Assembly (NCBI GenBank): GCA_041666745.1
Contig: JBAYGI010000006.1
Coordinates: forward strand, 3,474-67,473
Length of the DNA stretch: 64,000 nt
Source of the DNA: Candidatus Magasanikiibacteriota bacterium
Lineage (GTDB): Bacteria > Patescibacteriota > Patescibacteriia > Magasanikbacterales > GWA2-37-8
Direction of reading: 5' to 3'
Shown: one piece after another, positions 1-64,000 of the stretch
How the letters are laid out: each line of letters begins with the position of its first letter
Numbering within the stretch: position 1 is the stretch's first letter
Notes under the pieces: model-generated
Told to the model about the DNA's origin: nothing
Databases searched by the model: none
Seen by the model: only the letters and a program-made list of their open reading frames with translations
Translations under genes and position numbers: made by a program

Positions 1-715
1 TTGGATAAAAATATGCTGAAAAAAAGTAAAATAATCGTGATCCCCTCGCTGATTAACCAATAACCAAATAATAAAAGAAATTTTTGTTTTGTACTCAATA
101 ATTTTTTCTTTTGTTCAAGAGGTTGCTCGTTCATCTTTACTTCTTTTAAACCTCTGAGTGAATAGACAGAAAAAATAAGATAAAAAAACGCTGTGCTTAA
201 AAATACCAATGGATCATAATCATCTCCGGTGAATTTCTGAAAAATAATTACCAAAACCAAGGCGATAATTCCACCGACATAACCAAAACCCCACGCAAAC
301 CCACTGTATTCAAAAGATTCTTCTTTTGTTGCCAAATAAGGCAAAATCGAATCGGACAAAGACAGACTTAAAATAAAAACGGACTGAGTGGCAATAAACA
401 AATAATACACCCAACCCACAGTATAACCAACACTCAAAGCCACGGCCACCATACCAAAAAAAGAAAACAGGATTGACCACTTAAAAGCAGAAAATTTGCT
501 TTTGCTATCTGAATATTTTCCTATTACAACCGATAAAGCAACACCAATAACTGTAGCGATGGCGTTGGCCACACCCCATGCACCAAGTGAATACCCGTTT
601 TTGATTAAAATTGTGGAAAAAAATACCGGCAACAAAAAAGACGCATAGGTCAAAATATACCCAGAGTTCGCAAAGTCATAAAACGCCCATCGCCAAATTG
701 ACTTAGGAAAACTCA
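1..715 (-). CDS. MFS transporter, Atg22/UMF1-like (3' end cut by window edge)
   Basis: Reverse-strand reading frame from ATG at 715 to the window edge, not in the ORF track because it is open-ended. Translation MSFPKSIWRWAFYDFANSGY... has the AFYDFANSGY motif and multiple TM segments. Confidence 0.55.
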
Positions 716-751
716 TAAAAAATATTATTGTCAAAGGAAGTATAGCAAAAC

Positions 752-781
752 CATGTCATATTGACAAAAAGCCGATTTTAT
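752..781 (+). promoter_or_regulatory. sigma70-like promoter TTGACA-17-TATTAT upstream of the peptidase gene
   Basis: Consensus -35 and -10 hexamers with a 17-bp spacer seen directly. Confidence 0.4.
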
Positions 782-802
782 GCTATTATCCACAGTTAAT
801 TT

Positions 803-2623
803 GTGATTATTTTGATTATGCGTTTTATTGCTATTTTATCCTCAATTCTGCTTAGTTTGGCTATAGTTTCGCCTGTGGTGGCAAAAATCAGCCCACCGGA
901 GGCGCCGACTAGCTTTACATACCAAAAAGTGTCAAAAGGCACATTGCTTCAATGGAAAAACCCCAAGCCCTCAAATGGCTATTCTTGCTATATATACCGA
1001 TCAAACTCACCAAAACTCAAGGGCACAATGATTAAAAAATTGCCATGCAAAACCGGCAATATGCTTGATATTAGCGCAAAAAAGGCAAAGACTTATTATT
1101 ACTCAGTACAAGCACAGAGCGGTAAACTATTGTCTAAATTAGTGAAGGCAAATAAATTAACTCTGGAAAAGACGACTGTTGTAAAACAAGAAACAGTCGT
1201 AATTAATGCTCAAAAGGTGACGCCACCGATAGTTGAACCGGTCAAAATTGCTGTGACTCAACCTGTTGCGTCCGTAGTTTCACCCCAACCGTCATATGGC
1301 GGAGGTGGCGGAGGTGGCGGATCAAGTCCTCAACCAGCACCGGCCCAAGTCGCCCAACCAGTAGTCGTCGCGCCTGTTGTATTGGTGGTGCCTATTCAAA
1401 ATATTGAACCGACATCTACAATACCGACTACTACACCTGAAACAAACACCCCGCCGGTCGTAGTAATACCTCCAGTTATAATCACTGAAAAAACAATTTG
1501 CTCTTCTTCGTCTCAGAGCATAGTTTTGATTGTCGATCCTGATTTCAGCAATACAATACAAACAAAACTCACTCAATACGAAAATGATTTGTGCAAAGAA
1601 TATAACGTAATAGAAAAAACTGAAAAATTTAATAGCCCGCTGGCACTACGTTCATATTTGCAAGATCTTTATGGCAAAACACAACTTGTCGGAGCGGTTT
1701 TTATTGGTGATTACCCACATGCTTATCAGTGGATTACGTTGAATTCTGCCAACCCAAATATAGCTTCAATGTCTGAGGAAGCTTTGAGCCTCCAATATTA
1801 TGAAGATTTGGATGGTTCGTTTAAAAAATCTGAAAATTACAAATCTCTCGGAAACTATGAGTATTCTTTTGATATTCATGACGGTGAAGTTGATTGGGAA
1901 ATATGGGTCGGAGTTTTACCTTATTACAAAGGTGATGTTACAGCTACCGCCGAAGCCCTTAATCGTTTCTTTGACAAAGATCATGTTTACAAAACAAGTG
2001 GATCCGGCATCCCGCGAGCTTTCGCTCAGATCAATGAGCACATGACTTTCGATCCAACAGATGATTCTAGTTTTACTCAACTTCTTCAAACATATCGCAC
2101 AAATATTTATTCATGGACTCCATTTAGTGATTCATTTGCATCGCGTTTTTATGTAAATGGAAACGTGCCGGAAGATAATTCGATTGATACCGGCTATAAA
2201 GATCTAACAATTGGAGTTGCAGATTTTACCAGTATAGCTGCTCACGGATTTTATGGAGGCAGTGGCAAAACAGATATTAGTTGGGTAGAGAAAAATTCAA
2301 TACAAACAATTTTTTATTGGAATGACGCTTGTGCGATCGGAAATCTTGATGTTAAAGATAATTTTTTGACTTCAGTATTATATAAAACAAACAGTGAAGT
2401 TTTGGTTGCAAAAGGCGCGACAAATAATTCAGGAGGTATGGGAAGTAATACAAACGGATTTTACGCACACAACATTGCCACCTCGCTAACAGCTGGAAAA
2501 AGTATCGGGCAAGCCGTGCTTGACCATGTCAATGTACCGCTGGCATATCCTTATGACCAAGATAGAGAATTTTTATTCACCACTTTCATACTGCTTGGTG
2601 ATCCGACATTGAAATTGAGATAA
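803..2623 (+). CDS. secreted clan-CD cysteine peptidase-like protein (gingipain/C25-like), with a Pro-rich linker and a Gly8 tract
   Basis: N-terminal signal peptide (LLSLAIVSPVVA). Low-complexity GGGGGGGGSSPQP linker. C-terminal domain has the His (IAAHGFYGG) and Cys (WNDACAIGN) dyad in the order typical of caspase-like clan CD peptidases. Confidence 0.45.
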   Translation: MIILIMRFIAILSSILLSLAIVSPVVAKISPPEAPTSFTYQKVSKGTLLQWKNPKPSNGYSCYIYRSNSPKLKGTMIKKLPCKTGNMLDISAKKAKTYYYSVQAQSGKLLSKLVKANKLTLEKTTVVKQETVVINAQKVTPPIVEPVKIAVTQPVASVVSPQPSYGGGGGGGGSSPQPAPAQVAQPVVVAPVVLVVPIQNIEPTSTIPTTTPETNTPPVVVIPPVIITEKTICSSSSQSIVLIVDPDFSNTIQTKLTQYENDLCKEYNVIEKTEKFNSPLALRSYLQDLYGKTQLVGAVFIGDYPHAYQWITLNSANPNIASMSEEALSLQYYEDLDGSFKKSENYKSLGNYEYSFDIHDGEVDWEIWVGVLPYYKGDVTATAEALNRFFDKDHVYKTSGSGIPRAFAQINEHMTFDPTDDSSFTQLLQTYRTNIYSWTPFSDSFASRFYVNGNVPEDNSIDTGYKDLTIGVADFTSIAAHGFYGGSGKTDISWVEKNSIQTIFYWNDACAIGNLDVKDNFLTSVLYKTNSEVLVAKGATNNSGGMGSNTNGFYAHNIATSLTAGKSIGQAVLDHVNVPLAYPYDQDREFLFTTFILLGDPTLKLR

Positions 2624-2639
2624 AAAAATTCTCGACCAA

Positions 2640-3248
2640 CTAAACTTTCCTAGCAATAAAATTCAAATAATTTTTTGTACTCGGTTTGAAAATCTCAAAG
2701 TAAATAATTTCAAATTTGTTTTGCTTCAACAGTTCTTCGATTTCTTCTTTTTTGTAAAAACTAAACCAACGAGGTGTGGAAATTTTGGTATTTTCTCGAT
2801 ACTCTTCTGTTTCACCTTCAATCATACCTAACCCAAATATCCCGTTGGGTTTCAATACTCTATAAATTTCCTGTATCGGTTTTATAATTTCAGCTTTTTT
2901 GACATGTAACAAAGACGTGTATGCCCAAACACCGTCAAACATATTTTCTGAAAAAGGCAAATTATTAAAATCACCAAGTACAGATTCAAAACCTTTTTCT
3001 AAACAAAATTTAATCATCGACTCTGAAGCGTCTAGACAAGTTACCGAGAGTCCTTTTTCTCGAAGAATGACCGCGTCCCTTCCCGGACCACTTCCTATGT
3101 CTAAAATATTTTTACCAACTAATCCAATAAACTTATCAAGGAATGTACGCGGAAATTTATCCCAAAAATCTACGGTTTGGTCATCGTAATTTTTCGCTGA
3201 CAAATTGTAAGCATCTATAGTTTGCTGATCCATAAATATATTTAGCAT
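2640..3248 (-). CDS. class I SAM-dependent methyltransferase
   Basis: Motif I LDIGSGPGRD and overall fold-family pattern. Confidence 0.8.
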   Translation of the reverse strand: MLNIFMDQQTIDAYNLSAKNYDDQTVDFWDKFPRTFLDKFIGLVGKNILDIGSGPGRDAVILREKGLSVTCLDASESMIKFCLEKGFESVLGDFNNLPFSENMFDGVWAYTSLLHVKKAEIIKPIQEIYRVLKPNGIFGLGMIEGETEEYRENTKISTPRWFSFYKKEEIEELLKQNKFEIIYFEIFKPSTKNYLNFIARKV

Positions 3249-3314
3249 GTATTGTATAAATACACTATCACTAATCTTAAGTTTTCACAAACAAAACTAC
3301 CGCGTTGGATAATT

Positions 3315-3343
3315 GACAGAGACATTCCTTGTGATATACTATT
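3315..3343 (+). promoter_or_regulatory. sigma70-like promoter TTGACA-17-TATACT
   Basis: Hexamers seen directly upstream of the ORF at 3382. Confidence 0.4.
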
Positions 3344-3381
3344 ATTAGTGATCATAATAACTTGTTGATGAATTATTAAAA

Positions 3382-3636
3382 ATGTATATGTCTGAAGACA
3401 AAATTATAACAAAATTATTAGAACATGATGAAAAACTTTCTAACATGGTTACTGGTAGTGAATTTCAAAAATTTAAAAGCGAATTATTACAAGGACAAGA
3501 TACAATGATTGGGATTTTAAAAAGACTTGATGAAGAAAGAATATTTACACATAAATGGGTAAAAGAAATAGAATATAAGGTTGAAGAAAACACAAAAGAA
3601 CTTCAAAAATTAAAACTACAACTAAATATTGCCTAA
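3382..3636 (+). CDS. hypothetical small coiled-coil protein
   Basis: 84-aa ORF with host-like composition, followed by a terminator. Confidence 0.4.
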   Translation: MYMSEDKIITKLLEHDEKLSNMVTGSEFQKFKSELLQGQDTMIGILKRLDEERIFTHKWVKEIEYKVEENTKELQKLKLQLNIA

Positions 3637-3658
3637 CAAATAAACTTCTCTGAAATTT

Positions 3659-3700
3659 TAAAGAGGACAAAAAAACACTCTTTTTACAAGAGTGTTTTTT
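3659..3700 (+). terminator. rho-independent terminator hairpin
   Basis: aaaaacactcttt / aagagtgttttt stem-loop followed by a T-run. Confidence 0.5.
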
Positions 3701-3830
3701 GTATCAAAACTACTCTCGTCATGACTTTAAAACAATTAAAGTGATAACGAGATGGAGTAGCCTTGATTAGCACAACCCCAGAGCTCGCCGGCCGAGGCCG
3801 GAGGGGTTGGGGGTTGAGTGATAGGAGGGG

Positions 3831-4412
3831 TTACTCGAACAGGTCGAGGTCTGCCAGCTCGCGCACCTTGACCTGCGCGGGCTTCTCAGAGACCAGATAC
3901 GCGTCATAGTTGCGGACGCGATTCTTGTCCTTCGAGAACAGCGTGACGAGCCACCACGCCTCGTCGCCGACCTGGATCGAACCGTTTGGGTTTATGGCGA
4001 TCACCACGCCCTGCTTCTTGGCGTTGGTGAGCGAGAGCCTGGGGCCATCCTTGCAGATGATCCCAGAGATCTTCTCGGTTGGCACGACCGTCTCACCCTT
4101 CACGTTGGTGTAGGTGAGGTTGGTGGGCGGATCGAACGCCAGATCCGGTTCCGGCGTGAGAATCGGTTCTCCGTACTTCCCCGGAGAGGCCATGTAGTAC
4201 TGGCGCTCCCCGTTCGGTCCGAGATTCATGATCATATACTGGCCGGGTTTCTTTCCGACCTCGACCGTCCACTGACATGTAGGGTTGGTGGAGCAAAGAT
4301 CCCGCAAAAACTTCTTCAGCGCCGGCCGATTGTCTGAATCGACCAACGCGAATTGCTCATCAGGGCTAAGCTCGCGCCACGCCGCGATCATCGCGTCGAA
4401 TGTTGGCTTCAT
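3831..4412 (-). CDS. hypothetical protein on GC-rich island A
   Basis: GC about 58% against a ~35% background. Probable start at MKPTFDAM, preceded by an AAAGGA RBS. TTGACT-17-TATTTT promoter near 4550-4583 (minus orientation). GC hairpin ccggcctcggccgg after the stop. No recognisable family. Confidence 0.55.
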   Translation of the reverse strand: MKPTFDAMIAAWRELSPDEQFALVDSDNRPALKKFLRDLCSTNPTCQWTVEVGKKPGQYMIMNLGPNGERQYYMASPGKYGEPILTPEPDLAFDPPTNLTYTNVKGETVVPTEKISGIICKDGPRLSLTNAKKQGVVIAINPNGSIQVGDEAWWLVTLFSKDKNRVRNYDAYLVSEKPAQVKVRELADLDLFE

Positions 4413-4615
4413 GTACTTTTCCTTTTTCCACCCTTTTACGGGCAGTACTTCCAACCACATGGCCAGAAGGAAGAACGCGGGTACCCCGGTCTTCTTTTGA
4501 GCCTGCCAAACAGGACCAAAAGAAAACCGCGAGTATCACAAAAACAATAATATAAAATAACACAAATTAGACAATTAGTCAATATTTGGGGGGGGTGCCG
4601 CCTATTTAAAAGATT

Positions 4616-5575
4616 TTACTTGATTAAAAAATTAAATAAATACCCAGTGAATATAATTCCCAACCCGACAACAGAAGAAAAAATAATAATAAGTTTTGTT
4701 TTCATTATCTTTTTCAAAATCATAAACTCCGGCAAAGACAAAGCGGTTACCGCCATCATGAAAGATAGAACTGTGCCTATAGCCACACCTTTTTCTGTCA
4801 AAGCACTCACCAAAGGAATCACTCCGGCGGCGTTGGAATAAAGCGGTATGCCAATTAAAGTAGCCAGTGGCACCGCATACCATTTATCTGCCCCCGCATA
4901 TTGTGCCAAAAAGTCCGCTGGAACGAAACCGTGTATCCAAGCACCCAAACCCACCCCAATAATAATATACAACCAAACTTTTTTAATTATACTTTGGGTG
5001 TAATTTTTGGCGTATCGCATTCTTTGTTGCCAACTAATTTTAGATGTAGTGTCGCCCAGCTTTTTTGTGTTTTGAGATAAATCCACCAGCAAATGTTCGA
5101 CTGGCAAGCGACCGATCACCAATCCGGATATTACAGATATGACCAAACCACTGGTGACATACAACAACGCTATTTTCCAACCAAAAGCTCCGAGAAGTAA
5201 TACTAGCGCGACTTCGTTAATCATCGGAGAGGCAACCAAAAAAGAAAAGGTCACCCCCAAAGGCACGCCCGCTTCAATAAAACCCAAAAACAGGGGGACG
5301 GCACTACAAGAACAAAACGGAGTGATAATCCCAAGTAAGGCGGCCAAAATATTACCAACGAATTTATGCTTGCGAGACAAAATTTGTTTAACTTTTTCTC
5401 TAGGCAAAAATGAACGCAAAACAGAAACTGCAAAAATAATAACCGCCAACAAAATAAAAATTTTGATGACATCAAAAATGAAAAAATTTATCGCCTCGCC
5501 GGCCAATGATTGCGAAGACAGATGAAAGACCGAAAAGGTGAGCCAGTCGGCTAATATTTTGATGGGGTAAAACAT
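4616..5575 (-). CDS. UPF0718/YraQ-family permease (COG0701)
   Basis: Polytopic membrane protein with the PFCSCSAVP CxC motif. Confidence 0.7.
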   Translation of the reverse strand: MFYPIKILADWLTFSVFHLSSQSLAGEAINFFIFDVIKIFILLAVIIFAVSVLRSFLPREKVKQILSRKHKFVGNILAALLGIITPFCSCSAVPLFLGFIEAGVPLGVTFSFLVASPMINEVALVLLLGAFGWKIALLYVTSGLVISVISGLVIGRLPVEHLLVDLSQNTKKLGDTTSKISWQQRMRYAKNYTQSIIKKVWLYIIIGVGLGAWIHGFVPADFLAQYAGADKWYAVPLATLIGIPLYSNAAGVIPLVSALTEKGVAIGTVLSFMMAVTALSLPEFMILKKIMKTKLIIIFSSVVGLGIIFTGYLFNFLIK

Positions 5576-5677
5576 GACTGATATTTTATCACAACCTATG
5601 CAAGTTTACCATCAACCTATGCAAAAATATCTATATTTTAACAAAAACTTCCCTTTTACAAGAGAAGCTTCAGTTTG

Positions 5678-5750
5678 TCGGGGTGACAGGGCTTGAACCT
5701 GCGGCCTTCTGGTCCCAAACCAGACGCTCTACCAACTGAGCTACGCCCCG
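5678..5750 (-). tRNA. tRNA-Pro (TGG)
   Basis: Cloverleaf folded by eye. Anticodon loop tttggga, G37, 7-bp acceptor stem with one mismatch. Confidence 0.8.
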
Positions 5751-5771
5751 AATTAAATTGTTTCCAGCCTA

Positions 5772-5843
5772 GTGCCGGGAGTGAGGATCGGACTCACGAC
5801 GCAAGGCTCTTCAGGCCTTCGCTCTACCACTGAGCTACCCCGG
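5772..5843 (-). tRNA. tRNA-Phe (GAA)
   Basis: gccggggtagctcagtggtagagc... with anticodon loop ctGAAga and T-arm gttcgatcc. Confidence 0.85.
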
Positions 5844-5862
5844 CAATTTTCCTTGTAGCTTA

Positions 5863-5935
5863 GTGGACCGACAGGGATTCGAACCCTGGACCCCCGCGTT
5901 GCAAACGCGGTGCTCTACCAGCTGAGCTACCGGCC
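5863..5935 (-). tRNA. tRNA-Ala (TGC)
   Basis: G3:U70 wobble in the acceptor stem (Ala identity element). Anticodon loop ttTGCaa. T-arm ggttcgaatcc. Confidence 0.85.
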
Positions 5936-5943
5936 CAAAAAAC

Positions 5944-6000
5944 ATTTGGAACAGAAATAATATACCAATTATTCACAAAAAAGTCAATGAGTGGTATAAT
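5944..6000. promoter_or_regulatory. back-to-back divergent promoters
   Basis: TTCACA-17-TATAAT with an extended TG reads into mgtC. TTGACT-17-TATATT on the minus strand reads into the tRNA-Ala/Phe/Pro operon. Confidence 0.45.
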
Positions 6001-6024
6001 TCTCTCATAAATTAACTTTATTTT

Positions 6025-6447
6025 ATGTTTTATAAATATATTTCTCAACAAGAACTGATGTTTGTCATGCAGATACTTTTGGCTATAATCCTTGGGTCAA
6101 TTCTGGGTATTCAGCGTGAACGCTGGGGAAAATGGGCCGGACCACGCACCTATGCTTTGGTCTGCGCGGGATCAGCTCTGTTTACATTGCTGTCTGTGAA
6201 TTTTTTTCCATCTAGTCCGGCAATTATTGCCAGCGCGATAGTTAGTGGTATTGGTTTTTTGGGCGCAGGTACTATTTTACACAAAGAAAATCGAGTGGAG
6301 GGGCTCACGACCGCAGCGGGACTGTGGATGTCGGCGGCCATCGGCATGACGGTCGGTTTGGAAAGATATATTTTATCCATAATCACCACTCTGATTATAT
6401 TATTACTTCTGATGATCAATGACAAATCTATAAAAGGAGAAATATAA
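6025..6447 (+). CDS. mgtC: MgtC/SapB family membrane protein
   Basis: ILGSILGIQRE ... GLWMSAAIGM signature. The start may be the internal ATG at 6058. Confidence 0.7.
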   Translation: MFYKYISQQELMFVMQILLAIILGSILGIQRERWGKWAGPRTYALVCAGSALFTLLSVNFFPSSPAIIASAIVSGIGFLGAGTILHKENRVEGLTTAAGLWMSAAIGMTVGLERYILSIITTLIILLLLMINDKSIKGEI

Positions 6448-6460
6448 AATTACCAACAAA

Positions 6461-6491
6461 AAAATCCAGATTAATTCTGGATTTTTTATTT
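6461..6491. terminator. bidirectional terminator hairpin
   Basis: aaaaatccagattaattctggattttt. Confidence 0.5.
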
Positions 6492-6498
6492 TGTAAAA

Positions 6499-7005
6499 TT
6501 ATTGTTTTAAATAAAAATGTCCCAACCAAAATAACAAAAATACATACAACCAATCTATGTGTAAACGTTTCAAAAGATAAAAAATATATAATAATAAAAT
6601 AAACGGATAACCGATTATCACCAATGGATTTTTCCAAAAACGACGATTGGCCAACACCAGCAAAGAGTGATCGTCACCATCGGACGGAATCGCGTGCAAA
6701 CCGACAGCCACCCCGAAATACAACCAAACCCACGAATGCCAATCGGTGAGTACAAAATTAAATTTGGCAAAAGCAAACAAAGCAAACAATGAATTTATTA
6801 TCAAAGGCCCAACGCTGATCAAAAAACCTTGAAAAAAATTATTTGGTTCCTCGTGCTCAACGAATCCGGCGGTACGCCCAAATTGAAACAGCCTAATGCG
6901 ATACACTCTCACTCCGGCGGACAAACAAAACACCGCATGACCGAGTTCGTGCATCATCACTCCGGGTGCGGTTAGTAATTCATACAAATAATAAAGTAGT
7001 CGCAT
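6499..7005 (-). CDS. membrane HExxH (HELGH) putative zinc metallopeptidase
   Basis: HELGH motif embedded in a polytopic membrane protein. Confidence 0.4.
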   Translation of the reverse strand: MRLLYYLYELLTAPGVMMHELGHAVFCLSAGVRVYRIRLFQFGRTAGFVEHEEPNNFFQGFLISVGPLIINSLFALFAFAKFNFVLTDWHSWVWLYFGVAVGLHAIPSDGDDHSLLVLANRRFWKNPLVIIGYPFILLLYIFYLLKRLHIDWLYVFLLFWLGHFYLKQ

Positions 7006-7006
7006 A

Positions 7007-8224
7007 CTAAATACAAATTATTGCCAAAATAATCCACCATAACATTGCCAAATCATTTTTAAAATAAGGCACATCCACCAATCCGTGTGCAAAAAATATC
7101 AGCAGGCACATCAAAAGCGCCACACTCAAATATTTTTCTTGTCGATATTTTTTCAAAGATACTTTTATTGCCCATCCGTAAATTGCCATAAAAAATACCA
7201 TGCCAAACAGCCCAATTTCCGACCAAAAATTTAATACAATATTGTGAGGAAAAAGTTGTGATTCAATTTTTTTAAAATCATTAACTGGTCGTTGTATTTT
7301 TTTAAAAAATTGGCTTATGCCGGCGCCAAAAACAAAGTTAGTCGGATTTTTGTTGAGATAGTTCCAAGTGTAACCCCACAGAGTTATGCGGTTTTGACCT
7401 GACTTATTTTGAAACAACAAGCTTTGCTGAACCGGCGTTACCAACCACGCCACCAAAATCCCGAGCAACACCAACAGACCGACGATTTTCTTATAGTCCA
7501 ATAAAAACAGAGCCACCGCAACTGCAATTCCAACTGCAATCAACGCCCCCTCAGAAAAAGACAATACCAAAGCAATCAAAGCCAGCGCCAAAATAACAAA
7601 ATAATATTTTTTTAATTTTAAATTTTTTAATCCATAAATAACCAATGGAATAATTGGCCCCAAATACAAACCAATGGCATTTGGTGAAGTGAAAAACGAA
7701 GTTACTCGGCCTTGCAAGTCGGATTTTATCAAGGGAGATAAAATTTGTTGACCGGTAATTTGTTGCAGTATTGCCACCACCGAAATACTGATTGTAGACA
7801 ACGACAAAAACCAAATCAGATCATCTTTTTGTATTTCTTTACGACGACCGACCAACAATACAAAAAATAAAACGGGCTCCAAAAAATACGCCCGCCAAAT
7901 ACCGAGAGATTTTACAACCTCAGAAGAAATAAAAATTCCCAAAGTAGAAAAAGATAAAAACAAACACACCAGCCAAACTAAAATTTTATGCTCACCATAA
8001 AATTCTTTAATCTCATGTAAATCCTGCCTAAAATATTTTAAAATCCAAACCAAAAACAAAGCACCAAAGCTACATTCGAGCAATGTGCTTGGTAACAGGC
8101 CAATATTAAAACGAATAAAATAAAACGGCAAGAAAATTATCAACAATCCCGTTGCCGTTTTAAAATTCTTATGCGCTAACAGACAAAATAATATGACATA
8201 CAATACCACTACCAACAACATCAT
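7007..8224 (-). CDS. O-antigen ligase/Wzy-like polytopic membrane protein
   Basis: About 11 TM segments with a periplasmic loop motif typical of the O-antigen ligase domain. Confidence 0.55.
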   Translation of the reverse strand: MMLLVVVLYVILFCLLAHKNFKTATGLLIIFLPFYFIRFNIGLLPSTLLECSFGALFLVWILKYFRQDLHEIKEFYGEHKILVWLVCLFLSFSTLGIFISSEVVKSLGIWRAYFLEPVLFFVLLVGRRKEIQKDDLIWFLSLSTISISVVAILQQITGQQILSPLIKSDLQGRVTSFFTSPNAIGLYLGPIIPLVIYGLKNLKLKKYYFVILALALIALVLSFSEGALIAVGIAVAVALFLLDYKKIVGLLVLLGILVAWLVTPVQQSLLFQNKSGQNRITLWGYTWNYLNKNPTNFVFGAGISQFFKKIQRPVNDFKKIESQLFPHNIVLNFWSEIGLFGMVFFMAIYGWAIKVSLKKYRQEKYLSVALLMCLLIFFAHGLVDVPYFKNDLAMLWWIILAIICI

Positions 8225-8256
8225 AAATTTTAAATAAATTTAATTTGAATGAGGGT

Positions 8257-10651
<2,395 letters not shown>

Positions 10652-10709
10652 ATATTTTACATTAAAAATACAAAGCCATTTTAACAGATAAGTTGGCTTT
10701 TGTCTAACT

Positions 10710-11471
10710 TTAATACAGCTCCGGTCGACGATCTAAAAACAGATCATTATACTCGTTCCATTTTTTATTTTTGGTATTTTCAGGATCTATGGTGATGGTT
10801 TTTATCACTTCGTTTTTTCCGGCTTTATATAAAACATTTCCACGGTTGTCCACCGCCTCACTATCGCCAAAAAATTTATTTCCACGCTCAACGCCGGTAC
10901 GATTTACACAAAAAACAAATACACCGTTTTCTATCGCCCGCGCCCTCATCATAAAAAAACCATAATTAAATACGAAATTAGCCGGATTGATAAAAATTTG
11001 TGCTCCTTTCAAGGCCAAATTGCGCCAATATTCAGGAAACATATAATCATAACAAATACCCAAACCAATTTTTACCCCTTGCCACTCAAATAAAACCGGC
11101 GCGTTTTCTCCCGGCGCAAATTTTAATTTTTCCTCCAAAAAAAGATGCGTTTTTTGGTGTTTTGCAATCAAACCAGTTGGCCCAACCACTATTGCGGTAT
11201 TAAAAATTTTATCTCCGCACTTTTCCGGCATCCCAACTACCAATACACTGCTATATTTTTGAGCTATTATTTTTAATTCCCCTACCGTTTCGCCAATTAT
11301 CGGTTCAGCTAATTTTTCCAACTCATTCATATCCAACATATATCCGGTAGTCATCATTTCCGGAAAAATAATCATGTCGGACGTTGCCCCACTGACAACG
11401 TCCTCAATTTTATTCAGGTTATATTTTTTATCGCCCAATTTTGGAGCCAACTGTGCTATTGTAATTTTCAT
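10710..11471 (-). CDS. carbon-nitrogen hydrolase (nitrilase superfamily)
   Basis: Catalytic Cys context GLGICYD plus E-K-C triad spacing. Confidence 0.75.
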   Translation of the reverse strand: MKITIAQLAPKLGDKKYNLNKIEDVVSGATSDMIIFPEMMTTGYMLDMNELEKLAEPIIGETVGELKIIAQKYSSVLVVGMPEKCGDKIFNTAIVVGPTGLIAKHQKTHLFLEEKLKFAPGENAPVLFEWQGVKIGLGICYDYMFPEYWRNLALKGAQIFINPANFVFNYGFFMMRARAIENGVFVFCVNRTGVERGNKFFGDSEAVDNRGNVLYKAGKNEVIKTITIDPENTKNKKWNEYNDLFLDRRPELY

Positions 11472-11475
11472 GTTT

Positions 11476-13020
11476 TTATTTTAATTCACCAACTACCTGT
11501 TCTACGTTTGAAATAATAGAATAATCACGCACTATCGCCACTACCTTATCTATATCGCGATAATATTCACGATCGTCAACTATTTTTGGACTGACTAATC
11601 GAATTGTACCATAAGCCACTTCACCTGCATCCGAAAATTTGAGTGGTTTGCGCCATTCATAGGCTTGTGCCGCCACCAAAAATTCCACAGCCAAAACAAT
11701 TTGCGCATTTTTAATTATATCCATACATTTGCGCGCCGCCAACGTCCCCATACTCACGTGGTCTTCTTGATTGGCAGAAACCGGAATACTATCCACACTA
11801 GCCGGTGATGCCAAAATTTTATTTTCCGACACCAAGGCCGCTTGCGAATATTGCGCTATCATCAAACCGGAATTCAAACCTTTTCCTTCCACCAAAAAAG
11901 CCGGCAGACCACCACTCAAAGCCGGATCCAATAAATTATTTGTTCGACGTTCAGAAATATTGGCGATTTCACTCATAGCAATCCCCAAAAAATCCATTGC
12001 AAAAGCAATCGGCTCACCGTGGAAATTACCACCAGTCAAACACGCCTTATCCGCGGTTACATATAGTGGGTTATCCACGCAAGCATTAATTTCAATCATA
12101 ATTTGTCGGCGTGTGTAATCCAAAACGTCACGACATGCTCCAACTACTTGTGGGGTACAACGCAAACTATACGCGCTCTGAACATTTATTTTCTTTTGTT
12201 TTAATATTTCACTGCCGGCCAGCAAGGTTCGTAAATTAGCCGCCGAATCATTTTGCCCTCTATACGGACGCAAAGCATGATAGCGCGCATCATAAGCCAA
12301 CTCCACACAGTTCAGAGCATCGATCGACATGGATGCGGAAATTTCCGAATTACGAACCAACCGATCAGCCTCATAAATTGCAAAACAACCATAAGAGCTC
12401 ATAAATTGTGTGCCGTTAATTAACGCCAACCCTTCGCGATACATCAATTTTACCGGCTCGATACCTGCTCTTTTCATAGCCTCACCACCTGACAACCGTT
12501 CACCCTTATACCACGCCTCACCTTCACCAAAAACCACCAGTCCCATTTGAGAAAGTGGAGCCAAATCTCCACTGGTACCCACCGATCCTTTTTCATAAAT
12601 AACCGGCGTTACTTCTTTGTTGAGCATCGCAATCATAGTTTCCAAAATAATCGGCCTCACCCCGGAATACCCCTTGGCCAATACATTCGTCCGTAAAAGT
12701 ATGGTGGCGCGACAAATTTCCAACGGCGCCGGATCACCGACAGCTGAAGCATGCGCGCGCACCATACGATAAGATAGCTCCACTGTTTGCTCCGGCGGTA
12801 AAACCACATTACCAAACGCACCAATGCCGGTATTAGTGCCATACATTATTTGTCCTTCGGCCATCATCTGATTTAAAGCATCCCAATTTTCCTGAACTTT
12901 TTTGACAACCGCAGAAGAAATTAAAACCTTGGCGCCATAACGAGCGACCGCGACCACTTTTTCCGGTGTTAAACCCTCTCCAGTTATTTCTACCGACTGA
13001 ATTGTTTTTGCGTCTAACAT
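11476..13020 (-). CDS. hutH: histidine/aromatic amino acid ammonia-lyase (MIO enzyme)
   Basis: GTNTGIGAFG and SVGTSGDLAPLS. The MIO triad here is TSG rather than the canonical ASG. Confidence 0.75.
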   Translation of the reverse strand: MLDAKTIQSVEITGEGLTPEKVVAVARYGAKVLISSAVVKKVQENWDALNQMMAEGQIMYGTNTGIGAFGNVVLPPEQTVELSYRMVRAHASAVGDPAPLEICRATILLRTNVLAKGYSGVRPIILETMIAMLNKEVTPVIYEKGSVGTSGDLAPLSQMGLVVFGEGEAWYKGERLSGGEAMKRAGIEPVKLMYREGLALINGTQFMSSYGCFAIYEADRLVRNSEISASMSIDALNCVELAYDARYHALRPYRGQNDSAANLRTLLAGSEILKQKKINVQSAYSLRCTPQVVGACRDVLDYTRRQIMIEINACVDNPLYVTADKACLTGGNFHGEPIAFAMDFLGIAMSEIANISERRTNNLLDPALSGGLPAFLVEGKGLNSGLMIAQYSQAALVSENKILASPASVDSIPVSANQEDHVSMGTLAARKCMDIIKNAQIVLAVEFLVAAQAYEWRKPLKFSDAGEVAYGTIRLVSPKIVDDREYYRDIDKVVAIVRDYSIISNVEQVVGELK

Positions 13021-13113
13021 AAATTTAAGTTAATGGATTAATAAAATTATTTAAAAATTAGTTTGGTGGGGGCGCTGTTTGTATAGCGGCGCGCCCCCGT
13101 CTCCGCTTTGATG

Positions 13114-13356
13114 TCAGTGACCTTGAATGCCACCGGCACAACCACAGCTCCTAAGGCCATCGCCGTCTATGGCGATTTCAACCTCACAGCGAAAACAACG
13201 ACCCTGTTCCGACAAACGTTTCTCACGCTTATCGGAGCAAGACCTACATGTTGAGTCGCCATGTTCAATCTTGCCCGTGTTTGACCATGTGTTCGGAACC
13301 ATTTGCTCACGAGGAAATTCCCCGTCACATTTACGACACCGGTAAAGATCTGCCAT
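13114..13356 (-). CDS. small Cys-rich zinc-ribbon-like protein on GC-rich island B
   Basis: Start MADLYRCRKCDGEF behind an AAGGAGGAG RBS. CxxC pairs CRKC, CRSC, CFRC and CGC. GC-rich. Terminator hairpin gggggcgcgccgc...gcgccccc downstream. Confidence 0.5.
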   Translation of the reverse strand: MADLYRCRKCDGEFPREQMVPNTWSNTGKIEHGDSTCRSCSDKREKRLSEQGRCFRCEVEIAIDGDGLRSCGCAGGIQGH

Positions 13357-13568
13357 TCCCCTCTCCTCCTTGCTAATAAACAAAAAATCGCCATGTTAAG
13401 CGATTTTGCCTCGAACAACAAACCTGACCTAGGTGTGCTACCCAAGGCTTTGTTTATGGTTGGTAAATTTTGAGAAAGTTTTCTTTTTCATACTGTATCA
13501 ATGTATTAACACATTAACACACTACCGATAATCTGTCAAACCAACCCTGTGGACAAAATAAACCCACT

Positions 13569-13865
13569 TTATTTAGTGGGCTTTTTTTTACCTTTCTTTA
13601 GCGCTATTTTGTATCCTCCCTCACCATACTCCAACCAGTGCGCCACACGAGTGATAGTGGTAGTACTGACGCCGGTTTTTTCAGCAATATCTCGATAGGA
13701 AACACCTTTGTTCAACATCTCGGCCACTTCCCAACGACCGGACAACTCTTCCAATTCCTCCAGCGTACACAAATCACGCAAAAAATTCTCTACATCTTTT
13801 TCAGATTTCAAACATAAAAATGCTTTGGCCAGTTTTTTTAATTTTGCGTTTCTCCAATTTGACAT
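13569..13865 (-). CDS. TrpR-like YerC/YecD family DNA-binding protein
   Basis: About 100 aa with the HTH ISYRDIAEKTGVSTTTITRV. Confidence 0.65.
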   Translation of the reverse strand: MSNWRNAKLKKLAKAFLCLKSEKDVENFLRDLCTLEELEELSGRWEVAEMLNKGVSYRDIAEKTGVSTTTITRVAHWLEYGEGGYKIALKKGKKKPTK

Positions 13866-13955
13866 ATTGCAATTATTTTAACAAATAAACCGGCTCTTGT
13901 CTATCGTCGCCCTTGCCAGAAACAGCATAAACATATATACTAAACCGACAATATT

Positions 13956-14327
13956 ATGAAAAACAAAAAACAAATCATTCGCAGTCAAGTCTTACCCGGG
14001 CAAAGTCTAGGTCGCCAAACTGGCTTCCGCACTGCCAATTTAAACCCAATTTTGGCTAAAAATTTAACCAAGGGGTTGTATACCTGTACTGTTGGGTGGC
14101 AAAACAAAACATATTCCGGTCTGTTGTTTTACGGCCACAACTCGCTAAGCCAAGAAGATTGCCTGGAGGTTCATATTTTGAATTTTTCTCAAGATCTTTA
14201 TGGGCAAGAAATAGAGGTAACCACAAAACAATTCCTACGTCCTGAAATGAAATTCCAAAATCTAGAAGAGTTAAAAAAACAACTCGAACGGGATTTAGAT
14301 CAGAATAAGCTGGATTTACAAACCTAG
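13956..14327 (+). CDS. monofunctional riboflavin kinase
   Basis: GRQTGFRTANL ... EVHILNFSQDLYGQEIEV motif pattern of the RibF C-terminal domain. Confidence 0.65.
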   Translation: MKNKKQIIRSQVLPGQSLGRQTGFRTANLNPILAKNLTKGLYTCTVGWQNKTYSGLLFYGHNSLSQEDCLEVHILNFSQDLYGQEIEVTTKQFLRPEMKFQNLEELKKQLERDLDQNKLDLQT

Positions 14328-14330
14328 CAT

Positions 14331-14360
14331 TGACAAAAACCAAAAAAAATGTTAACATAG
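14331..14360 (+). promoter_or_regulatory. promoter TTGACA-17-TAACAT for rpsT
   Basis: Seen directly. Confidence 0.45.
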
Positions 14361-14397
14361 CCACGCTCTCAATTTAATAGATACTTTTAAATACACT

Positions 14398-14658
14398 ATG
14401 CCAAATAAACAAAATGCAAAAAAGGCTTTGCGTCAAGCAATAAAACGCGCGGTTTTGAATAAAAATCGTAAAGAAGCTTTCAAAAAAGCTATCAAAATTA
14501 CTACCAAATCCACTTCTTTGGAAGAAGCCAAAAAATTGGCTATCAACGCCCAACAAGCTCTGGACAAGGCAGTAAAACACGGCACTATCAAAAAGAATAC
14601 TGCCGCTCGCAAACTTTCTCGCTTGATGAAAAAAGTAAACAAGCTTGGAAAAAAATAA
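14398..14658 (+). CDS. rpsT: 30S ribosomal protein S20
   Basis: MPNKQNAKKALRQAIKR... basic 86-aa protein. Terminator at 14668-14702. Confidence 0.85.
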   Translation: MPNKQNAKKALRQAIKRAVLNKNRKEAFKKAIKITTKSTSLEEAKKLAINAQQALDKAVKHGTIKKNTAARKLSRLMKKVNKLGKK

Positions 14659-14715
14659 TCAAAACACTTCAACAAAAAACTCTCGCTAAAACGAGAGTTT
14701 TTTAATAATTATTTT

Positions 14716-15678
14716 TTAATTTTTACCGATAAACAAATCCAGCATTAACCCCAGATCAGCCTGCCCGGTTTTTGCTTTAAAATCCATATTCAACAACTGA
14801 TCATATATTTTGACCATCTGTTGTTTGTTATATTTCTTAACCAATGACAAGTTTTTCTTCACCACAAATGGATGCAGGCCAAGTTCTTTGGCAATAATAT
14901 CGCTGGTGATATTATCCTGTTGTTCAAAAAGACTGCGCATCTGCAACAAAATCCGAAACTGCCAAACAATCAGACCAAATAATTTGAAATCATCTTCGCC
15001 CAAACGGCGCTGTTCAGTCAACAATTTATAGGCTTGTTTTTTGTTGCCTGACACAATCGCCTCCACCATATTAAAAACATTGTCGTCCACTTTTTCTTCC
15101 AAAAATAAATTTATTTCCGGCACTCCAATTTCTTTTTCACCGCCAAAAGCACAAAGTTGATCCAACAAGGAATTTAAAAACCAACCATCTTTGCCAGCAT
15201 TTTGCGCCAAATAATTTATCGCCGTAGTGGAAATTTTTGCGCCACGTTTTTTAATTTCACTGGCGATAAAACCGGTGAGTTGCACCCCAACCAACAGAGA
15301 AAACTCTTGAGCATATTTTTCTTTTTTTAACATTCCTTCCAGCTCTTTTATTTCTTTCACTTTACCCAACCCTTCGCCCTGCCAAAAAATTATGATATTG
15401 CTTTCAGGAATTTTATTATCTTTGATACGTCGAATTAATTCAACCAAAAGTTCTTTGTCTGAAGTAGATAAAATATTTTCTATTACTACTAGGCGTTTTT
15501 CAGATAAAAACGGTGTCGAGATGACTTCACTCAAAACCTTGCCTGGTTCAGATTTCTTCCCATCAACAAAAACCACGTTGTACCCTTGTGGATCACGTGT
15601 TTGTTTGAATCGTTCAACCTGCTCTTTGAGATATTGCCGACTACGGAAAGTGTCCGCGCCGTGGATGTAGATTATCAT
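14716..15678 (-). CDS. holA: DNA polymerase III delta subunit
   Basis: Length and N-terminal MIIYIHGADTF...LVVIEN pattern. Confidence 0.7.
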   Translation of the reverse strand: MIIYIHGADTFRSRQYLKEQVERFKQTRDPQGYNVVFVDGKKSEPGKVLSEVISTPFLSEKRLVVIENILSTSDKELLVELIRRIKDNKIPESNIIIFWQGEGLGKVKEIKELEGMLKKEKYAQEFSLLVGVQLTGFIASEIKKRGAKISTTAINYLAQNAGKDGWFLNSLLDQLCAFGGEKEIGVPEINLFLEEKVDDNVFNMVEAIVSGNKKQAYKLLTEQRRLGEDDFKLFGLIVWQFRILLQMRSLFEQQDNITSDIIAKELGLHPFVVKKNLSLVKKYNKQQMVKIYDQLLNMDFKAKTGQADLGLMLDLFIGKN

Positions 15679-15803
15679 AGCGGGGATATTGTAATACTTT
15701 TCTGGATGATTGACAAATATAGAAAAATATGATACAAAGCAGTGTCATGCTGAGAAGTTTTCTACAGCCTCTGACACCGTTCGTTGACTCAAAGGAGACT
15801 ATT

Positions 15804-16391
15804 TTGAAGAGGTTCATTGTCGCAACACTGGCGATGATTGTGGGGTTCTCCACCACAACAGCCGGTGCAGACACATTTTCCGCCAGTCGAGTCAGGATGC
15901 TCATCCATGGCTCCAACCAGTTCAGCGAGCAGTTGGGCGCGTCTGTTCACTTCATTCCGGCTGGAAATCTGCTGGGAGAGGTAGCACCGTTGATCTACGG
16001 CTCGTTCGACTGGACACCGATTCCGGAACTGACAATCAGCCCTACCGTGGGCTGGACGTTCAAGCCGGATGAGATGGTTGTGTCGCTCCGCCTCGCCCCG
16101 AAAATCGGCAAGTTCTGGGGGTGGGTGGATCTTGAAGAACGACCGACGTCCCGTGCATTCTACTGGTTCGTGCAGGCTCAATACCAGGTAACGAGCTTCC
16201 TGCACATCGGTGCCGAGCAAGAGTCATGGGGCGATTTCCACGACTTCAGCACGGCTTCGCACGGTGGCGGCCCGAACGTCCTCCTCCGCTTCGGAAGAAA
16301 CTTCGGCACAGACCTTGCACTACACGCCCGTTCCCTCGGCGGCAGTGCGGTCAATCTGGAGTTCTTTTCCCGGATCCATTTGTTCCTCTAA
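15804..16391 (+). CDS. GC-rich secreted protein, paralog 1 (island C)
   Basis: TTG start after an AAGGAG RBS. Signal peptide MKRFIVATLAMIVGFSTTTAGA. Beta-rich alternating pattern ending NLEFFSRIHLFL. TTGACA promoter at 15709. The ORF-track ATG at 15729 is probably too far upstream. Confidence 0.5.
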   Translation: MKRFIVATLAMIVGFSTTTAGADTFSASRVRMLIHGSNQFSEQLGASVHFIPAGNLLGEVAPLIYGSFDWTPIPELTISPTVGWTFKPDEMVVSLRLAPKIGKFWGWVDLEERPTSRAFYWFVQAQYQVTSFLHIGAEQESWGDFHDFSTASHGGGPNVLLRFGRNFGTDLALHARSLGGSAVNLEFFSRIHLFL

Positions 16392-16470
16392 CCGGTTGCG
16401 CGCTACCGTCCAACAAAGCGCGCAAAATCTTTTTCAACTTAATATATTTAGGTTTAAGAAGATAATAAAA
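16392..16470 (+). repeat. conserved 3' element copy 1 (hairpin ttgcgcgc...gcgcgcaa)
   Basis: About 90% identical over ~80 bp to 19343-19425. Followed by a terminator at 16471-16506. Confidence 0.7.
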
Positions 16471-16511
16471 AAAACCGACTGCCATCTGCGATCGGTTTTT
16501 TTATAAAAATC

Positions 16512-16709
16512 TTATTTCTTTTTCACAATTATTTTATCCACAAAAGTCATCGCATCTTTGGGTTTTTTAAAAATCAATTGCTTGCCAGTTTTTCTTTCAT
16601 CTTGCGCCTCTTTTAAAACTGACAACAACAAATCTGACGATTCACTAAATTTAGTTTTTGTGTTTAAAATAGTGCTCATATAATATACGCCGCATTGACA
16701 ACTACCCAA
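16512..16709 (-). CDS. hypothetical small protein
   Basis: 65-aa ORF upstream of the DUF3800 gene. Weak. Confidence 0.25.
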   Translation of the reverse strand: MGSCQCGVYYMSTILNTKTKFSESSDLLLSVLKEAQDERKTGKQLIFKKPKDAMTFVDKIIVKKK

Positions 16710-16779
16710 TTTTCTGATACAGTATATTCAGGTAACAAGAAACTCGGGACAAATCCGCCGAAAGGGGAAAGCCGTAAGG

Positions 16780-17349
16780 CTACCGAGTCATCTGACCGTC
16801 CACAAGCTGGACGGTTATTTTTTTCTCAAATAATTTAGTTAATTTAATAGTTTGCTCTGTGGAATTATCTGCGTGAGAACGAAATAATCCTGCGATTGCG
16901 TCCGCTAATCTCAAGCCCGCCGACGCTTCGTCCCTTAACAATCTAATTTTCTTTACAGAAATATTTTTATCACGCAAAACCTTTTTTAGTTTTTGTTCAT
17001 ATCGTTTTGACTTTTTACCATCTATAATTATTTTTTTAATATTGTGTTCTATTATTAAATGCTGAAAAATATTTTCAAAAGCAATATTATAATTTATTGG
17101 ATTATTTACAATGGCTAGTTTAAAAGAAAAATCCAAATTACTCACTACAGTAAGAAAACTTGCTCGTTTTTTCCATCCATTTGTTGAACCATAATCCGAC
17201 CAATGAAACGGTTTTATGCATAATAATTTTTCTACTTCAACAACCGCTTCTTCCATTTCTTTGATACTTTTTGCTTGTAAATAAACAAAAGAAATAGTTG
17301 AATGCCCTACTTTTTTATGAATACCTGATTCGTCTATAAAAATTATCAT
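16780..17349 (-). CDS. DUF3800 family protein
   Basis: N-terminal MIIFIDESG signature. Confidence 0.55.
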   Translation of the reverse strand: MIIFIDESGIHKKVGHSTISFVYLQAKSIKEMEEAVVEVEKLLCIKPFHWSDYGSTNGWKKRASFLTVVSNLDFSFKLAIVNNPINYNIAFENIFQHLIIEHNIKKIIIDGKKSKRYEQKLKKVLRDKNISVKKIRLLRDEASAGLRLADAIAGLFRSHADNSTEQTIKLTKLFEKKITVQLVDGQMTR

Positions 17350-17394
17350 ACCCCCTCCTTTTTAAAACTCATTTTCTACTAAATTAAATACCTA

Positions 17395-18543
17395 TTAAAT
17401 TTTTTTCCCCCACAGCTGATCAAAATACGATTTAAAACCAGCATATATTTCGGGCTGTGCAAAATGAATCACGGTAGGATTTTCGCCATACAAAATAATA
17501 AAAGCCTTGTTGTGAAACAAATTTATTTGCATCGGAATTTTTGGAGCCGACGCGTAAAGTTTCAGATGACTAATTTTTTCCATACCGTCACCAGACTGCA
17601 CAAATCTTTTTTTAATTCGATCAAAAGATTCACTATATACCAACATGTTGGCTACAACTCCTTTTTTAATTCTATCCGTATGAAATTCATCATACAATTT
17701 TTGGACAACACCATTTTCATCTCCGGCTGAAGCGCCCAACACAAAATATTCTTCACCTGTTTTTAATTCATCCAACATTTTATAAATAGTTTTTTTCAAA
17801 GAACCAATCCCGGTCTCTACCACCACCTGTTGACTCCAAAAATATTCAAAATATTTTTTCATCGCATCCACTACCGTACGACTGCGAATATGAAAAACCA
17901 GTGGATCTTCGTCGATTACCATGATAGATAATTTGTCATAGCAAAAATTAAACCAAAGGGGCATTTTGGCATCAAACGGCAGATACCTCGCTTCTGTAAG
18001 ATCTTTTTTGTTGCGATCATCTAAAATTTCTTGTTCGACGGTGTGGTCAAAGAGAATTTTAAAGTTAACATTTTTCTTAATCCTTCTTTTGTGAAAATCT
18101 TTCCAATCAAACGAACCACCTTCGGTTGATTCTCTAGTTGCACCAAGCACATACATTGTTTCGCCCGGTGGCGCGTCAGCACTTCTTTCGGTAGTATTTT
18201 TTATTGCCTCCACTCCTTCAAACACACCGACCTCACGCATTCCAACCTTGTGTCTTTTTTGTAGTTCGGAGACTAGGTTTTCTGCGGTCTTTCTTTTATT
18301 CTCCAAATCTTCAATTATATGTTCTGGGCCATTCGCCGAAAACTCAAAAACACCTTTACGTTCGGCCTTGGATACCATGTCTCTTTTGACCAGTTCCTCT
18401 AAGGCAGTATAGACGAGGTTGCGATGAAGGCCTGTTTTGCTGATTATCTGACCGGCTTTGGCTTTTTGCAAATCTATTAAGGCCAAGTACACAATAGCCT
18501 CATTTTTACCAAAGCCTAATTTTGCTAGTTCATTTTCTAACAT
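17395..18543 (-). CDS. TrmB-family transcriptional regulator (N-terminal wHTH plus C-terminal domain)
   Basis: N-terminus LAKLGFGKNEAIVYLALIDLQKAKAGQIISKTGLHRNLVYTALEELVKRDMV. Confidence 0.55.
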   Translation of the reverse strand: MLENELAKLGFGKNEAIVYLALIDLQKAKAGQIISKTGLHRNLVYTALEELVKRDMVSKAERKGVFEFSANGPEHIIEDLENKRKTAENLVSELQKRHKVGMREVGVFEGVEAIKNTTERSADAPPGETMYVLGATRESTEGGSFDWKDFHKRRIKKNVNFKILFDHTVEQEILDDRNKKDLTEARYLPFDAKMPLWFNFCYDKLSIMVIDEDPLVFHIRSRTVVDAMKKYFEYFWSQQVVVETGIGSLKKTIYKMLDELKTGEEYFVLGASAGDENGVVQKLYDEFHTDRIKKGVVANMLVYSESFDRIKKRFVQSGDGMEKISHLKLYASAPKIPMQINLFHNKAFIILYGENPTVIHFAQPEIYAGFKSYFDQLWGKKI

Positions 18544-18661
18544 ATTGTCATATTATTTATGATAACATCATTATAATATGCTTAGCCAAAATTGTCAACT
18601 TGCTAGGATTGTTGTCAAGTGGAATGTGACTGTTTTGGGCTAAAGTTAGCCAAAATACCCT

Positions 18662-18690
18662 TGACAAGATTATGAATATGTGATATACTT
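18662..18690 (+). promoter_or_regulatory. consensus promoter TTGACA-17-TATACT for paralog 2
   Basis: Perfect hexamers seen directly. Preceded by ttagccaaaat direct repeats at 18580-18655. Confidence 0.55.
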
Positions 18691-18856
18691 TGCTGTTACG
18701 ATGAATAACCGTAATGAAGTTCTTTACAACTGCCAGACGGAGTAGTGAACGGCAAAACTGCTTTTTACTACCTCGTCTGGCACAAGCAATATGGGTTCAC
18801 AAATGTGACTCGATTGACCAGTGCAGGTGGGCGGACTTATGTCCGGGGAGAATACC

Positions 18857-19342
18857 ATGAAGTCGACCCTCATCGTTCTCGTGCTCGCGTTCGTCTCTCT
18901 CACGGCCGCCACGGCCATCGGGCTCACCCCCGGCCTCAGTTTCCGGGAGGGATACGTCGTCCTGCTCAAGGACGGAGGTACCCCCGGACCGGTGGGTACC
19001 CGGATCGACTTCACTGTTTCTGAGAAGATCTCAGAGACGGTGTCCCTCATCGGAGGGGTAGGGGTGGGTACCCCGAACGATGTCTTCAAACCATCCCTGC
19101 GGATAGCCGTGGGTGGTGCGATGGCATTGGTGGGCAGGTGGTCTGTCCACGCCAGCGGACTGTTCCAGCGCAACATTGGTTACGGCGGGAAACCGTCGAC
19201 AACAGCGCTGGCTGTCGGAGGAGGTCCGACTTACAAAGTTGCAGATGGCGTTGCCTTGTCCTTGTCTTTCGGACCAGGCAAAATGCTTGACGGTGACTGG
19301 TCGTTTCTCATCCAGCCGTCGATTAGCATCTCCTTTCTGTAA
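18857..19342 (+). CDS. GC-rich secreted protein, paralog 2 (island D)
   Basis: GGGGAGAA RBS then ATG. Signal peptide MKSTLIVLVLAFVSLTAATA. Beta-rich. Ends ISISFL. About 62% GC. Confidence 0.5.
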   Translation: MKSTLIVLVLAFVSLTAATAIGLTPGLSFREGYVVLLKDGGTPGPVGTRIDFTVSEKISETVSLIGGVGVGTPNDVFKPSLRIAVGGAMALVGRWSVHASGLFQRNIGYGGKPSTTALAVGGGPTYKVADGVALSLSFGPGKMLDGDWSFLIQPSISISFL

Positions 19343-19425
19343 CCCATAACCGGTCGCGCGCTACCATCCAACAAAGCGCGCAAAATCTTTTTCAACTTAA
19401 TACCTTTAGGTTTAAGAAGACAACA
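19343..19425 (+). repeat. conserved 3' element copy 2
   Basis: Aligns with 16392-16470. Terminator at 19424-19457. Confidence 0.7.
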
Positions 19426-19466
19426 AAAAACCACCCGAGAGAAGGGTGGTTTTTTGTTTATAAATT

Positions 19467-22142
19467 TTATTTCATTTCCCCCCAGCTATGCCCAATATTC
19501 ACCTCCACCTTCACCGGCACTCTCAGTTTCACTACATTTTCCATGGTTTCTTTTACCATTTGACTCACTTTTTCCTCTTGTCCTTTTTTTATTTCAAATA
19601 CCAACTCGTCGTGCACTTGAAGAATCATTTTTATTTCTTCGTTGCCGGCAATCGCATCTTGCACGTCGATCATCGCCAGCTTGATCAAATCCGCCGCCGT
19701 ACCCTGAATCGGATGATTGATCGCCATACGCTCGGCCGCGCTTCGCAACTGAAAATTCTGCGACTTTAATTCTGGAATATATCGTCGGCGCCCAAACAGA
19801 GTCTCACAATATCCTTCTTTTTTGGTGAACTCCAAAGTCTGATCGATGTATTTTTTCACTCCACTAAATTGTTCAAAATATTTTTTAATAAAATCTTTCG
19901 CCTGTTCATGTGAAATTTCCGCGCGCCAACTCAGACCATAGGTACCCATACCATACAGCACGCCAAAATTTATCTCTTTGGCGCTACGACGCATTTCTTT
20001 GGTTACCTGTTCCAAGGGCACATTATTTATCGCCGCCGCTGTAGCTTTGTGAATATCCAAATCTTTTTCAAAAATTTCCATCATTTTTTTATCTTGTGCC
20101 AATGATGCTACAATACGCAATTCGATTTGACTATAATCCGCACTCACCAATATGTTTCCTTTTTCCGCCACAAATGTTTTGCGCACCTCACGCCCAATCT
20201 CGGTCCGAATCGGAATATTTTGTAAATTTGGATCAGAGCTGGACAGTCTGCCGGTGGCTGTGACCGCCTGATTAAAAGTCGTATGAATGCGTCCGGTTTT
20301 TTTGTTGATTAGGGTCGGCAAAACATCTACATAAGTATTTTGCAATTTGGACAACTCGCGATAAATTTCAATCTCATCAATAATCGGATGCAACCCCCGC
20401 ATTTTTTCAAGCTGTTCCGCCGAAGTGGACAGGCCGGTCTTGCCTTTTTTAATTCCCTCTACCGATATTCCCAATTTGTCGAATAGCACTTCACGCAATT
20501 GCAGTGGCGAAGAAATATTAAATTCCATGCCCGCTAAATCAAAAATCTTTTTAGAAACTTTTTTAATATTTTCATTTACTTCCAAAGATAATTTTTTCAA
20601 CATTTCCAAATCCACCGACACGCCATTTAATTCCATTTGCGACAGGGCAAAAATCAGAGGCATTTCTATTTTTTGCATCAAACCTAGGTTGTCTGTTTTT
20701 TCCAATTCGTTTTTTAATTTATCGACAGTTTGATTTAACAAAAATAATTCTTGAGCGATAGCTTTGGCATCCACTCCAAACAAACTTTCTTGACCACTCC
20801 CTACTTTCAATTCTTTTCCCAAAACTTTCAATACCACGCTGGCGCTATCATGAGCGCGACTGCCCGGATTAAGCAAATATGATCCCACCATTACATCAAA
20901 CAAAGAATTGTTTATCTCTTGTTTTTGTAACAATAAAACCTTGATCAGTTGTTTCAAATCATGACCAACCAATTCGATTTTTTCATCCGCGAAAATCGGC
21001 AAAAATTCCTCTACCAAATTATTTTTTATATAGCAACCTTCATTTTCTACTATCACCACCAGGCCCAACAGACTGCTGGTCAAAACATCCTTTCCATTCA
21101 ACACCGCTTTGCAGGCAAACTGTTTTTGTTTTTTAATTTTTTCAACCAACTCTTTTATCTCATTTTTATTTTCTACTTCTTTAAATTTTAAATCCGCTAT
21201 TTTTTTACTTTTGGTTGTTTTGTTTTTTTCCGGTTCACCTTCTATTATATGTTCGAATCCGGGGATGCGTTTAAGCAGAGAAACAAATTCAAATTTTTGA
21301 AATAGTTTGATTATTTTTTCACGATCAAATTCACTGATCGCGCAATCGTCTAGTGTAAAACGCAAGTCCGGTACCGCACAATCTATGGCTGCCAATTCAT
21401 AACTCATCTGGGCGCTTTTTTCTCCATCAACTAATTTTTGCAAAACCGAAGCGCTAAACAATTCGCTTTTCTTTTTTTCTTTTTCCTTATACACCACTTT
21501 ATATATTTCTTTTAAATCACCAAATTTCAAAATTAGTTCCGTAGCGGTTTTTTCACCAATCCCCGGTACACCGGGGATATTGTCCGAGGCATCACCACGC
21601 AATGCTTTGTAATCTATTACCAACTCCGGCCCAAAACCAAAACGTTTTTTTACTTCGTCCGGATTATACACCACCACATCGTTCATGCCTTTGCGCAAAG
21701 TAAATACTTTTATTTTTTCATCTACCAACTGCAAGGTGTCCATATCCCCCGTCACTATAAACACTTCGTCGACTTCAGATTTTACTTTTTTTACCACCGT
21801 ACCGATAACATCGTCCGCCTCAAAACCCCTTTTTTCATAAATCGGAATACTAAAGGCCTCCACCACTTCATGAACCATCGGCATTTGATCATATAGTTCT
21901 TGGTCGGCTTTTACTCTCGTGCCTTTATATTTTTCATATTTTTCATGACGAAAAGTCCCGCCAGCGACATCAAAACTCACACACAAATGAGTGGGTTTTA
22001 AATCTTTCCAAACCTTGAGTAACATGGAAGTAAATCCATACACCGCATTGACCATCACTCCGTCTTTGGTGTGCATTGGAGGAATAGCATGATAGGCGCG
22101 ATGCACAATAGCATTGCCGTCTATTATTACAAATTTTTTCAT
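19467..22142 (-). CDS. polA: DNA polymerase I
   Basis: 891 aa with a 5'-3' exonuclease N-terminus and a PolA family polymerase domain. Confidence 0.9.
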   Translation of the reverse strand: MKKFVIIDGNAIVHRAYHAIPPMHTKDGVMVNAVYGFTSMLLKVWKDLKPTHLCVSFDVAGGTFRHEKYEKYKGTRVKADQELYDQMPMVHEVVEAFSIPIYEKRGFEADDVIGTVVKKVKSEVDEVFIVTGDMDTLQLVDEKIKVFTLRKGMNDVVVYNPDEVKKRFGFGPELVIDYKALRGDASDNIPGVPGIGEKTATELILKFGDLKEIYKVVYKEKEKKKSELFSASVLQKLVDGEKSAQMSYELAAIDCAVPDLRFTLDDCAISEFDREKIIKLFQKFEFVSLLKRIPGFEHIIEGEPEKNKTTKSKKIADLKFKEVENKNEIKELVEKIKKQKQFACKAVLNGKDVLTSSLLGLVVIVENEGCYIKNNLVEEFLPIFADEKIELVGHDLKQLIKVLLLQKQEINNSLFDVMVGSYLLNPGSRAHDSASVVLKVLGKELKVGSGQESLFGVDAKAIAQELFLLNQTVDKLKNELEKTDNLGLMQKIEMPLIFALSQMELNGVSVDLEMLKKLSLEVNENIKKVSKKIFDLAGMEFNISSPLQLREVLFDKLGISVEGIKKGKTGLSTSAEQLEKMRGLHPIIDEIEIYRELSKLQNTYVDVLPTLINKKTGRIHTTFNQAVTATGRLSSSDPNLQNIPIRTEIGREVRKTFVAEKGNILVSADYSQIELRIVASLAQDKKMMEIFEKDLDIHKATAAAINNVPLEQVTKEMRRSAKEINFGVLYGMGTYGLSWRAEISHEQAKDFIKKYFEQFSGVKKYIDQTLEFTKKEGYCETLFGRRRYIPELKSQNFQLRSAAERMAINHPIQGTAADLIKLAMIDVQDAIAGNEEIKMILQVHDELVFEIKKGQEEKVSQMVKETMENVVKLRVPVKVEVNIGHSWGEMK

Positions 22143-22148
22143 AAAAAA

Positions 22149-22176
22149 TTGTCATTCCCGCAAAAGCGGGAATCTA
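22149..22176 (+). repeat. hairpin repeat family 1, copy b (left terminal inverted repeat of the mini-cassette)
   Basis: ttgtcattcccgcaaaagcgggaatc. Confidence 0.6.
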
Positions 22177-22340
22177 ACCAATATTTTACTATTCTTTCCC
22201 TTTTTTAGCAAACCCGCCTTCGCTAAAGCTACGGCGGGTAAAACAAAAAAATCACCTGGCGGTGAAATAGTAGGGCGTCGGGCAGGGGTGTCATGTCCCC
22301 CTGCCCGACGGAAGTCCCGACAGCTCGCTCGATCACGGAG

Positions 22341-22478
22341 CTACGGGAAACGGTTGCGGTTTCGGGCCTCGGCGTTCATCTCGTACTCATCGTAGCTGCT
22401 GCGGGCGTGGCTGCAGTTGTTGACGAGCTTCTCGCACTGCGCGTCGGTCATGATGTACTCGGTCTCGTTGCGAAACAT
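22341..22478 (-). CDS. 45-aa Cys-containing peptide inside the GC-rich mini-cassette
   Basis: AAGGAG RBS 8 nt before the ATG. Translation MFRNETEYIMTDAQCEKLVNNCSHARSSYDEYEMNAEARNRNRFP. GC about 60%. Confidence 0.35.
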   Translation of the reverse strand: MFRNETEYIMTDAQCEKLVNNCSHARSSYDEYEMNAEARNRNRFP

Positions 22479-22587
22479 GAGAATGCTCCTTGCTCGGGTT
22501 GCTTCCTCCGACCTGCTTCCGCCCCAACGAGCGAATATGACAGGTACAGATAAGAATCATTTTATATGAGAGAGAGATAATAGTCAA

Positions 22588-22612
22588 GATTCCCGTTTCC
22601 ACGGGAATGACA
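22588..22612 (-). repeat. hairpin repeat family 1, copy c (right terminal inverted repeat, inverted orientation)
   Basis: Reverse complement is tgtcattcccgtggaaacgggaatc. Confidence 0.6.
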
Positions 22613-22630
22613 ATAAACAACAAAAAAACA

Positions 22631-22732
22631 AAACCGCCACAGAAAATTACTTTTGAGCGGGTTATGCGCCGAGGCGCATCCTTTTGCCCTCGCGGGCAAA
22701 AAAAGCGAAAAAGTCATTTTCTGTGGCGGTTT
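22631..22732. repeat. R3 structured element copy 1, inside an 18-bp inverted-repeat terminator stem
   Basis: Core 22653-22710 is ttgagcgggttatgcgccgaggcgcatccttttgccctcgcgggcaaaaaaagcgaaa. Flanks aaaaccgccacagaaaat / attttctgtggcggtttt followed by a T-run. Confidence 0.6.
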
Positions 22733-22769
22733 TGTTTTTTACCCATCTTACCTAAAACGCCATATTAGA

Positions 22770-22841
22770 GGTACCGGTGGGAATTGCACCCACGCATAAG
22801 GGTTTTGCAGACCCTTGTCTTACTGCTTGACGACGGTACCA
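22770..22841 (-). tRNA. tRNA-Cys (GCA), atypical T-loop
   Basis: Perfect 7-bp acceptor stem ggtaccg/cggtacc. U73 discriminator (Cys identity). Anticodon loop ctGCAaa. T-loop TGCAATT carries G at position 55 instead of U. Confidence 0.55.
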
Positions 22842-22886
22842 GTTTTTCTATCCAAATAATACCTGTTTTTGTAAAAAAAGTCAAAA

Positions 22887-24224
22887 CTACCTCACATACC
22901 CCAACGGATTCACCCGCACACCATTTACTATCACTTCAAAATGCAAATGGATACCAGTACGCCCACGCACGTTACCAGTATTTCCCATCAAACCAATCAC
23001 TTGTCCGGCTTCCACATATTCACCCGGCGACACCAACAAACGAGAGTGGTGGCCATACAAAGTCTTCACGCCATTGCCGTGATCAATCTGCACATAACAA
23101 CCATACCCACGATTCCAGCCACACTGCGCAAATTCTACCGTACCGGCTTTGGCCGCATAGTTTGGTGTTTCAAATGGTCCGGCAACATCTAACCCGCTAT
23201 GCTTCCAACCATAATACTGTGTAATGGTACGCGCACCAGATGGCCACACAAAACCAGACGCACTTGGCGCTCGCGAAGATGAAGGCGGACGAATTATTTC
23301 ATTATAGCTTGATTGTGTGGTTTTTATTACCCTTCCCGATGTTGCAGCCACTTTTACTTGTGGTTTAACACCACCCGGTATCATAATCTTTTCACCAATA
23401 CGCAAATCTTTTCCATTTTCATCCAAATTGTTAAAAAGAACAATGTCGCCAACTTTGGCGCCATATAATTTTGCAATCTTCAACAGACTGTCGCCTTTTT
23501 TCACAACATGCATCACACCACTAGCTGGCGGAATAAGTATTTTTTGATTCAGTTTCAATTTTGATTTTGAAGTCAGTCCATTTTCCCATAAAATTGTCGT
23601 CACATCCACGCCAAAACGACTGGCAATACCGCTGAGCGAATCCCCGGACACTACTATATATTCCACCGTCTGCTTACGACCGGAGCCACCCGTGCTCACA
23701 CTACCGGTCATTATATGTGGTTTGTTGATAGTCATTCCTCCGGCAAATGTACCTGCCAAATCTTGATCGAGAATAACTGCCCCAACTTGATTGGAAGTAC
23801 TTTCTGCGCTTATTATTCCAGCGCGCCAGTTGTAGGCTGGAACAACATTGGTTTGTGCCGGCTCGGCAGTTACTTCTTCAAAACTATAATCTTCTACTTC
23901 ACCAAACAAATTGAAGGCTAATGTTTTTTGACCTGGTAAAAAAGTGCTTTTTTGACTAAATAGCTTAGTTTGTGGAATAGCCACCACAAACAATAATATA
24001 AAAACAATCGGCTGAAGAATGTCACGCGCGATCACTCCGGCACCACTACCAATTCCAAGTTTTTTTAAATAAAAATTTATTTTGAACCCAATATATGCAA
24101 AAAAACGATAGATTTTACCAAAAATTCCAGCAAACACCAAAAAGACTCTGGAACCTATCCACCAGAAGAATCGCTTTATATACACTAAAAAGCGCAAAAA
24201 TTTTAACAAAAGGTTATATTTCAT
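22887..24224 (-). CDS. LysM-domain M23 metallopeptidase
   Basis: Two LysM-like repeats and a C-terminal M23 core HSGLDVAG...GHHSRL...LHFEV. Confidence 0.8.
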   Translation of the reverse strand: MKYNLLLKFLRFLVYIKRFFWWIGSRVFLVFAGIFGKIYRFFAYIGFKINFYLKKLGIGSGAGVIARDILQPIVFILLFVVAIPQTKLFSQKSTFLPGQKTLAFNLFGEVEDYSFEEVTAEPAQTNVVPAYNWRAGIISAESTSNQVGAVILDQDLAGTFAGGMTINKPHIMTGSVSTGGSGRKQTVEYIVVSGDSLSGIASRFGVDVTTILWENGLTSKSKLKLNQKILIPPASGVMHVVKKGDSLLKIAKLYGAKVGDIVLFNNLDENGKDLRIGEKIMIPGGVKPQVKVAATSGRVIKTTQSSYNEIIRPPSSSRAPSASGFVWPSGARTITQYYGWKHSGLDVAGPFETPNYAAKAGTVEFAQCGWNRGYGCYVQIDHGNGVKTLYGHHSRLLVSPGEYVEAGQVIGLMGNTGNVRGRTGIHLHFEVIVNGVRVNPLGYVR

Positions 24225-24227
24225 ACC

Positions 24228-24310
24228 TTGACGATTGGGCTATTTTATCATAAAATGTACCCATTGGCAATCTCGCGTTGACTTTTGAATTTATTTAGTT
24301 TAAAATTATT
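24228..24310 (+). promoter_or_regulatory. tandem promoters TTGACG-17-TAAAAT and TTGACT-17-TTAAAA
   Basis: Seen directly upstream of hppA. Confidence 0.4.
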
Positions 24311-24342
24311 AAAATAACTTTATTAATTAATAACAAAAACTT

Positions 24343-26373
24343 ATGTTAACTATACCAGTTATCATTTCGTTTATTGCCTTGGCCTTCGCGGTCTATCTGG
24401 TCACCTGGATAAACAAGCAAGACATGGGCACTGCAAAAATGCAGGAAATCTACGAGGCAATCAAAAAAGGAGCAAACGCCTTTTTGAACAGACAATACAG
24501 AACTATCGGAATAATGTCAGTTGTTTTGGCCATAGTTCTCTTTAGTGTTTACGCTTTAAATGGAAAATGGGTATCGGGTTTGCAAATTTCTTTAGCATTT
24601 CTTTTGGGTGCTTTTTGTTCTTGTCTTTCCGGGCTTATCGGCATGTGGATTTCTGTGCGATCAAACATCCGCACCGCCTCGGCCGCACAAACAAGTTTTA
24701 GCAAGGCATTATCTATCGCTTTTAGAGCCGGTGCTGTTTCCGGTATTACCATTGTGGCCATGAGTTTGCTCGGCATCAGTGGTCTTTATTATATTTATAC
24801 TCTTTTGGGCTATACCGGCATCCAGATCCCTGCTCTATTGGTAGGTTTTGGTTTTGGCGCCAGTTTAGTCGCCTTGTTTGCTCAATTAGGTGGTGGTATT
24901 TTTACCAAAGCCGCCGATGTTGGAGCCGACTTGGTAGGTAAAGTAGAAAAAGGAATCCCGGAAGATGATCCACGCAACCCAGCGGTTATTGCCGATTTGG
25001 TTGGGGATAATGTTGGTGATTGTGCTGGTAGAGGAGCCGATTTGTTTGAATCCACCGCAGCCGAAAATATCGGCGCGATGATCTTGGGTGTTGCTCTTTA
25101 TCCACATTTTGGAATCAACGGTATTCTTTTTCCATTGGTTATCCGCGGTTTTGGTTTAATCTGCGCGATGGTTGGTATCTTGTGTGCCAAAGCAAAAGAA
25201 ACCGACGAACCACTAAAGGCATTGAATAAAGGATATTTTATTACCTGTGCATTGGCAGCTGTTGCTTTTTACTTCGTGACAATGAACATGTTGAATAGCA
25301 TTTTGATGTTCTACGCCGGTTTGGTTGGTTTGGCAGCAAGTATCGTTTTCGTTTTCGTAACTCAATATTACACAGAACACAGATTCCGCCCGGTACAAGA
25401 TATCGCCAAGGCCTCTTTGACCGGCCATGCGACCAATATTATTGCCGGACTTTCTGTTGGTTTTGAATGTACTGCCGCCACTGTTGTTACAATTTCCGCC
25501 GCTTTATTGGCCTCATACAAATTAGGAGAAATGACCGGTTTTGCTTCCGGTGGAATTTACGGTACAGCTGTGGCTACTATGGGTATGTTGTCCACCGCCG
25601 CATATATTTTGGCCATGGACACTTTTGGACCTATCACAGATAATGCCGGTGGTATAGTAGAAATGTCTGGTGCTTCAGAAGAAATCCGCCAGAGAACAGA
25701 TAAATTGGACGCCGCTGGAAACACTACCAAGGCCTTGACCAAAGGTTATGCTATGGGTAGTGCCGCCTTAGCTGCATTTTTACTTTTTTCCGCATTTTTG
25801 CAAGAAGCAAATATTCAAACTGTTGACTTGGCAAAGGTGGAGGTTTTCGTTGCCGCCCTTGTTGGTGCGATGTTAATTTTCTTCTTCTCTGCTTTAACAA
25901 TGAGAGCAGTCGGAAAAGCCGCTGGAAAAGTGGTTGAGGAAGTCCGACGCCAATTCAAAGCCGACCCGGGTTTGATGGCAGGCACAAGCAAACCGGATTA
26001 TGCCGCTTGTGTGGATATCACCACCAAAGAAGCCTTGAAACAAATGGTAATGCCAGGATTGTTGGCTGTAATCGTGCCAATAGCTATCGGTGTTACAATG
26101 AAAGCTGAAGCCGAAGCAGGTTTGATAATGGTCGGCACAATCGCCGGCATCCTCTTGGCCACTGTTATGAACAATGCCGGAGGCGCTTGGGACAATGCTA
26201 AAAAATATATTGAAATGGGAAATCTCGGTGGCAAAGGCAGTGATGCCCACAAAGCAGCCGTCACCGGCGACACCGTCGGCGACCCATTCAAAGACACAGC
26301 AGGACCTTCACTGCATGTGTTGGTGAAATTGCTAGGCACTTTGTCTTTGGCATTGGTGGCGTTGTTTATATAA
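24343..26373 (+). CDS. hppA: membrane-bound H+/Na+-translocating pyrophosphatase
   Basis: GGGIFTKAADVGADLVGK, DNVGDCAGRGADLFES and GDTVGDPFKDTAGPS motifs. Confidence 0.9.
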   Translation: MLTIPVIISFIALAFAVYLVTWINKQDMGTAKMQEIYEAIKKGANAFLNRQYRTIGIMSVVLAIVLFSVYALNGKWVSGLQISLAFLLGAFCSCLSGLIGMWISVRSNIRTASAAQTSFSKALSIAFRAGAVSGITIVAMSLLGISGLYYIYTLLGYTGIQIPALLVGFGFGASLVALFAQLGGGIFTKAADVGADLVGKVEKGIPEDDPRNPAVIADLVGDNVGDCAGRGADLFESTAAENIGAMILGVALYPHFGINGILFPLVIRGFGLICAMVGILCAKAKETDEPLKALNKGYFITCALAAVAFYFVTMNMLNSILMFYAGLVGLAASIVFVFVTQYYTEHRFRPVQDIAKASLTGHATNIIAGLSVGFECTAATVVTISAALLASYKLGEMTGFASGGIYGTAVATMGMLSTAAYILAMDTFGPITDNAGGIVEMSGASEEIRQRTDKLDAAGNTTKALTKGYAMGSAALAAFLLFSAFLQEANIQTVDLAKVEVFVAALVGAMLIFFFSALTMRAVGKAAGKVVEEVRRQFKADPGLMAGTSKPDYAACVDITTKEALKQMVMPGLLAVIVPIAIGVTMKAEAEAGLIMVGTIAGILLATVMNNAGGAWDNAKKYIEMGNLGGKGSDAHKAAVTGDTVGDPFKDTAGPSLHVLVKLLGTLSLALVALFI

Positions 26374-26409
26374 TTTCTTTAATTTTATTCAACCGTCCGT
26401 TCCACTTTT

Positions 26410-26472
26410 GTCATTCCCGCGAAGGCGGGAATCCAGTCGCTCGTTACTGTCATCCTGAGTATAGCGAAGGAT
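26410..26472 (+). repeat. hairpin repeat family 1, tandem copies d1 and d2
   Basis: tgtcattcccgcgaaggcgggaatcc plus the diverged tgtcatcctgagtatagcgaaggatcc. Terminator at 26487-26534. Confidence 0.55.
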
Positions 26473-26641
26473 CCCTTAAATCCATTTTCACAACAGAACA
26501 AAAACCACCGACCAATCACCGGTGGTTTTTTATTTGAAAAGGCACTATCCCCATTGACTTCTTTCTTTTTTTTAATTAGTATGAAACCTAATGTTCGTGG
26601 CTAAACTCTAACCACGAAACCCAACCACCAGGAGAACTGAC

Positions 26642-27013
26642 ATGACCCTGAAATCCGAGCTCGTGGCAATACGCCAAGACAAGCAGGAAAGTCGCGACAG
26701 AGAGGACCAGAGGATAGTTCAGGAGAGTCACGACCACATGACTGCTCTGATCGACAACCTCCCTGACATGCTGAGGGCACAAGCCCGACTCAACGGCGGT
26801 ACGTTGTGGGTCAGCACATGCTACACCACCCATGTGAAGTGCGTGGTTCGTGACGAGGAAGGGGAAGACACTGTGTGGCACAGTGAGAAGACTTATTTCA
26901 CAGGGGCAGACTGGAGACGACTGGAAGTGTGGGTCCGGGAAAACGGCCTCCAGATGAATCGTCATCCAGATCAGGCCGCTGGGGGTGCGCCCTTGTACGG
27001 GATTGAGCCCTAA
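26642..27013 (+). CDS. hypothetical protein on GC-rich island E
   Basis: AGGAGA RBS. TTGACT-17-TAGTAT promoter at 26544. 123 aa with no recognised family. 11-bp-stem hairpin at 27027-27056. Confidence 0.5.
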   Translation: MTLKSELVAIRQDKQESRDREDQRIVQESHDHMTALIDNLPDMLRAQARLNGGTLWVSTCYTTHVKCVVRDEEGEDTVWHSEKTYFTGADWRRLEVWVRENGLQMNRHPDQAAGGAPLYGIEP

Positions 27014-27127
27014 CTCCAACCAACATGTCCCACTCGCACAGGCGAGCGAGTGGGACAGAGGCAATAGTATCTACATTGATCACTCGCCACGTAATTTGAA
27101 AATATTTTAAAATATGTTTTCAGATTA

Positions 27128-27192
27128 CGCGAGTGATCTAAACGCTTTAAATTAAAAAACATCGAAATTAAATTCGGTGTTTTTTTATTCCC
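27128..27192 (+). repeat. R4 direct repeat copy 1 (includes a terminator hairpin)
   Basis: gagtgatctaaacgctttaaattaaaaaacatcgaaattaaattcggtgttttttt. Near-identical to 28951-29010. Confidence 0.7.
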
Positions 27193-27245
27193 TAAATAAA
27201 TTCGTCAAAAAACAAATTTTGTGGTATCATATATAAAATTTCAAT

Positions 27246-28094
27246 ATGCATACTGTTAAAATTCTACAACCTACAAGCACGACACTGGTGGCTCAACTCT
27301 CTTCACTTTATCAAACATTTAAAGGTGTAAAACAAAAAGACGCTATTGAATTTGATTTTTCCAATCTTAATTTTATCTCTCCTCTGTTAATCTTGCCGTT
27401 ATGCGCGTATCTCAACGAAAGCAAAAGCTCCATAATAGGGACAACTCAGCACACCTCATACTTATCAGCGATTAAATTTCCAAAAGGAATAGACACCATA
27501 AATTCATTTCAGCAACAATTACAGTTTGCTAAAAATTTTGTGCCAATAAGTGTTTTAAAGAAAGATTATGGCGCTGACCGAGAACGACTGGAAACTCAAT
27601 TTGCCACTATGGTAAATAAAATTATCGGCTCAATCAAAGGATCCCAAAGCGCTATTTATCACCCTATTACCGAATTAGTCACCAATATTTTTGATCATAG
27701 TAAAAAAGACAGGGGTTACATATTTGGACAATATTATCCAAATAAAAAATTTCTTGACATTTGTATAGTTGATTGTGGCCGTGGTTTAAGTTGTGTGTAC
27801 AAAGAAGAAGAAGGACTGGAACTAAACGACGAAGAAGCAATAATTGAAGTAATGAAAGGTAATTCCACCAAACCGGGAAAAGAAAGAGGTTTTGGTGTAA
27901 GAACCTCAAAAAAAGTGATTTGCGAAGCTTTGGGAGGAGAATTTATTTTAATTTCCGGCAATACCGCATTAATTTCGGATAAAGGCAGAGAAAGAATAGT
28001 GTCATTGCCCGAGTTTTATTGGCAAGGAGTAATAATTTCATACCGCATACCTCAGCCCCATGGTGTTATTGACATTTACCCATATTTGGAATAG
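27246..28094 (+). CDS. STAS-like (DUF4325-like) N-terminus fused to a GHKL/HATPase_c serine-kinase-like domain
   Basis: N-box ITELVTNIFDHS, G1 IVDCGRGL and G2 GFGV. N-terminal EFDFSNLNFISPL resembles STAS/DUF4325. Confidence 0.5.
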   Translation: MHTVKILQPTSTTLVAQLSSLYQTFKGVKQKDAIEFDFSNLNFISPLLILPLCAYLNESKSSIIGTTQHTSYLSAIKFPKGIDTINSFQQQLQFAKNFVPISVLKKDYGADRERLETQFATMVNKIIGSIKGSQSAIYHPITELVTNIFDHSKKDRGYIFGQYYPNKKFLDICIVDCGRGLSCVYKEEEGLELNDEEAIIEVMKGNSTKPGKERGFGVRTSKKVICEALGGEFILISGNTALISDKGRERIVSLPEFYWQGVIISYRIPQPHGVIDIYPYLE

Positions 28095-28122
28095 TTTAAA
28101 GTGTAGGGTATAATATAGTTGT

Positions 28123-28494
28123 ATGGTAAAAGAAACTAAATCCACAATTAATGTATCAGAAATTTTAGCGAAAATCGTTGGCTCCAGGGATCTGTCCGAC
28201 ACGCTAAAAGACGCTATTTTAAAAACCAACACCAATGTGGTTGATTTGGATTTTTCTGAAGTTGAATTTATTTCTCGCTCGGCAGCGCACGAACTTTTGT
28301 CAATGAAGGAAGATCTTAAAAGGAAATTATTGAATAAGAAAGAAATCAATTTTGTTAATACTAATGAAGATGCCACAAAAATGTTTAGGGTGGTAGCTGC
28401 TAATAAAGCCATACCTGATCTTAAACCGACTTTTACCGCTGAACGGGTGGATATAGAATCACTGACGAAAAAAACGCATACTTGCGCTTGCTAA
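28123..28494 (+). CDS. standalone STAS-like (DUF4325-like) protein
   Basis: VVDLDFSEVEFISRSAAHELL motif. Sits 28 bp after the GHKL gene. Confidence 0.4.
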   Translation: MVKETKSTINVSEILAKIVGSRDLSDTLKDAILKTNTNVVDLDFSEVEFISRSAAHELLSMKEDLKRKLLNKKEINFVNTNEDATKMFRVVAANKAIPDLKPTFTAERVDIESLTKKTHTCAC

Positions 28495-28598
28495 AATAGC
28501 GAATAGGATGATGGTGCTTGTGAGGGTTTTGGCCCTCTCGCGGTCAACAAATGTTAAACCGCAGACGGGCAACATCATTTTGTTCGCTATTGTTTTTC
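28495..28598 (+). terminator. complex multi-stem terminator
   Basis: Outer stem aatagcgaa/ttcgctatt encloses two inner hairpins and is followed by gttttt. Confidence 0.4.
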
Positions 28599-28950
28599 CA
28601 AATCACCCTCGCACAGCACTCTTTCGATTTGATTGCTGATGGGGTGATTTTTGTTTAAATTGATTAACATAATAGTAACAAAAATACCCCGACAAAAGTT
28701 GAGGTATTTTTTCATGCTTGCCTTCGGCTTTACATTTAGCCGAATAGGGCTGACGCCCCACAAGCACGGTGTTATGATAGCACGAGAATTAGTAAAAGTC
28801 AATTAGTTATACACAAGATGCAGGTAATATGGACGTTTTTGACACGTTTTATCCATACTTAAAACTTATAATGATTTAGTAATACATTTTAAGTATACTT
28901 AAAATTGGTTTTGATTAATGCATCAAGTCCTCCTGCAAATGTTTAAATTT

Positions 28951-29010
28951 TGTGAGTGATCTAAACGCTTAAATTAAAAAACATCGAAATTAAATTCGGT
29001 GTTTTTTTGT
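28951..29010 (+). repeat. R4 direct repeat copy 2
   Basis: See copy 1. Confidence 0.7.
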
Positions 29011-29175
29011 TTCCAATTCACCTTTACACAAAACTCGGGCGGTTTTTTCTGCCTCTAGGCAGAAAGAGGCGCATGTACAGTATGTTGCCATAAAACTAGC
29101 AACATGATATATTATGTTTAGCTACAAAAATTAAATTTTTGAGCACAAATGTGCTATATTAACTAAAATTAAAAT

Positions 29176-30078
29176 ATGACGGAAAAACCCTTTCCCCAAA
29201 CTATGGCGAAACCAACACAAGAAACGGAGCCACAACCAGCCGATGTGGACAGACGAGAAGCCGAGATGACCACACTAAGAGAAGCAGTGACCACACTAAG
29301 AGAAGCAGTGGCCACACTACAAGCCAAGATGGCCGCACAACAAGCCAAGATGGCCGCACTAAAAGAAGCAATGGCCACACTGCAAGCCACTGTGGCATCT
29401 TATAGCGAGACCAGGCGCACATCAGAAGTTGTTTCCAAAGCCGAGTTTAACGAGGCAGCCAGAACAATAGAAAAAACATTACTAAAAATAAAAGAAATAA
29501 CCGAGGCATTCAGTACTTGGGCCGACGAATGTGCCGAAATTGCCAAAGAGATATCACATACTACTAACGATGGCTATCTGAAGCTGGTCGATGCATCTGA
29601 TGTGCCCAATGTGGCAAGAGATATTATTACCTGTGCAGAAGAACATTTAAAACGCCTGCATGCAACAATACAAGATGTCTTACAAGACCCGGGCACACCT
29701 TTGAGTTTGGGGTTAATAAACAAATTTCACCCGGATAATTGGTCACCAGAATTATGGCAAAACTTACAGAGTTCTCTTATTCGTTTATTCCTTCACAAAG
29801 TAATGACCGTTAAAAAAGAGGTGTTGATGGCACAAGCTAACAAACTTGGCCTTATTCAAAAAAGCGTACACTTGAACGGTTTAGAAAAGTGGTTTGGATG
29901 CCTAGACAAGTTGAGAGCTAGTGAAGTAAACAAAAAAGACTTTATACCTATATGGCGAGAACGTTTTGCTGGAATGGGAGTGTCGGACGGCCTATATGCC
30001 ACCGGCTTTGACGTTGAAATAGCAACTGGAGACACAGTTGCTTACCGATCACCTCCAACGATAAAAATCAGTGGATAG
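29176..30078 (+). CDS. hypothetical protein with a GC-rich tandem-repeat coiled-coil N-terminus (island F)
   Basis: 21-nt and 18-nt DNA tandem repeats encode TTLREAV x2 and AKMAA x2. GC falls from about 57% to about 40% along the gene. Confidence 0.45.
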   Translation: MTEKPFPQTMAKPTQETEPQPADVDRREAEMTTLREAVTTLREAVATLQAKMAAQQAKMAALKEAMATLQATVASYSETRRTSEVVSKAEFNEAARTIEKTLLKIKEITEAFSTWADECAEIAKEISHTTNDGYLKLVDASDVPNVARDIITCAEEHLKRLHATIQDVLQDPGTPLSLGLINKFHPDNWSPELWQNLQSSLIRLFLHKVMTVKKEVLMAQANKLGLIQKSVHLNGLEKWFGCLDKLRASEVNKKDFIPIWRERFAGMGVSDGLYATGFDVEIATGDTVAYRSPPTIKISG

Positions 30079-30107
30079 TAAATCAAAATTTACTTCCTGC
30101 CAATTCA

Positions 30108-30183
30108 ACGCCCGTTTTTTTGCCACATCACGCAATCACGGGCGTTTTTTATTGACATTTTTTCTTATTTACGCTACACTTTA
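30108..30183 (+). promoter_or_regulatory. terminator hairpin then TTGACA-17-TACACT promoter for tig
   Basis: aacgcccgt...acgggcgtttttt followed by a consensus -35. Confidence 0.45.
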
Positions 30184-30207
30184 CCCATTATTTACTATAT
30201 TTCATCT

Positions 30208-31488
30208 ATGCAACACACCCTCAAACAACTCCCGAAATCCCAAGTGGAGTTGATCATCACCGTAACTTTGGAGGACTACAAAAAGGATATGGAAACCGCC
30301 GCCCTGCGCATTTCCCAGCGCGCCGCTATCCATGGTTTTCGTCCAGGCAAAGCTCCGTATGATATTGTCAAACAAAATGTTGGTGAAATAAAAATTTTGG
30401 AAGAAGCGATGCAGACCATTGTTGAAAAAAATTATCACTCTGCTGTGGTAGCGGAAAAATTGGAAACCATCGGCATGCCGGAAATTACCATTGAAAAAAT
30501 GGCTCCGGGAAATGATTTTGTTTTCAAGGCCGTGGCTGCGCTTTTGCCAACTGTAAAACTCGGCGACACAGAAAAAATTAAAGTAGAAAAAAAAGAAATC
30601 AAAGTGGAAGATAAACAAATTGATGAAGTAATAGAAAATTTAAAAAAGATGCAAGGCAAAGAGGTGGTAAAAGAAGGCGTCGCCACCAAAGAAGATAAAG
30701 TAGAAGTGGCGATGAATATGTCTATCAACAAAGTTCCGGTGGAAGGCGGACAAGCTCCAAAACACCAGGTGTATTTAAGCGAGCCACATTACATTCCGGG
30801 CTTTGCCGAACAATTGGTCGGCTTGAAAAAAGACGACACCAAAGAATTTTCTTTACGTTTTCCTGACGAACATTACCAAAAACATTTGGCCGGTAAAGAT
30901 GTAGATATTTCCATCAAAGTGAATGATGTATATTCCATTGAGTATCCGGAAATAAGCGACGAGCTCGCTCAAAAACTTGGTCAAAAAAGCGTAGAGGGTT
31001 TGAAAGAAATTTTGATGACCAATTTAAAACAAGAAGCACAAAACAAAGAGGACCAGCGTATTGAGGCTGAATTGTTAGAAAAAGTGATTTTGGCTAGTGA
31101 GTTTAGTGAGGTGCCTGATGTTTTGATCAAATCAGAAAAACAAAAAATGTTTTATGAATTAAAAAACAGTTTACAGGATCAAGGTATTGAGTTTGAGAAA
31201 TATCTAAAGGATCTCAAAAAAACCGAGGAGGAAATTGCCGAAGATTTTGCGGAGCGTGCGCTCACTCGAGTTAAAGCCGCCTTAATATCTAGACAAATCG
31301 CCAAAGAAAATGATATTAAAGTGGAAAAGGAAGAATTGGACAAAGAAATTGAGGTAATAAAAATTACCTACAAAAATGATCCAAAGGTGGATGAAGCACT
31401 AAAGCGCCAAGAGGTGCTGGACACCTTGGCCGCCACTATTCAAAACAAAAAAGTGGTGCAGTGGTTGAAAGAAAAGATTTTGAAATAA
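30208..31488 (+). CDS. tig: trigger factor
   Basis: MQHTLKQLPKSQVELIITV... with a PPIase domain GFRPGKAP. Confidence 0.9.
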   Translation: MQHTLKQLPKSQVELIITVTLEDYKKDMETAALRISQRAAIHGFRPGKAPYDIVKQNVGEIKILEEAMQTIVEKNYHSAVVAEKLETIGMPEITIEKMAPGNDFVFKAVAALLPTVKLGDTEKIKVEKKEIKVEDKQIDEVIENLKKMQGKEVVKEGVATKEDKVEVAMNMSINKVPVEGGQAPKHQVYLSEPHYIPGFAEQLVGLKKDDTKEFSLRFPDEHYQKHLAGKDVDISIKVNDVYSIEYPEISDELAQKLGQKSVEGLKEILMTNLKQEAQNKEDQRIEAELLEKVILASEFSEVPDVLIKSEKQKMFYELKNSLQDQGIEFEKYLKDLKKTEEEIAEDFAERALTRVKAALISRQIAKENDIKVEKEELDKEIEVIKITYKNDPKVDEALKRQEVLDTLAATIQNKKVVQWLKEKILK

Positions 31489-31490
31489 AT

Positions 31491-32588
31491 TTATATTAAT
31501 TCGTTTTCAAGGACAATCTCACCATGCATATCTTCAATCATTTTTTGTTTTATATCCTCGTATTTGATTTTCTGCGCCAACAACCATGCTAATTTCACAG
31601 TCATGGATTCAATGCTCATATCATAAGCTGGAATCGCCAAATCGTGTTCTCTTAAATATTGTCCCGTTTCATTTACTTGAAAATTCGAAACACCACTTGG
31701 TGCTTGAGTAGTAACGACTATTGGAATTTTCTTTTTCTTTAAATATTCAAAAGCCGAAAACAAATGACTGCTAGGATCTCCAGCGCCAAAAGCTCTAAAA
31801 ATAAATGCTTTAATATTATTATTTTCCACCAATGTTTTAAAGATATCAGCTGACATGCCTGGAAACTCAGTTAGTGAAGCTATACTTTTTGTATTAAAAT
31901 ATTTCTTAATACTTAATACCCTTGATTGAATCGCCAGTGGTTTATGCTTGGATAAATATGCGATATGTTTTTTCATTGACGCCTCATCTATTCTCATAAA
32001 CCTTCCGATATTACCCAAAGCGCCGGTTTGAAAAGCCTTAAAAGGATCGTAATCAAAATCTGTGCCTTTTTTCACTCTTGACCCAGTGATAATCTTACTG
32101 CCAAAAACAGCCATCACCCCTTTGATTTCATGATAGCCCCAAACGGCCATTCTTAGGGAATTAACCAGGTTGGTTACGGAATCGGTACCAAGATATCCTA
32201 AGGGTACTTGGGCACCGGTAAGTATGACCGGCTTGTTGATATTTTCTAATGCAAAGGTTAGCGCCGCGGCGGTATATCCCATTGTGTTGGTCCCGTGCAG
32301 AATAATAAACGCATCAAAGTCATCATATTTAGTTTGGATTTCTTCGACTATCTGCGTCCAATTTTCTGGCTGCATGTTTGAGCTATCAATATTAAGCAAT
32401 TCAGAAATAGACGGATCAATTTCAATATGCCAATTTTTTTTAACAATATCTACTGAATTTTCCAATATAGCCATAAAGCTATTTGGATCAGACTTTATGT
32501 TCTGTGAAATTTTACTCTTAGCAACATTGCCAGCTACAGTGCCGCCGGTAAAAATAACTAGTATTCTTTTTTTAGTATATGTGGCCAT
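31491..32588 (-). CDS. L-asparaginase type I / GatD-like amidohydrolase
   Basis: VIFTGGTVAG and HGTNTMGYTA motifs. Confidence 0.7.
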   Translation of the reverse strand: MATYTKKRILVIFTGGTVAGNVAKSKISQNIKSDPNSFMAILENSVDIVKKNWHIEIDPSISELLNIDSSNMQPENWTQIVEEIQTKYDDFDAFIILHGTNTMGYTAAALTFALENINKPVILTGAQVPLGYLGTDSVTNLVNSLRMAVWGYHEIKGVMAVFGSKIITGSRVKKGTDFDYDPFKAFQTGALGNIGRFMRIDEASMKKHIAYLSKHKPLAIQSRVLSIKKYFNTKSIASLTEFPGMSADIFKTLVENNNIKAFIFRAFGAGDPSSHLFSAFEYLKKKKIPIVVTTQAPSGVSNFQVNETGQYLREHDLAIPAYDMSIESMTVKLAWLLAQKIKYEDIKQKMIEDMHGEIVLENELI

Positions 32589-32621
32589 ATTTATGTTTAG
32601 AATATTAAATTAAAGATTAAA

Positions 32622-33050
32622 TTATCTATTTAAATATGTAATAGTCAATTGCAAAACCGTAGCAAAAGAAACCCAAAGCAAATATGGAATTTGCATGTAC
32701 GCCACCCAGCGCGCATGCGGATAAATCGCCACAATCGCCCAAACCAAAGTCCCCAAAACCAGCAGAATATCCACCCCCGCCAACAAATTATTTTTTAAAG
32801 TAAACTGAATTGGGGTAAACGCAAAATTAAAAATAAGATTCAAAATAAAAGGCAACAGAATTATAAACGGAATTTCTTTTTTTAAAAACATTACTAAAAC
32901 CTTGCCAAAAGACACGGCGATCAAAACATACAATACCGACCACACTGGGCCAAATAACCAAGACGGTGGCGACCAAGTGGGTTTAATAAGAGTCGAATAC
33001 CAATTATATGCTTTGGACATAATTATCGGGGTTAAATTAAAAATTAACAA
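32622..33050 (-). CDS. tspO: TspO/MBR tryptophan-rich sensory protein
   Basis: WYSTLIKPTWSPPSWLFGPVW. Confidence 0.8.
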   Translation of the reverse strand: MLIFNLTPIIMSKAYNWYSTLIKPTWSPPSWLFGPVWSVLYVLIAVSFGKVLVMFLKKEIPFIILLPFILNLIFNFAFTPIQFTLKNNLLAGVDILLVLGTLVWAIVAIYPHARWVAYMQIPYLLWVSFATVLQLTITYLNR

Positions 33051-33066
33051 CTATTAAATATACAAT

Positions 33067-33297
33067 TTATTTTATATGAGTACCTACCAACAACAATTCA
33101 CCATCTTCATTACGAGGGGAATTTTTTATTAATGTTTCAAACTCTTTGTCGGTCAAACAACCCAAAAATTCGATATGTCTCCTACCTTCTTCACCCCACC
33201 CAGGCAGGTCTTCCTCTGGGACATATTCGCTGTACATAGTGTGCCAATAACGATTCTTTGGTTTTTCACTTTCCGGTATTGATATTACTTCAGGCAT
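33067..33297 (-). CDS. hypothetical protein
   Basis: 76-aa ORF in an operon-like array. Confidence 0.3.
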   Translation of the reverse strand: MPEVISIPESEKPKNRYWHTMYSEYVPEEDLPGWGEEGRRHIEFLGCLTDKEFETLIKNSPRNEDGELLLVGTHIK

Positions 33298-33331
33298 ATT
33301 ATTTAATTAAAAATAAATTTATATTTAACAA

Positions 33332-33589
33332 TTAATCTTTTTTATAAACCCACCTTTGTATAAATAACACCAACCACAAAGTACTCGTAACCATTCCAAT
33401 TACCGCCGACAAATACAAACCCAATGTAAAATAAGCAAAACAAATCACATACAAACCAAGAAAGGTAGGAACAGAAGTCATAAAAGCAATCGGCCCTTTC
33501 TTTTCTTTAAAACCATAATAAACCTGTGGAACAAGCGCGAGAGATAATACTACACTGACTATCATTATTACAATATCTTGCCACAACAT
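33332..33589 (-). CDS. small membrane protein
   Basis: Two TM helices. Confidence 0.3.
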   Translation of the reverse strand: MLWQDIVIMIVSVVLSLALVPQVYYGFKEKKGPIAFMTSVPTFLGLYVICFAYFTLGLYLSAVIGMVTSTLWLVLFIQRWVYKKD

Positions 33590-33598
33590 AATATATTT

Positions 33599-34027
33599 TT
33601 ATTTTATTTTATGACCAAAAAAATAACAATCTTCTCCATGCCATTGTTGTTTTAATAAAAAGATTTCTTCAAAACCCATTTTCTTGTAAAACCCCTTGGC
33701 TTTATATCTTATCAAACTCCAGCACCAAAGTTTGAACATTTTATCTTGTTTACATTTCTTTTTTGCAAATTCAATCAATACTTTGCCCCCACCTTTCACT
33801 GTAGATCTAATTAAATAAATCTCATAACCCCTATCCTCCTCCCTTAAAATAATAGCCCCTACTATTTTTCCTGATTGCACCGCCACAAAACATTGTTTCT
33901 TTTTAATATACCCTATCATATCTGTCAATTTAGAAAAACAGGCATGCTCCGTGTCTATTACTTTAAATAATTCAGATACTTTCTTACTATCACATTTTTG
34001 TGCCAATTGAATTTCAATAGTAGCCAT
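33599..34027 (-). CDS. GNAT-family N-acetyltransferase (tentative)
   Basis: Size and an acetyl-CoA-binding-like KGGGKVLIEFAKK region. Confidence 0.4.
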   Translation of the reverse strand: MATIEIQLAQKCDSKKVSELFKVIDTEHACFSKLTDMIGYIKKKQCFVAVQSGKIVGAIILREEDRGYEIYLIRSTVKGGGKVLIEFAKKKCKQDKMFKLWCWSLIRYKAKGFYKKMGFEEIFLLKQQWHGEDCYFFGHKIK

Positions 34028-34047
34028 ACTTTAAGTTTTATTATTTT

Positions 34048-34545
34048 TTATAAACCCACCCTATTATCTTCCAACCAATTATTAAATGCCTTATAAAAAT
34101 CTCCATTAATTCTAATATCTTCTAAAACAGCTTGATCGCTTTCACAATGTGATAAATTTATATCTTTTACATATGGATAAATCTCAATTGGTTTCACAGC
34201 TATTTCTGTATTAGATTTTCCATCCCAATGATTTATTTTAAAAATATTTTTTAATCCAATATCCCAAGTGGCATCAAGCACCAACCACTGACTATCCAAA
34301 TAAATTTCTAAAAATAAATGCTCACATTCATCTTGGTGTGGAATATCCAAAATTTCTTTTGGTATATTTTGTTCACTCCATAAAAAAGAACATTTTCGTA
34401 ATCGCACCTGATCCCCTGCTTTGGCCAAATCCTCCAAAAGCTTTCTGTGCTTACCCAAACAATCTATGGCTGCATCATTTAATGTCAGCGGTATTTTGTA
34501 CGGAATATCTCTGATTGTATTAAATATTTCAACTATACCCATCAT
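34048..34545 (-). CDS. hypothetical protein, possible transglutaminase-like Cys/His/Asp fold
   Basis: Weak match: CLGKH ... H ... LDATWD. Confidence 0.3.
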   Translation of the reverse strand: MMGIVEIFNTIRDIPYKIPLTLNDAAIDCLGKHRKLLEDLAKAGDQVRLRKCSFLWSEQNIPKEILDIPHQDECEHLFLEIYLDSQWLVLDATWDIGLKNIFKINHWDGKSNTEIAVKPIEIYPYVKDINLSHCESDQAVLEDIRINGDFYKAFNNWLEDNRVGL

Positions 34546-34549
34546 AATT

Positions 34550-35392
34550 TTATCCTATTATTTTCTTCTTTTTATCTTTCCCCGCCAACAAAAAATTTTG
34601 CCCCGTCACCACGCTTTTTCCTGTTTTTTGTTCCAGCGCAACTCTGGCGTCTTTTGCAATTTTCCCGCCTTTCTTCGCCGGAATTTTATTTTCCTCCAGC
34701 CCTTTTGTTTCCATCGTCTCGGCGATTTGCCGAGTAGAAAGTTCGGCCAAAGCCGTAAAAACCAATTCCGCGTCTGTCATGTGGTCGCGCAAATTCTGCG
34801 TTTTGAGATTTTTCAAACTTTTATGTTCCTTGACCGACAAGTCGCTCCATTCCGCGTGAATAATATTTGTCAAAATCGCAAATTCATCCTGCTCTTTTAC
34901 CTCATTATTTTTCCAATAATCCGTCAATTTATTCCGAATTTCCTGCCCCATCATTCTTTGCTGAATCCACTTATCGCTTCTGCCCATCTTCTGCCAATAC
35001 TCTCTGGAACGATTCAACGCCTTTTCCGGGTCAGTCATTTCTTGCATTCTTTCATAGCCAACTTTCGCGAGCCAGAGTTTGATTGGTTCGGCTTTTTTGG
35101 ATGGAACGGATTGAATAATTCTTAATAAGTGTTCTGGTGTGCCGGCTAAAATTTTCCTATTTTTGCCGGTTTCAGTAGGCATTTCTACCTGGGGACAATT
35201 TGTCCCTATGTAGATAGCAAGACCAGCATCTCTTTTTCTTAATTTTTTCAAATAATCAGTTGGACTAATACTTTCAGTAAGTGCAAAAATAATATCCACC
35301 ACTGAAAAATACCACACCTCTTTATCTTCATCATAAACCCGACGAATTTTAAACCCCTCAAAAATTGCTAACGCCCCCCGTTTGTTTTGCAT
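34550..35392 (-). CDS. Bro-N domain protein (phage antirepressor/DinD-like)
   Basis: FEGFKIRRVYDEDKEVWYFSVVDIIFAL matches the Bro-N pattern. Confidence 0.5.
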   Translation of the reverse strand: MQNKRGALAIFEGFKIRRVYDEDKEVWYFSVVDIIFALTESISPTDYLKKLRKRDAGLAIYIGTNCPQVEMPTETGKNRKILAGTPEHLLRIIQSVPSKKAEPIKLWLAKVGYERMQEMTDPEKALNRSREYWQKMGRSDKWIQQRMMGQEIRNKLTDYWKNNEVKEQDEFAILTNIIHAEWSDLSVKEHKSLKNLKTQNLRDHMTDAELVFTALAELSTRQIAETMETKGLEENKIPAKKGGKIAKDARVALEQKTGKSVVTGQNFLLAGKDKKKKIIG

Positions 35393-35412
35393 ATTTTTTA
35401 TCTTAATATTTA

Positions 35413-36378
35413 TTATAATTTAATAATCGCAATCTTCACGCGATCTATATATTCCTGAATTGCGCTTGGCCTTTTGTCTATCGCCCAGCGAAGTGTATCT
35501 ATTTCGTTTAAAAGATCTAAAATTTTCAAATCTAAATCCATCTGTTCAAATTGTTCCTGTGAAATTCCATACCCATCCAAAAATGCTTTTAATGTTTCTT
35601 CGTTTGGTTTACTTGCCCGTAAAATTTCATTGAGTTCATAATGCGGAACAATTTCTGCACGAGCAGATCCCCAATCCAATAAATATACTTCTCCATCTTT
35701 ACCGATCATTGAATTTCTAAGCGCCATATCTGAATGACACAGCCCAAAAATAAACTTTTTATCACACAAGGACTGAAAAAGTTGTTTTATTTTTTTTGAC
35801 AACTGCTTGTCCAACACTTCCATTTGAAGTAATATGTCATCTTCATTTAAGCTTTTTATATTATACTGGATATGTTTTTCCCATGAGCCATCAAAAACCC
35901 CATCGCCCACCAAATTTTCTCCCCAACCAACAACTGGCACAGAATTTATTCTTTTCGTATATTTACCAAGTTTATTCCAAACCTTCAACTTTTCTTCTTC
36001 AGAAAATGTTGAAGAATCATCCAAAAGAGCAACGGGCGAACCGTCTATGTATGATTCAATCAAAAAAGCTCTGCCATTATGTTGCCCAAGTTTTAATACT
36101 TTTGGCGATGGAATATCTAATTCGTGTGCTTTTGTGAGACACCAGCTTTCTTTTTTGTAATCCGAAAAGGCCTTATACTCAAAATCCGGTTTACTAAGTT
36201 TTATTACAATTTTAGATTCACCATCAACCAAATAATTAACATTATTACTTCCTTCGCCGAGTGGCTTTATTGTAAAGGTGCTTTTTTTACCGAAAAAAAT
36301 ACGGGCTATTTGGTCAACTGCTTCAAAATCATTGTTTGTATTTGTCATAATCGAGTTATTATTTTCAACCGGCCACAC
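35413..36378 (-). CDS. APH/choline-kinase-like phosphotransferase
   Basis: Brenner motif HSDMALRNSMI and DWGSA. Confidence 0.6.
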   Translation of the reverse strand: MWPVENNNSIMTNTNNDFEAVDQIARIFFGKKSTFTIKPLGEGSNNVNYLVDGESKIVIKLSKPDFEYKAFSDYKKESWCLTKAHELDIPSPKVLKLGQHNGRAFLIESYIDGSPVALLDDSSTFSEEEKLKVWNKLGKYTKRINSVPVVGWGENLVGDGVFDGSWEKHIQYNIKSLNEDDILLQMEVLDKQLSKKIKQLFQSLCDKKFIFGLCHSDMALRNSMIGKDGEVYLLDWGSARAEIVPHYELNEILRASKPNEETLKAFLDGYGISQEQFEQMDLDLKILDLLNEIDTLRWAIDKRPSAIQEYIDRVKIAIIKL

Positions 36379-36528
36379 TTTGTGACCAGTTCATTTTCTA
36401 ATGAATTTTCAGTTGTCCGATTTTTTCGGATAACTCACCCGCCTTTTTGTTTTTTCCCCAAAACCGTGATAAAATAACATTGTAAAGGTATTTTATCCTT
36501 TTTTCCTCATCTTGTAAACCATAAATAT

Positions 36529-37365
36529 ATGCTTTTTGGCGCTCATGTTTCTATCGCCGGCGGGGTGGTCAACGCCCCAAAAAACGCCTCGAACATTGGT
36601 TGTGAATGTTTCCAAATGTTCACCCGTTCACCACAAGGCGGTAGCGTACCACCACTTAATGAAAAAATTGCCACGGAATTCAAGGCGCAATGTAAAAAAT
36701 ACAACCAAAAACAATGGGTGGTACACACACCATATTTTATAAACTTCGCCTCGGCCAACAACCGTATTTATTACGGCTCCATCTCCACCGTCCGCACCGA
36801 GCTGGAACGCGCCTCTCTACTTGGAGCAACATATTTGATGACCCACTTGGGTAGCTACAAAGACCTAGGGCACGACAAAGGACTCGCGCAGGTAGCAGAA
36901 GGGCTTGGTGAAATGTTAAAGGGCTACAAAGGCACCACACAGTTTCTAATAGAAATATCCGCCGGCAGTGGAGAAATAATTGGCGACACTTTTGAAGAAA
37001 TCGCTGAAATTATCCACCACAAAAAACTAAAAAAATACAACATCGGCGTTTGCTACGACACCCAACACGGTTTTGCCAGTGGCTATGATATCCGCACCAA
37101 AGAATCCATAGATAATGTATTAAAACAATTTGACAATACCATCGGCCTAGAAAAACTAAAAATATCCCATTGTAACGACAGTCAAACCGATCTCGGTTCC
37201 CACAAAGACCGCCATGAACACATCGGCGAAGGAAAAATCGGCTTAGCGGGGTTTCGATCACTATTGACCAATAAAAAACTAAAAGACATCAATTTTTATC
37301 TAGAAACCGACCACGACAAAGTCCGCGAAGATCTAAAAATACTGAAAAGTATATGTCAAAAATAA
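36529..37365 (+). CDS. nfo: endonuclease IV (AP endonuclease family 2)
   Basis: MLFGAHVSIAGG... and metal-binding His/Glu/Asp pattern. Confidence 0.85.
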   Translation: MLFGAHVSIAGGVVNAPKNASNIGCECFQMFTRSPQGGSVPPLNEKIATEFKAQCKKYNQKQWVVHTPYFINFASANNRIYYGSISTVRTELERASLLGATYLMTHLGSYKDLGHDKGLAQVAEGLGEMLKGYKGTTQFLIEISAGSGEIIGDTFEEIAEIIHHKKLKKYNIGVCYDTQHGFASGYDIRTKESIDNVLKQFDNTIGLEKLKISHCNDSQTDLGSHKDRHEHIGEGKIGLAGFRSLLTNKKLKDINFYLETDHDKVREDLKILKSICQK

Positions 37366-37580
37366 AACTCCGCGTCCTCCCAAGATCCTCCAAAAACGAA
37401 GTCACCGGTAAAATGTCCGACGGCACCCTAAAAGTAAAACTAACCACCGCCCCAGTCGACGGCAAAGCCAACGAAGCATTAATAAAATTGCTATCGAATT
37501 ATTTTGATAAACCAAAAAGCAAAATAAAAATCGTCACCGGCATGACGAGTAAAAACAAAACAATAGAAATTTTAGATTAA
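37353..37580 (+). CDS. DUF167/YggU family protein
   Basis: LKVKLTTAPVDGKANEALIKLLS. Confidence 0.65.
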   Translation: MSKIKLRVLPRSSKNEVTGKMSDGTLKVKLTTAPVDGKANEALIKLLSNYFDKPKSKIKIVTGMTSKNKTIEILD

Positions 37581-37852
37581 GGCAAATCCACACCACCTTC
37601 ACTCCACGGGTTACACCTCACCACTCTCCACACCGCTTTCAAAACACCGATCACCACTCCGTGTTTTTTGATACTCTGTTTTCCGTACTCACTACAACTC
37701 GGATAAAATCGACAATATCCAAAAGGAAAAAATTTTTTCACCACCCCATGATCCGGAGAAACAGTCTTTTGATAAACCCAAATCAAAAAAACAATCGGCC
37801 ATCCCAAAAAAATAGTTATCTTTTTAATGTAAAGAAGAAGGTTCCTACGCAT
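37577..37852 (-). CDS. yidD: membrane protein insertion efficiency factor
   Basis: CRFYPSCSEY motif. Confidence 0.8.
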   Translation of the reverse strand: MRRNLLLYIKKITIFLGWPIVFLIWVYQKTVSPDHGVVKKFFPFGYCRFYPSCSEYGKQSIKKHGVVIGVLKAVWRVVRCNPWSEGGVDLP

Positions 37853-37854
37853 AA

Positions 37855-37949
37855 TTTAAAAAAATATTATTTCAATTGAGCGGGTTATGAGCCCGAGGCT
37901 CATCCTTTTGCCCCCGCGGGCAAAAAAAGCGAAATGAAATAATATTTTT
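37855..37949. repeat. R3 structured element copy 2, inside a 16-bp inverted-repeat terminator stem
   Basis: Core 37877-37932. Flanks aaaaaatattatttca / tgaaataatatttttt. Compensatory C-G to A-T change in the inner hairpin relative to copy 1. Confidence 0.6.
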
Positions 37950-37954
37950 TTAAA

Positions 37955-38350
37955 TTACCTTGTTAGCACTTTTGCGTTTTTCAATAATACTTTCACTTCA
38001 CCGCTAATCTCAGCAAATGTTTTCCCGACAATATTCGGCTTCGCCACAAAAAACAAATAATATCCTTCACGAATCGCCTCCCCCTTCATAATTTCCCGCA
38101 AAACCTCCACAATCTGTCTTTTTGCCCTATTACGCACAACCGCCTTTTTTGACACCTTCAATCCCACACTTACCGCCAACTTAAGCTGTTTTTTAAACTT
38201 ATCCACATCTTCTTTTGGCGGAAAATAAGCCTCGTTTTTGGCTAATTCCAATACTTTCAAACTCAAAAACTGGTTATTTACCCAATAACCGTGGTTTAAC
38301 ACCAAATTAAAGTCCCTCACCTTAGTTAAATGATTTTCTTTTTTATACAT
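37955..38350 (-). CDS. rnpA: RNase P protein component
   Basis: KRAVVRNRAKRQIVE basic motif. Lies in the rpmH-rnpA-yidD synteny. Confidence 0.75.
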   Translation of the reverse strand: MYKKENHLTKVRDFNLVLNHGYWVNNQFLSLKVLELAKNEAYFPPKEDVDKFKKQLKLAVSVGLKVSKKAVVRNRAKRQIVEVLREIMKGEAIREGYYLFFVAKPNIVGKTFAEISGEVKVLLKNAKVLTR

Positions 38351-38400
38351 ACTCTCATTATAGCAAAGAAAAACCCTCGTTTCAATCGAGGGTTTTGGTT

Positions 38401-38580
38401 TTAGTGTGCTTTTCTCAATAGTTTTCCTGATTTCTCATCAGAAACCGTTAATTTTTTGCGCCCCTTTGCGCGACGTCTGGAAAGTACTGTACGACCATTC
38501 TTGGTTGACATTCTTTCTAGAAAACCATGCGCCTTGGCACGATGTTTTTTACTTGGTTGATAAGTTCGTTTAGTTGCCAT
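38401..38580 (-). CDS. rpmH: 50S ribosomal protein L34
   Basis: Translated by hand: [30 protein letters not shown]... Absent from the ORF track because it is under 60 aa. Confidence 0.85.
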
Positions 38581-38752
38581 ACCTTTTAATTTAATGTATT
38601 ATGCTGAATATATTACCACATTATTAGCTTTTAGTCAATAATCCACACAATCCACAACTTATCCACATACTTTGCACAGTTTTGTTGTTTACAACATTTG
38701 TGTTGATACATATCTGTGCTAAAATAACATAAAAGATTTAAAAAATCAACTT
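38581..38752. other. oriC, left part (DnaA boxes)
   Basis: TTATCCACA at 38661 plus aatccacac and aatccacaa variants between rpmH and dnaA. Confidence 0.6.
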
Positions 38753-40147
38753 ATGACCAACAATGAAATATGGCAGGCGGTTCTATCCGAATTAGAGCTG
38801 GTTATTTCCAAAGCAAACTTTAACACCTGGTTTAAAAACACTGGGATCGTTTCTTTTCAAGACGGACACGTTATTTTGTGCGTTCCAAACACCTTTAATC
38901 AGGCCTGGATTGAGAAAAAACACCACCACCAAATCATCCAGTCATTGGAAAGAATTACCGCCCTTCCTATCCGAAAGTTGGAATACAAAATTGAAAATAT
39001 CAAAAATATAGTAGAAAAAATCATCAACACATCCTCTACTCCTCAAGTTAGCGCGGAATCAGAAAAACCGCCGTCTTACGCTCAACAAATTAACCACGCT
39101 CCGGTGCCGGCTCATGGATTCAACATCAATCCAAAATATAATTTTGACAGTTTCGTGGTTGGCAAGGGGTCGGAGTTGGCTTTTACTGCCGCCAAGGCGG
39201 TCGCTGATCGCCCAGGAGAGGCCTACAACCCACTATTCATCTATGGTGGCGTCGGTCTAGGAAAAACCCATCTTTTACAAGCAGTTGGCAATGAGTTGCT
39301 TAAAAAAAATCCACAAACCAACATCTTATACGTTAGCGCTGAAAAATTTACCAATGATTTCATTACCTCTTTGCGCAGTGGTGGAGCAAGAGACTTCCAA
39401 AACCGCTACCGCACCATCGACGCCTTGTTGATCGATGATATCCAGTTTATTGCCGGTAAAGATGCCAGCCAAGAATCATTTTTTCATACTTTCAACGAAC
39501 TCCACCAAGCCAACAAACAGGTAATCCTCACCTCTGATCGCCCACCCAAAGCCATTCCCGCCCTTGAAGATCGTCTAAAATCCCGTTTTGAGTGGGGTAT
39601 GATTGTGGATGTTTCCGCTCCTGATTTTGAAACCAGAGTAGCAATTTTGGGTAAAAAATGCCAAGAAAAGAATTTCATTTTGGACGACAAAACACTCAAT
39701 ACCGTCGCCACTATTGTTCAAAGCAACATCCGCGAGCTCGAGGGAGCGTTAAATAAAATCATTGCTTTCCACCAACTAAAAAATATGGCTCCGACCGCCG
39801 AATCGGTAAAATCAATCCTTTCAAGTTTTGATTCGGCCTCGGCGAGGCGATCCGTCACTTCCCAACAAACCATCGAAACGGTTTGTACGTTTTTTAATGT
39901 TTCCATTGAAAATGTTTGTGGAAAAAGCCGAGAAAAGAAACTGTCTTATCCTCGTCAGATAATTATGTATATTTTACGAAATGACCTAAAAATGTCTTTC
40001 CCTTCCATTGGTGATGAACTGGGTGGACGCGACCATACTACCGCCATGCATGCCAACGAAAAAATCACCAAAGAAATTGACAATGATTTAAAACTAAAAC
40101 AAGAGTTGGAATTAATAAGACAGCGTTTGTATATTAATAATATATAA
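38753..40147 (+). CDS. dnaA: chromosomal replication initiator DnaA
   Basis: Walker A GGVGLGKTHLLQA, sensor motifs, and a C-terminal DNA-binding domain. Confidence 0.95.
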   Translation: MTNNEIWQAVLSELELVISKANFNTWFKNTGIVSFQDGHVILCVPNTFNQAWIEKKHHHQIIQSLERITALPIRKLEYKIENIKNIVEKIINTSSTPQVSAESEKPPSYAQQINHAPVPAHGFNINPKYNFDSFVVGKGSELAFTAAKAVADRPGEAYNPLFIYGGVGLGKTHLLQAVGNELLKKNPQTNILYVSAEKFTNDFITSLRSGGARDFQNRYRTIDALLIDDIQFIAGKDASQESFFHTFNELHQANKQVILTSDRPPKAIPALEDRLKSRFEWGMIVDVSAPDFETRVAILGKKCQEKNFILDDKTLNTVATIVQSNIRELEGALNKIIAFHQLKNMAPTAESVKSILSSFDSASARRSVTSQQTIETVCTFFNVSIENVCGKSREKKLSYPRQIIMYILRNDLKMSFPSIGDELGGRDHTTAMHANEKITKEIDNDLKLKQELELIRQRLYINNI

Positions 40148-40421
40148 AAAATAGTTTTGTTTCTTCGCTTAGTGGTGTGCAAAAGATGTTAACAAGTTGT
40201 GAATAATAAGCTAACAAAAACACCACTTATCAACAGTAAAAAATAAAATTAAAAAAAACACTTTTATCCCCACAGTTTTCCACCGAACTATTAAAAAATT
40301 ATCAACACTGTTTTTGGCTAATTTAAAAACAAAAAACGACTTATTAACTCTTTCCACAGCCTTATTACTATTATTATTTATATATATACTTAATTAAACA
40401 ACATAACCACACCTCTCAATT
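40148..40421. other. oriC, right part (DnaA-box variants plus AT-rich DUE)
   Basis: ttatccccaca, ttatcaaca x2, tgtgaataa, and an AT run ttattactattattatttatatatatac. Confidence 0.55.
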
Positions 40422-41546
40422 ATGAAAATAACCTGCACAAAAGAAAATTTATCAAAAGCCCTTTCGATTGTAGGAGGTATCGCCAACAAGAATACCACCC
40501 TCCCAATACTTGGTAATGTGTTGATTAAAGCCGACGATCAAAACACTGAAATAATCACCACCAACTTAGAGTTGGCTATAATTGCGCACATAAGATCAAA
40601 AGTAGACGAACCGGGGTCGTTTACTGTGCCGTCTAGAACAATAACCGATTTTGTTAGTTTGTTGTCTGACGAAAAAATAGAAATGGAGGTAAAAGAAAAC
40701 GAACTGGTAATAACCTGTGGAAAATCTTCCACAAAAATAAAAGGAACACCAGCCGACGAGTTTCCGGTTATTCCATCAGTAAATACCGGAAACGGATTTT
40801 TGTTTAATGCCGAACAATTAAAAAACGGACTTGGACAAACAGTTTCATCTTTGGCAAAATCAGAAATTAGACCGGAATTGTCCGGAATGTATTTTGGTTT
40901 TAATACCTCTTATTATGCCGGCCTTATAATGGCCGCCACAGATAGTTATCGACTGGCTGAGAAAAAAATAAAAATACTACAAGGTGAGGGCGAGTTTAAA
41001 ATTATTGTTCCAGGAAGAACAACACAGGAAATAATTCACATCTTGTCTTTGGCAGACAACGACGAACAAGAAAAAAACGTCAGAGTTTTGGTTGGAGAAA
41101 ACCAAATTGCGATGCATTATGGAAACATTCAATTAGTCTCTCGTTTGGTTGAAGGCAACTATCCTGATTATGCTCAAATAATACCAAAAGAATTTAAAAC
41201 CTCCGCGGTGTTTGACACCAACAAAATGAGCAAAGAGATAAAGATGGCCAGTTTGTTTACTACCATTGGTGTAAACGCCATATCTTGTCAAATAAACAGT
41301 CGAGAGGGTGTGATGAAGCTTGCCTCTACGTCTTCTCAGACGGGAGAATACAGTTCTGAAATAAGCGCGGAAATAAACGGCGACGATAATTCGATAATGT
41401 TAAACCACCGTTATGTTTTGGATGGCTTAAATAACATAAAATCAGAAATGAGCACAATTAAAATAATAAACGCCGATAGTCCGTGTTTGTTTGTGCCAAG
41501 CAACGACGATAGTTTTGTTTATATAGTAATGCCAATAAGACAATAG
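40422..41546 (+). CDS. dnaN: DNA polymerase III beta sliding clamp
   Basis: MKITCTKENLSKAL... with three-domain length. Confidence 0.9.
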   Translation: MKITCTKENLSKALSIVGGIANKNTTLPILGNVLIKADDQNTEIITTNLELAIIAHIRSKVDEPGSFTVPSRTITDFVSLLSDEKIEMEVKENELVITCGKSSTKIKGTPADEFPVIPSVNTGNGFLFNAEQLKNGLGQTVSSLAKSEIRPELSGMYFGFNTSYYAGLIMAATDSYRLAEKKIKILQGEGEFKIIVPGRTTQEIIHILSLADNDEQEKNVRVLVGENQIAMHYGNIQLVSRLVEGNYPDYAQIIPKEFKTSAVFDTNKMSKEIKMASLFTTIGVNAISCQINSREGVMKLASTSSQTGEYSSEISAEINGDDNSIMLNHRYVLDGLNNIKSEMSTIKIINADSPCLFVPSNDDSFVYIVMPIRQ

Positions 41547-41562
41547 ACTGTTTTTTTGTTTT

Positions 41563-42144
41563 ATGTTTACTGGAATTATAGAAAATTTAGGAAAATTAGA
41601 AAAAAAAGATAACGCAAATTTTGTTTTTTCGTCTGATTTGGTTTTTTGTAATAAAATTAAAAAGGGCACCAGCGTATCGATCAACGGTGTGTGTCTGACA
41701 GTTGTAAGAAAACCAACCAAGACCAGTTTTTCTGTGGACGTAATGCCGGAAACACAAAACAAAACCATGTTGGGGAGGTTAAAAAATAAAGATGCGGTAA
41801 ACTTGGAGCTTCCAGCGACAATAAATACTTTTTTATCCGGACATATTGTTCAAGGACATGTGGATGGAACCGGAATTTTAAAATCTATAAAAATAGTTGG
41901 AAATAGTAGTGTTTTAAAAATTCAAACAAACAAAGAGATTCTTGAATATGTAGTAAAAAAAGGATCAGTAGCCATAAACGGAATTTCTCTCACCGTAGTA
42001 TCGGTTGGAAAAAATTATTTTACAACAGCGATAATTCCGTTTACTTTGGAAAATACCATGTTGTCAGATATTAAAATCGGTGACTGGTTAAACATCGAAA
42101 CCGATATTTTAGGAAAATATTTAAAAAAGTTTTTAAATAAATAA
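41563..42144 (+). CDS. ribE: riboflavin synthase
   Basis: MFTGIIENLG and duplicated lumazine-binding halves. Confidence 0.85.
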   Translation: MFTGIIENLGKLEKKDNANFVFSSDLVFCNKIKKGTSVSINGVCLTVVRKPTKTSFSVDVMPETQNKTMLGRLKNKDAVNLELPATINTFLSGHIVQGHVDGTGILKSIKIVGNSSVLKIQTNKEILEYVVKKGSVAINGISLTVVSVGKNYFTTAIIPFTLENTMLSDIKIGDWLNIETDILGKYLKKFLNK

Positions 42145-42154
42145 ACTAAATTTT

Positions 42155-42598
42155 ATGAAAACAACAAAAGAACTCAAAATTGCAATAGTGAGTGGTGCTT
42201 TTTGGGAAGAAATTGTTGAAAATTTAGAAAAGCACTGTCTAGAAACATTGGTTCGAAAAGGTCTAGACGAATCGCAGGTAGAAATTTTTAGAGTACCAGG
42301 GTCATTTGAAATACCCTTGGCGGTAAAAAAACTAGCCCAAAAAAATATTTATGACGCGATAATTACTTTTGGCGCTATTCACAAAGGCAAAACATATCAT
42401 TTTGAGTTGATTGCCAACGAGTGTGCCCGAGCGTGTATGAATGTCTCCTTAGAGTGTGGTGTGCCGGTAATTTTTGAAGTATTGGCGGTCTATGATATCC
42501 AAGACGCGATCGATCGATCCACTCAAATAAAAGAAAACCGTGGAGTGGAGGCGGCCAACGCGGCCCTGTCCATGATTTCCGTTTTAGGCGGAATGTAG
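42155..42598 (+). CDS. ribH: 6,7-dimethyl-8-ribityllumazine synthase
   Basis: Conserved core. Confidence 0.85.
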   Translation: MKTTKELKIAIVSGAFWEEIVENLEKHCLETLVRKGLDESQVEIFRVPGSFEIPLAVKKLAQKNIYDAIITFGAIHKGKTYHFELIANECARACMNVSLECGVPVIFEVLAVYDIQDAIDRSTQIKENRGVEAANAALSMISVLGGM

Positions 42599-42609
42599 GG
42601 AAGAAAACA

Positions 42610-45357
42610 TTATTTTATTTCAACGGTCAGACTTTTTTCTTCAGTCTGTCCGTTTTTGTTTACGAGAGTTCCTTTTAGTGTATATTGTCCGGCGCCCGGA
42701 AAATTTTTCCAGATAAATTCCAACAAACCAGCATCGGTGAGGGTGTCTTCTTTGTGATTAAAGTCAAAAATATTTTTAGCAACACCTTTGGAGTTGATGA
42801 GTTGAATTTTTATATTTTTTATTTCATCCCAAAGGATCGGTTTTAGTTGAACGGCCTTTGGAAAATCTTCTTTGGATATTTTTATGTTTGTGCCGTCCAC
42901 CCAACTAAACGTAGCTGGATCAAACGGTGTGTTGACTGAGAAAACAATTTGTGTTTGACCGGCATTTCCCTGGTCATCTATAGCAGAAACTTTTAACACA
43001 TGTTGTATTGAATAAAGTTTGCTAAAAGTGTAAGAAAAACCAAACGGAAACACCTCACTAGAACCAACCTGTTCATTATCTATGAAATAAAAAACCTGTT
43101 TTATTCCGCGCGGAGCCGTGGCTTTTACTTCGATGTTTATTTGTCTGCCATTGATTGTTTCGTTGTGCATTGGTGATATTATCTGGACATGTGGAATTAA
43201 TTCCGGATTGTAGTTGGAATCGTCATATTCTGTTGGTGGTTCTTCGAATGAAATTTCACGACCGTTGTTACTTTCTCTTTGTGCCCATTCGCGTAGAGAG
43301 TTTTCCCAATTTTCATATTGTGGGTCTACAGCAGGGTCAACAGGCATTGGTCCACGTGGATCATTTTTGTCCACATAATACAAAATATCATGTGGTGGTA
43401 AGTATGTTTTTTCAACAACCACTGCCGGCGGTGTAGAAGAAGTGGCGATACGCCCATTTACGCTATTTATTTTTAATTTTATTCCGCCATCTGATCCACG
43501 CAAAACCGGTTTGGTGGCATCGTTTTCTGGTGGAGTTGGAAAGGTTTCCGGCGGGGTGTTTTTTGTTGCTTCGCGCATAAACTGATTCCAAATCAAACCA
43601 GCCAAAGTGTTGCCCCCACCTTTCATCGGTGAAGGTTTGGTGTTGCCTACCCACACACCCGTTGCTATCGAAGGGGTATACCCCATTGTCCAAGCATCTT
43701 TGTAATCGTTGGTGGTACCGGTTTTTGCCGCGACCGCTCTGTCGGGCAAAGTAAGCGATCCATTTCTGCCAAACATATAAGCGCGAGCAATATCATCAGT
43801 TAGTACGCCGGTAATAGTTGCAGCTATTTCTGGTTTTACCGCCTCAATTCCCACGGTTTCTTTCCACTGTAAAATTACACTTTCTTTTGGGTCGGTAACT
43901 TTTAGAATACTAACTGGGGTGTGGTAGCTTCCATTATCAGCTAAAGTAGCATAAGCATTTGTATGTTCAAGTAAATTTACTTCAGCACCACCCAATACCA
44001 AAGTTAATCCAGGATCACCGGTAAAAGTGGTATATCCAAATCGTTTGGCAAATTCGATGGTTTCTTTTGTTCCAACCAAATACAGAGCCTTTACCGCTGG
44101 AATATTTAAGGATCCTTGCAGGGATTTGCGAAGTGTTACCAACCCATGTTCTTTGCCATCATAATTTTTTGGAGTGTAGTTTCCGTTGGTGCGCTGATCA
44201 AAGTTTGTTATGGTGTCATATACAACAGTGTCCGGTGTAAAACCCTTTTCAAAAGCGGCGGTATAAACAAATGGTTTAAACGAAGATCCAGGTTGGCGTT
44301 TTCCAAGTGTCGCCACATTAAATTGACCGTCGATTTCTTCATTCTCAAAATCACGCGAACCAACCATGGCCAATATTTGTCCGGTTTTAGGATCAATAGC
44401 CACCAAAGCGGCATTGTTGGCGTTGGATTGTTTGGCAAATTTATCTCCATTTTCCTTGACTATTTTTTCAGCCGCCTTTTGTTTGTCATAATCTATCGTG
44501 GTGATTACTTTCAAACCACCGTCGTCAACTAGTTTTTCTCCAAACTGATCGGCCAACAATTGTTTTACATACAAAACAAAATGTGGGGCATCCATAATAC
44601 TGTTGCCTTTGTAAATTCTCAACGCTTCATTTTGGGATTGAGTTTTTTCTTCCAGTGTAATGTATCCCTGTTCGCTCATCAAACGTAAAACTGTATCGCG
44701 ACGATTGCGCAAAGTATTGATATCGTTTAAATATCTACTAGGAGCCTGAATTAGGGCGGCCAGAGTAGCCGATTCTGACAAGCTGATATCTTTTGCGCTC
44801 TTATGAAAATAACTTTGACTGGCGGCCTCTACACCATAATTGGTGGATCCAAAAGGCACCTCGTTTAAATACATTTTTATAATCTCGTCTTTTGAATATT
44901 TCTTTTCCAAACGCAATGCCAATATCGCCTCTTTGATTTTTCTAAAAATAGAACGCTCATCCCCCACCACCGTATTTTTGATCAGCTGTTGAGTTATGGT
45001 AGATGCTCCACCGGACCCTGCTTTTCTTCCAATTAAATTATTAAAACCCGCCCGCATTATACTTAATACTGCCACCCCACTATGTTCGTAGAATTTTTTG
45101 TCCTCAATGGAGATTATGGCTTTTGGTAAAAGTGGCAACATCTGATCTAACCCAACCAATGTCCTTTTTTGGTTTTGATAAACCTCGTACAACAAATGCT
45201 CACCGGTGCGGTCGTATATTTTGGTACTTTGAGATATTTGGCGGTCACTTAGACGGTTTGGGTCTGGTAGATCTTTACTTATCCAAACCACCAATATTGT
45301 GCTCAATACAAACCCGGCCAAAATTACTGCGCCGGCAATTATAAAAATTTTTTTCAT
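42610..45357 (-). CDS. penicillin-binding protein 1A (GT51 plus transpeptidase) with a C-terminal extension
   Basis: GT51 motifs and SSFKP, SLN, KTGTTND. Confidence 0.9.
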   Translation of the reverse strand: MKKIFIIAGAVILAGFVLSTILVVWISKDLPDPNRLSDRQISQSTKIYDRTGEHLLYEVYQNQKRTLVGLDQMLPLLPKAIISIEDKKFYEHSGVAVLSIMRAGFNNLIGRKAGSGGASTITQQLIKNTVVGDERSIFRKIKEAILALRLEKKYSKDEIIKMYLNEVPFGSTNYGVEAASQSYFHKSAKDISLSESATLAALIQAPSRYLNDINTLRNRRDTVLRLMSEQGYITLEEKTQSQNEALRIYKGNSIMDAPHFVLYVKQLLADQFGEKLVDDGGLKVITTIDYDKQKAAEKIVKENGDKFAKQSNANNAALVAIDPKTGQILAMVGSRDFENEEIDGQFNVATLGKRQPGSSFKPFVYTAAFEKGFTPDTVVYDTITNFDQRTNGNYTPKNYDGKEHGLVTLRKSLQGSLNIPAVKALYLVGTKETIEFAKRFGYTTFTGDPGLTLVLGGAEVNLLEHTNAYATLADNGSYHTPVSILKVTDPKESVILQWKETVGIEAVKPEIAATITGVLTDDIARAYMFGRNGSLTLPDRAVAAKTGTTNDYKDAWTMGYTPSIATGVWVGNTKPSPMKGGGNTLAGLIWNQFMREATKNTPPETFPTPPENDATKPVLRGSDGGIKLKINSVNGRIATSSTPPAVVVEKTYLPPHDILYYVDKNDPRGPMPVDPAVDPQYENWENSLREWAQRESNNGREISFEEPPTEYDDSNYNPELIPHVQIISPMHNETINGRQINIEVKATAPRGIKQVFYFIDNEQVGSSEVFPFGFSYTFSKLYSIQHVLKVSAIDDQGNAGQTQIVFSVNTPFDPATFSWVDGTNIKISKEDFPKAVQLKPILWDEIKNIKIQLINSKGVAKNIFDFNHKEDTLTDAGLLEFIWKNFPGAGQYTLKGTLVNKNGQTEEKSLTVEIK

Positions 45358-45403
45358 GAAGTTTTGGTTAAAATCCTTTTAATTATACTACGCCCCCTTG
45401 CTA

Positions 45404-45433
45404 TTGACAAATTTGCCTTTTTGAGCTATACTA
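45404..45433 (+). promoter_or_regulatory. promoter TTGACA-17-TATACT
   Basis: Consensus hexamers, followed by an AGAGGAGG RBS and a 6-codon uORF MDIFFN at 45464-45484. Confidence 0.45.
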
Positions 45434-45515
45434 AGGCGTTATGAAAGAGGAGGTATCTTATATGGATATCTTTTTTAATTAACAGAAAGTGGCTAGTGTT
45501 AGCCAAAAAAACAAA

Positions 45516-46043
45516 ATGAACAAGCTAAAAACAATCAATTTTTCTCTTATTATAGCCATTTTAGTGGTAGAAGCTTTGCTTCCTGTCATGGTAATGGCCA
45601 AAGGAACTGATATTTTGGCTAACTTTACAAAGAAAGAGCTAACGATTTCTGAAAGCTATGAAGGTAAGCTATTCCACTTGACAAAGGATGTCAAGGCTCC
45701 AAACAAGACAGTAATGACTGTTTTGACCTCATATACTAGTACTCCGGACCAAACTGACGATTCTCCGTTTATTGCGGCTTCTGGGAAACATGTTTATGAT
45801 GGTATGGTAGCCGCCAACTGGTTACCGATGGGCACTAAAATCAAAATCCCTTCTCTTTATGGTGAAAAAGTTTTTACCGTAGATGATCGTATGAATTCCC
45901 GCTATGGCTACGGCCGTATGGATATTTGGTTGGATACTTCACGCGCGGAAGCCAGAAAATTTGGTGTTAAGCGCGCAATCGTTGAAGTGTATTTTGCCGA
46001 GGCTCCTATCAAAATCAAAGTCGCCAAGATTGATCGTACTTAA
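45516..46043 (+). CDS. 3D-domain (MltA/YuiC-like) cell-wall protein
   Basis: Signal/TM then the 3D domain IAASGKHVYDGMVAANWLPMGTKIKIP...DDRMNSRYGYGRMDIWLD. Start taken at ATG 45516 rather than the ORF-track GTG at 45489. Confidence 0.55.
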   Translation: MNKLKTINFSLIIAILVVEALLPVMVMAKGTDILANFTKKELTISESYEGKLFHLTKDVKAPNKTVMTVLTSYTSTPDQTDDSPFIAASGKHVYDGMVAANWLPMGTKIKIPSLYGEKVFTVDDRMNSRYGYGRMDIWLDTSRAEARKFGVKRAIVEVYFAEAPIKIKVAKIDRT

Positions 46044-46049
46044 AAAAAC

Positions 46050-46081
46050 TTCAAAAAGCATCCCACAAAGGATGCTTTTTT
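46050..46081. terminator. bidirectional terminator aaaaagcatcc...ggatgcttttt
   Basis: Seen directly. Confidence 0.5.
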
Positions 46082-47591
46082 AGTTGTTGTGTTTTACTCG
46101 AAACTGCAGAGCCTCCGCTAGATGGTTTAAAGAAATGTTTTTTTCATTGGCCAAATCGGCAATCGTACGGGATATTTTTAAAATTCGATTATAGGCGCGA
46201 GCGGATAAATGCATTTTGTCTACCGCCTCGCCAAGTAAATTTAAGGAGTCGGAATTTAATTGACAGTATTTTTTTATTTCATTATTTCCCATTTCAGCAT
46301 TGGTGGTTATGTTTGTGTCAAAAAAACGCGCCCGTTGAATTTTTCTGGCACACTCTACACGTTTGCGAATATCAGCGGACGGCTCACCGTTTTCAGTTGA
46401 CGAGAGTTTTTCAAATCTTAGTCTTGGAACTTCCACGTGTAAATCGATGCGATCCAAAATTGGACCACTAATTTTCTTTTGGTATTTTAATAAAGTTGAT
46501 GCTGAACAATTACAATATTGTTCGGGGTCACTGGCATAACCGCACGGACAAGGATTTTGGCTGGCAACCAAAATAAATAATGCCGGAAATTGGATACTAC
46601 CGCGAGCGCGTGAAATAGATATCGTGCCATCCTCGAGTGGTTGTCGAAGTGCTTCCAAAACACCCCGATTAAATTCTGGAAATTCATCCAAAAACAAAAC
46701 ACCACGATGTGCCAAAGATATTTCTCCGGGACGTGGGTGTGATCCGCCGCCTACCAAAGCCACGTTTGAAATAGAATGATGTGGTGAACGAAATGGACGC
46801 TTTCGAATTAAACCTCCGCGCAACAATCCAGCGATAGAATAAATTTTTGTAATTTCCAAAGTTTCTTTTTCGGTGAGTGAAGGTAGTATGGTTGGCAGTG
46901 TACGCGCCAACAAAGTTTTTCCGGAACCGGGTGGACCGGAAAGTAAAATATTGTGTCCACCACTAGCCGCAATTTCAAGTGCGCGCTTGGTAAATTCCTG
47001 ACCTTTTATTTGCGACATATCCAGACTAAATATTTCTTCGTCCGGTAAGTTATTTTTTTTAATAAACAATTCGATTGTTTTCTCTCCAATGATATGTTCG
47101 ACAACCTCTTTCAAAGTTTTGGCTGGCAAAACATTTATTCCGTCTATCAGCGAAGCCTCATCTGCGTTTTCTTGTGGAACTATTATATTTTTTATATCTT
47201 TTTCTTTGGCAAACAAAGCAATCGGTAGGACGCCGTTTACCGCGCGCAACGAACCGTCGAGTGCTAGTTCGCCGATCATCAAAGTATCCTCGGTGTTTTG
47301 TTCTTTTCCAAGACTAGCCAAAACAATGCCAACCGCCATTGGTAAATCATAAGCCGGACCCTCTTTGTGCAGATTGGCCGGGGCCAAATTTATTAGAATT
47401 CTAAAATTAAAAGGATATTTGTATCCTGAATTTTTTATAGCTGAATGTATTCTGTCCTTTGCCTCTTGGATTGAAGTGTCGGTAAGACCGATGATGCCAA
47501 AATTAGTTTGGCCTTTGTTGATGTCAACCTCCACCTCCACCGGCAAACAGCTCAACCCGACAGGAGCCGCCGACCGAAGTTTGACAAACAT
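46080..47591 (-). CDS. comM: YifB/ComM Mg-chelatase-like AAA+ ATPase
   Basis: Lon-like N-terminus, Walker A GPPGSGKT, ChlI-type AAA core. Confidence 0.85.
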   Translation of the reverse strand: MFVKLRSAAPVGLSCLPVEVEVDINKGQTNFGIIGLTDTSIQEAKDRIHSAIKNSGYKYPFNFRILINLAPANLHKEGPAYDLPMAVGIVLASLGKEQNTEDTLMIGELALDGSLRAVNGVLPIALFAKEKDIKNIIVPQENADEASLIDGINVLPAKTLKEVVEHIIGEKTIELFIKKNNLPDEEIFSLDMSQIKGQEFTKRALEIAASGGHNILLSGPPGSGKTLLARTLPTILPSLTEKETLEITKIYSIAGLLRGGLIRKRPFRSPHHSISNVALVGGGSHPRPGEISLAHRGVLFLDEFPEFNRGVLEALRQPLEDGTISISRARGSIQFPALFILVASQNPCPCGYASDPEQYCNCSASTLLKYQKKISGPILDRIDLHVEVPRLRFEKLSSTENGEPSADIRKRVECARKIQRARFFDTNITTNAEMGNNEIKKYCQLNSDSLNLLGEAVDKMHLSARAYNRILKISRTIADLANEKNISLNHLAEALQFRVKHNN

Positions 47592-47593
47592 AA

Positions 47594-48040
47594 TTACGAT
47601 TTAAAAAATTTATGCGGTAATAGATAAAAGATAAAACCGGCCACAATTAAAACATCGGCGAGGTTGATCACGCCGGTGCCAATTAAAAAATAATCAATAG
47701 TAGTTTTGTAAATTACTCGATCAATCAAATTCGACATCGCCCCCCAAAAAATAAAAGACAATCCAATAAAAAAATTCAGATGAGTTGGGCGAAAAAAGTA
47801 TTTTATCAAAAGCCAAGCGATAATTAGTATTATCGGTATCGTAAAAAGTATTGTTGCAATATTTGGTAAAGGCAAACTAAACGCCACGCCATGATTTTGA
47901 AACGGATTCCAACCAAAAAATTTTAAAACAATGAATTTGTTTGTAAAAACACGCAAAGATAAAAATTTTATTATTTGATCAAGGCAAAATAAAAAAAAGC
48001 CCACAATAAAAACAATTAATTGTAGGCTTTTGGTTTGCAT
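47594..48040 (-). CDS. lspA: lipoprotein signal peptidase II
   Basis: NHGVAFS, GAMSNLIDR and INLADV boxes. Confidence 0.75.
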   Translation of the reverse strand: MQTKSLQLIVFIVGFFLFCLDQIIKFLSLRVFTNKFIVLKFFGWNPFQNHGVAFSLPLPNIATILFTIPIILIIAWLLIKYFFRPTHLNFFIGLSFIFWGAMSNLIDRVIYKTTIDYFLIGTGVINLADVLIVAGFIFYLLPHKFFKS

Positions 48041-48046
48041 GTTGAA

Positions 48047-48433
48047 TTAAATTTCCTGAGTGATGGCCTTTTTGCAGGAAACACAAGCGTTGGAAGTCGG
48101 ACGGGCGGTCAGTCGTTTTTCGTCGATTGGTTTTTTGCAATATTTGCAAATTCCGTATGTGCCATCCTCCAAACGTTTGAGTGATTGGTTGATATCGCGT
48201 AAAGTTTTTTCAAAACTTTCTTCCAATGGAACTTCGGCAGCGTACTCTGCCACTTCGGCGGCATTTTCGTCGTCTTTGTCGCCGTATTCCGGGTAGTTGC
48301 TGTTGTAATCACCGGAAACACGAGTATTTTTTTTGGTAAATTTGCTCAACTCTTTTTCAACAGTCTCTTTTTCCTGTTGGAGTAATATTTTTATTTTAGC
48401 AACAAAATCTTTGTTAAAAGTCGTTTTAGCCAT
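48047..48433 (-). CDS. DksA/TraR-family C4 zinc-finger protein
   Basis: CKYC...CVSC and an acidic coiled-coil. Confidence 0.65.
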   Translation of the reverse strand: MAKTTFNKDFVAKIKILLQQEKETVEKELSKFTKKNTRVSGDYNSNYPEYGDKDDENAAEVAEYAAEVPLEESFEKTLRDINQSLKRLEDGTYGICKYCKKPIDEKRLTARPTSNACVSCKKAITQEI

Positions 48434-49095
48434 ATGGGTTAGTTATTTTCTATGGAAGTAATTATAGCAGATTATTAAACATAGTCAAGCAAAATTTTTT
48501 GAAAAAAAATAAGGGCGTAGTATCCCGATAAACATTGTTTTAAGGATCTCGCCCTTAAGGCGCTGTACATGGTGAGATAAGTCGTCGTATAGACGAAGCT
48601 ATCATCAGCCAAGACAGTAATACCTTCCGACCGCTTGATGGTATTACCTCAGGCATGAGTCTGACACAAAAGGTCAAACAAATGCAGAAAATTTGAGGTT
48701 ACCGGACAAGAAGTACAGATTCGCCACTACTACTTCAATGTATTTGTATAGCAGTTGTAAATCCACTTCTTTGAACTAAGCAGTTCGTAGGGTTATGTCC
48801 ACTGATAAGTGGACGTTTGAGTTGTAGTAAAGAACTACATAATTAGTATAACACGAGAAATGGGTTTTGTCAATAGGTTTGTATAGACTAGTGTATACAA
48901 ACAAGGTTTGTTTTGTAGTTAGCCAAAAAAATAGAGAGGGTGGCGGTATAAAAAAATTGTTATCCACATCTGGGTGTGGATATACACATAGTTATCCACA
49001 GTTTGTATAGAGTAGTGTATACAAAAACAAGATTGAAAGGTGTGGACAAGGGCGGTAAGGTTGACTTTTTGGGTGAAATATGGTAGTGTGCAGGC

Positions 49096-49278
49096 ATGCC
49101 TCTGCTATTACACGCGACAATCGCGTCTTCGGGCGGGGCGAAAGGCAGTATGTCGGTGTCATTGATCATTTTGATCACAGTTGCGCTCGGTTTCGGCTTT
49201 GGCGTGCTCATTTTTGGAGTGGTAAGGGCAGTACACGCCCAAGCGGTGAAAAACACCAAAGGAAGTGAGAGGGAATGA
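49096..49278 (+). CDS. 60-aa single-TM peptide on GC-rich island G
   Basis: TTGACT-17-TAGTGT promoter ends about 6 nt before the ATG (leaderless-like). Overlaps by ATGA a second 30-codon ORF at 49275-49367 that has a GAGAGGG RBS. Large hairpin terminator at 49337-49395. Confidence 0.3.
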   Translation: MPLLLHATIASSGGAKGSMSVSLIILITVALGFGFGVLIFGVVRAVHAQAVKNTKGSERE

Positions 49279-49433
49279 GTTGTCCTGCACACCCCCGTCG
49301 AGCGACTGCTCACGGGGTACACCTACGGCGAGGTAACAAAAAACCACCCGCACTACGCGAGTAGAAAAAGTATTTTCTATTCACGCGACGGGTGGTTTTT
49401 GTTTTGCCCGCCAAAGCCTTGGCGGAGGCGGGT

Positions 49434-51509
49434 TTATTTCTGTTTTCCAGTAATTATATTCTGGGCCACATTGTTTGGCACATCAGCGTAATGGCCGAAT
49501 TCCATTGAAGAACTGGCACGACCTTGACTCATAGAGCGCAAGGAAGTGACATATCCAAACATACTGGCGAGAGGCACGATTGCTTTTACTACCTTCATTT
49601 GACCACGGTCAAACATTTCTTGAATTTGTCCACGTTTTGAATTCAAATCTCCGATACAATCACCCATAAATGGTTCCGGGGTTACCACTTCTATTTTCAT
49701 TATTGGTTCCATGATTACTGGGTTGGCTTTTTTGCAAGCGGCTTGAAAGGCCATAGATCCCGCCATCTTGAAAGCCATTTCGGAAGAGTCGACTTCGTGG
49801 TATGAGCCATCAAAGACAGTTACTTTGATATCCACTACCGGATAACCGGCTTGAATACCGCGGGTCAAAGATTCTTTGACACCTTTTTCAATAGCTGGGA
49901 TAAATTCACGAGGAATCACACCGCCCTTAACATCGTCCACAAATTCAAAGCCTTTGCCAGCTTCTTGAGGCTCAACTTTGAGATAACAATGACCATATTG
50001 ACCACGGCCACCGGATTGTTTGATATACTTACCTTCAGCCTCAGCAGAAGTGCGAATAGTTTCCTTATAGGCAACTTGTGGAGCACCCACATTGGCTTCC
50101 ACTTTGAATTCGCGACGCATACGATCCACGATGATATCCAGATGTAGCTCTCCCATACCTTCGATGATGGTCTGTAAAGTTTCTTCATCAGTATGTACAC
50201 GGAAAGTAGGATCTTCTTCAGTGAGTTTTTGTAGAGCCATGCCGATTCTTTCTTGGTCAGCCTTAGTTTTTGGTTCAATGGCCACGGAAATAACCGGTTC
50301 CGGGAAGATGATTTTTTCTAAAACGATTGGTTTTTTTTCATCACAAAGAGTGTCTCCGGTAGTAATATCTTTTAAGCCAATTGCCGCGGCGATTTCACCT
50401 GAAAATACTTCAGTTAAATCTTCGCGATGGTTTGCATGCATACGAACGATACGTCCAAGACGGCTACGTTCACCACTGGTAGAGTTAAACAAATAACTGC
50501 CAGCAGAAACTTTACCGGAATATACACGGAAGAAAACCAATTTTCCGACGAATGGGTCGGTGGCAATTTTAAAAGCTAGCGCAGAAAAAGGTTCATCATC
50601 GGAAGGGTTGCGAATTTCTTCAGCTTCAGTTTCCGGATTAATTCCTTTGACTGGAGGTAAATCGGTTGGAGCCGGTAAATAACGGATTACCGCATCAAGC
50701 ATCATTTGTACGCCGATATTGGCTAGAGCTGAGCCACAAATTACCGGATACATTTCATTTTTTAAAGTGAGAATGCGAATGCCGGTGTGAATTTCATCAA
50801 TAGTAAGTGCTTCAGCGTTCAAAAACTTTCCCATTAGTTCATCGTTGGCTTCAGCGGCCTTTTCTACCATTTTGGCCCGGTATTCTTTTACTTTTTCTAC
50901 CATATCGGCTGGAATTGGAATTTCCACGATGTTTTCACCGTGTGCGCCTTCAAAATGATAGGCTTTTTCTTCTATCAAATCAATCAGCCCCTCAAAAGTA
51001 CTATCTGCACCGATTGGAAGTTGGATAGCAGTCGCTTTTCTAGACAAACGTTCTTGGATAGAGTCTAAACTCATGTAGAAATCTGCGCCAAGTTTGTCCA
51101 TTTTGTTTATAAATGGTACGCGTGGCACATTGTATTTGTCGGCTTGGTGCCAAACAGTTTCGGACTGTGGTTCTACACCCTGAGAGCCATCGAACACAGC
51201 TACAGCGCCATCAAGCACACGCAAAGAACGCTCTACTTCTACAGTAAAGTCCACGTGTCCAGGAGTATCAATAATATTGATGCGGTGGTCTTTCCAAAAA
51301 CAGGTAGTCGCGGCAGAAGTAATAGTGATACCGCGTTCTTTTTCCTGTTCCATCCAATCCATTTCGGCAGCACCTTCGTGCACCTCGCCGATTTTGTGTT
51401 TTTTACCGGTATAAAAAAGCACACGTTCTGTTGTTGTGGTTTTGCCGGCATCAATATGAGCGGCAATACCGATATTACGTGTTTTGTCTAGTGAATATTC
51501 ACGAGGCAT
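49434..51509 (-). CDS. fusA: elongation factor G
   Basis: GTPase G1-G5 motifs ([17 protein letters not shown]). Confidence 0.95.
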
Positions 51510-51540
51510 AGAGTTTGAAGTTTAATTTAATTGTTGTTTT

Positions 51541-52017
51541 TTATTTTGCAAATCTAGCAAAATGGGCAAAAGCTTTGTTGGCTTCAGCCATACGATGTAC
51601 GTCGTCGCGTTTTTTGATAGCATCACCAACACCTTGTTGGGCGTCAGCAATAACTGTGGCCAATTTTATATACATTGGCTGGCCTTTTTTGTTGCGAGCG
51701 GCATCAATGATCCAGCGAAAAGCCAAAGCATTTTGACGTTCACCACGAACTGGTAGTGGTACTTGATAGTTTGCACCACCAACACGGCGGGAGCGGACTT
51801 CTACCTGAGGGCGGATTGTGTTGATAGCCTCTTCAAAAATTTTAATTGGGTCTTTTTTGGTATCAGCGGCAATTTTATCCATTGCAGAATAAAAAATAGT
51901 TTGAGCCACTGATTTTTTGCCACGTTCCATCAAGAAGTTGGTGAATTTAGCCACCAATACGCTTCCATATTTTGGATCCGGAGCAATAACTCGTTGTTTT
52001 GATTGCTTTCCTCTCAT
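51541..52017 (-). CDS. rpsG: 30S ribosomal protein S7
   Basis: Conserved S7 sequence in str operon order. Confidence 0.95.
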   Translation of the reverse strand: MRGKQSKQRVIAPDPKYGSVLVAKFTNFLMERGKKSVAQTIFYSAMDKIAADTKKDPIKIFEEAINTIRPQVEVRSRRVGGANYQVPLPVRGERQNALAFRWIIDAARNKKGQPMYIKLATVIADAQQGVGDAIKKRDDVHRMAEANKAFAHFARFAK

Positions 52018-52050
52018 ATTTTATTAAATTCAAATTAGTAGGTGACTAAA

Positions 52051-52479
52051 TTATTTCTTGGCAGCTTTTGGACGTTTGGTGCCATACAAACTGCGACTGC
52101 GGCGACGTTTGTCGATACCTTGGGTATCATAAACACCGCGTACGATATGATATCGAACACCCGGTAAGTCTTTTACACGACCACCGCGCAAAAGCACGAT
52201 AGAGTGTTCCTGCAAAGAATGACCTTCACCTGGGATATAAGCGATAACTTCCATACCATTACTCATGCGAACCTTGGCTACTTTACGCAAAGCGGAGTTT
52301 GGTTTTTTTGGAGTAGTGGTGTAAACCTTGGTGCAGACACCTCTTTTGAAGGCACAGCCCTTGGCAAAAACGGTTTTACGGCGATGCAAGTTATCAATAG
52401 TAAACTGCAATGCCGGTACTTTTGTTTTTCGTACTTTACTAGTACGCCCCTTTTTTATCAGTTGATTTACTGTAGGCAT
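52051..52479 (-). CDS. rpsL: 30S ribosomal protein S12
   Basis: Start [12 protein letters not shown]. The ORF-track 5' extension was discarded. Confidence 0.95.
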
Positions 52480-52601
52480 AGTTGAATTAATTTGGCTAAT
52501 CTTAGATGATTTAGCGATATTTTTAATTAAAAAAACTGACCATATATAATCAGCCACGATTCTTCTGGTCTCTTTCGAGATAAAGCGTTAGATTTGCGCC
52601 C

Positions 52602-52637
52602 TGTCTCTAAGATCGTTCTAGGACAAATAGTATAACA
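52602..52637 (-). promoter_or_regulatory. str operon promoter TTGACA-17-TACTAT
   Basis: Seen directly on the minus strand upstream of rpsL. Confidence 0.5.
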
Positions 52638-52638
52638 G

Positions 52639-53889
52639 TTAAGCGGTTTTGTCAAGCGCACTTGTCCCGTTTTTCTTCTTAGTTGTTGGTTTGAATGGGA
52701 AAGATACAAAAAACTTGGTTCCGGCGTTTTCTTTTGATTCAAACCAGATCTTTCCACCAAGTTGTTCGGTAATAGACTTTACCATATACAGACCAAGTCC
52801 GGTACCGGTAATTTCTTTTGCCATCACGTTTTCTGCGCGGAAAAGCTTGGTAAATATTTTGTCTTTGGCCGAGGTTGGAATGCCATATCCGGTATCGGCC
52901 ACGGTTAACAAATACTCTTTTTTGTTTTGAGGTTCGATGTTTATTGTGGCACTGCCTTTGGCTGGCGTATATTTGATGGCGTTGGTGATCAGGTTTTGCA
53001 ACAACATGCGCATCATTTTTATATCCGAATTTATTTCCGGTAATTTAGCAGGGATATTTTTTTTAATATTTAATTTTTTATCTTCGATAGCGCTCGCGTT
53101 TTCTTTTTCTACTTCACCGATTAAATCAACAATATTGATTGGAACCAACTGAACGGACAGGGTGCCCAAATCCAAACGAGAAACATTGAGTAAATCATTT
53201 ACCATTTCTACCATGCGCTGGTTGCCATCATAAACTTCTTGAAGGTAATTTTTTTGTTCATCGTTGATTTGTCCGGCATCGCCTGATAATAACATTTCCA
53301 CATACCAATTGATAGTAGACAGCGGAGTGCGTAGTTGGTGTGAGGCCAAAAATACAAACTCACTTTTTATTTTGTCTATTTCCTTTTCTTGGGTGATATC
53401 GCGAAAAACCTCAATCGCGCCGATTATTTCGTTTTTTAATATTATCGGCATGGCGCTGATATATACAGCCAGATCCACATTATCTTTTCTGACAAAATGA
53501 TAATTTGAGGTGATTATTTTTTTTCTTTTGATTAAAGATGTATGCAATGGGTGTTTTTCTAGTGGGACATGTACTCCCTTTTCATCGGACAATAGGGAGA
53601 TGTCTCCTAATTTTTTCCCCATCATATCGTCTTTCCATGACAACATATCTCTCGCGGCCTGATTGAAGAAAATTATGATTCCGTTTTTGTCAGTAGCCAC
53701 TACACCATCACCGATACTGGCGAGCATCGCCTCTTCTTTCGCCTTGTCGTGTTCGCTTTTTATTTTTATTTTTTTAAATTCTTTTAGCAGTTGGCGAGAT
53801 TTGAAAGAAAGGTGTAAAAATAATACCAAAACCAACACCACAAAAGTGCCAGCGGAAAATAATATAAAATAAAAATAATTAAAAACCAT
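52639..53889 (-). CDS. PAS-domain sensor histidine kinase
   Basis: H-box FLASHQLRTPL plus N, G1 and G2 boxes. One N-terminal TM. Confidence 0.8.
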   Translation of the reverse strand: MVFNYFYFILFSAGTFVVLVLVLFLHLSFKSRQLLKEFKKIKIKSEHDKAKEEAMLASIGDGVVATDKNGIIIFFNQAARDMLSWKDDMMGKKLGDISLLSDEKGVHVPLEKHPLHTSLIKRKKIITSNYHFVRKDNVDLAVYISAMPIILKNEIIGAIEVFRDITQEKEIDKIKSEFVFLASHQLRTPLSTINWYVEMLLSGDAGQINDEQKNYLQEVYDGNQRMVEMVNDLLNVSRLDLGTLSVQLVPINIVDLIGEVEKENASAIEDKKLNIKKNIPAKLPEINSDIKMMRMLLQNLITNAIKYTPAKGSATINIEPQNKKEYLLTVADTGYGIPTSAKDKIFTKLFRAENVMAKEITGTGLGLYMVKSITEQLGGKIWFESKENAGTKFFVSFPFKPTTKKKNGTSALDKTA

Positions 53890-53890
53890 A

Positions 53891-55579
53891 TTAACGTGTT
53901 ACACTTATTGTTTCTCCATTTTCTGCTCCACAAGCCGTAATATTGATACGACTACCGGCAGTTTTACGCACAGCATAATAAGTTTTATTGGCTGATCCCA
54001 GTTTGGAATCAAACGGAATGGATGTAATGTAGTTGCTGACTAAGCTGGAAGTGAGATCAAGACAAGATGCTTCAGTGTTGGTGGGTGTAGAGGAAGAAAC
54101 GCTGCTTCCGCCGGCGGTGGTTTGGGTGCCTGAAATAGTTACACTTTTTAAATCCGGTGACACGCTACTGTTGGTTGTGTCAAAAAATGATTTATATTGA
54201 AAATATCTACCGGCTAGGTTGGATAAAGAAAAAGCTGGTGGTGGGTTTGGTGTGCTGTTATTAATGTCTGAAAAATAAGTGTTGGCAGTGCCGTCTGGTC
54301 CAACAAAAGTACCGTCGGAACAATCGGCAGTGGCACAGGCACGAACCTGGTGTTTTAAACTCAAAGCGCCGCGTTTGTACATATCAGAAATTTCGGTAGC
54401 GGATAAAACACGATTATAAATAGCGAAATCATCTAACCAACCATTAAAAAAAGAAGTTGTTCCTATATAACGAGCACCAAGATATACCGGCTGAGTTCCA
54501 AAATTATTGGTGCTGTTTGCATTATATCCCAAAGTGGAACCTGTAGTTTTTACTCCATTTATATACACTGAACATTCGTTGGTAGATAAACTTTTATCAT
54601 GAATAACCACCACATGATACCAAACATTAGCCTGTAAAACATTATCCGCTACCCAGTTAACATAAGAATTATTGCCTTTATGTCCAGCGTAAAACCCACC
54701 ACCATTTTGCAAACTAGCGATATAACTATCATTGCGATAATTATAATCAGATGACGCTTCATAAAGAATTTGCGTGGCTGGATTAGTTAAAGAATTTATT
54801 TTCATCCAAAAAACCACCGTTATCTTATTGGTATCAGAAACATTCACCGGACCGGTACTAGCATAATCATTCACACCGTCGAATCTCATTCCTTTGCCTA
54901 TCACTCCATCAGATTGATATGCCAACCCATTATAAGTAGTGGCGTTATTGTTATTGCCAGAAAAATCCTGCAATACTCCGCTTGTTTCATTCATGTGATA
55001 CAACAATTTATTCCCTGTCATATCTGCATTACCGGTTGAATAACCGGTTTCAATTTGAGCGTTACTAGGTAATTCTTTTCCAATTGGGCGATTAGGCACA
55101 AAAGCTAACGAAGCCCAAGTAGTAGCTAAACTAGCGTCTTTGATGCTAGACAAATATGTACCAGAAGTTCCGGAAGATAATTTTAATAAATTAGTATTTG
55201 TGTCATAAGTGGTATTATTGTTTGTGCCATTGAAGGTAGATTGATCGTTGTCAGTAAAAGCGACCGGGCCGGTTGTTCCGACAGTGCTTGTTCCACTGAC
55301 GCTTGTGGCACCACAAGCCACATTACATCCGGAGGTGTCAGTACCAAGCATGCGAAGATTTCCGTCTATACTAGTTGGGAACAATCCGTTGTTATCCAAA
55401 GAAAATTGATAAATTGCATTTAAAATAGAGCTAACATCCGATTGTCTGGCGGCATTTCTGGTCGCGCCCAGTTGTTTGCCCGGATTTATAGCAACAATAA
55501 CAATACCGGCTAATATAGCGATAGCGGCTACCACCAACAATATTTCTAGGAGGGTGAAACCGGAATTATTTTTGTCCAT
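53891..55579 (-). CDS. large type IV pilin-like protein with a LamG/ConA-like domain
   Basis: Prepilin N-terminus [21 protein letters not shown]. About 500-aa beta-rich C-terminus with a LamG-like core (VVFWMKINS...WYHVVV). Confidence 0.65.
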
Positions 55580-55588
55580 TTAAAAAAA

Positions 55589-56029
55589 TTATCTAGTAAC
55601 ACTAATAGTTTTTCCTTGTTCTGCAGAAGGTGCGGAAACGGTAATGCGACCATTGGCACTTTGCAGTATCTTGTATCCAGTACCATTCGTACTTACACCA
55701 GTTGGATCGGTTGGAATAGCGGTTATATATGTCTCGTTGTTTGTCAAAACTGACAAATCTACCAACCCCGCACAACTACCGCCAGTTTTGCAAATTTCAG
55801 TGGCCGATTGAGTGATGCCGGCTGGTAAAACACCTTTGCTATCAATAGAATATTGGTAAACAGCATTTAAAATTGTATTTACATTTACTTGTCTTTGAGC
55901 ATTGCGAGTGTCGGCCAATTGTTTGCCTGGATTAATGGCGACGATTACGATACCAGCCAAAATTGCGATAGCGGCTACCACCAATAATATTTCCAAAAGG
56001 GTAAAACCTTTTTTGTTTACATTTTGCAT
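55589..56029 (-). CDS. type IV major pilin candidate
   Basis: [23 protein letters not shown]-terminus, 146 aa. TTAACC-17-TATAAT promoter upstream. Confidence 0.7.
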
Positions 56030-56106
56030 ATTTTGTAAGTGAATAATAAATTAATTAAATTATATTCTTTATTATAACACGTTTTAATTGTTGGGTTAAG
56101 ATGGTA

Positions 56107-56520
56107 TTAGAAAGACACCACCTCTTGCCAAGAACCGATTGTGATTTTTGGATCAATTTGGTTTACAACCGTCTTTACTTTTCTGATAACCGCGCCCACT
56201 TGTGAGGATGATTGTATTATTCTAGACTGTTCACCGCTGTTAATAATTTCATAATTACAAGCCTGGTTTCCAATTTGGGCGCTACCTACTCCAATCGTCG
56301 AAGAACACGTTTGTATTTTATTTAACGCCACCTCAACACAAGCATTGGCAGTGGCTTTGGCAGTATTTGATTGTTCCAAAACAAAACTATTTTGATAAGA
56401 ATATAATCCGGACAACACTAAATACAAAACTACCGCTGTACCAAAAGCACCGACGATCAAGACGCCGATCAAGACGGCAAAACCATTTTTTTCAAGGTTG
56501 TCGCAATGTAGCTGTGCCAT
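56107..56520 (-). CDS. pilus-associated protein with a prepilin-like N-terminus lacking Glu5
   Basis: KNGFAVLIGVLIVGAF. Start is uncertain (56520 versus 56559). Confidence 0.35.
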   Translation of the reverse strand: MAQLHCDNLEKNGFAVLIGVLIVGAFGTAVVLYLVLSGLYSYQNSFVLEQSNTAKATANACVEVALNKIQTCSSTIGVGSAQIGNQACNYEIINSGEQSRIIQSSSQVGAVIRKVKTVVNQIDPKITIGSWQEVVSF

Positions 56521-57013
56521 AAAAAGTTTGACTATAATTATATTCTGTTCTGCCGGCAATATTATTGTAGCTTAGTGTAAAATTTATTTTAATGGAATTG
56601 TGTGTGTTGTCCGGAGTTAAATTTAAAAACTGGAGATCACTTACGAGCAGGCTGTTTGAGGAAAGAGTTACTGTTTGACCGAGTTTGGTTTCGCGTAGTG
56701 TATTGCTCGAGATGTCAAAGGTAATATTTTGTCCGGAAAAATCTTGTAATTGTAGGGTTGTGCCACCAGATTCATTTGTCGGTGAAATAACTACCACCGA
56801 GTTTCTAATTTCTTGACTCAGGAGTTGAAGTATTTGGGCTCCTTGTTGTTCTACCATGTTGATAGTTTGGTTTTTTACTCTAGACTGAGTGAGTAGTGCA
56901 ATCATAGCGGTAATGGCCAATAACAAACCGGCGGCTATTACGGTATATAGCAAAAGTTCGATCAAAGTAAATCCACGACGGTTGTTTTTTAAATTGGATA
57001 TATTATATTCCAC
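56492..57013 (-). CDS. minor pilin (prepilin-type N-terminal methylation domain)
   Basis: RRGFTLIELLLYTVIAAGLL. A GTG start at 57013 gives a 14-aa leader. The ORF-track start at 57127 would give an implausible 50-aa leader. Confidence 0.5.
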   Translation of the reverse strand: MEYNISNLKNNRRGFTLIELLLYTVIAAGLLLAITAMIALLTQSRVKNQTINMVEQQGAQILQLLSQEIRNSVVVISPTNESGGTTLQLQDFSGQNITFDISSNTLRETKLGQTVTLSSNSLLVSDLQFLNLTPDNTHNSIKINFTLSYNNIAGRTEYNYSQTFYGTATLRQP

Positions 57014-57467
57014 AAAATTGTGTGCTAGTACCAGCGCTTGTTGCCGTGCGCCAATCGGTGAATAGTGTCGAAAATGATACAGATACCTGATTGCCACCGG
57101 ATTGTTTCCAAGAAACTTGGGAAACAACCTGTTTGGTTTGAGAATTTATATCGGCAATAGTCAAGGTGCGAGTGAATTCGTTTATGATGTCCGGTTGGTT
57201 GGTGAAATTCCATTTGTTGTTTGCTATTAGGCCGTGTTCACCAACAGTAAGATTGGCAAAATTTTCATCTCGAATACTGCGAACTGCTTCGACTCCTTCT
57301 TCCGCCAAAAAAATAGCGCGACTTCGTTGCCCGGCACGCAGAGTGCTTTCTTGACTAAAACCCAGCACCCCCAAAAAAGCCAAAGCAAACATTCCTAGTA
57401 GACCACTGGATAAAATAATTTCTATCAAAGAAAACCCGTTTGGTTTTTTGTTTTTTGAGTTTAGCAT
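57003..57467 (-). CDS. minor pilin, PilV-like
   Basis: PNGFSLIEIILSSGLL. Confidence 0.6.
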   Translation of the reverse strand: MLNSKNKKPNGFSLIEIILSSGLLGMFALAFLGVLGFSQESTLRAGQRSRAIFLAEEGVEAVRSIRDENFANLTVGEHGLIANNKWNFTNQPDIINEFTRTLTIADINSQTKQVVSQVSWKQSGGNQVSVSFSTLFTDWRTATSAGTSTQFCGI

Positions 57468-57471
57468 AGCA

Positions 57472-57918
57472 TCACGGTGTATTTATTGTACCCACTTCGT
57501 TGATACTTAGTTGTGATTGGCGACCGTCTTGGTGTTCCAATTTTATTGTTCCAATCACGTTGGGTATTCCAGATAGTGGAGAGAAAACTATTTCTGACAA
57601 TCCGGAAATATTTATAGTATTTGGCAAAGAAAAGGTTTCGTCAAATGCCTGATCGCGATTGGCAAAATCTTGTCCTTTAAAAATGATTAATGATCCGCTT
57701 TTTATTTCTACTCCCCAAGCTGAGTCACTGTCGACTGCCTGTGATTTCAATTGCGCTCGGTGCAAAATGTCACCAACCGTGGTATTGGTAATATTCATTT
57801 CGTTTTCTGCCTGCAAAGATAAATACATTGGTGCGGCGACCGCTGCTAGCACACCCATCAGGGCAACCACTAAAAGTAGCTCCAAAAGCGTAAAGCCATT
57901 TTTATTTTTTTTATACAT
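57472..57918 (-). CDS. minor pilin, GspH/FimT-like
   Basis: Start MYKKNKNGFTLLELLLVVALMGVL at ATG 57918. Confidence 0.6.
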   Translation of the reverse strand: MYKKNKNGFTLLELLLVVALMGVLAAVAAPMYLSLQAENEMNITNTTVGDILHRAQLKSQAVDSDSAWGVEIKSGSLIIFKGQDFANRDQAFDETFSLPNTINISGLSEIVFSPLSGIPNVIGTIKLEHQDGRQSQLSINEVGTINTP

Positions 57919-57922
57919 AATT

Positions 57923-59497
57923 TTAGAATGTGGACGAAGCGGTCTGGATATATTGCGCACTGACCCAACCATATTGATCAGGTGACAAAACAATTTGATA
58001 CCAACCGTCTTGAATACTTATGTACTCAAATTTTTCTCCAATAGAAGCTTTTCTCACCAATTCAGATTTTGATGATGGTGCTGTGCGGATATTCAAAAAA
58101 CCAACTTTATTTTGTGATACTTCCAAAAATCCTGTTGTTGGTATGTTTGGGGTGGAAGTTGAAACAACCGTCCCTTGAGTTCCGATAATTATGACAGTGC
58201 TAGTATTTTGCACTACCGGCGTAGTGGTGACAAACAAAATTGTTGTAGTGGAAGTATTGGACAAAGTGGACGTAGAGGAAATAGTAGATGTTGTAAAAGC
58301 GGTAGAACTGGCGATAAACAAGTTTGGTTTTGGAGGAGAAATTTGCACTGAATTTGAAGTATTGTTGTCTTGAGGTTTTTGATTTAGTCCGCCCACCAAA
58401 CTGTAAATTGGTAAAATTACTGCCATCGCTACCGCCACTACCCCAAGCCAAACTATCACCAATAGTAGTGGTTCCAAAATTACGCTTAAATTTTTGGTGG
58501 TTAATTCGGTTTTGCTTTCATAATTTTCGCTGATATTCAAAAATATTTTTCCCAATCTGCCGGAGCGCTCACCAACCGCGATTAAACTCTGAATAGTAGT
58601 CGGAATAAGTTTTCGAATATGTTTATTGGCACGGAAACATTCTTCAAAAGATTTTCCTTCTTCCACCCCCTCTTTGAGTTGTACATATATTTTTCCATAC
58701 GCGCGCAAAGTGCCGGATTCTTTTAATGAGTTTAGGGCTTCGGTTACTGGCAACCCCGCTTCAAGCAAAGTACCCATGATATAGCCAAAACGCGCCAACT
58801 CCACTTCGCGAATGAGATTTTTGATTCCCGGAATAGAAAATAAAATCGCCTGACCGATAAATTTTGTTTTTTGATAGAAAAATAAAAAGTAGAAAAAAAT
58901 AATAACACCAACGATAAAAGATGGGACTACTACCGATCCATAGCGTGATAAAAATCCGCCAAAACTCATGAGCAATCTGGTAACTAGTGGAAGTTTTAAA
59001 TTTAGTTGGCTAAAAACCGTAGAAAGTTTTGGTAATATAAACCAAGCAATTCCGATACCCACAGTCATGGCCACGCCCATCACAAACACCGGATACATCA
59101 TGGCCGCTCGTATTTTGGATTTAAATGATCGGCTTTTGGATTGTTGAATGACCACAACCGCCAAACTTTCATGTAATCTGCCGCTGTCTTCGCCGATTTT
59201 AATCAAAGATATAATATGTGGAGGTAATAGTTTGGTTTTTTCCAAAGCTTGCCACAAACTAAAACCGGAATTGATATTTTCTACTAATTCGTCAATTATG
59301 TTTATAAGTTTTGTGGACTTTACTTCGGCTTTGATAGCTGTCAGCGCTTCGATAATATCCATGCCGGAAGCCAAAAGCATGGATAAGTTTTCTACAAAAT
59401 ACACGCTTTCTTCAGCAAAACCAAAAGTAAAAGACAAAGCACCACTTTTCTTTTTTGGAGGAGTTATCTTATTTTTTATTACTTTATCCGGTTTCAT
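57923..59497 (-). CDS. pilC: type IV pilus platform protein PilC/GspF with a C-terminal Ser/Thr-rich linker and an SH3b-like domain
   Basis: Two GspF repeats. C-terminal GFLNIRTAPSSKSELVRKASIGEKFEYISIQDGWYQI is SH3_3-like. Confidence 0.75.
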   Translation of the reverse strand: MKPDKVIKNKITPPKKKSGALSFTFGFAEESVYFVENLSMLLASGMDIIEALTAIKAEVKSTKLINIIDELVENINSGFSLWQALEKTKLLPPHIISLIKIGEDSGRLHESLAVVVIQQSKSRSFKSKIRAAMMYPVFVMGVAMTVGIGIAWFILPKLSTVFSQLNLKLPLVTRLLMSFGGFLSRYGSVVVPSFIVGVIIFFYFLFFYQKTKFIGQAILFSIPGIKNLIREVELARFGYIMGTLLEAGLPVTEALNSLKESGTLRAYGKIYVQLKEGVEEGKSFEECFRANKHIRKLIPTTIQSLIAVGERSGRLGKIFLNISENYESKTELTTKNLSVILEPLLLVIVWLGVVAVAMAVILPIYSLVGGLNQKPQDNNTSNSVQISPPKPNLFIASSTAFTTSTISSTSTLSNTSTTTILFVTTTPVVQNTSTVIIIGTQGTVVSTSTPNIPTTGFLEVSQNKVGFLNIRTAPSSKSELVRKASIGEKFEYISIQDGWYQIVLSPDQYGWVSAQYIQTASSTF

Positions 59498-59506
59498 TGG
59501 ATAAAA

Positions 59507-61159
59507 TTAAAATTTTGGTGGCTCGGCCATTCTTAATAATTCTTCTAAAGTGGTTATACCATTTTTAACTTTTTCTATACCATCTTCAAACAAAGTAACC
59601 GATCCTTGTTTTCTGGCAATTTTCCAAATTTGAGCAGTCGAAGGATGTTGTAAAATCAATTCTTGCAGTTCAGGAGTGACCTCGATGAATTCGTAGATAG
59701 CGGTGCGACCACGAAAACCGGTATTGCCACAACTGGCGCACCCTTTGCCTTTGTATAGTACGATATGTTTTCCGGAAAAATATTTTTGTGCATCTTGAGG
59801 AATAGTTTTTTTGACGTCTTCTTTGCTTAGTGTAGTGCTAAAACGACACTGGTCGCAGATTTTTCGAACCAAACGTTGAGCAATCAGAACAACTAAAGTA
59901 GACGACAATAAAAACGGCTCAATATCCATATCCAAAAGACGTGGCACTGCGGTGGCGGCGTCATTGGCGTGGAAAGTAGACAACAACAAATGCCCGGTAA
60001 GCGCGGCGTTTACTGCAGTTTCGGCGGTTTCTTGGTCACGAATTTCACCAACCAATATAATATCCGGATCTTGGCGGACAATAGAGCGCAAACCTTTGGC
60101 GAATGTGAGGTTGGTTTGTGAATTGACTTGAATCTGGTTGACACCCGGCATTTTGTATTCTACCGGATCCTCGATAGTTGTAATATTGACAGTCGGGTTG
60201 TTTAATAATTTTAATAAAGCATAAAGCGAAGTGGTTTTGCCGGAACCGGTTGGCCCAGTCACCAAAATCATCCCAAAAGGTTTGTTTATTGCTTTTAATA
60301 GCAATTCTTGATCGTGTTTGGATAATCCCAAATCACTGAAAGAAAAACTGCGAACATATTGAGACAAAAGACGAATTACTACTTTTTCGCCATTGAGAGT
60401 TGGTAAAATGGAAATACGCATATCTACCGTGTATTTTTCTCTCACCTGTCTAGCGGCGCCATCTTGAGCGGAAAAATGCTCATCGATTGGTAGTTGGGCT
60501 TGAACTTTGATGCGGTTTAAAATATTGCCATAATAATCTTTTGGAATACGACCCGCTTCCTGCATCACACCATCAATACGAAAACGCACGATTACTTCTT
60601 TTTCTTGTGGTTCCAAGTGAATATCTGAAGCGCGATAAGCTACAGCGTCATCGACAATTTCGTCGATAATTTCCGGAGCGATTCGTTTTTGTTGTTTTAT
60701 AATCTCATTGAAACGTGTTTCCAGTGTTTTTAAATAATGGATAAAAGACTCTTCAACATCCTCAGTAAAAGAAAAAGTCACAACTATTTTTTTGCCCTTA
60801 AAAATAGTTTTTAATTTTTTGGTTAATTCCGCTTGGGTTGGGTCGTCTGTCGCTATTGTCAGCTCTTTGTCTGTTTGGCGAAATATTACGGCGTGGAATT
60901 GTTTGGCTACTTCTTCCGGTAATAATCGCACTTGTTCCTGACTAGGTTTGTAAGTGTTCAAATCAGAATAACTAACTTTGTATGATTCGGCTATAGCCTG
61001 TCCGAGCAGGTCTTTGTTGATAATTTCAGATGATAAAAGCCACTCCACTACAGTACCTTGGGTGGTTTTGATGGCGGTTTCGGCTTTGGAAATATCTTCG
61101 GCGGTAACATAATTTCCATCCAATAATATTTGTTTTATTTTTTTATCATCGATGTTCAT
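59507..61159 (-). CDS. pilB: type IV pilus assembly ATPase PilB/GspE
   Basis: Walker A GPTGSGKTT. Asp and His boxes. Tetracysteine CDQC...CASC. Confidence 0.9.
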   Translation of the reverse strand: MNIDDKKIKQILLDGNYVTAEDISKAETAIKTTQGTVVEWLLSSEIINKDLLGQAIAESYKVSYSDLNTYKPSQEQVRLLPEEVAKQFHAVIFRQTDKELTIATDDPTQAELTKKLKTIFKGKKIVVTFSFTEDVEESFIHYLKTLETRFNEIIKQQKRIAPEIIDEIVDDAVAYRASDIHLEPQEKEVIVRFRIDGVMQEAGRIPKDYYGNILNRIKVQAQLPIDEHFSAQDGAARQVREKYTVDMRISILPTLNGEKVVIRLLSQYVRSFSFSDLGLSKHDQELLLKAINKPFGMILVTGPTGSGKTTSLYALLKLLNNPTVNITTIEDPVEYKMPGVNQIQVNSQTNLTFAKGLRSIVRQDPDIILVGEIRDQETAETAVNAALTGHLLLSTFHANDAATAVPRLLDMDIEPFLLSSTLVVLIAQRLVRKICDQCRFSTTLSKEDVKKTIPQDAQKYFSGKHIVLYKGKGCASCGNTGFRGRTAIYEFIEVTPELQELILQHPSTAQIWKIARKQGSVTLFEDGIEKVKNGITTLEELLRMAEPPKF

Positions 61160-61165
61160 ATTTGT

Positions 61166-61552
61166 TTAAGACATTAAAGTGCCTACGATATAATCAACAA
61201 TTTTATTTATTGGAGTGTCAGATTTTACAAAATACCATTTTGCGCCCATTGATTTTGCTTTTTGTGCATCGTCTTCTTGTCCCAAATTGGAGGAAACTAT
61301 TACCGGGGTTTTGTCTTTGTTTTCTTTCATGGCTTTCATTACCCCAAAACCATCTAATTTTGGTATCATCAAATCCAACAACACCAAATCAAATTTTTGT
61401 TTTTTTAAATTTTCCAAGGCCGCTTCCCCATCGGAAGCAATCACAGTTTCAAAACCGGAATGGCTTAATTTTAATTCCAAAGCATGAGCCATCGGTTTTT
61501 CGTCCTCTACTATTAAAATCTTTTTTAATTTTTTATCAGAAGTTGTTGGCAT
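61166..61552 (-). CDS. single-domain CheY-like response regulator
   Basis: DD...D...K receiver residues (VEDE, DLVLLDLMIP, K near the C-terminus). Confidence 0.8.
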   Translation of the reverse strand: MPTTSDKKLKKILIVEDEKPMAHALELKLSHSGFETVIASDGEAALENLKKQKFDLVLLDLMIPKLDGFGVMKAMKENKDKTPVIVSSNLGQEDDAQKAKSMGAKWYFVKSDTPINKIVDYIVGTLMS

Positions 61553-61627
61553 AAAATATTTATTGTTAACATTATATCACAAAATTACGTTTCAAACAAA
61601 AAGTTTTAAACAAAATTAAATAAATTA

Positions 61628-61660
61628 AAAATACCGTTTGCCAGTTAGCAAACGGTATTT
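61628..61660 (-). terminator. terminator hairpin after uvrD
   Basis: aaaataccgtttgc...gcaaacggtatttt. Confidence 0.5.
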
Positions 61661-63750
61661 TATAAGTCATCAATATTTCGCAGGAAGCTACCCGGAGTGA
61701 TTTTAAAAGGCTGGTCTTCCGGAATATATTGAATCTCACCATCATCGTTGTCAAAAACCGTACTTTTGTAGGATAAAATAGAATGGTCGTCGATTAAATC
61801 TTGGCTAATTTCGGACAAAAACAGGCTCGGTCCGGCGGTGGAACCCCAGCTTTCGGTGGACATTGGATAGGTTAAAAAAAGATGTTTTTTGGCACGAGTG
61901 ATGGCCACATAAAACAATCGGCGTTCTTCTTCCAGTCCGTTTTGTTCGGACATAGCGCGACTGTTTGGAAAGGCATCATTGGCAATGTTGATAATAAATA
62001 CCACCTCCCATTCCAAACCCTTGGCCTGATGAATGGTGGACAAAACCAATCGTTTTTGTTGTTCATTTTGTTTTTGGTTGATGGTTGTTGATTTGGCAAA
62101 TGATTCTTGCAAGCTAGCCTCAGACAAAAAGTCCGAAAGATTTTTATGTTTGGCCGCAAAAGTCGCCATTTGTTCCAAATCTTTTTTTCTGTCTTCGCTG
62201 TCTAGATATTCAGAAGTGAGGTATTCGCTGTAACGAGAATTTATAATAGCCTCAACCAAATCACCGGGATTATTTTCCGGAACATACGATTCCAGTAGTA
62301 CATTAAAAATTTTCAGGAAATTATTGAAACCGGTTTGAGCTTTACCACCCAATATTTGTCCGAGATTTTTTAATTCATCAACGTTTTCCAGTTTTTGGAC
62401 AGCTTCGATAATTTTCTTAGCGGCCGATGAACCGACCCCTTCTTCGTGCAGTAACACTCTCAACCATGCGGTAGAATCAGACAGATTGTTTAAAATACGC
62501 AAATATCCCAGCACATCCTTGATATGGGCGCGATCAAAAAATCGCAAGCCACCACGATAATCGTACAATATTCCAGCTTTGGCCAGCTCCATTTCCAACA
62601 TTTGTGAGTGGTGGGCGGCGCGAAATAGCACGGCGATGTGGTGAGGGGACGTGCCTTGATCAATTAACTCATTTATTTTTTTAACTACAAAACTCGCTTC
62701 GTCGGACTGATCGTTTTTGGGATACAAGTTTGGTTTTATGCCTTCAGCTTTTATCGCCTTCAATTTTTTTGGATATTGGTGTCGATTGTTGGCGATCACT
62801 CCATTGGCCAGAGATAAAATTTCTTGGTGAGAACGATAATTTGTTTCCAGACGAAAAATTTTGGCATCCGGATATTTTTCTTCAAAGTTTAAAATGTTTT
62901 TTATATCGGCCGCGCGGAAAGAATAAATACTTTGTGCGTCATCGCCAACCACCAAAATATTGCGGTGGATTTTGGCTAACCTATCAATAATATTGGCTTG
63001 TAATTTGTTGGTATCTTGGTATTCATCCACCAAAATATATTGAAATTGATTGGAAAATTTTTCTTGAATTCCCGGGAGGTTCAACAACAAAGCCAAATTG
63101 ATGAGTAGGTCATCAAAATCCATGGCATTTGCTTCTTTTTTCTTTTGTTCATAGCGAGAAGAAATATCCCCGATAGTTTTGGACAAATGCCACCAAGCGG
63201 AAAATTTATCTTCAACTGTTTCCTCGATGCTTTTTTGTGAATTACGGGCAAAACTGATAATCGCGCCAACCACTTTGGCCGAAGGAAAACGCTCGGTAGT
63301 TTTAAATTCTTTAATACACATTTTTATCAAAGCCTGACTATCGTCGGCATCTAAAACCGTAAAATTATTTTTGTATCCCAAATGTGTGGCAAAGATTCGT
63401 AATATTTTATTGGCAATATGATGAAAAGTTCCTGACCATGGCAGAATGTTAGTGTCATTCCGACTGAGCGAAGCGAGTGGAGGAATCTCTTGGTTTAAGG
63501 GATTCCTTGGCTGTGCTCGGAATGACATCAATCTTTGGACGCGTTCAATCATTTCTTGAGCGGCACGATTGGTAAAAGTAACCAACAAAATATTTTCCGG
63601 TGCCACGCCTTTTTCCAATAAATAGGCAACTCGGTAAGTTATGGTGCGAGTTTTGCCCGAACCGGCTCCAGCCAAAACCAAACATGGGCCGTCACCGTTT
63701 AAAACGACGTCCTGTTGTTCTTTGTTCAGTTCTTGTTCAAAATTAATCAT
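61660..63750 (-). CDS. uvrD: UvrD/PcrA-family superfamily 1 DNA helicase
   Basis: Motif I AGAGSGKT, Ia TFTNRAAQEM, II VDEYQDT, and the rest of the helicase motif set. Confidence 0.9.
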   Translation of the reverse strand: MINFEQELNKEQQDVVLNGDGPCLVLAGAGSGKTRTITYRVAYLLEKGVAPENILLVTFTNRAAQEMIERVQRLMSFRAQPRNPLNQEIPPLASLSRNDTNILPWSGTFHHIANKILRIFATHLGYKNNFTVLDADDSQALIKMCIKEFKTTERFPSAKVVGAIISFARNSQKSIEETVEDKFSAWWHLSKTIGDISSRYEQKKKEANAMDFDDLLINLALLLNLPGIQEKFSNQFQYILVDEYQDTNKLQANIIDRLAKIHRNILVVGDDAQSIYSFRAADIKNILNFEEKYPDAKIFRLETNYRSHQEILSLANGVIANNRHQYPKKLKAIKAEGIKPNLYPKNDQSDEASFVVKKINELIDQGTSPHHIAVLFRAAHHSQMLEMELAKAGILYDYRGGLRFFDRAHIKDVLGYLRILNNLSDSTAWLRVLLHEEGVGSSAAKKIIEAVQKLENVDELKNLGQILGGKAQTGFNNFLKIFNVLLESYVPENNPGDLVEAIINSRYSEYLTSEYLDSEDRKKDLEQMATFAAKHKNLSDFLSEASLQESFAKSTTINQKQNEQQKRLVLSTIHQAKGLEWEVVFIINIANDAFPNSRAMSEQNGLEEERRLFYVAITRAKKHLFLTYPMSTESWGSTAGPSLFLSEISQDLIDDHSILSYKSTVFDNDDGEIQYIPEDQPFKITPGSFLRNIDDL
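63448..63532. repeat. family-1-related palindromic element inserted in frame inside uvrD
   Basis: 11-bp termini tgtcattccga / tcggaatgaca. Inner hairpin ggaatc/gattcc. Encodes the extra peptide FRAQPRNPLNQEIPPLASLSRND between helicase motifs Ia and Ib. Confidence 0.65.
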
Positions 63751-63768
63751 ATTGAATTTTCATTTTAA

Positions 63769-64000
<232 letters not shown>

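Follow-up and report, generated by a model that had tools for sequence, protein, structure and literature searches.

GC-rich single-gene transcription units in the AT-rich chromosome of a Candidatus Magasanikbacteria MAG, and the persistence of the GC-rich state in one gene family

Results

GC-rich segments and genes in the window

The DNA analysed (64,000 nucleotides, hereafter the window) is origin-proximal chromosome from a MAG of Candidatus Magasanikbacteria (CPR/Patescibacteria). Its GC content was 39.6 % overall and 38.2 % without the high-GC segments, higher than the ~35 % estimated for the host in a preliminary description. That description had listed eight GC-rich islands (I1–I8), whose coordinates were well matched by GC segments delimited as maximal-scoring segments.

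3770-4517: I1 segment, 58.6 % GC
13065-13373: I2 segment (weaker), 54 % GC
15819-16423: I3 segment, 58.5 % GC
18816-19381: I4 segment, 59.7 % GC
22253-22533: I5 segment, 61.9 % GC
26612-27062: I6 segment, 57.2 % GC
49082-49432: I8 segment (weaker), 54 % GC

The tRNA cluster at 5677-5936 was the sole other segment of comparable GC in the window. The coding sequences of the eight candidates are as follows.

3831..4412, minus strand: I1, 193 aa, GC 0.58, GC3 0.79 (z 8)
13114..13356, minus strand: I2, 80 aa, Cys-rich and zinc-ribbon-like, GC 0.51, GC3 0.44
15804..16391, plus strand: I3, 195 aa, TTG start after AAAGGAG, GC3 0.70, C-terminus ...RIHLFL
18857..19342, plus strand: I4, 161 aa, GC3 0.70, C-terminus ...SISISFL
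22341..22478, minus strand: I5, 45 aa, GC1/GC2/GC3 0.48/0.37/0.91 (GC3 z 10)
26642..27013, plus strand: I6, 123 aa, GC3 0.66
29176..30078, plus strand: I7, 300 aa, coiled-coil, GC 0.44, GC3 0.38
49096..49278, plus strand: I8, 60 aa, transmembrane peptide, GC3 0.57, marginal member

GC3 in 50 host genes was 0.359 ± 0.053, with a maximum of 0.46. I1, I3, I4, I5 and I6 are extreme GC-rich genes, real and protein-coding (57–62 % GC), and their GC2 was low despite a GC3 of 0.66–0.91. Of the eight islands listed, these five were confirmed; I2 and I8 are marginal, and I7 was set aside. I2 was excluded from the GC3-rich class because its GC derives only from a Cys/Gly/Arg-rich protein, and I7 was rejected as host-like, with 52 % GC only in a ~270-nt Ala-rich coiled-coil stretch. 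No published description of a persistently GC-rich small-gene pattern was found in the literature.

Organization of the transcription units

The islands are single-gene transcription units lying among the core genes holA, S20, polA, H+-PPase, trigger factor and dnaA. Sequence reading and a promoter scan agreed with the earlier assignment of one protein gene, its own promoter and a downstream terminator hairpin to each. The motif TTGAC[AT]-17-TAnnnT precedes I1–I6 and I8; the host TrmB, H+-PPase and tRNA-Cys genes had equal or better consensus promoters, so that a promoter of its own is no distinguishing mark of an island. The statement that the products match no known family held for Pfam, and no island matched an Rfam family. 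The features flanking the genes are listed below.

3668..3830, minus strand: I1 3' region (GC hairpin, ~115-nt long hairpin, host terminator)
4413..4582, minus strand: I1 promoter and 5' UTR, from sequence reading and alignment with a relative
15710..15738, plus strand: I3 promoter, TTGACA-17-TACAAA
15736..16720, plus strand: I3 segment absent from the syntenic relative L032, by comparison
16389..16472, plus strand: 84-nt 3' module, copy 1 (GCGCGC-N14-GCGCGC hairpin, U run, AT-rich tail)
18661..18856, plus strand: I4 promoter (18661-18689, TTGACA-17-TATACT, TG-extended) and ~165-nt 5' UTR
19347..19458, plus strand: 84-nt module, copy 2 (19347-19430), and bidirectional terminator (19422-19458)
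22151..22611, no strand assigned: inverted REP-like hairpin pair bracketing I5, GTCATTCCCGC-N4-GCGGGAATC
22559..22587, minus strand: I5 promoter, TTGACT-17-TAAAAT
26554..26582, plus strand: I6 promoter, TTGACT-17-TAGTAT

I1 belongs to a family of conserved hypothetical proteins in which three N-terminal helices accompany a beta domain (27 sequences, 22 invariant residues, AF2 pLDDT 88), and no signal peptide was found in its product; with the alternative upstream ATG (4460) as start, the product would be 209 aa long. The promoter (TTGACT 4582-4577, 17-nt spacer, TATTTT 4559-4554, minus strand) is followed by a 5' UTR of ~130 nt that is about 50 % GC in the window, and alignment showed both to be conserved in L009. 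Downstream, the GC hairpin is followed at about 3700-3800 by a conserved long hairpin of ~115 nt with a U run, CTACTCCATCTCGTTAT...ATGACGAGAGTAG-TTTTGATA, and the distal end (3668-3700) is a shared bidirectional host terminator. The 3' region is conserved in L004, L009 and L010, and the whole transcription unit is 82–83 % nucleotide-identical among these and the window, in unrelated contexts.

I3 encodes a signal peptide and a predicted 12-stranded porin-like transmembrane beta-barrel (10 family sequences, pLDDT 84). Its family members were GC-richer than their flanks at six of seven loci, and its named relatives were Patescibacteria throughout. Besides I3 and the 84-nt module, the segment missing from L032 carries a terminator, a short AT-rich ORF on the minus strand (~16500-16680) and another promoter (16695-16723). 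Each junction falls in the promoter sequence TTGACA...GATAC, and in L032 the I3 promoter drives the DUF3800-II RNA directly. Together with the I1 unit in unrelated contexts, this absence from a close relative bore out the view of the islands as variable slots. The I4 product is Gly-rich and beta-rich, with a signal peptide. The gene is fast-evolving, with 57 % amino acid identity to its L032 orthologue (GC3 0.81, dS about 1.3) against 90–94 % for the flanks, and synteny with L032 runs out at 19459. The 84-nt module is common to I3 and I4 at 93 % identity and is also present in L032. I3 and I4 had been described as secreted beta-rich paralogues; their paralogy was not confirmed (BLASTP E = 3, hhalign probability 0.65 %). 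The related proposal of a secretome held for part of the set, namely the I3 and I4 signal peptides, the predicted I3 barrel and the I8 transmembrane peptide.

The GC-rich stretch of I5 (22253-22533) takes in the two UTRs and, within them, a perfect hairpin of 12 bp, and the periodicity of GC1, GC2 and GC3 argues that I5 is coding. The REP-like hairpins that bracket it (22151-22174, plus strand; 22588-22611, minus strand) have further copies at 9670 and 26410. A 12-bp hairpin (27026-27057) follows the I6 stop codon. No relatives of I6 were found in metagenome or viral scans, and I5 was likewise an orphan. The I8 promoter (TTGACT 49061-49066, TAGTGT 49084-49089) stops 7 nt short of the ATG, and its mRNA may therefore lack a leader; upstream of the gene are four DnaA-box-like sites.

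Persistence of the GC-rich state in the I1 family

Persistence was assessed in the I1 family, using a locus different from that of the window copy, which lies in another context. Eight species (L011–L018) carry an I1-family gene at this one syntenic locus. The PGI and GT flanks are synonymously saturated (pS 0.73–0.80, amino acid identity 0.55–0.59), and the I1-family protein has diverged as much as they have (0.59–0.63). GC3 was nevertheless 0.70–0.88 in seven of the eight orthologues against 0.29–0.39 in the flanks, the exception being the host-like orthologue of L012, whose genome is 28 % GC. GC3 was also host-like in the Peregrinibacteria clade of the family and, with L012, this indicates that the GC constraint is not universal. 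At the syntenic loci the GC-richness spans the ATG to the stop codon, and upstream of it the conserved promoter and 5' UTR are rich in AT.

Substitutions were polarised for L014 and L015, with L013 as outgroup, in the I1-family gene and 11 flanking genes. GC-to-AT changes per ancestral GC site numbered 7/90 (0.078) in the island gene and 209/666 (0.314) in the flanks, a four-fold rarity of synonymous GC-to-AT change (Fisher p = 4e-7). Total synonymous change was 0.126 against 0.25, so that synonymous sites of the family evolved at about half the rate of neighbouring genes, whilst nonsynonymous divergence equalled that of the flanks. The implied equilibrium GC3 was about 0.66 for the I1 family and 0.36 for the flanks, with an AT-to-GC rate drawn from 13 sites only. 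In this family, therefore, the GC-rich state has been passed down with the locus over a divergence that saturated synonymous sites, and it lies near a compositional equilibrium of its own.

The lower synonymous and equal nonsynonymous divergence did not indicate additional import of alleles within the L013–L017 group. The I1 gene tree was partly discordant with the flanks, L011 lying nearer to L016 and the non-syntenic copies than to L018; with the I3 indel, this indicates that exchange among Magasanikbacteria does occur.

Codon usage and mRNA folding

Island codon usage is inverted, with AAG at 77–86 % where the host uses AAA at 85 %, and likewise for GAG, TTC, ATC, CTC and CTG; for nearly all amino acids the islands use C/G-ending codons where the host uses A/T-ending ones. 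The amino acid composition of the I1 family is host-like. Translational selection was rejected as the cause, since the translation-machinery genes are AT-rich at third positions (EF-G, S7 and S12, GC3 0.32–0.35), the opposite direction to the islands.

Minimum free energy per nucleotide was −0.35 to −0.47 in the islands against −0.18 to −0.28 in the host, with −0.21 for I5 (138-nt CDS). Relative to synonymous shuffles, folding z-scores were −2.0 (I1), −3.2 (I3), −4.0 (I4) and −1.3 (I6). Family orthologues, which are not mutually independent, averaged about −1.7 and controls about −0.4; the island scores overlap with those of the S7 and S12 genes.

Discussion

Origin of the GC-rich genes

A jump in composition could by itself reflect an assembly chimera, with GC-rich reads of another organism joined into an AT-rich contig, as had been suggested. 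This is refuted at the assembly level, and we attach practically no probability to it: an independent Logan assembly matches the window at 100 % identity across 4126 bp that include both I1 junctions, four sources (NCBI, JGI, ENA and Logan) have records of the I3 protein, host-type promoters and terminators adjoin each gene, and syntenic GC-rich orthologues occur in many MAGs labelled with different sources and sample types. Structured non-coding RNA genes likewise stand out in AT-rich genomes, as the similar GC peak of the tRNA cluster illustrates. That the islands are such genes is very improbable given the lack of Rfam matches, the strong three-base periodicity, in which GC3 greatly exceeds GC2, and the conserved protein alignments with invariant residues, dN/dS < 1 and confident folds. 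For I5 alone it is possible, as its GC-rich stretch is twice the length of its 45-codon ORF and has a fold z of −3.2.

Recent horizontal acquisition corresponds to the moron-like cassette reading of the preliminary description: a GC-rich host bacterium or unsampled element would have donated each gene, which was captured beside or downstream of a resident promoter and has not yet ameliorated. It would account for the atypical composition, which reaches into the I1 and I5 UTRs in the window, and for the I3 segment absent from L032, the I1 unit in unrelated contexts (L004, L009, L010 and the window) and the orphan status of I5 and I6. It would also fit orthologues with GC3 as high as 0.99 (L010) and 0.96 (L028), and distant I1 relatives (36–46 % identity) in GC-rich Trinickia, Paraburkholderia and one Bdellovibrionota MAG. 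However, the close or named relatives of I1 and I3 are all Patescibacteria or AT-rich contigs with mismatching labels, and island leucine is encoded by CTC more than CTG, which is atypical of GC-rich Proteobacteria, the group holding the distant I1 relatives. The virus or plasmid origin raised in the preliminary description was not borne out: island matches in IMG/VR, INPHARED phages and PLSDB plasmids numbered zero, and no integrase, transposase or phage Pfam domains occurred among the ORFs scanned. Above all, the syntenic I1 orthologues of eight species stay GC-rich at flank-like divergence, with a four-fold deficit of GC-to-AT change instead of the excess predicted by amelioration. These orthologues argue against the idea that GC-richness marks a recent acquisition, and for the islands at large we regard acquisition as unlikely. 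Slightly less probable again is GC-biased gene conversion (gBGC) at recombination-prone accessory slots that would often exchange alleles with related cells, where biased heteroduplex repair would raise GC without selective value. It predicts the same substitution asymmetry as that observed, and it fits loci that are recombination boundaries (a promoter repeat is the site of the I3 indel, and L032 synteny stops right after I4), the discordant I1 tree, the fast evolution of I4 and the GC-rich I1 and I5 UTRs of the window; type IV pilus genes are present, and pili may serve DNA uptake. Against it, the GC shift at the syntenic I1 loci is limited to the CDS, the divergence pattern in L013–L017 shows no extra allele import, and bacterial gBGC effects are reportedly far smaller than a GC3 of 0.99 in a 39 % GC genome.

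We give about an even chance to the reading that the islands are accessory genes native to this chromosome, in which gene-specific fixation bias or selection keeps the coding sequence GC-rich. Such a bias against GC-to-AT synonymous change would yield a GC-rich CDS and, in the window, GC-rich whole transcript bodies. Selection on these genes probably acts at the level of the mRNA. GC-rich codons give messages that fold very strongly, with about twice the host folding energy per nucleotide and, for most island messages though not all, stability above that of synonymous-codon shuffles. In an AU-rich transcriptome, folded GC-rich messages would resist AU-directed RNases and so persist; alternatively, they may be translated solely under conditions in which C/G-ending codons are read well, forming a composition-defined expression class. 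Ordinary recombination would add, remove and move the loci as complete transcription units, no dedicated recombinase being evident. The predicted products resemble accessories of the cell surface or of host interaction: two exported proteins (a porin-like barrel and a beta-rich protein), a membrane peptide and small soluble proteins.

Comparison with known systems

The islands resemble prophage morons and single-gene islets in having one individually promoted and terminated accessory gene, odd composition and presence or absence in relatives. They differ in lying outside any prophage or island, flanked by holA, S20, polA, PPase, trigger factor and dnaA, in having no viral relatives, and in an atypical composition that is conserved through long vertical descent and does not decay. 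Integron gene cassettes are likewise small single-gene units with a conserved 3' hairpin (here the 84-nt module of I3 and I4 and the 115-nt hairpin of the I1 family), but the islands are scattered one by one instead of forming an array, every one of them has a promoter of its own, the scanned ORFs include no integrase, and by eye the 3' modules lack GTTRRRY / RYYYAAC core sites. For the I3 product only, the small 12-stranded outer-membrane channels KdgM and NanC offer a comparison, although I3 has no Pfam match, shows 7–10 % identity to them and has named relatives that are all Patescibacteria. Patescibacteria are generally described as lacking an outer membrane.

GC-rich RNA-gene islands (Klein, Misulovin & Eddy, 2002) also form GC peaks on an AT-rich background, with selection on RNA stability; the islands described here, by contrast, are protein-coding with codon periodicity, in an organism that is not a known thermophile. 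The heterogeneity attributed to gBGC in bacteria (Lassalle et al., 2015) shares a local synonymous GC excess and a GC-favouring fixation bias, whereas the islands reach GC3 0.7–0.99 in 35–42 % GC genomes on a single-gene scale, with confinement to the CDS at syntenic loci and a reduced synonymous rate. As in the bldA/TTA genes of Streptomyces and modification-tunable transcripts, a minority of genes with accessory or conditional products has a selectively conserved choice of synonymous codons; unlike the bldA/TTA case, the islands invert the whole codon table and not one rare codon.

Composition of the GC-rich islands

Eight GC-rich segments (I1–I8) of some eight small genes had been proposed in the preliminary description. 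Sliding-window and maximal-segment GC analysis was used to delimit them within the window (39.6% GC), and recovered five of the eight (I1, I3, I4, I5 and I6). I8 was intermediate in GC3 (codon third-position GC), I2 owed its high GC to amino-acid content alone, and I7 (GC 0.44, GC3 0.38) was host-like and is not an island. As had been described, each island held a single ORF, with strong three-base periodicity.

I1: GC segment 3770–4517 (57–62% GC class); ORF 3831–4412, minus strand; GC3 0.79
I2: weaker GC peak 13065–13373 (54% GC); GC3 0.44
I3: GC segment 15819–16423 (57–62% GC class); ORF 15804–16391, plus strand; GC3 0.70
I4: GC segment 18816–19381 (57–62% GC class); ORF 18857–19342, plus strand; GC3 0.70
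I5: GC segment 22253–22533 (57–62% GC class); ORF 22341–22478, minus strand; GC3 0.91
I6: GC segment 26612–27062 (57–62% GC class); ORF 26642–27013, plus strand; GC3 0.66
I8: weaker GC peak 49082–49432 (54% GC); ORF 49096–49278, plus strand; GC3 0.57

Fifty host genes had a GC3 of 0.359 ± 0.053 (maximum 0.46), from which the islands deviated by z-scores of 5.7–10.5, the atypical composition that characterizes transferred islets. The GC-rich segments of the window reached 30–105 nt into the UTRs, without entering promoters or passing terminators. The codon table of the island genes was inverted across nearly all amino acids: AAG made up 77–86% of Lys codons in the islands, compared with 85% AAA in the host, and Glu GAG, Phe TTC, Ile ATC and Leu CTC/CTG were favoured likewise. 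A-ending codons were avoided most strongly (5% in the I1 family), and the amino-acid composition of the I1 family was host-like. Ordinary translational optimization was rejected as the source of this bias, since the third positions of EF-G, S7 and S12 were AT-rich (GC3 0.32–0.35).

Genomic setting

Pfam assignments placed the islands among genes of replication and translation (dnaA, dnaN, polA, holA, EF-G, S20), folding and envelope (trigger factor, PBP1) and metabolism (H+-pyrophosphatase, riboflavin genes), together with a type IV pilus operon. Four tRNA genes were present, and the ORFs scanned were devoid of integrase, transposase and phage domains.

38639–38667 and 40198–40307: DnaA-box clusters near dnaA
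38753–40147: dnaA
40422–41546: dnaN
53891–61159: type IV pilus cluster (PilB-like ATPase, PilC-like platform protein, several N-methyl pilins)

The DnaA-box clusters round dnaA and a GC-skew minimum near 40.4 kb identify the dnaA/dnaN region as the chromosomal origin; given also the core neighbours and the lack of mobility and phage domains, the window is origin-proximal CPR chromosome. Within the pilus cluster, one N-methyl pilin carries a Laminin_G_3 domain, and a 186-nt internal repeat occurs at 55376–55561 and 55823–56008.

An assembly chimera, one of the origins first considered, was excluded for I1 by the Logan assembly of SRR6484324, which matched at 100% over 4126 bp spanning both junctions, and the I3 protein is on record from four sources, which also speaks against it. 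The exact I1 protein is also encoded by ENA contig ERZ27249449:k141_1257714, a 71-kb sequence identical to the window, and NCBI annotates the I3 protein as hypothetical, from a Candidatus Magasanikbacteria MAG. The suggestion of virus- or plasmid-derived cassettes fared no better: no matches were obtained in IMG/VR with I1, I3, I4 and I6, in INPHARED phages with I1 or in PLSDB plasmids with I1 and I3, in keeping with the domain results. An Rfam scan of the whole window detected nothing beyond tRNAs and a DUF3800-II RNA, and no family in any island, and structured non-coding RNA was therefore dropped as an explanation; GC3 was also much higher than GC2, and the proteins are conserved. Pfam gave nothing above cut-offs for any of the eight products, so the original statement that they belong to no recognized family stands. 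Full-text literature searches turned up no published account of a GC-rich class of genes in CPR bacteria.

Maintenance of GC-richness in the I1 family

The I1 family comprised 28 matches, and an alignment of 27 contained 22 invariant residues. Scanning one genome per species yielded 23 loci, in Magasanikbacteria, Peregrinibacteria/Peribacteria, Gracilibacteria, Pacebacteria, some mislabelled MAGs and, distantly (36% identity), Trinickia and Paraburkholderia. These distant relatives had host-like GC, and their Burkholderiaceae neighbourhoods gave no functional hint. Within the Magasanikbacteria-type clade, family GC3 was 0.69–0.99 within flanks of 35–42% GC. Individual orthologs reached a GC3 of 0.993 in 39% GC flanks (L010, 6001–6438) and 0.95–0.96 in 45% GC flanks (L028, 3985–4542).

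Eight species of this clade (L011–L018) share an I1-family gene at one syntenic locus. The flanking phosphoglucose isomerase (PGI) and glycosyltransferase genes were synonymously saturated (synonymous divergence, pS, 0.73–0.80; protein identity 55–59%), and the I1-family protein had diverged equally (59–63% identity). Seven of the eight orthologs nevertheless kept a GC3 of 0.70–0.88, compared with 0.29–0.39 in the flanks, the exception lying in a 28% GC genome. Conservation among four closely related loci covered the RBS, the AT-rich 5′ UTR and a TG-extended promoter (TTGACA-17-TAATCT), and GC-richness was bounded by the ATG and the stop codon.

Synonymous changes of L014 and L015 were polarized with L013 as outgroup, in the island and in 11 flanking genes. 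GC-to-AT changes per ancestral GC site numbered 7/90 (0.078) in the island and 209/666 (0.314) in the flanks (Fisher P = 4e-7); parsimony error in a GC-rich gene would inflate, not hide, such counts. Synonymous change in the island was half that of the flanks at equal nonsynonymous divergence, and the implied equilibrium GC3 was about 0.66 compared with 0.36. The GC-to-AT deficit shows that the GC-rich state of this family is maintained, the opposite of amelioration; together with the saturated orthologs, it speaks against GC-richness as a mark of recent acquisition here.

Relatives and mobility of the other islands

A Logan contig (L032) closely related to window positions 15242–19459 (DUF3800 94% and TrmB 90% protein identity, dS 0.5–0.96) carried a syntenic I4 ortholog (57% identity, dN 0.34, dS 1.29, dN/dS 0.27) that was GC-richer than I4 itself (GC3 0.81); this was the only true relative that the I4 search returned. 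I3-family genes were GC-richer than their flanks at six of seven loci. No relatives were found for I5, nor for I6, which was searched in metagenome contigs and IMG/VR.

Window positions 15736–16720, holding I3, an 84-nt module, a terminator, a small AT-rich ORF and a second promoter, are missing from L032. The indel junction falls in TTGACA...GATAC, promoter sequence that drives I3 in the window and, in L032, the DUF3800-II RNA directly.

16500–16680, minus strand: small AT-rich ORF (about 58 aa), convergent with I3 and sharing its terminator, in the segment absent from L032
16732–16797, plus strand: DUF3800-II RNA (Rfam 57.6 bits); region 16695–16817, with its own promoter (16695–16723) and terminator
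16780–17349, minus strand: DUF3800 gene, its 3′ end overlapped by the convergent DUF3800-II RNA

Synteny with L032 ends directly after the I4 terminator. The I1 transcription unit, to which a 3′ hairpin element of ~115 nt belongs, was 82–83% identical in nucleotide sequence among L004, L009, L010 and the window, with unrelated surroundings in each. These cases indicate that whole transcription units are gained, lost and relocated; no recombinase that would move them was apparent. I3 and I4, introduced as secreted beta-rich paralogs, showed no relationship by BLASTP or hhalign, and the term was abandoned.

Promoters, terminators and repeats

TTGAC[AT]-17-TAnnnT promoters and hairpin terminators accompany the islands as first described, but a promoter scan found sites just as good before host genes, among them TrmB, pyrophosphatase and tRNA-Cys; such promoters are thus not peculiar to the islands. 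Two repeated elements lay close to them.

84-nt module: 16389–16472 (behind I3), 19347–19430 (behind I4) and L032 3055–3148 (behind the I4 ortholog)
REP-like hairpin GTCATTCCCGC-N4-GCGGGAATC: 9670, 22151, 22588 and 26410 (four copies, none expected by chance)

The module copies behind I3 and I4 are 93% identical, begin at the stop codon and combine a GCGCGC-N14-GCGCGC hairpin with a U run and an AT-rich tail; the module may be a terminator spread through conversion, or a 3′-UTR element. An inverted pair of the REP-like hairpins (22151, 22588) brackets I5, and a further one is found 140 bp before the I6 promoter. Transposon ends were rejected for the pair, as single copies occur elsewhere and no transposase was found; the hairpin is thus a dispersed REP-type element, absent from all 37 related loci examined. 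A terminator-containing module of ~75 nt recurs downstream of I6 (27119–27192) and upstream of I7 (28942–29014) at 96–98% identity, and a 42-nt repeat lies at 22669–22710 and 37893–37934.

Long 5′ UTRs (about 130–200 nt) precede I4 (18690–18856), I2 (13357–13530) and I1-family genes (L004/L010). They are conserved among relatives, had no Rfam match and might be leader or regulatory RNAs. The I8 promoter is closely preceded by four DnaA-box-like sites (48960–49049) and a 25-nt palindromic repeat (48877–48901/49001–49025). At the start of I8 (49061–49096), only 7 nt separate the −10 box from the ATG and a Shine–Dalgarno sequence is lacking, so the mRNA is possibly leaderless.

Predicted products

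Modelling predicted the I3 product to be a 12-stranded antiparallel transmembrane barrel, porin-like and of outer-membrane type. When 1.84 billion representatives were searched in full with HMMER, only 109 clusters at 50% identity (P0041–P0149) were recovered; the named members sampled were all Patescibacteria, to which the family is apparently restricted. Patescibacteria are usually portrayed as having no outer membrane. The I1 model (pLDDT 88) had no structural match, I4 comprised a signal peptide followed by a beta-rich, Gly-rich body and I8 was a 60-aa membrane peptide.

Related CPR loci held more GC-rich single ORFs (L009 8058–8756, L031 9129–10007 and 11655–12023, L003 16872–17516, L008 10771–10998), with products that were Cys-rich secreted, Pro-rich (292 aa), Gln/Leu/Pro-rich, basic and an XRE-type HTH protein, which suggests that the class extends beyond the families analysed here.

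mRNA folding

Island coding sequences folded at −0.35 to −0.47 kcal/mol per nt, compared with −0.18 to −0.28 for host genes, the exception being I5 (−0.21). Relative to synonymous-codon shuffles, folding z-scores (negative, more stable) were −2.0 for I1, −3.2 for I3, −4.0 for I4 and −1.3 for I6, and averaged about −1.7 for orthologs and −0.4 for controls; the S7 and S12 genes also reached about −2.4 to −2.8.

Interpretation

We interpret the islands as native accessory genes whose coding sequences would be kept GC-rich because fixation is biased against changes from GC to AT. For the I1 family such maintenance is shown, and for I3 and I4 the data support it. Selection on the mRNA, for stability, structure or codon-dependent translation, would be the most likely cause.

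Two rivals remain to this reading. GC-biased conversion at recombination-prone slots is one. The other is repeated import from an unsampled GC-rich reservoir, chiefly for I3, I5, I6 and the window's own I1 copy; absence of the I3 segment from L032 fits such import, whereas the syntenic GC-rich ortholog of I4 and the I1 family, syntenic in eight species and deficient in GC-to-AT change, speak against it. As to close homologs in a donor lineage of matching composition, only distant I1 relatives were found in Burkholderiaceae, and the named I3 relatives were all Patescibacteria.

If native genes under selection on the message are indeed the explanation, they offer an exceptionally clear natural example of selection on synonymous sites across whole genes, apart from codon optimization of the ribosomal-protein type, in organisms whose biology is almost unknown. 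Atypical GC is a standard marker of recent gene transfer and of MAG contamination. It misleads here, where GC-rich genes are inherited, conserved and guarded at synonymous sites, and composition-based filters would therefore mislabel them or drop them from CPR genomes. A more speculative extension, which we consider unlikely, is that Magasanikbacteria, and perhaps other CPR bacteria, possess a composition-defined second class of small surface or host-interaction genes, whose messages would be selected to be GC-rich and hence unusually stable or conditionally translated in an AU-rich cell, amounting to a compositional expression code across species. One member would be the Patescibacteria-specific porin-like barrel predicted for I3, which a cell believed to have no outer membrane of its own would export, possibly to be inserted into the outer membrane of its host. 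Such a barrel would bear on how epibionts contact and tap their hosts.

Comparison with known systems

A recently transferred islet decays towards host composition and is absent from relatives, whereas the I1 family is syntenic in eight species and shows a GC-to-AT deficit. The islands share with prophage morons their own promoter and terminator and a composition unlike that of their neighbours, but morons are sited among phage genes, whereas the islands adjoin core genes and the ORFs scanned contained no phage Pfam domain. Integron cassettes are usually promoterless and form arrays beside intI/attI; each island has a promoter, and the islands are dispersed 3–22 kb apart with core genes between and no integrase domain in the ORFs scanned. 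Conserved 3′ hairpin modules lie behind islands but, judged by eye, lack the GTTRRRY/RYYYAAC cores of attC sites (R″/L″–L′/R′ boxes, GTTRRRY core). The predicted I3 barrel has the 12-stranded architecture of the KdgM/NanC porins, while its sequence fell in no Pfam family at E ≤ 1. In a bldA-like codon-gated regulon, translation hangs on a regulated tRNA or tRNA modification; the islands resemble it in codon use, having in common with it genome-rare codons conserved by selection, as seen in the codon inversion, the low synonymous rate and the GC-to-AT deficit.

Follow-up and report, generated by a model that had tools for sequence, protein, structure and literature searches.

A GC-rich single-gene transcription unit in a Candidatus Magasanikbacteria genome: maintained G/C-ending codons, conserved UTR hairpins, and possible selection on mRNA stability

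Within the 64-kb window (the whole stretch of DNA analyzed here), which has a GC content of 0.396, lies a gene with a GC content of 0.586. At the edge of the segment that carries it, hereafter island A, GC content calculated over 300 nt jumps from 0.26 to 0.62, bearing out both the sharp compositional boundary and the ~58% GC content that an earlier note on this DNA had described. Island A forms a transcription unit of its own, with one gene, at about 3670 to 4582 on the minus strand of a Candidatus Magasanikbacteria (CPR/Patescibacteria) genome, and the limits of its conservation coincide with the −35 element of the promoter and with the terminator (Table 1). All the features described in the earlier note are present, above chance expectation, and small corrections to them are needed. 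The open reading frame, for instance, is real but encodes 193 amino acids rather than 194, as does the database copy P0001.

Table 1. Features of island A, in window coordinates.
Feature	Position	Strand	Description
Intrinsic terminator	3670..3700	minus	13-bp stem AAAAAACACUCUU/AAGAGUGUUUUUU, then U-run; stem 100% complementary
3′UTR hairpin 2	3703..3767	minus	11-bp outer helix, 9-bp and 7-bp inner helices
3′UTR hairpin 1	3773..3816	minus	CCGGCC-UC-GGCCGG (core 3788-3801) within CAACCCC/GGGGUUG
Linker of hairpin 1	3775-3789		GGCGAGCUCUGGGGU; invariant in every locus with the module
Coding sequence, 193 aa	3834..4412	minus	Stop codon 3831-3833; GC1/2/3 = 0.56/0.40/0.80
5′UTR, about 135 nt	4413..4547	minus	From predicted transcription start site; GC 0.48; ends in Shine–Dalgarno-like GGAAAAAGGAAAAG
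Long hairpin near transcript 5′ end	4477..4539	minus	GGUUUUCUUUUGG...CUCAAAAGAAGACC; z = −4.1
Sigma-70-type promoter	4554..4582	minus	TTGACT, 17-nt spacer, TATTTT, TG extended −10; −35 at 4577-4582
Second, overlapping promoter match	4574..4547	minus	TTGTCT-16-TATTAT
G8 homopolymer	4588..4595		C8 on coding strand; 5 nt upstream of −35

The island A protein is cytoplasmic. In its predicted structure, an N-terminal extension of ~45 amino acids, made of three helices, precedes a conserved β-rich core of ~150 amino acids, and the AF2 model has a pLDDT of 88.9, with values above 95 in the core. The protein had been called an orphan, a description that does not survive database comparison: it has 37 close homologs and belongs to a family of 151 clusters at 50% identity, for which 21 genome loci are available. 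Some relatives have tandem-duplicated domains, which suggests that the protein may form a dimer. Related Magasanikbacteria are represented in GCA_016182085.1 and in JGI 3300056850 and 3300025150. The family is unannotated and restricted to Patescibacteria and Bdellovibrionota, and the earlier impression that the sequence matches nothing recognizable is correct as regards annotation. Profiles from Pfam, NCBIfam, PHROGs, and PADLOC matched neither the protein nor its longer and fused relatives, a PDB sequence profile search returned nothing credible, and a fold search of the AF2 model against PDB and BFVD gave no significant match (best PDB fold, E = 0.1; TM 0.25 or below). The structure prediction and remote homology search that the earlier note had proposed as checks yielded a confident fold and an unannotated family, with no fold or profile match. 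The neighborhood of the gene, sought for functional inference, is not conserved in any lineage. Loci L034 and L035, considered as evidence for mobility in that they appeared to carry the same protein in two contexts, are overlapping assemblies of one locus and were rejected for that purpose. An antisense open reading frame was likewise rejected as the true gene: it is the third positions of the sense frame that vary, and the sense product has a confident predicted fold.

Judged from its sequence, the putative promoter of island A is near-consensus. Both its −35, the TTGACT recognized earlier, and its −10 recur in L008 and L039. Between the −35 and the ATG, the sequence is 83% identical to L008, and mean column identity across the three sequences is 77%. 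The long hairpin near the transcript 5′ end has conserved arms of 19 nt that are 84% complementary, and where the window has CCUG/CAGG, L039 has CUU/AAG. It starts 0 to 8 nt from the predicted transcription start site, the distance varying with the choice between the two predicted promoters.

The G8 homopolymer beside this promoter is real and does lie upstream of the −35, one base to the left of the interval first given (4589-4596). No other G/C run in the 64 kb reaches a length of 7, and 0.1 runs of 8 or more are expected there. That a real and statistically unusual tract adjoins the promoter is consistent with the proposal that slipped-strand changes in its length switch a phase-variable island A gene. 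However, the tract is outside both the −35/−10 spacer and the open reading frame, so that its length cannot alter promoter spacing or reading frame. No tract occupies the corresponding position in L008 or L039, the latter having an unrelated G6 farther upstream; G/C runs of 6 or more are absent within 350 nt upstream in 15 homologous loci, and none of the 16 homologous loci examined has the G8 upstream. The −35 is where conservation begins, and by this comparison the tract is lineage-specific and outside the conserved unit. In the contingency promoters of Neisseria and Haemophilus, the tract sits in the −35/−10 spacer or the open reading frame and recurs in orthologs. Island A resembles them in having a G/C homopolymer beside a promoter, and differs in that the tract is upstream of the −35 and unique to this genome. 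Because it is lineage-specific and upstream of the −35, we regard phase switching through the G8 as extremely improbable.

The 3′ region with both hairpins (141 nt, 3690-3830) folds with z = −7.2 relative to shuffles. Hairpin 1 contains the CCGGCC-TC-GGCCGG element that had been read as a GC hairpin terminator. A conserved hairpin does exist there, and it shows a compensatory change from CCGGC/GCUGG to CCAAC/GUUGG; it is not a terminator, however, as no U-tract follows it, a conserved linker and the second hairpin come next, and the terminator lies 90 nt further on. Since that terminator is located between convergent genes, it can work in both directions, and a similar one follows the unit in L039.

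Hairpin 2 corresponds to the imperfect inverted repeat that had been placed at 3706-3763 as a boundary of the island. The repeat is real, but its full span is longer (Table 1) and its right arm is aacgagatggagtag, not gacgag...; rather than bounding the island, it forms a conserved, covarying RNA hairpin inside the 3′UTR of the transcript. A 4-nt bulge (UNCA) on the 5′ side separates the outer and inner helices, and the invariant core is GGCUAC-U-NCA-UCUCG / CGAGA-GUAGC. Across its 27 pairs, 98.9% are paired and 10 show compensatory changes, a level reached by 0 of 500 shuffles, and slid controls are 33 to 43% paired. The covariance model R1 scores 88.5 bits at hairpin 2 and detects one copy in the window; the hairpin occurs in 8 distinct loci. 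Its G·U pairs favor folding of the sense-strand RNA. A search of Rfam over 3600-4700 at a permissive threshold gave chance-level matches only, with no family for hairpin 2. The UTR elements are not universal among the GC-type members, since the UTRs of L015, L017, and L018 are short, AT-rich, and without these modules.

A related copy of hairpin 2 stands behind an unrelated gene in L035, and one 3′ module is common to islands B and C. Together with the bulge, which is reminiscent of attC sites, these occurrences would suit a mobile cassette of one gene in which the 3′ hairpin serves for recombination, as a site of attC-like, REP/RAYT-like, or IS200/IS605-like type. We consider such a cassette very unlikely indeed. 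The hairpin arms do not fit the attC core sites (R″, RYYYAAC; R′, GTTRRRY), and neither an integrase nor a transposase nor an array is present. A promoter belongs to the unit itself, the G·U pairs speak for an RNA of the sense strand, synteny is found in several species, and the pattern of the 3′ element was not found in viral contigs. A metagenome scan recovered the contig of locus L006 alone, which was already known.

The GC excess of the island A gene is due to its third codon positions, where GC content (GC3) is 0.80 compared with 0.23 to 0.46 for native genes, including those for EF-G, S7, and S12. The gene uses codons that are rare among native genes: AAG in 14 of 15 instances (native, 12%), GAG in 10 of 12 (native, 21%), and CTC or CTG in 13 of 17 (native, 6% and 11%). 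Orthologs in Magasanikbacteria-type genomes have GC3 values of 0.71 to 0.99 in genomes of 0.34 to 0.45 GC. AT-rich genomes host 20 of the 21 loci, and the single GC-rich exception is a Bdellovibrionota MAG.

A foreign-like composition with sharp edges is what recent acquisition from a GC-rich donor would leave behind, and the earlier note had implied such an origin. A tRNA cluster lies 1.1 kb from island A, the three closest relatives have differing neighbors, and one homolog adjoins a serine recombinase and a Rep-like gene. The retention of GC3 at syntenic, co-diverging loci contradicts this origin. In syntenic pairs and a syntenic triple, the flanks differ at 0.37 to 0.64 of fourfold sites and the gene's GC3 is kept; no decay of orthologs toward AT was seen at syntenic loci with saturated flanks. 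Most fourfold differences in the gene are C↔G, and their per-site rates resemble those of the flanks (gene versus flanks, 0.089 versus 0.158, 0.167 versus 0.133, and 0.36 versus 0.275), and sites of mixed S/W state are depleted, most strongly in L015/L017 (0.04 versus 0.35). Thus the composition has been maintained rather than recently imported. These comparisons indicate that the family has held G/C-ending codons in Magasanikbacteria-type genomes for longer than synonymous-site saturation takes, and the GC-richness of island A comes from G/C-ending codons, not from imported DNA.

Other observations also weigh against acquisition from a GC-rich donor, in addition to the near absence of GC-rich hosts among the loci. 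No integrase or transposase open reading frame occurs within 10 kb of island A. The flanking repeats are unconvincing, being short AT-rich chance matches that are not collinear, with no terminal inverted repeats or target duplications. The tRNA cluster (5677-5936) is separated from the unit by a permease gene, and conservation stops exactly at the −35 and the terminator. In this lineage even a housekeeping ortholog with 86% identity has changed neighbors, gene order being fluid, and a changed context is thus uninformative about transfer; an empty-site check through the flanking permease was equally uninformative, as its closest orthologs (86% and 81%) have different neighbors on both sides. 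Recent acquisition is already largely refuted, and we judge it very unlikely.

The GC-type genes contain fewer A/U runs than their codon content alone would give, an avoidance that native genes and AT-type relatives do not share. Relative to synonymous shuffles, the ratio is 0.82 (z = −4.65) for runs of at least 3 and 0.74 (z = −3.4) for runs of at least 4, compared with 1.04 to 1.10 in native genes and 0.94 to 0.98 in AT-type relatives; the sequences compared throughout are few and related, so that the statistics are not independent. The island A transcript has 9 unpaired A/U runs per kb, whereas native transcripts have 21 to 43 per kb. Folding energy of the coding sequence beyond composition is weakly significant (mean z of about −1.5 against synonymous shuffles), and selection for extra coding-sequence structure was dropped as a main argument.

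GC enrichment could also arise in the absence of selection on mRNA, through GC-biased gene conversion or through homologous recombination that repeatedly replaces alleles at a hot locus, which we rate as unlikely. Islands B and C encode unrelated proteins, and their 3′ module is about 95% identical over 85 nt, suggesting intragenomic conversion. In the syntenic triple L013/L019/L033, the closest pair by gene differs from the closest pair by flanks, so some allelic exchange is possible, and synonymous divergence between L015 and L017 is below that of the flanks (0.12 versus 0.37 to 0.60). Against this reading, the enrichment is concentrated at third positions (0.80) and is far lower in the 5′UTR (0.48) and hairpin 2 (0.34); in L015, L017, and L018 it ends with the coding sequence, and the composition of genes adjacent to GC-type members is unaffected. 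The leftover A/T-ending codons are, moreover, placed according to context such that A/U runs are avoided, which is unexpected from a conversion bias.

Control at the level of translation, in which the rarest codons slow or gate translation via tRNA-dependent regulation or cotranslational folding, has been proposed for other genes with selected nonoptimal codons and seems to us improbable here as well. The rarest native codons (AAG, GAG, and CTC/CTG) are indeed those used, and at L015-type loci only the coding sequence shows the bias. Because one tRNA normally reads both NNC and NNU, half of the codon bias would gate nothing. No codon selection was seen in highly expressed native genes, even ribosomal protein genes, and gating would therefore need very strong per-site selection. 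It would also leave the A/U-run avoidance and the conserved UTR hairpins unexplained. Selected atypical or nonoptimal codon usage is known from cyanobacterial kaiBC and Neurospora frq. As in those genes, codon usage in island A runs against the genomic norm and is held by selection in one specific gene; unlike in those genes, G/C is maximized at all synonymous positions, with GC3 up to 0.99. The A/U-run avoidance and the UTR structures point to a target at the level of RNA rather than of decoding.

Taken together, the G/C-ending codons, the avoidance of A/U runs, the near-consensus promoter, and the 5′ and 3′ hairpins point to selection on the mRNA. The best explanation of the whole, to which we give about even chances, is that the island A transcript has been selected to resist AU-directed decay and is long-lived and abundant. 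The predicted transcript is monocistronic and would run from about 4540-4547 to about 3670. We infer mRNA stability as the selected property, along with the nucleases and factors that would be involved. Loss of single-stranded A/U-rich sites would deny entry to a decay-initiating endonuclease of the RNase Y/E type, and the terminal hairpins would block 5′- and 3′-end-dependent decay, the outcome being an mRNA of unusually long life and high abundance. RNase Y and RNase E cut AU-rich single strands, and 5′ stem-loops stabilize mRNAs (PMC3997798); conserved 3′ inverted repeats stabilize cry mRNAs (PMC4113751). An RNase Y gene is present in a related Magasanikbacteria locus. The sequence-invariant bulged core of hairpin 2 implies specific recognition and may also be read by a specific trans-acting factor.

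Several points weigh against selection for stability: the weak folding-energy signal, the UTRs of L015, L017, and L018 that lack the hairpin modules, the possible allelic exchange, and the small number of related sequences. A DNA-level reason for shunning A/T runs is also conceivable, and a simple exonuclease barrier needs no sequence conservation as strong as that in the hairpin arms.

Among known systems, the 3′ inverted repeats of Bacillus thuringiensis cry genes are described as a "positive retroregulator" associated with long mRNA half-life, as summarized in PMC4113751 (citing Wong & Chang 1986). Like cry, island A is a single gene whose transcribed 3′ region includes an inverted repeat that is conserved and precedes the terminator; cry is strongly expressed with a long mRNA half-life, and in some cry genes a 5′ stabilizer is paired with the 3′ element (PMC4113751). 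Unlike cry, island A has two distinct hairpins and a separate terminator, its long hairpin has a sequence-invariant bulged core, its coding region is itself recoded to G/C-ending codons, and the stabilizing effect is a predicted one. The 5′ hairpin resembles the stabilizers of ompA, papA, and aprE (PMC3997798) in being stable, conserved in orthologs, and near the predicted 5′ end. It differs from them in that its distance from the 5′ end (0-8 nt) rests on a predicted transcription start site.

Enterobacterial REP elements, present in hundreds of nearly identical copies in each genome, are imperfect palindromes that lie between genes in transcribed 3′ regions and can protect the mRNA upstream. 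The 3′ hairpins here resemble them in part, with related copies behind unrelated genes (one in L035, and a different module shared by islands B and C), whereas model R1 finds a single copy in the window, modules of other kinds being present in the other islands. Phage lambda sib directs retroregulation by RNase III and destabilizes its own mRNA. Hairpin 2 is likewise a long hairpin downstream of a gene, beside a terminator, and with about 27 bp it could be an RNase III substrate; unlike the destabilizing role of sib, its role with RNase III is a candidate one, with an effect in either direction.

Compositional islands in bacteria are routinely read as horizontal transfer, and island A cautions against taking the output of island-prediction and HGT pipelines at face value in CPR genomes. 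GC3 values of up to 0.99 in genomes of 35 to 45% GC, in genes that co-diverge with their neighbors, imply that selection (or bias) acts strongly and gene-specifically on synonymous sites. Our literature searches for GC-ending genes in CPR genomes brought up no relevant work. Also new are a covarying RNA motif absent from Rfam and a protein family with a confident predicted fold that has no match.

A broader scenario, which we put forward tentatively as conceivable rather than probable, is that Magasanikbacteria-type CPR bacteria possess a small regulon of "armored" mRNAs from unrelated small genes, comprising islands A to D and others in related genomes. Such mRNAs would combine G/C-ending coding sequences lacking A/U runs with strong promoters, shared 5′ and 3′ hairpin modules, and a common trans-acting factor. 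CPR bacteria have ultra-small cells with few mRNA copies. The armored transcripts would outlast global AU-directed decay, for instance when a cell starves without a host, lies dormant, or has its RNA cleaved by a toxin, and translation would then draw on them selectively, with the island A protein as a conserved effector of that survival state. If true, armoring against AU-directed RNases would give CPR bacteria a mode of post-transcriptional control that had not been described before.

At island A, a GC-rich single-gene unit, the GC content in 300-nt windows climbs from 0.26 to 0.62 and then drops back, bearing out the sharp compositional step described in the earlier note. The gene encodes 193 amino acids rather than the 194 first given, as does the identical database protein P0001, and the TTGACT promoter is present as reported. 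That note's observation of the island A features is confirmed; its interpretation (orphan protein, island boundary, terminator assignment, and phase variation) is mostly not supported.

Coordinates of features in the window and at loci of other genomes or contigs (L-numbers)
Feature	Source	Position	Strand	Description
Island A ORF	window	3834-4412 (stop 3831-3833)	minus	193 aa
Island A promoter	window	4582..4554	minus	TTGACT, 17-nt spacer, TATTTT with TG extended -10
G8 tract	window	4588-4595		
Hairpin 1 core	window	3788-3801	minus	CCGGCC-TC-GGCCGG
Hairpin 2	window	3703-3767	minus	long inverted repeat
Intrinsic terminator	window	3670-3700	minus	13-bp stem and T-run
tRNA cluster	window	5677-5936	minus	Pro(TGG), Phe(GAA), Ala(TGC)
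Island B	window	15711-16500	plus	CDS ~15804-16391
Island C	window	18660-19455	plus	CDS 18857-19342
Island D	window	26545-27190	plus	CDS 26642-27013
3′ module of B	window	16392-16476		85 nt
3′ module of C	window	19350-19434		85 nt
DUF3800-II RNA	window	16732-16797	plus	Rfam, 57.6 bits
DUF3800 protein gene	window	16780-17349	minus	Pfam E = 1.5e-09
Tandem-domain gene	L023	4257-5537		
Tandem-domain gene	L024	4296-5600		
Recombinase and replication genes	L034	1-1250		
Unrelated gene with R1 hairpin	L035	2823-3444		34.6 bits, E = 3e-7
C-rich tract	L036	2886-2915		C9-G-C8, coding strand
Short unit	L012	~5620-5690		
Short unit	L034	~3640-3760		
Short unit	L035	~850-970		
PNP_UDP_1 nucleoside phosphorylase gene	L038	8763-9671		GC3 0.74
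Gene without Pfam match	L038	2500-3057		185 aa, GC3 0.61
GC-rich stretch	L006	9845-10192		GC 0.55

Far from being an orphan, the protein has 37 homologs in a word-indexed search (E 1e-128 to 1e-25) and 151 clusters at 50% identity in an exhaustive profile search of 1.84 billion proteins. A genome scan placed the family at 21 loci, mostly in Patescibacteria (Magasanikbacteria, Peregrinibacteria, Peribacteria, and Gracilibacteria), with two in Bdellovibrionota. Members share a conserved core of ~150 aa, preceded in the window's subfamily by ~45 aa of N-terminal extension. The AlphaFold2 model is confident (pLDDT 88.9, core >95); no fold relatives were found in the PDB (best E = 0.1) or BFVD, and Pfam, NCBIfam, PHROG, PADLOC, and PDB-sequence searches gave no match, longer relatives included. 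At two loci the encoded protein has 426-434 aa and carries the domain twice in tandem, a hint that single-domain members form dimers. Because its neighbors are conserved at no locus, the family gene is a stand-alone gene. At L034 the family gene may adjoin an integrated element: the region ~1.7-3 kb upstream of it contains genes for a large serine recombinase and for REP_ORF2-G2P-type replication. The window's tRNA cluster, just past the ArsP-type permease flanking island A, gave no sign of being an integration site.

It is the third codon position that carries the GC excess (GC1/2/3 = 0.56/0.40/0.80). GC3 is 0.23-0.46 in the window's native genes, EF-G, S7, and S12 among them, and codon bias from high expression was therefore rejected as the source. 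The genome's rarest codons dominate the gene (AAG 14/15, GAG 10/12, CTC/CTG 13/17); translation-level control by such codons is an unlikely explanation. In other host genomes of 0.34-0.45 GC the family gene has a GC3 of 0.71-0.99, the highest value being at L012 (genome GC 0.39), and Peregrinibacteria and Peribacteria members are native-like (0.24-0.31).

Two species sets carry the gene at syntenic positions. Among L013/L019/L033, the fraction of fourfold sites that differ is 0.58-0.64 in flanking orthologs, near saturation, and 0.41-0.68 in the gene, with GC3 still 0.77-0.85; for L015/L017, the corresponding values are 0.37-0.60 in the flanks and only 0.12 in the gene. Of the fourfold differences within the gene, most are C<->G (17 of 24, window versus L012), which in the flanks is the rarest class. 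Counted per site with G or C in both sequences, the C<->G rate is alike in gene and flanks (0.089 versus 0.158, 0.167 versus 0.133, and 0.36 versus 0.275); mixed S/W sites are scarcer in the gene, most strongly in L015/L017 (0.04 versus 0.35). Such a pattern marks a gene that matches its surroundings in age and is cleared of A/T-ending variants, not a recent import decaying toward AT. With GC3 held in both sets, recent horizontal transfer of island A is improbable. Within the triple, the gene is most alike between L013 and L033 (74% aa), a different pair from the one whose flanks are closest, so some allelic exchange at the conserved locus is possible; that such exchange or biased gene conversion lies behind the GC3 is, like rare-codon control, unlikely. 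We consider it highly probable that the gene is conserved and largely vertically inherited, with its GC3 maintained. L038, a Magasanikbacteria locus of 0.38 GC, holds two further GC3-outlier genes, and such GC-ending outliers seem to recur in this lineage.

Each gene was also compared with shuffles holding the protein and exact codon counts fixed. Thirteen GC-type (high-GC3) family genes contain 257 A/U runs of at least 3 (expected 313 ± 12, z = -4.65) and 93 of at least 4 (expected 126, z = -3.4). Control ratios were slightly above expectation in 17 native genes (1.04-1.10) and almost without effect in nine AT-type (native-like) family members (0.94-0.98). Islands B, C, and D, the window's three further GC-rich units, fall below expectation too (ratio 0.78, z = -2.9). 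A/U 4-mers number 4-43 per kb in GC-type genes versus 103-174 in native genes and AT-type relatives. In partition-function folds of predicted transcripts, unpaired A/U runs occur at 9 per kb in the 878-nt island A transcript versus 21-43 per kb in native ones, and half of the exposed runs lie in the ribosome-binding region. Folding energy beyond composition is only weakly extra (mean z about -1.5).

The untranslated regions are conserved as well. The window, L008, and L039 share promoter and 5′UTR from -35 to ATG; over that stretch the window and L008 are 83% identical, although they differ at 53% of fourfold sites in the CDS. The 5′UTR contains a long hairpin near the predicted 5′ end (z = -4.1). 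The -35 and the terminator mark the exact limits of conservation, and the unit is flanked by neither terminal repeats nor target-site duplications. A hairpin-dependent mobile cassette is a shade more improbable than recent transfer. Slipped-strand phase variation through the G8 tract, proposed earlier, is the least credible reading. The tract is real (one base left of the reported 4589-4596) and is the window's only G/C run of at least 7 in 64 kb (expected runs of at least 8, 0.1), but it sits 5 nt upstream of the -35, where length changes cannot alter promoter spacing or reading frame; the conserved unit does not include it, and none of the 16 homologous loci has it.

The 3′ region comprises hairpin 1, an invariant linker GGCGAGCUCUGGGGU, hairpin 2, and the terminator; the 141 nt with both hairpins fold at z = -7.2. 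It is kept in L002, L006, L008/L011, L012, L034/35, and L039, with a divergent form in L036, and has no Rfam match. The earlier note had taken hairpin 1 for the terminator and the repeat of hairpin 2 for an island boundary; both structures exist, but termination falls to the separate intrinsic terminator and the repeat is a conserved, covarying RNA hairpin. Hairpin 1 shows a compensatory change (CCGGC/GCUGG to CCAAC/GUUGG). Hairpin 2 consists of an 11-bp outer helix, a 4-nt bulge UNCA, and 9-bp and 7-bp inner helices; across seven distinct sequences 98.9% of cells are paired, with compensatory changes in 10 of 27 pairs (0/500 shuffles as high; slid controls paired 33-43%). It acts as RNA, since conserved G.U pairs form on the sense strand only, and its invariant core (GGCUAC-U-NCA-UCUCG/CGAGA-GUAGC) suggests a specific reader.

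R1, the covariance model of hairpin 2, also matches ~90 nt 3′ of an unrelated L035 gene (151 aa, no Pfam match, GC3 0.52 versus 0.34-0.39 in neighbors); the related hairpin has the same CUCGUUAU/AUAACGAG inner stem and 5′ bulge, and a terminator follows. At L036 a C-rich tract opens the 3′UTR of the family gene; the window's 3′UTR is likewise C-rich at its start, and C8 (coding strand) also lies upstream of the promoter. Past the family-gene terminator, L012 and L034/L035 have in common a short unit that may be a small RNA gene: it combines a promoter-like TTTACA...TATACT and a GUUGGA...UCCAAC hairpin with a terminator of its own. In L006, the GC-rich stretch separating a peptidase M50 gene from rpsL holds no ORF beyond a doubtful one and is possibly a gene for a structured RNA.

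Islands B, C, and D each have a single gene (GC3 0.61-0.71), a near-consensus promoter, and a GC-rich transcript, and all four islands carry three consecutive 3′ hairpins (z -6 to -10.6). None of the three proteins has a Pfam match; those of B and C resemble secreted, beta-rich proteins and have no detectable homology to each other (BLASTP E = 3.1). Their 3′ modules, a GCGCGC...GCGCGC hairpin plus an AT-rich hairpin, are ~95% identical, as might be expected of a 3′ element independent of the gene or of conversion within the genome. Beside island B, a DUF3800-II RNA scoring above gathering overlaps, on the opposite strand, the 3′ end of a DUF3800 protein gene.

Four features would make the island A message durable: a near-consensus promoter driving the transcript, a hairpin near its 5′ end, a coding sequence cleared of unpaired A/U-rich sites, and structured 3′ modules before the terminator. 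Decay by RNase Y or RNase E starts where AU-rich sequence is single-stranded, and mRNAs are protected by 5′ stem-loops (PMC3997798); cry mRNAs are stabilized by inverted repeats conserved at their 3′ ends (PMC4113751). A related Magasanikbacteria locus encodes RNase Y. Given this combination of features, these precedents, and that locus, we favor, at roughly even confidence, the view that the transcript has been selected to withstand AU-directed decay. Island A is more interesting than a foreign island: codon usage that runs against the genome and avoidance of A/U runs have long been maintained in a conserved gene, which a new covarying RNA motif brackets, and the window contains three further units built the same way close by.

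Follow-up and report, generated by a model that had tools for sequence, protein, structure and literature searches.

REP elements are 20-40 nt long and follow unrelated genes in dozens to hundreds of copies. Regulatory 3' UTRs are exemplified by that of icaR in S. aureus, while the enterobacterial CpxQ and MicL are 3' UTR-derived small RNAs acting on envelope-protein mRNAs. The attC sites of integrons have an RYYYAAC inverse core and a GTTRRRY core at the ends of an imperfect palindrome; an IntI integrase lies close by, and the cassettes form an array and lack promoters of their own. The DUF3800-associated RNA motifs are structured RNAs of unknown function (Weinberg et al. 2017, PMC5737381).

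The locus described here belongs to the whole 64-kb stretch of DNA that was analyzed (the window), part of an AT-rich Candidatus Magasanikbacteria (CPR) genome, and contains two genes for predicted beta-barrels, A and B, each followed by a copy of the same 3' element. This looks like a previously undescribed conserved mRNA element rather than the leftover of a simple duplication. Like REP/BIME sequences (e.g., the malE-malF REP of E. coli) it forms stable extragenic hairpins transcribed at the mRNA 3' end, before or in place of a terminator, which are plausible barriers against 3'-to-5' exonucleases; it differs, however, in being ~80 nt long with two distinct hairpins and conserved loops, and in following the barrel genes only. 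Membership of REP/BIME was rejected, as the 64 kb contain two copies with no many-copy dispersal, and no true copies turned up in the collections scanned. With icaR, CpxQ, and MicL the element shares a conserved, structured 3' UTR carrying the terminator of the mRNA on genes of envelope or outer-membrane type, but inspection of the element showed no convincing anti-Shine-Dalgarno stretch, and the organism is a CPR bacterium. To our knowledge, little has been established about the RNA machinery of CPR bacteria. As with the DUF3800 motifs, a structured RNA is followed by a terminator in the same neighborhood, and a true DUF3800-II RNA lies between the barrel genes; the 3' element, though, matches none of these motifs nor any other Rfam family, and is also found in L050, whose fetched locus is without a DUF3800 gene.

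Genes A and B and Their Regulatory Regions

The following features were assigned from gene A to gene B.

15711-15739, + strand: promoter P1 of gene A (TTGACA, 17 nt, TACAAA)
15738-15781, + strand: 5' UTR hairpin of gene A (GUGUCA. GCUG...CAGC. CUC. UGACAC)
15804-16391, + strand: gene A, 195 aa, TTG start after AAAGGAG, N-terminal hydrophobic helix, GC 0.57, GC3 0.70
16512-16679, - strand: small AT-rich ORF of ~55 aa from MSTILN..., no Pfam match
16695-16723, + strand: promoter P2 of the DUF3800-II RNA (TTGACA, 17 nt, TACAGT), at the right end of the indel described below
16732-16797: DUF3800-II RNA (Rfam RF02961, 57.6 bits against a gathering score of 43.2)
17395-18543, - strand: TrmB-family regulator with an N-terminal TrmB winged-helix DNA-binding domain (PF01978, E = 2e-11, above the curated cut-off), divergent from gene B
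18582-18656, + strand: two TTAGCCAAAAT boxes starting at 18582 and 18646, between the TrmB gene and gene B
18661-18689, + strand: promoter of gene B (TTGACA, 17 nt, TATACT, with TG before the -10)
18692-18856, + strand: structured 5' leader of gene B (~165 nt, z = -5.2)
18857-19342, + strand: gene B, 161 aa, N-terminal hydrophobic helix, GC 0.59, GC3 0.70

Genes A and B were confirmed as GC islands (~57-59%) in a window of 39.6% GC, their GC3 of 0.70 comparing with at most 0.46 in ordinary genes here. As originally predicted, both products have a signal peptide-like, hydrophobic N-terminal helix followed by all-beta sequence with F-L at the C-terminus. The product of A was modeled as a 12-stranded barrel resembling the NanC/KdgM porins, and that of B as an 8-stranded OMP-like barrel akin to OmpA/OprF-N, NspA, and OmpW; in these predicted models both show the features that define outer-membrane beta-barrels, namely a signal peptide, an even number of antiparallel membrane strands closing the barrel and a C-terminal aromatic signal. 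The two genes had been taken for paralogs. This was rejected, with no similarity detectable between the proteins (best BLASTP E = 3.1) and a probability of 12% in a comparison of the A-family and B-family profiles (hhalign). Both families are GC-rich and were found in CPR bacteria only, and the GC3 of barrel genes (0.5-0.8) exceeds that of adjoining genes (0.2-0.45), and does so even where the locus has kept its synteny between genomes that diverged deeply.

The promoters had also been described as similar. The three promoters of the region are 68-71% alike over 28 nt (P2 and P1, 71%), but the shared part is the TTGACAA / TG-extended -10 consensus, which is matched by 14 sites in the window, and the similarity is at consensus level only. 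The annotated ATG of gene A (15729), which is its deposited start, falls within the -10 region of its own promoter, and the true start is likely the TTG at 15804, preceded by AAAGGAG. One public gene call for B is truncated.

Gene B is the ancestral resident of the holA...polA locus, where it is kept in synteny across genomes, and all B-ortholog loci fetched retain its divergent pairing with the TrmB-family gene. In L048 it is an A-family gene that is paired divergently with a TrmB-family gene. The direct repeats noticed upstream of the regulator proved to be the two TTAGCCAAAAT boxes, the second of which directly adjoins the -35 of B's promoter; this arrangement of boxes and promoter is also kept in the sister genome (L003) and in L049, L050, L051, and L052, and the boxes are probably the operator of the TrmB-family regulator. 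The leader region of B is 77-85% identical to that of L003, with compensatory changes in three pairs, and has no Rfam match. The 5' UTR hairpin of A matches, in its architecture and in the motif AGCCUCUGACA, the 5' UTRs of the L051 and L049 B orthologs; the motif has one exact occurrence in the window.

The 3' UTR Element

The near-identical sequence reported after each stop was defined as a direct repeat of 84 nt with 93% identity (16389-16472 and 19347-19430), which for both genes begins at the stop codon or just 3' of it. A 27-mer derived from it occurs exactly twice in the window (chance expectation 0), and a pattern search and a covariance model likewise returned two copies, 3 kb apart, each between the stop codon and the gene's own terminator:

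16392-16470, + strand: 3' UTR element copy A (repeat alignment, fold, covariance model 109 bits)
16396-16425, + strand: HP1 of copy A, a 9-bp GC stem with the 12-nt loop ACCGUCCAACAA
16427-16463, + strand: HP2 of copy A, 15 bp with two G·U pairs and a 5-nt loop
16468-16502, + strand: intrinsic terminator of gene A (fold, alignment), its stem unrelated to that of B's terminator
19350-19428, + strand: 3' UTR element copy B (repeat alignment, fold, covariance model 107 bits)
19356-19381, + strand: HP1 of copy B (fold)
19386-19420, + strand: HP2 of copy B (fold)
19422-19458, both strands: symmetrical, bidirectional intrinsic terminator serving gene B (+) and polA (-) jointly (fold)

The search for further copies thus left two in the window, and no true copies were found in the public genome, metagenome, and viral collections scanned. 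With Rfam 15, where membership was defined as a covariance-model score at or above the family's gathering threshold, the whole window yielded four tRNAs and the DUF3800-II RNA only, leaving the 3' element unmatched, and a permissive scan of 15600-19600 found nothing over it beyond terminator-like noise below threshold.

The + strand of the element forms two hairpins, HP1 and HP2, with a separate intrinsic terminator behind them, and the fold of all three (z = -6.3 and -8.5) was matched by no shuffle. HP1 has a stem of alternating G and C and a C/A-rich loop of 12 nt, the sequence of which is itself conserved; the stem is 6-9 bp long depending on the copy, and not the fixed 8-bp palindrome first described. 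HP2 is an A/U-rich stem of 15 bp with an internal mismatch and two G·U pairs (U47·G73 and U54·G66). Because these two pairs become A·C mismatches on the opposite strand, where HP2 was not cleanly recovered in the fold, HP2 forms on the sense strand only. HP1 and HP2 were rejected as intrinsic terminators, since they are followed by AAAAUC and AUAAUAAAA, respectively, and not by a U tract after a GC-rich hairpin. The actual terminators are the separate hairpins listed, which differ between the copies as predicted.

Conservation in Sister and Distant Genomes

Copy B and its L003 ortholog differ at 4 of 79 positions (95% identity), in a region where the synonymous-site difference between the two genomes is 0.36 for the DUF3800 gene, 0.54 for TrmB, 0.56 for holA, and 0.62 for B, and where the B proteins are only 58% identical. 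Among the three close copies (A, window B, and L003 B) almost all differences lie outside the stems, the exceptions being the outermost HP2 pair, lost in window B and L003, and the base of HP1; the HP1 loop has one change in 12 nt. Private changes number four in A and two in each B copy. The three copies thus form a star, which dates copy A to roughly the time when the two genomes separated.

More distant B orthologs at L050 and L052, with only ~30-40% (family-level) identity to window B, are followed by a GC hairpin with a 12-13-nt loop, again containing the GUC core of the HP1 loop, then by an A/U hairpin ending in AAGAAG and a terminator. The exact 20-mer AAGAAGATAACAAAAAACCA is common to L050 and L003. 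The covariance model gave a weak match (E = 0.38) directly 3' of the stop codon in L050 and did not detect L052. In a MAFFT alignment of five sequences that was not fitted to the structure, 89% of HP1 cells were paired and four of nine pairs changed on both sides, a result reached by 0 of 500 shuffles; as three of these five known instances are nearly identical, the covariation rests on the two divergent sequences, and the register of L050 is ambiguous owing to the alternating-GC stem. Only the outer stem of HP2 (UCUU/AAGA) is kept in these sequences. The B orthologs in L049 and L051 have a plain terminator only, so the module is not universal for the B family, and plain terminators without the element follow the A homologs in L001, L002, L004, and L042-L048. 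Loops and linkers are conserved as much as stems, a pattern also compatible with a DNA-level protein-binding site.

The Interval Between the Barrel Genes

The small ORF, the DUF3800 gene (Pfam match 1.5e-9), and the TrmB-family gene were all found between A and B as predicted. The DUF3800-II RNA adjoins the DUF3800 gene and is convergent with it. L003 lacks window positions 15736-16722 (987 bp), a segment including gene A and the small ORF. The indel junctions (15735/15736 and 16722/16723) fall within two copies of the promoter, some 250 bp past the element, and by sequence resemble the outcome of recombination between repeated TGATAC -10 regions; in L003 the P1-equivalent promoter drives the DUF3800-II RNA directly, as seen in the junction alignment. 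The region belongs to the core chromosome, close to dnaA and dnaN, and the 20 long ORFs scanned between 0.8 and 47.6 kb gave no match to a recombinase, integrase, or transposase family.

Proposed Origin and Possible Function of the Element

We consider the element to be a structured, cis-acting 3' UTR module of TrmB-linked barrel genes that was copied onto A, a reading to which we give a probability slightly better than even (about 55%). A 3' UTR structure had been among the original suggestions, and is favored by the stop-to-terminator position, the sense-strand fold, conservation beyond that of synonymous sites and the hairpins of distant orthologs. The module would be transcribed along with the gene, ahead of the separate terminator, and would be native to gene B, the signal-peptide-bearing, 8-stranded OMP-like barrel gene that lies divergently to a TrmB-family gene in the conserved holA...polA locus of Magasanikbacteria. 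In this lineage, gene A would have acquired a copy of B's 3' UTR as well as a B-type 5' UTR hairpin, and so would sit in a B-type expression cassette. This cassette falls inside the 987-bp segment present here and absent from the sister genome. We infer from the sequence that the module may act in cis on the mRNA, either protecting or defining its 3' end or serving as a sequence-specific platform for a protein or RNA; under either action the two barrel mRNAs would share post-transcriptional control.

Alternatively, a trans-acting small RNA of ~115 nt (HP1, HP2, and terminator) could be processed from the 3' UTR, with the HP1 loop pairing with other transcripts. Such an RNA would be a variant of the cis-acting module with another mode of action. 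The unit of three hairpins, the last of them an intrinsic terminator, resembles a bacterial small RNA in size and shape, its HP1 loop is conserved among the three copies with the GUC core in L050 and L052, and the loop octamer ACCGUCCA is identical to the 5' arm, and therefore complementary to the 3' arm, of the neighboring DUF3800-II terminator. The octamer is, however, mismatched in window copy B (ACCAUCCA), the exact 8-mer is present four times (a count equalled in 2 of 100 shuffles), and no common promoter precedes the element, the coding 3' ends of A and B being unrelated; we regard a small RNA as unlikely.

It is improbable that the element is a DNA-level recombination site or cassette boundary, attC-like or recognized by another site-specific or hairpin-recognizing recombinase, at which GC-rich barrel genes are swapped. 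Such a site would account for its position precisely at the 3' boundary of two coding sequences whose composition looks foreign, for the presence of gene A here but not in the sister genome, for B-type flanks on both sides of A and for A-type and B-type barrels in equivalent TrmB-divergent slots of different genomes. The imperfect palindrome directly after an ORF and the RYYYAAC-like heptamer GTCCAAC in the HP1 loop also recall attC. Against this, the indel junctions lie elsewhere, in the promoter copies, no same-strand GTTRRRY partner occurs within the element, there is no array, none of the 20 long ORFs scanned in this core-chromosomal region matched an integrase or transposase family, A and B each have their own promoter, unlike integron cassettes, B stays at one syntenic locus across genomes, the G·U pairs give HP2 a strand specificity at the RNA level and the scan of genome, metagenome, and viral collections found no copies. 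An integron attC was rejected on the missing GTTRRRY, the lack of an integrase among the ORFs scanned, the consensus promoters and the three other genes between the copies. The notion of a cassette holds loosely, in that B-type 5' and 3' UTRs surround the unrelated coding sequence of A; a recombination site was not supported.

A functionless remnant of a recent local duplication including the 3' flank would fit just two copies, 3 kb apart in one genome, with nothing similar in the large collections scanned, but is highly improbable and largely refuted already, as the A and B proteins are unrelated and so no gene duplication is involved, the orthologous copy in L003 is 95% identical despite 36-62% synonymous-site difference, copy A is about as old as the genome split in the three-copy star, and hairpins are retained in distant orthologs, with compensatory changes in HP1 (two divergent sequences). 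The scenario proposed beforehand as a refutation, an absence of covariation combined with clear homology of the proteins, disagrees with these observations in both respects, the covariation again resting on two divergent sequences.

Significance of the Barrel Loci

As a cis-acting RNA structure the element is one more candidate, and alone it is of modest importance since it is lineage-restricted. Its context is more unusual. An outer membrane is believed to be absent from Magasanikbacteria and their CPR relatives, and here two unrelated, CPR-only barrel families of outer-membrane type are repeatedly paired with a TrmB-family regulator and have UTR modules in common. One could imagine, though the odds are long, a dedicated CPR barrel-expression system consisting of the TrmB-family regulator and its TTAGCCAAAAT operator, swappable A or B cargo that remains GC-rich over deep divergence, and portable UTR modules with structure at both the 5' and the 3' end. 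The 3' hairpins would then be a recognition signal for the localization, stability, or translation of mRNAs for barrels inserting into the membrane of the host, and the persistent GC-richness would be selected, and not a trace of recent transfer. If experimentally confirmed, the unusual context of these barrel genes would bear on the nature of the CPR envelope and on host contact, and also on how reduced genomes retain and express genes whose composition departs strongly from their own.

Genomic setting and GC-rich genes

The window (39.6% GC) is core chromosome, carrying holA, polA, dnaA, dnaN and the genes for trigger factor and a proton-pumping pyrophosphatase, and there is no sign of mobile elements; a scan of 20 long ORFs between 0.8 and 47.6 kb gave no match to recombinase or transposase families. 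Within it, the barrel genes A and B stand out as sharp GC islands of 57–59% GC and a GC3 of 0.70. The distribution of GC3 is bimodal, with six small ORFs at 0.57–0.91 and the other 33 ORFs examined, as every ordinary ORF of the window, at or below 0.46.

GC-rich small ORFs of the window
3831-4412, - strand, ORF with a 193-aa product
15804-16391, + strand, gene A
18857-19342, + strand, gene B
22341-22478, - strand, GC3 outlier
26642-27013, + strand, GC3 outlier
49096-49278, + strand, GC3 outlier

No Pfam domain was found in the 193-aa product of the first of these, which has 28 homologs, all from Patescibacteria where named. Recent import from GC-rich donors is unlikely, as the named homologs of A, B and this third island protein are from Patescibacteria only. 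Since the A and B families appear to be confined to CPR bacteria, and since B orthologs are GC-rich in all genomes examined (GC3 0.52–0.82 vs 0.23–0.30 in the adjoining TrmB genes), such an import fails to explain the pattern; A homologs have the same GC3 contrast in most genomes.

A hairpin repeat, GTCATTCCCGC...GCGGGAATC, was also observed at 22151-22180, 22585-22611 and 26410-26440, flanking the 22.2–22.6 kb GC-rich island in inverted orientation and occurring again just upstream of the 26.6 kb island. This hairpin form has five matches vs 0.67 expected and may represent a small palindromic repeat family tied to the GC islands.

Barrel proteins and gene calls

Genes A and B had been taken for paralogs, and this was not borne out, with a best BLASTP E value of 3.1 between them and a profile–profile probability of 12% for a 10-member A alignment against a 22-member B alignment. 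For gene A, ten homologs were found among 5.8 billion protein clusters, those named being from Magasanikbacteria, Patescibacteria or plain 'bacterium'. The AlphaFold2 model of A, from the alignment of these ten homologs, has a pLDDT of 84 and opens with an N-terminal helix, after which come 11 long antiparallel strand elements. For gene B, a word-index search gave a single homolog from beyond the source assembly and an exhaustive profile search gave 39 cluster representatives of 130–230 aa, the named members being from Magasanikbacteria, Parcubacteria or the 'Patescibacteria group'. One B member is labeled 'Outer membrane protein beta-barrel domain-containing protein' in UniRef, weak matches to Pfam OMP_b-brl occur in 5 of the 22 members scanned, and the C-terminal residue of B orthologs is F, the usual barrel C-terminal signal. 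On this protein evidence, A and B are predicted outer-membrane-type barrels from different families.

The public gene calls (15729, 18821; protein P0011) look erroneous. The annotated ATG of gene A at 15729 falls within the -10 region of its promoter P1 (15711-15739, +), and the TTG at 15804, with AAAGGAG upstream, agrees with the homolog alignment and is the likely true start. The public call for gene A is thus a 220-aa product from an ATG in its own -10 box; for gene B, one JGI call covers just a C-terminal fragment (100 aa).

A structured repeat downstream of genes A and B

A repeat search of the window confirmed that the two GC-rich genes share a 3' repeat, which is direct, 84 nt long and 93% identical (16389-16472 after gene A and 19347-19430 after gene B). 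One 27-mer of the repeat has exactly two matches in the window (0 expected by chance). The similarity begins at TAACCGG, which includes the stop codon of A and lies 8 nt past the stop of B, and runs out in an A-tract ahead of two unrelated terminator hairpins. The likeness also claimed for the promoters is only at the level of the consensus: three promoters in the region are 68–71% alike over 28 nt, and TTGACA-N16-18-TANNNT is matched at 14 sites of the window.

Read on the + strand, each copy of this 3' element is predicted to fold into two hairpins, HP1 and HP2, followed by the terminator (z = -6.3 and -8.5). HP1 has an alternating G/C stem of 6–9 bp and a 12-nt loop, ACCRUCCAACAA, while HP2 is a stem of 15 pairs, two of them G·U, with an internal mismatch. 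On the opposite strand these two pairs become A·C, and a clean HP2 is not obtained there. Inspection by eye gave no convincing pairing of the 3' UTR with the Shine-Dalgarno region or 5' leader.

No Rfam family matched the element, and identities as an attC site, a REP element or a terminator were each rejected, the element lacking the full set of features that define each class. Neither the element nor the barrel families are described in the papers found by literature search. The search for further copies proposed in the original prediction returned the two in the window and none that was new: a covariance model run over the window and 15 loci revealed nothing new, an 18-mer had 30 exact-pattern matches in genome contigs, all in unrelated context, and pattern scans of viral contigs gave 7 chance matches and 0. 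Two different halves of the element had no match in metagenome contigs; absence from the genome, metagenome and viral collections is weak evidence because even the source contig is evidently missing there.

Conservation of the element in other genomes

The Logan contig L003, from a sister genome, has the order holA, promoter, DUF3800-II RNA, DUF3800, TrmB, B leader, B, 3' element and terminator.

Divergence between the window and L003
Neighbouring genes: nucleotide identity mostly about 80–95%
DUF3800: synonymous sites differing 0.36
TrmB: synonymous sites differing 0.54
holA: synonymous sites differing 0.56
B: synonymous sites differing 0.62; protein identity 58%
3' element of B: 4 differences in 79 positions

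Compared with the synonymous differences of 0.36–0.62, the 3' element is far more conserved than neutral sites. Sites that vary among the three close copies are nearly all off the stems; those within them are the HP1 base and the outermost pair of HP2, which both window copy B and L003 have lost. Private changes (four in A, two in window B and two in L003 B) form a star, so that copy A would date from about the time when the window and L003 lineages separated and is not a recent duplicate. The possibility that the B coding sequence is a foreign allele swapped between conserved flanks was rejected, as its dS (1.29) is not clearly higher than that of TrmB and holA (0.96–1.01), and accelerated change of the protein (dN 0.34) under vertical descent therefore suffices.

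Among the more distant B loci, L050 has the order rpsT, holA, TrmB, B, an ATPase gene and polA, which is the locus of the window without DUF3800 and gene A, and B is paired with a TrmB gene also in L049, L051 and L052. These loci show the divergent TrmB–B pair to be ancestral. In the 3' UTR, L050 and L052 have GC hairpins (GCGCAC/GUGCGC and GCGCGUA/UACGCGC, respectively), both with loops of 12–13 nt containing GUC, followed by a shorter A/U hairpin, CUUGUUGGUACCAAGAAG, and then the terminator. An exact 20-mer, AAGAAGATAACAAAAAACCA, is common to L050 and L003. A covariance model of the three close copies matched L050 weakly (E = 0.38), exactly after the stop codon, and missed L052. On a MAFFT alignment not fitted to structure, HP1 was 89% paired and both sides changed in 4 of 9 pairs (0 of 500 shuffles as good; two divergent sequences only). 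These compensatory changes, coming from two divergent sequences, are supportive of a conserved RNA structure, and the hairpin layout is kept in both loci. The 3' UTRs of L049 and L051 have plain terminators without the element hairpins, and the 3' element was not found at the other A-family loci (L001, L002, L004, L042–L048).

UTRs of gene A and the 987-bp indel

The 5' UTR of gene A has a hairpin, GUGUCA. GCUG...CAGC. CUC. UGACAC, carrying the motif AGCCUCUGACA. The same architecture and motif are found in the 5' UTRs of the B orthologs of L051 and L049, the inner stem in the latter being GCUA/UAGC, a compensatory change. Read from these sequences, gene A has borrowed B-type UTRs. In L048, an A-family gene and a TrmB gene (Pfam 4.9e-17) are divergent, the former lying behind a AGCCAAAAAT...TTTACAAG box, indicating that A-type and B-type barrels fill equivalent regulatory slots in different genomes.

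A 987-bp segment of the window (15736-16722) is missing from L003. Gene A is in it together with its 5' UTR, 3' element and terminator, as are a small AT-rich ORF and part (-35 and spacer) of P2, the promoter of the DUF3800-II RNA. The L003 promoter equals P1 through TGATAC and thereafter resembles the sequence downstream of P2. These junctions are most simply read as the loss of the segment from L003 by deletion between the two copies of the promoter, with a gain by insertion in the lineage of the window as a possible alternative; in either direction the junctions lie away from the 3' element.

The small AT-rich ORF (16512-16679, -; about 55 aa, MSTILNTKTKF...) has no Pfam match. In the Logan contigs L004 (847-1949) and L042 (1110-2437), the A-family barrel is last in a three-gene island, after two moderately GC-rich small ORFs (GC 0.48–0.50) of 67 and 59 aa (L004) or 135 and 67 aa (L042), and the island neighbours an endonuclease-type gene, GIY-YIG in L004 and DUF559 in L042.

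Predicted regulatory features between genes A and B

16695-16723, + strand, promoter P2
16732-16797, + strand, DUF3800-II RNA
16793-16817, terminator of the DUF3800-II RNA
17395-18543, - strand, TrmB gene, divergent from gene B
18582-18592 and 18646-18656, TTAGCCAAAAT boxes
18692-18856, + strand, gene B 5' leader

The DUF3800-II RNA (Rfam RF02961) scores 57.6 bits, the gathering score being 43.2. It runs convergently to the DUF3800 gene, the 3' end of which it overlaps. Its promoter is P2 in the window, and in L003 it is the promoter that drives gene A in the window. Such DUF3800-associated motifs have no assigned function (PMC5737381). An octamer in the HP1 loop of copy A, ACCGUCCA (16405-16412), matches the 5' arm of the DUF3800-II terminator (16795-16802) exactly and so is complementary to its 3' arm (16808-16815). 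It is also present in L003 copy B, window copy B having ACCAUCCA; four occurrences of the octamer were reached in 2 of 100 shuffles, and the match may be a coincidence.

A TTAGCCAAAAT box, the second of the two in the window, immediately precedes the -35 of the barrel promoter, and the boxes probably serve as operator for the TrmB-family regulator encoded divergently. The box is conserved over B-ortholog loci, often in two copies (L003, about 2349; L049, about 3730; L050, about 3987; L051, about 3830 and 3897; L052, about 243), and 64 bp with the first box and an inverted copy are missing from L003. With 15 matches in the window vs 4.3 expected, the motif is enriched; as to a wider regulon, the extra sites inspected fall within a coding region. 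In L052, the TrmB operator/promoter is separated from the B ortholog by a GC-rich 113-aa ORF without Pfam match (318-659, GC3 0.77), and B is there probably second in an operon.

The 5' leader of gene B and its counterpart in L003 (2401-2565) are about 165 nt long and strongly structured (z = -5.2 and -7.2), with a long hairpin (18731-18782 in the window) and a small hairpin just ahead of the Shine-Dalgarno sequence. The region is 77–85% identical between the two, with three compensatory pairs, and had no match in Rfam. It is a candidate new cis-regulatory leader known from two sequences only; in the more distant B orthologs, the leader is short and of another kind.

Proposed role of the 3' element

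The place of the element in the predicted transcript, its strand-specific folding, the strong purifying selection on it and the retention of its hairpins in orthologs, all read from sequence, agree best with a 3' UTR RNA structure, one of the readings first offered for it. We infer, with a probability of roughly 0.55, that it is a module acting in cis on the mRNA. Such a module could protect or define the mRNA 3' end, or alternatively could be bound in a sequence-specific way by a protein or RNA, the latter being suggested because loops and linkers are as conserved as stems. Either role would place the two barrel mRNAs under common post-transcriptional control and, in parallel, the TrmB-family protein would control transcription of B through the conserved TTAGCCAAAAT boxes.

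Processing of the element into a small RNA acting in trans is improbable, and a DNA recombination site slightly more so, the junctions of the 987-bp indel lying away from it. A neutral remnant is highly improbable given the age of copy A.

The initial observation was therefore largely right apart from the paralogy and the promoters. The element is best read as a new, lineage-restricted structured 3' UTR element, and more surprising is the context in which it occurs, among OMP-like barrel genes of CPR bacteria that are linked to TrmB and persistently rich in GC.

Follow-up and report, generated by a model that had tools for sequence, protein, structure and literature searches.

REP, BIME and REPIN sequences, which are associated with RAYT (Y1 HUH) transposases, are short intergenic hairpin repeats that occur in multiple copies and in either orientation, often at the 3′ ends of genes; they are vertically persistent yet dynamic, and a single domesticated enzyme is believed to act on them as folded single-stranded DNA (PMC3333891, PMC2817692). 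The Correia, ERIC, RUP and bcr1 MITEs are non-coding intergenic elements of ∼80–130 bp with inverted ends; bacterial MITEs are co-transcribed with adjacent genes, as long RNA hairpins that may terminate or be processed, and they vary in presence and absence between relatives (PMC10969869, PMC3184786). Hairpins can themselves be targets, as hairpin loops or palindromes are for IS1397/ISKpn1 and for the IS110-family elements found in REPs (PMC1525189, PMC12288879). In sponge mitochondria, hairpin repeats have repeatedly invaded the intergenic regions of a compact genome; these belong to another lineage and have another sequence, and the accessible text of that account reports no conserved three-way-junction core (PMC2800124).

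The repeat described here, R3, is closest in kind to MITEs and REPINs, with the conservation pattern reversed: its core is invariant and its arms are free. REPINs have conserved palindromic arms (REPs, with a GTAG-type head) around a free, variable loop, whereas R3 has no such arms; what it conserves is the core, and its arms are copy-specific. R3 resembles MITEs in being short, intergenic, non-coding, hairpin-forming and patchy between relatives. Classical MITEs, however, combine terminal inverted repeats that are conserved with a target-site duplication and a cognate IS, whereas R3 has semi-conserved inner arms of only ∼8–12 bp, no consistent target-site duplication, no known IS, and an RNA-like covariation in its core. 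Like the loop-targeting insertion sequences, it prefers intergenic palindromes and terminators, at their structured centre or edge, but those elements are autonomous, 1–2 kb or more in length and equipped with their own enzyme, and R3 is 78 nt and encodes nothing. Group IIC introns also insert at terminators. Nor does R3 have the organization of IS200/IS605-derived palindrome-associated elements, with two similar subterminal hairpins, no inverted ends and a conserved 5′ target tetranucleotide: its two internal hairpins, P2 and P3, are unrelated in sequence, its arms are paired, and its T-rich left flank pairs with the right.

A repeat family in Candidatus Magasanikbacteria

R3 is a family of ∼60 known copies of a small folded repeat at the tips of intergenic hairpins. 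The family is new to the literature, with no description found in the literature searched, and is confined to Candidatus Magasanikbacteria. Two copies lie in the window, by which we mean the whole 64,000-nt stretch analysed here, itself part of a Magasanikbacteria MAG (Table 1). A first-pass annotation of this DNA had recognized a core common to both, and we confirmed that core to within 1–2 nt. The 34-nt 3′ half of the core matched twice in the window, against 0 expected from 100 shuffles. With filters off, a covariance model of the family scored these two copies at 102 and 89.7 bits and found no other in the 64 kb; the next-best matches, at 17.6 bits or less, are ordinary hairpins.

Table 1. 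Positions of R3 copies, their parts and associated sites in the window
Feature	Position	Strand	Basis or remark
tRNA-Cys(GCA)	22768-22840	-	ARAGORN and Rfam
R3 copy 1, whole hairpin (118 nt)	22623-22740	+	sequence, fold, covariance model
Copy 1 outer 5′ arm: A-run and GC-rich stem CCGCCACAG	22623-22642	+	terminator-like host part
Copy 1 outer 3′ arm: CTGTGGCGG and T-run	22721-22740	+	partner of 22623-22642
Copy 1 inner arms AAAATTACTTTT / AAAAGTCATTTT	22643-22654 / 22709-22720	+	paired with each other
Copy 1 core (54 nt)	22655-22708	+	sequence and covariance model
Copy 1 junction GAGCGGGTT	22655-22663	+	tandem G·A partner GA at 22655-56
Copy 1 GC	22657-58	+	pairs with GC 22705-06
Copy 1 P2 hairpin; CC	22664-22679; 22680-81	+	
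Copy 1 P3 hairpin; AAAGCGA	22682-22701; 22702-22708	+	
R3 copy 2, whole hairpin (100 nt)	37855-37954	+	sequence, fold, covariance model
Copy 2 core (55 nt)	37878-37932	+	sequence and covariance model
Copy 2 junction GAGCGGGTT; P2; CC	37878-86; 37887-37903; 37904-05	+	
Copy 2 P3 (loop CCGC); AAAGCGA	37906-37925; 37926-32	+	
Empty site, gene junction filled in L024	47585-47600	-	
Empty site, rpsG–fusA spacer (31 nt)	51510-51540	-	no hairpin
Second hairpin repeat	9668-9696; 22149-22177; 26408-26436	+	
Second hairpin repeat	22586-22615	-	

The arms of copy 1 form 32 bp (22623-22654 with 22709-22740) with a single T·C mismatch (22648/22715), the 5′ arm containing an A-run and the 3′ arm a T-run; the hairpin folds at −63.4 kcal/mol (z = −9.4 relative to shuffled sequence). 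Those of copy 2 are A/T-only, 23 nt (37855-37877) and 22 nt (37933-37954) long with one bulged A, and its fold has a z of −5.9 relative to shuffled sequence. Both hairpins fold with equal strength on either strand. The flanking inverted repeats had been described as perfect, mutually unrelated and 18 and 16 bp long. They are real and mutually unrelated, but they are longer than that, reaching the core, and each has the one imperfection given above.

Both hairpins had also been taken for terminators. Copy 1, which lies 27 nt downstream of the minus-strand tRNA-Cys gene and serves as its 3′ terminator, looks like a bidirectional intrinsic terminator: it has the CCGCCACAG/CTGTGGCGG stem, the A-run and the T-run of a Rho-independent terminator (a simple terminator scanner scores no loop longer than 8 nt). 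For copy 2 the label is doubtful, since its arms are A/T-only and it fills the entire rnpA–yidD spacer, from the rnpA stop codon (37955-57) to 2 nt before the yidD ATG (37850-52), with both genes on the minus strand. These two genes and the adjoining rpmH and dnaA were identified by Pfam; exact-match look-up of the YidD and L34 proteins of the window returned no record. The cumulative GC skew turns near 40 kb, which places both copies on the same replichore, with the plus strand antisense to host genes.

Between polA and the R3/tRNA-Cys hairpin lies a GC-rich cassette (22180-22560, ∼60% GC against ∼38% for the window), bounded by inverted copies, at 22149-22177 and 22586-22615, of the repeat TTGTCATTCCCGC-AAAA-GCGGGAATC. 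Features of its minus strand are a promoter-like site (22587-22559), a terminator-like hairpin (22265-22252) and a 45-aa ORF (22478-22341) preceded by an AAGGAG box; this ORF matched only itself among 5.8 billion proteins. The cassette is absent from L016, L053 and L084 (collected loci are given L numbers), and L082 has a different GC-rich insert in the same place, with a 150-aa ORF. A second family of hairpin repeats, ATTCCCGC-GAAA-GCGGGAAT with TTGTC/CTAA flanks, sometimes lies next to R3 (Table 1); elsewhere it was seen beside the R3 copy of L029 and in the rnpA–yidD spacer of L093. Further repeats in the window are a pair of 84-nt direct repeats (16389-16472 and 19347-19430, 93% identity) with a DUF3800-II RNA between them (Rfam RF02961, 57.6 bits, 16732-16797); a 46-nt repeat (27147-27192 and 28969-29014, 96% identity) that contains a terminator-like hairpin and whose adjoining 40 nt are also similar (27119 and 28942); and tandem 21-nt repeats at 29255-29389 (∼3–4 copies, 79–96% matching, Tandem Repeats Finder).

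We scanned 185,579 species genomes (GTDB) with a pattern for the 5′ half of the core. This gave 31 loci, of which 28 were real, all in eight Candidatus Magasanikbacteria MAGs with up to eight strict-pattern copies per MAG; some R3-bearing MAGs are mislabelled Gammaproteobacteria. Many further copies came from scanning metagenomes with a pattern for the 3′ half of the core. A covariance model built from 54 distinct copies made 77 matches on the collected loci, reducing to 60 distinct rows from at least nine genomes, and we estimate ∼10–20 copies per genome. The copies are short (80–125 nt), non-coding, multi-copy and dispersed. With ∼60 distinct copies and strong covariation, the circumstance that the first-pass annotation had named as pointing to a chance duplication, only two copies without covariation, clearly does not apply. 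Three scans of viral contigs gave chance matches only, and the covariance model found no copy there. Rfam gave no R3 match when the whole window was searched at the gathering threshold; near the two copies, a search at E ≤ 10 gave only generic miRNA-hairpin noise and CRISPR-DR57. The latter was rejected, at 20.5 bits against a threshold of 39 and with no tandem array.

An invariant junction on covarying stems

The R3 unit is ∼78 nt, a 54-nt asymmetric core with semi-conserved inner arms of ∼12 bp. On the strand that reads GAGCGGG, the core is a three-way junction whose elements run, 5′ to 3′, P1 (the outer stem), a tandem G·A step, a 2-bp GC/GC helix, GGGTT, P2, CC, P3 (loop TCGC) and AAA, and then back into P1. 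The tandem G·A step is sheared and sets 5′-TGAGC opposite 5′-GCGAA; TGAGC/GCGAA is a classical context for sheared tandem G·A pairs in DNA and RNA. The junction strands (GAGCGGGTT / CC / AAAGCGA) are invariant or nearly so, including in copies found independently of the motif.

Across 60 distinct copies, in an alignment fitted to the covariance model, 96.4% of cells are paired and double changes occur in 22 of the 30 pairs, with P2, P3 and the outer stem all covarying strongly. None of 500 shuffles attained the observed covariation values, and when pairing partners were slid, pairing fell to 39–52%. RNAalifold on a plain MAFFT alignment independently recovered P3 and inner P1, with double changes in 9 of 15 predicted pairs. 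Even the GA/GA step is replaced, by TT/AA (two Watson–Crick pairs), in two copies of a variant sub-family. The change in the first inner hairpin from atgCgc/gcGcat to atgAgc/gcTcat, on which selection for structure was originally argued, is real and is one case of this family-wide covariation: the pair is AU in 44 and CG in 10 of the 60 distinct copies. The argument itself is supported on the larger sample, and in copies sampled without the motif the junction is kept while the stems are replaced.

The majority of copies came from patterns that imposed half of the core, so neighbouring proteins were used as a second route to relatives. M23 peptidase homologues (79–80% identity) led to L082 and L084, which carry R3 after tRNA-Cys in the same orientation as in the window. 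RnpA homologues led to L090 and L091 (74–75% identity), with R3 between rnpA and yidD, and to L093 (61% identity), with a copy upstream of rnpA. In these five unbiased copies the junction strands are unchanged except for one G to A in L090 (GAGCGGATT), and the P3 loop is TCGC in four, with TCAC in L091. The stems, by contrast, are replaced. P2 of L093 is entirely different (TGACCGC/GCGGTCA versus ATGAGC/GCTCAT), and P3 changes from TTTTGCCC/GGGCAAAA to TTTCGACC/GGTCGAAA, TTTCTCCC/GGGAGAAA or CTGAGGCC/GGCCGAGG through compensated substitutions. Third-codon identity in the adjacent rnpA is just 47–71% among these genomes; the unpaired R3 positions are therefore under constraint. Gene conversion is probably not what holds the junction constant, since P2 and P3 differ among copies of one genome. 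That resident orthologous copies keep the junction while adjacent synonymous sites are close to saturation speaks against an inert selfish insert; junction invariance in these resident copies points to selection on each copy.

Tandem G·A pairs form at three places, on the GAGCGGG strand only: at the core base, in P3 of sub-family 2 next to U·G wobbles (L005b, L037b, L063b, L090, L091 and L093), and in the outer motif of the long form described below. On the opposite strand each tandem G·A becomes a mismatched loop. The better-structured GAGCGGG strand is antisense to host genes at both conserved window sites, and this, together with the occurrence of R3 in either orientation to transcription, would favour recognition at the DNA level.

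In the arms, G·T exceeds A·C by 42:5 (46:11 with a transition-blind alignment). The excess is confined to arm positions 6–13 (34:2), where one arm has conserved T's, and beyond position 13 the ratio is 11:8; limited in this way it is weak evidence for the acting strand, and conserved sequence in one arm, rather than pairing, may be its cause. We therefore dropped the G·T/A·C count as proof of the acting strand. Compositional skew was rejected as its source because the bias is equal in '<<' and '>>' contexts.

Hairpin-tip position and turnover between relatives

Every R3 copy is intergenic, and its hairpin usually takes up nearly the entire spacer. The neighbours are housekeeping genes (S7/EF-G, RF2/TsaC/KsgA, SecY, RecG, L11, FtsH and others), and a search among them for a partner gene found none that recurs beside non-orthologous copies. 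Orientation contexts were 24 '<<', 11 '>>' and 9 '><' (convergent). An A-run and a T-run both flank 16 of 59 copies, most commonly between convergent genes. The other copies are in other intergenic hairpins or inside operons, or belong to hairpins that are missing as a whole from the empty site.

After tRNA-Cys, the terminators of two relatives do lack the insert: L016 and L053 have a short plain terminator there (AAATCTCCAG-gct-CTGGAGATTT and AAATCCCT-tttta-AGGGATTT, respectively). The filled stems are AAATCGCGCAG in L084 (3′ side CTGCGCGATTT), AACATCCCAG in L082 and CCGCCACAG in the window, and each encloses a 78-nt insert made up of 12-bp inner arms and the core. The filled outer stems resemble those of the plain terminators; L084 and L016 agree at ∼9 of 11 positions, a short similarity. 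Our basis for treating the outer arm of copy 1 as the host part is the pair of orthologous stems, in L082 and L084, and the two plain terminators, in L016 and L053.

Elsewhere the same inner unit recurs within different stems. Four unrelated A-run/GC-stem/T-run terminators share an identical inner unit, AATTATCATTT-core-AAAGATAATT, at least nine terminators contain TTGTCTTT-core-AAAGATAA, and sub-families are found that have identical inner arms and different outer stems. The inner ∼9 nt of each flank are informative, and beyond ∼9 nt flank conservation is at background. Outer arms are copy-specific, though some non-orthologous copies share long arms. A long form of R3 has the outer motif AGAGTTGAGT...GCGAAACGA. 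L050 has, on its minus strand (∼330-372 in plus coordinates), a 42-nt hairpin AGAGTTGAGT-stem/loop-GCGAAACTC with no R3 core, which may be another hairpin repeat in its empty form, R3 being nested in the loop of the filled one. Together, the tRNA-Cys, shared inner-unit and long-form findings support loop insertion, though not universally: at two sites, A and D, the empty site has neither hairpin nor arms, so insertion into a pre-existing stem is not general. We also rejected the idea that the arms are copied from the target site, since site D when empty lacks either arm and similar arms occur at other loci.

Sites are filled, empty or inverted among related genomes. The rpsG–fusA spacer is filled in L023, L029 and L070 with the core in gene direction, filled in L030 with the core reversed and other arms, and empty in the window. 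At the junction filled in L024, the upstream gene takes its stop codon from the R3 left arm; this site is empty in the window, L029 and L030. In the tsaC–ksgA spacer, L055 and L074 carry the same hairpin in opposite orientations, flipped as a unit, in flanks 86–96% identical. The rnpA–yidD spacer has R3 in the window, L090 and L091, with retention in at least eight distinct genomes, and is without it in L089 (81% RnpA identity), L092, L093 and L094. The long arms shared by the non-orthologous L029 and L053 copies indicate that whole hairpins are copied to new places.

A consistent target-site duplication was not found, the flanks being inverted rather than direct; one filled/empty pair permits duplication of TAA, which is not general. 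No mobilising enzyme or autonomous relative was found in ∼600 kb of R3 loci or among neighbouring genes, and no half-sites flank an ORF or cargo gene in these ∼600 kb. Variant sub-families and nested insertions were seen instead. In L036:620-775 (minus strand) and L072:4877-5019 (plus strand), the core is split after GGGTTA by a ∼90-nt element with its own hairpin, a nested insertion of a different small repeat.

At L051:573-653, the left arm and flank of L039 are joined to the right arm and flank of L073 (rnpA–yidD) exactly at the core; this short metagenome contig is a recombinant, or else a chimera that the repeat produced during assembly. Between L023:3100-3131 and L070:6240-6271, whose flanks are 99% identical, the left arm differs at four of eight adjacent positions (GTGGCGAT versus GTAGTACT), a cluster more suggestive of one patch event than of separate point mutations.

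Competing explanations

R3 is patchy between relatives, yet its unpaired core is unchanged, and we take it on these grounds to be real. Our preferred reading, held tentatively and at somewhat less than an even chance, is that R3 is a lineage-specific, non-autonomous, MITE/REPIN-like mobile DNA module of Candidatus Magasanikbacteria, residing at hairpin loops; its mobility would account for the patchy distribution. The first-pass annotation had offered a small mobile element targeting terminator loops as one of two possibilities, and this is the better of the two. It agrees with the multiple copies, the presence and absence between relatives, the flip in place and the plain tRNA-Cys terminators, but its emphasis on terminator loops was too narrow, since just about one third of copies have A-run/T-run flanks. 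Weighing against a mobile module are the failure to find a mobilising enzyme or a consistent target-site duplication, the two empty sites that lack the arms, and the selection on each copy to which the junction points.

The mobile module might work as follows. The 78-nt unit would lodge at the apex of an intergenic hairpin, an intrinsic terminator in about one third of cases and another palindrome otherwise. Host stem and inner arms would merge into one long hairpin, still able to act as a terminator or intercistronic hairpin, and the whole hairpin could later be lost, copied elsewhere or inverted by way of its own arms. Most likely, a putative trans-acting protein would recognize the invariant junction and loop, reading the element as a folded single strand or as an extruded cruciform, much as a REP-associated or other structure-specific DNA enzyme does.

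The main rival is that R3 is a host-selected, cis-acting RNA module, a three-way junction atop a long stem, with mobility merely its mode of spread; it could, for example, stabilise 3′ ends or intercistronic regions, provide a processing site, enhance termination or act as a platform for an RNA-binding protein. An unpaired junction and loop that stay invariant among covarying stems are the signature of a functional structured RNA, and the copies always lie in transcribed spacers, tightly packed between genes. R3 is kept after tRNA-Cys in three lineages, and its retention between rnpA and yidD fits as well. Most loops on the minus strand read GCGA or GUGA (both GNRA) and CUCG, UUCG or CUUG, and would suit RNA of that strand. 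Against such a module, orientation is mixed, and has flipped at a single site, whereas an RNA partner that is sequence-specific could recognize just one strand. The tandem G·A and U·G pairs, moreover, belong to the strand that is antisense at both conserved window sites, R3 is dispensable in close relatives (L089, L016, L053 and the rpsG–fusA spacer of the window), and Rfam has no match even at E ≤ 10. We regard such a module as rather unlikely. The other first-pass possibility, in which terminators acquired a functional RNA module as a graft, finds no support in that form, because 24 copies lie in '<<' and 11 in '>>' contexts.

A bolder proposal, unlikely in our estimate, is that the core is a new functional fold, either the cis-recognition structure of an undescribed CPR system for hairpin-loop insertion (through an ssDNA or RNA intermediate) or a new small ribozyme or aptamer, with a junction that would be selected in every copy while hitch-hiking on mobile hairpins.

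If R3 were instead a double-stranded DNA site for a chromosomal protein (of the nucleoid, segregation, recombination or uptake), with the hairpin incidental, its function would be orientation-independent, and the ∼20 conserved unpaired positions and lineage-specific distribution would fit. Compensated replacement of P2, P3 and the arms is not expected of such a site, nor is its constant position at the centre of a palindrome, and ∼10–20 copies per genome are too few for an uptake signal; we consider this improbable.

We give slightly less credence still to a new self-cleaving ribozyme or aptamer riding on a mobile hairpin, in the way that repeats carry hammerhead or twister ribozymes. Invariant junction strands of 9, 2 and 7 nt with freely covarying stems, in dispersed multi-copy elements of either orientation, are in keeping with one, and the P3 loop TCGC is complementary to the 3′ junction GCGA, so a pseudoknot is possible. 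That loop–junction pairing shows no covariation, however (L004 has TCAC with GCGA, L016 has TCGC with GTGA), there is no similarity to any Rfam ribozyme or riboswitch, and the order and lengths of the junction strands are not those of a hammerhead; compared by eye, the junction presumably fits none of hammerhead, twister, group II domain V, k-turn and retron msr.

Least probable of all, and very much so, is an inert relic or chance duplication whose covariation arose without selection by template-switch correction of quasi-palindromes (intrastrand template switching is an established mutational mechanism that can keep palindrome arms perfect): it is possible for the arms only, where the outer parts lack a wobble bias and one arm of the L023/L070 pair has four changes within 8 nt, and it is already contradicted for the core, since correction cannot explain unpaired positions that stay invariant at such low rnpA third-codon identity, nor ∼60 copies in at least nine genomes.

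CPR/Patescibacteria genomes are tiny and usually repeat-poor, so a family of ∼10–20 copies per genome with RNA-like invariant junctions and covarying stems is unexpected. In practical terms, R3 may cause chimeric joins in metagenome assemblies, as perhaps in L051, and is a sequence marker of its lineage. Biologically, it provides a handle on how palindrome arms stay complementary while fully diverging; on whether a structure-specific DNA or RNA enzyme operates in these organisms, for which the motif can be used as bait in phylogenetic profiling; and on the remodelling of terminators and intercistronic hairpins in CPR bacteria.
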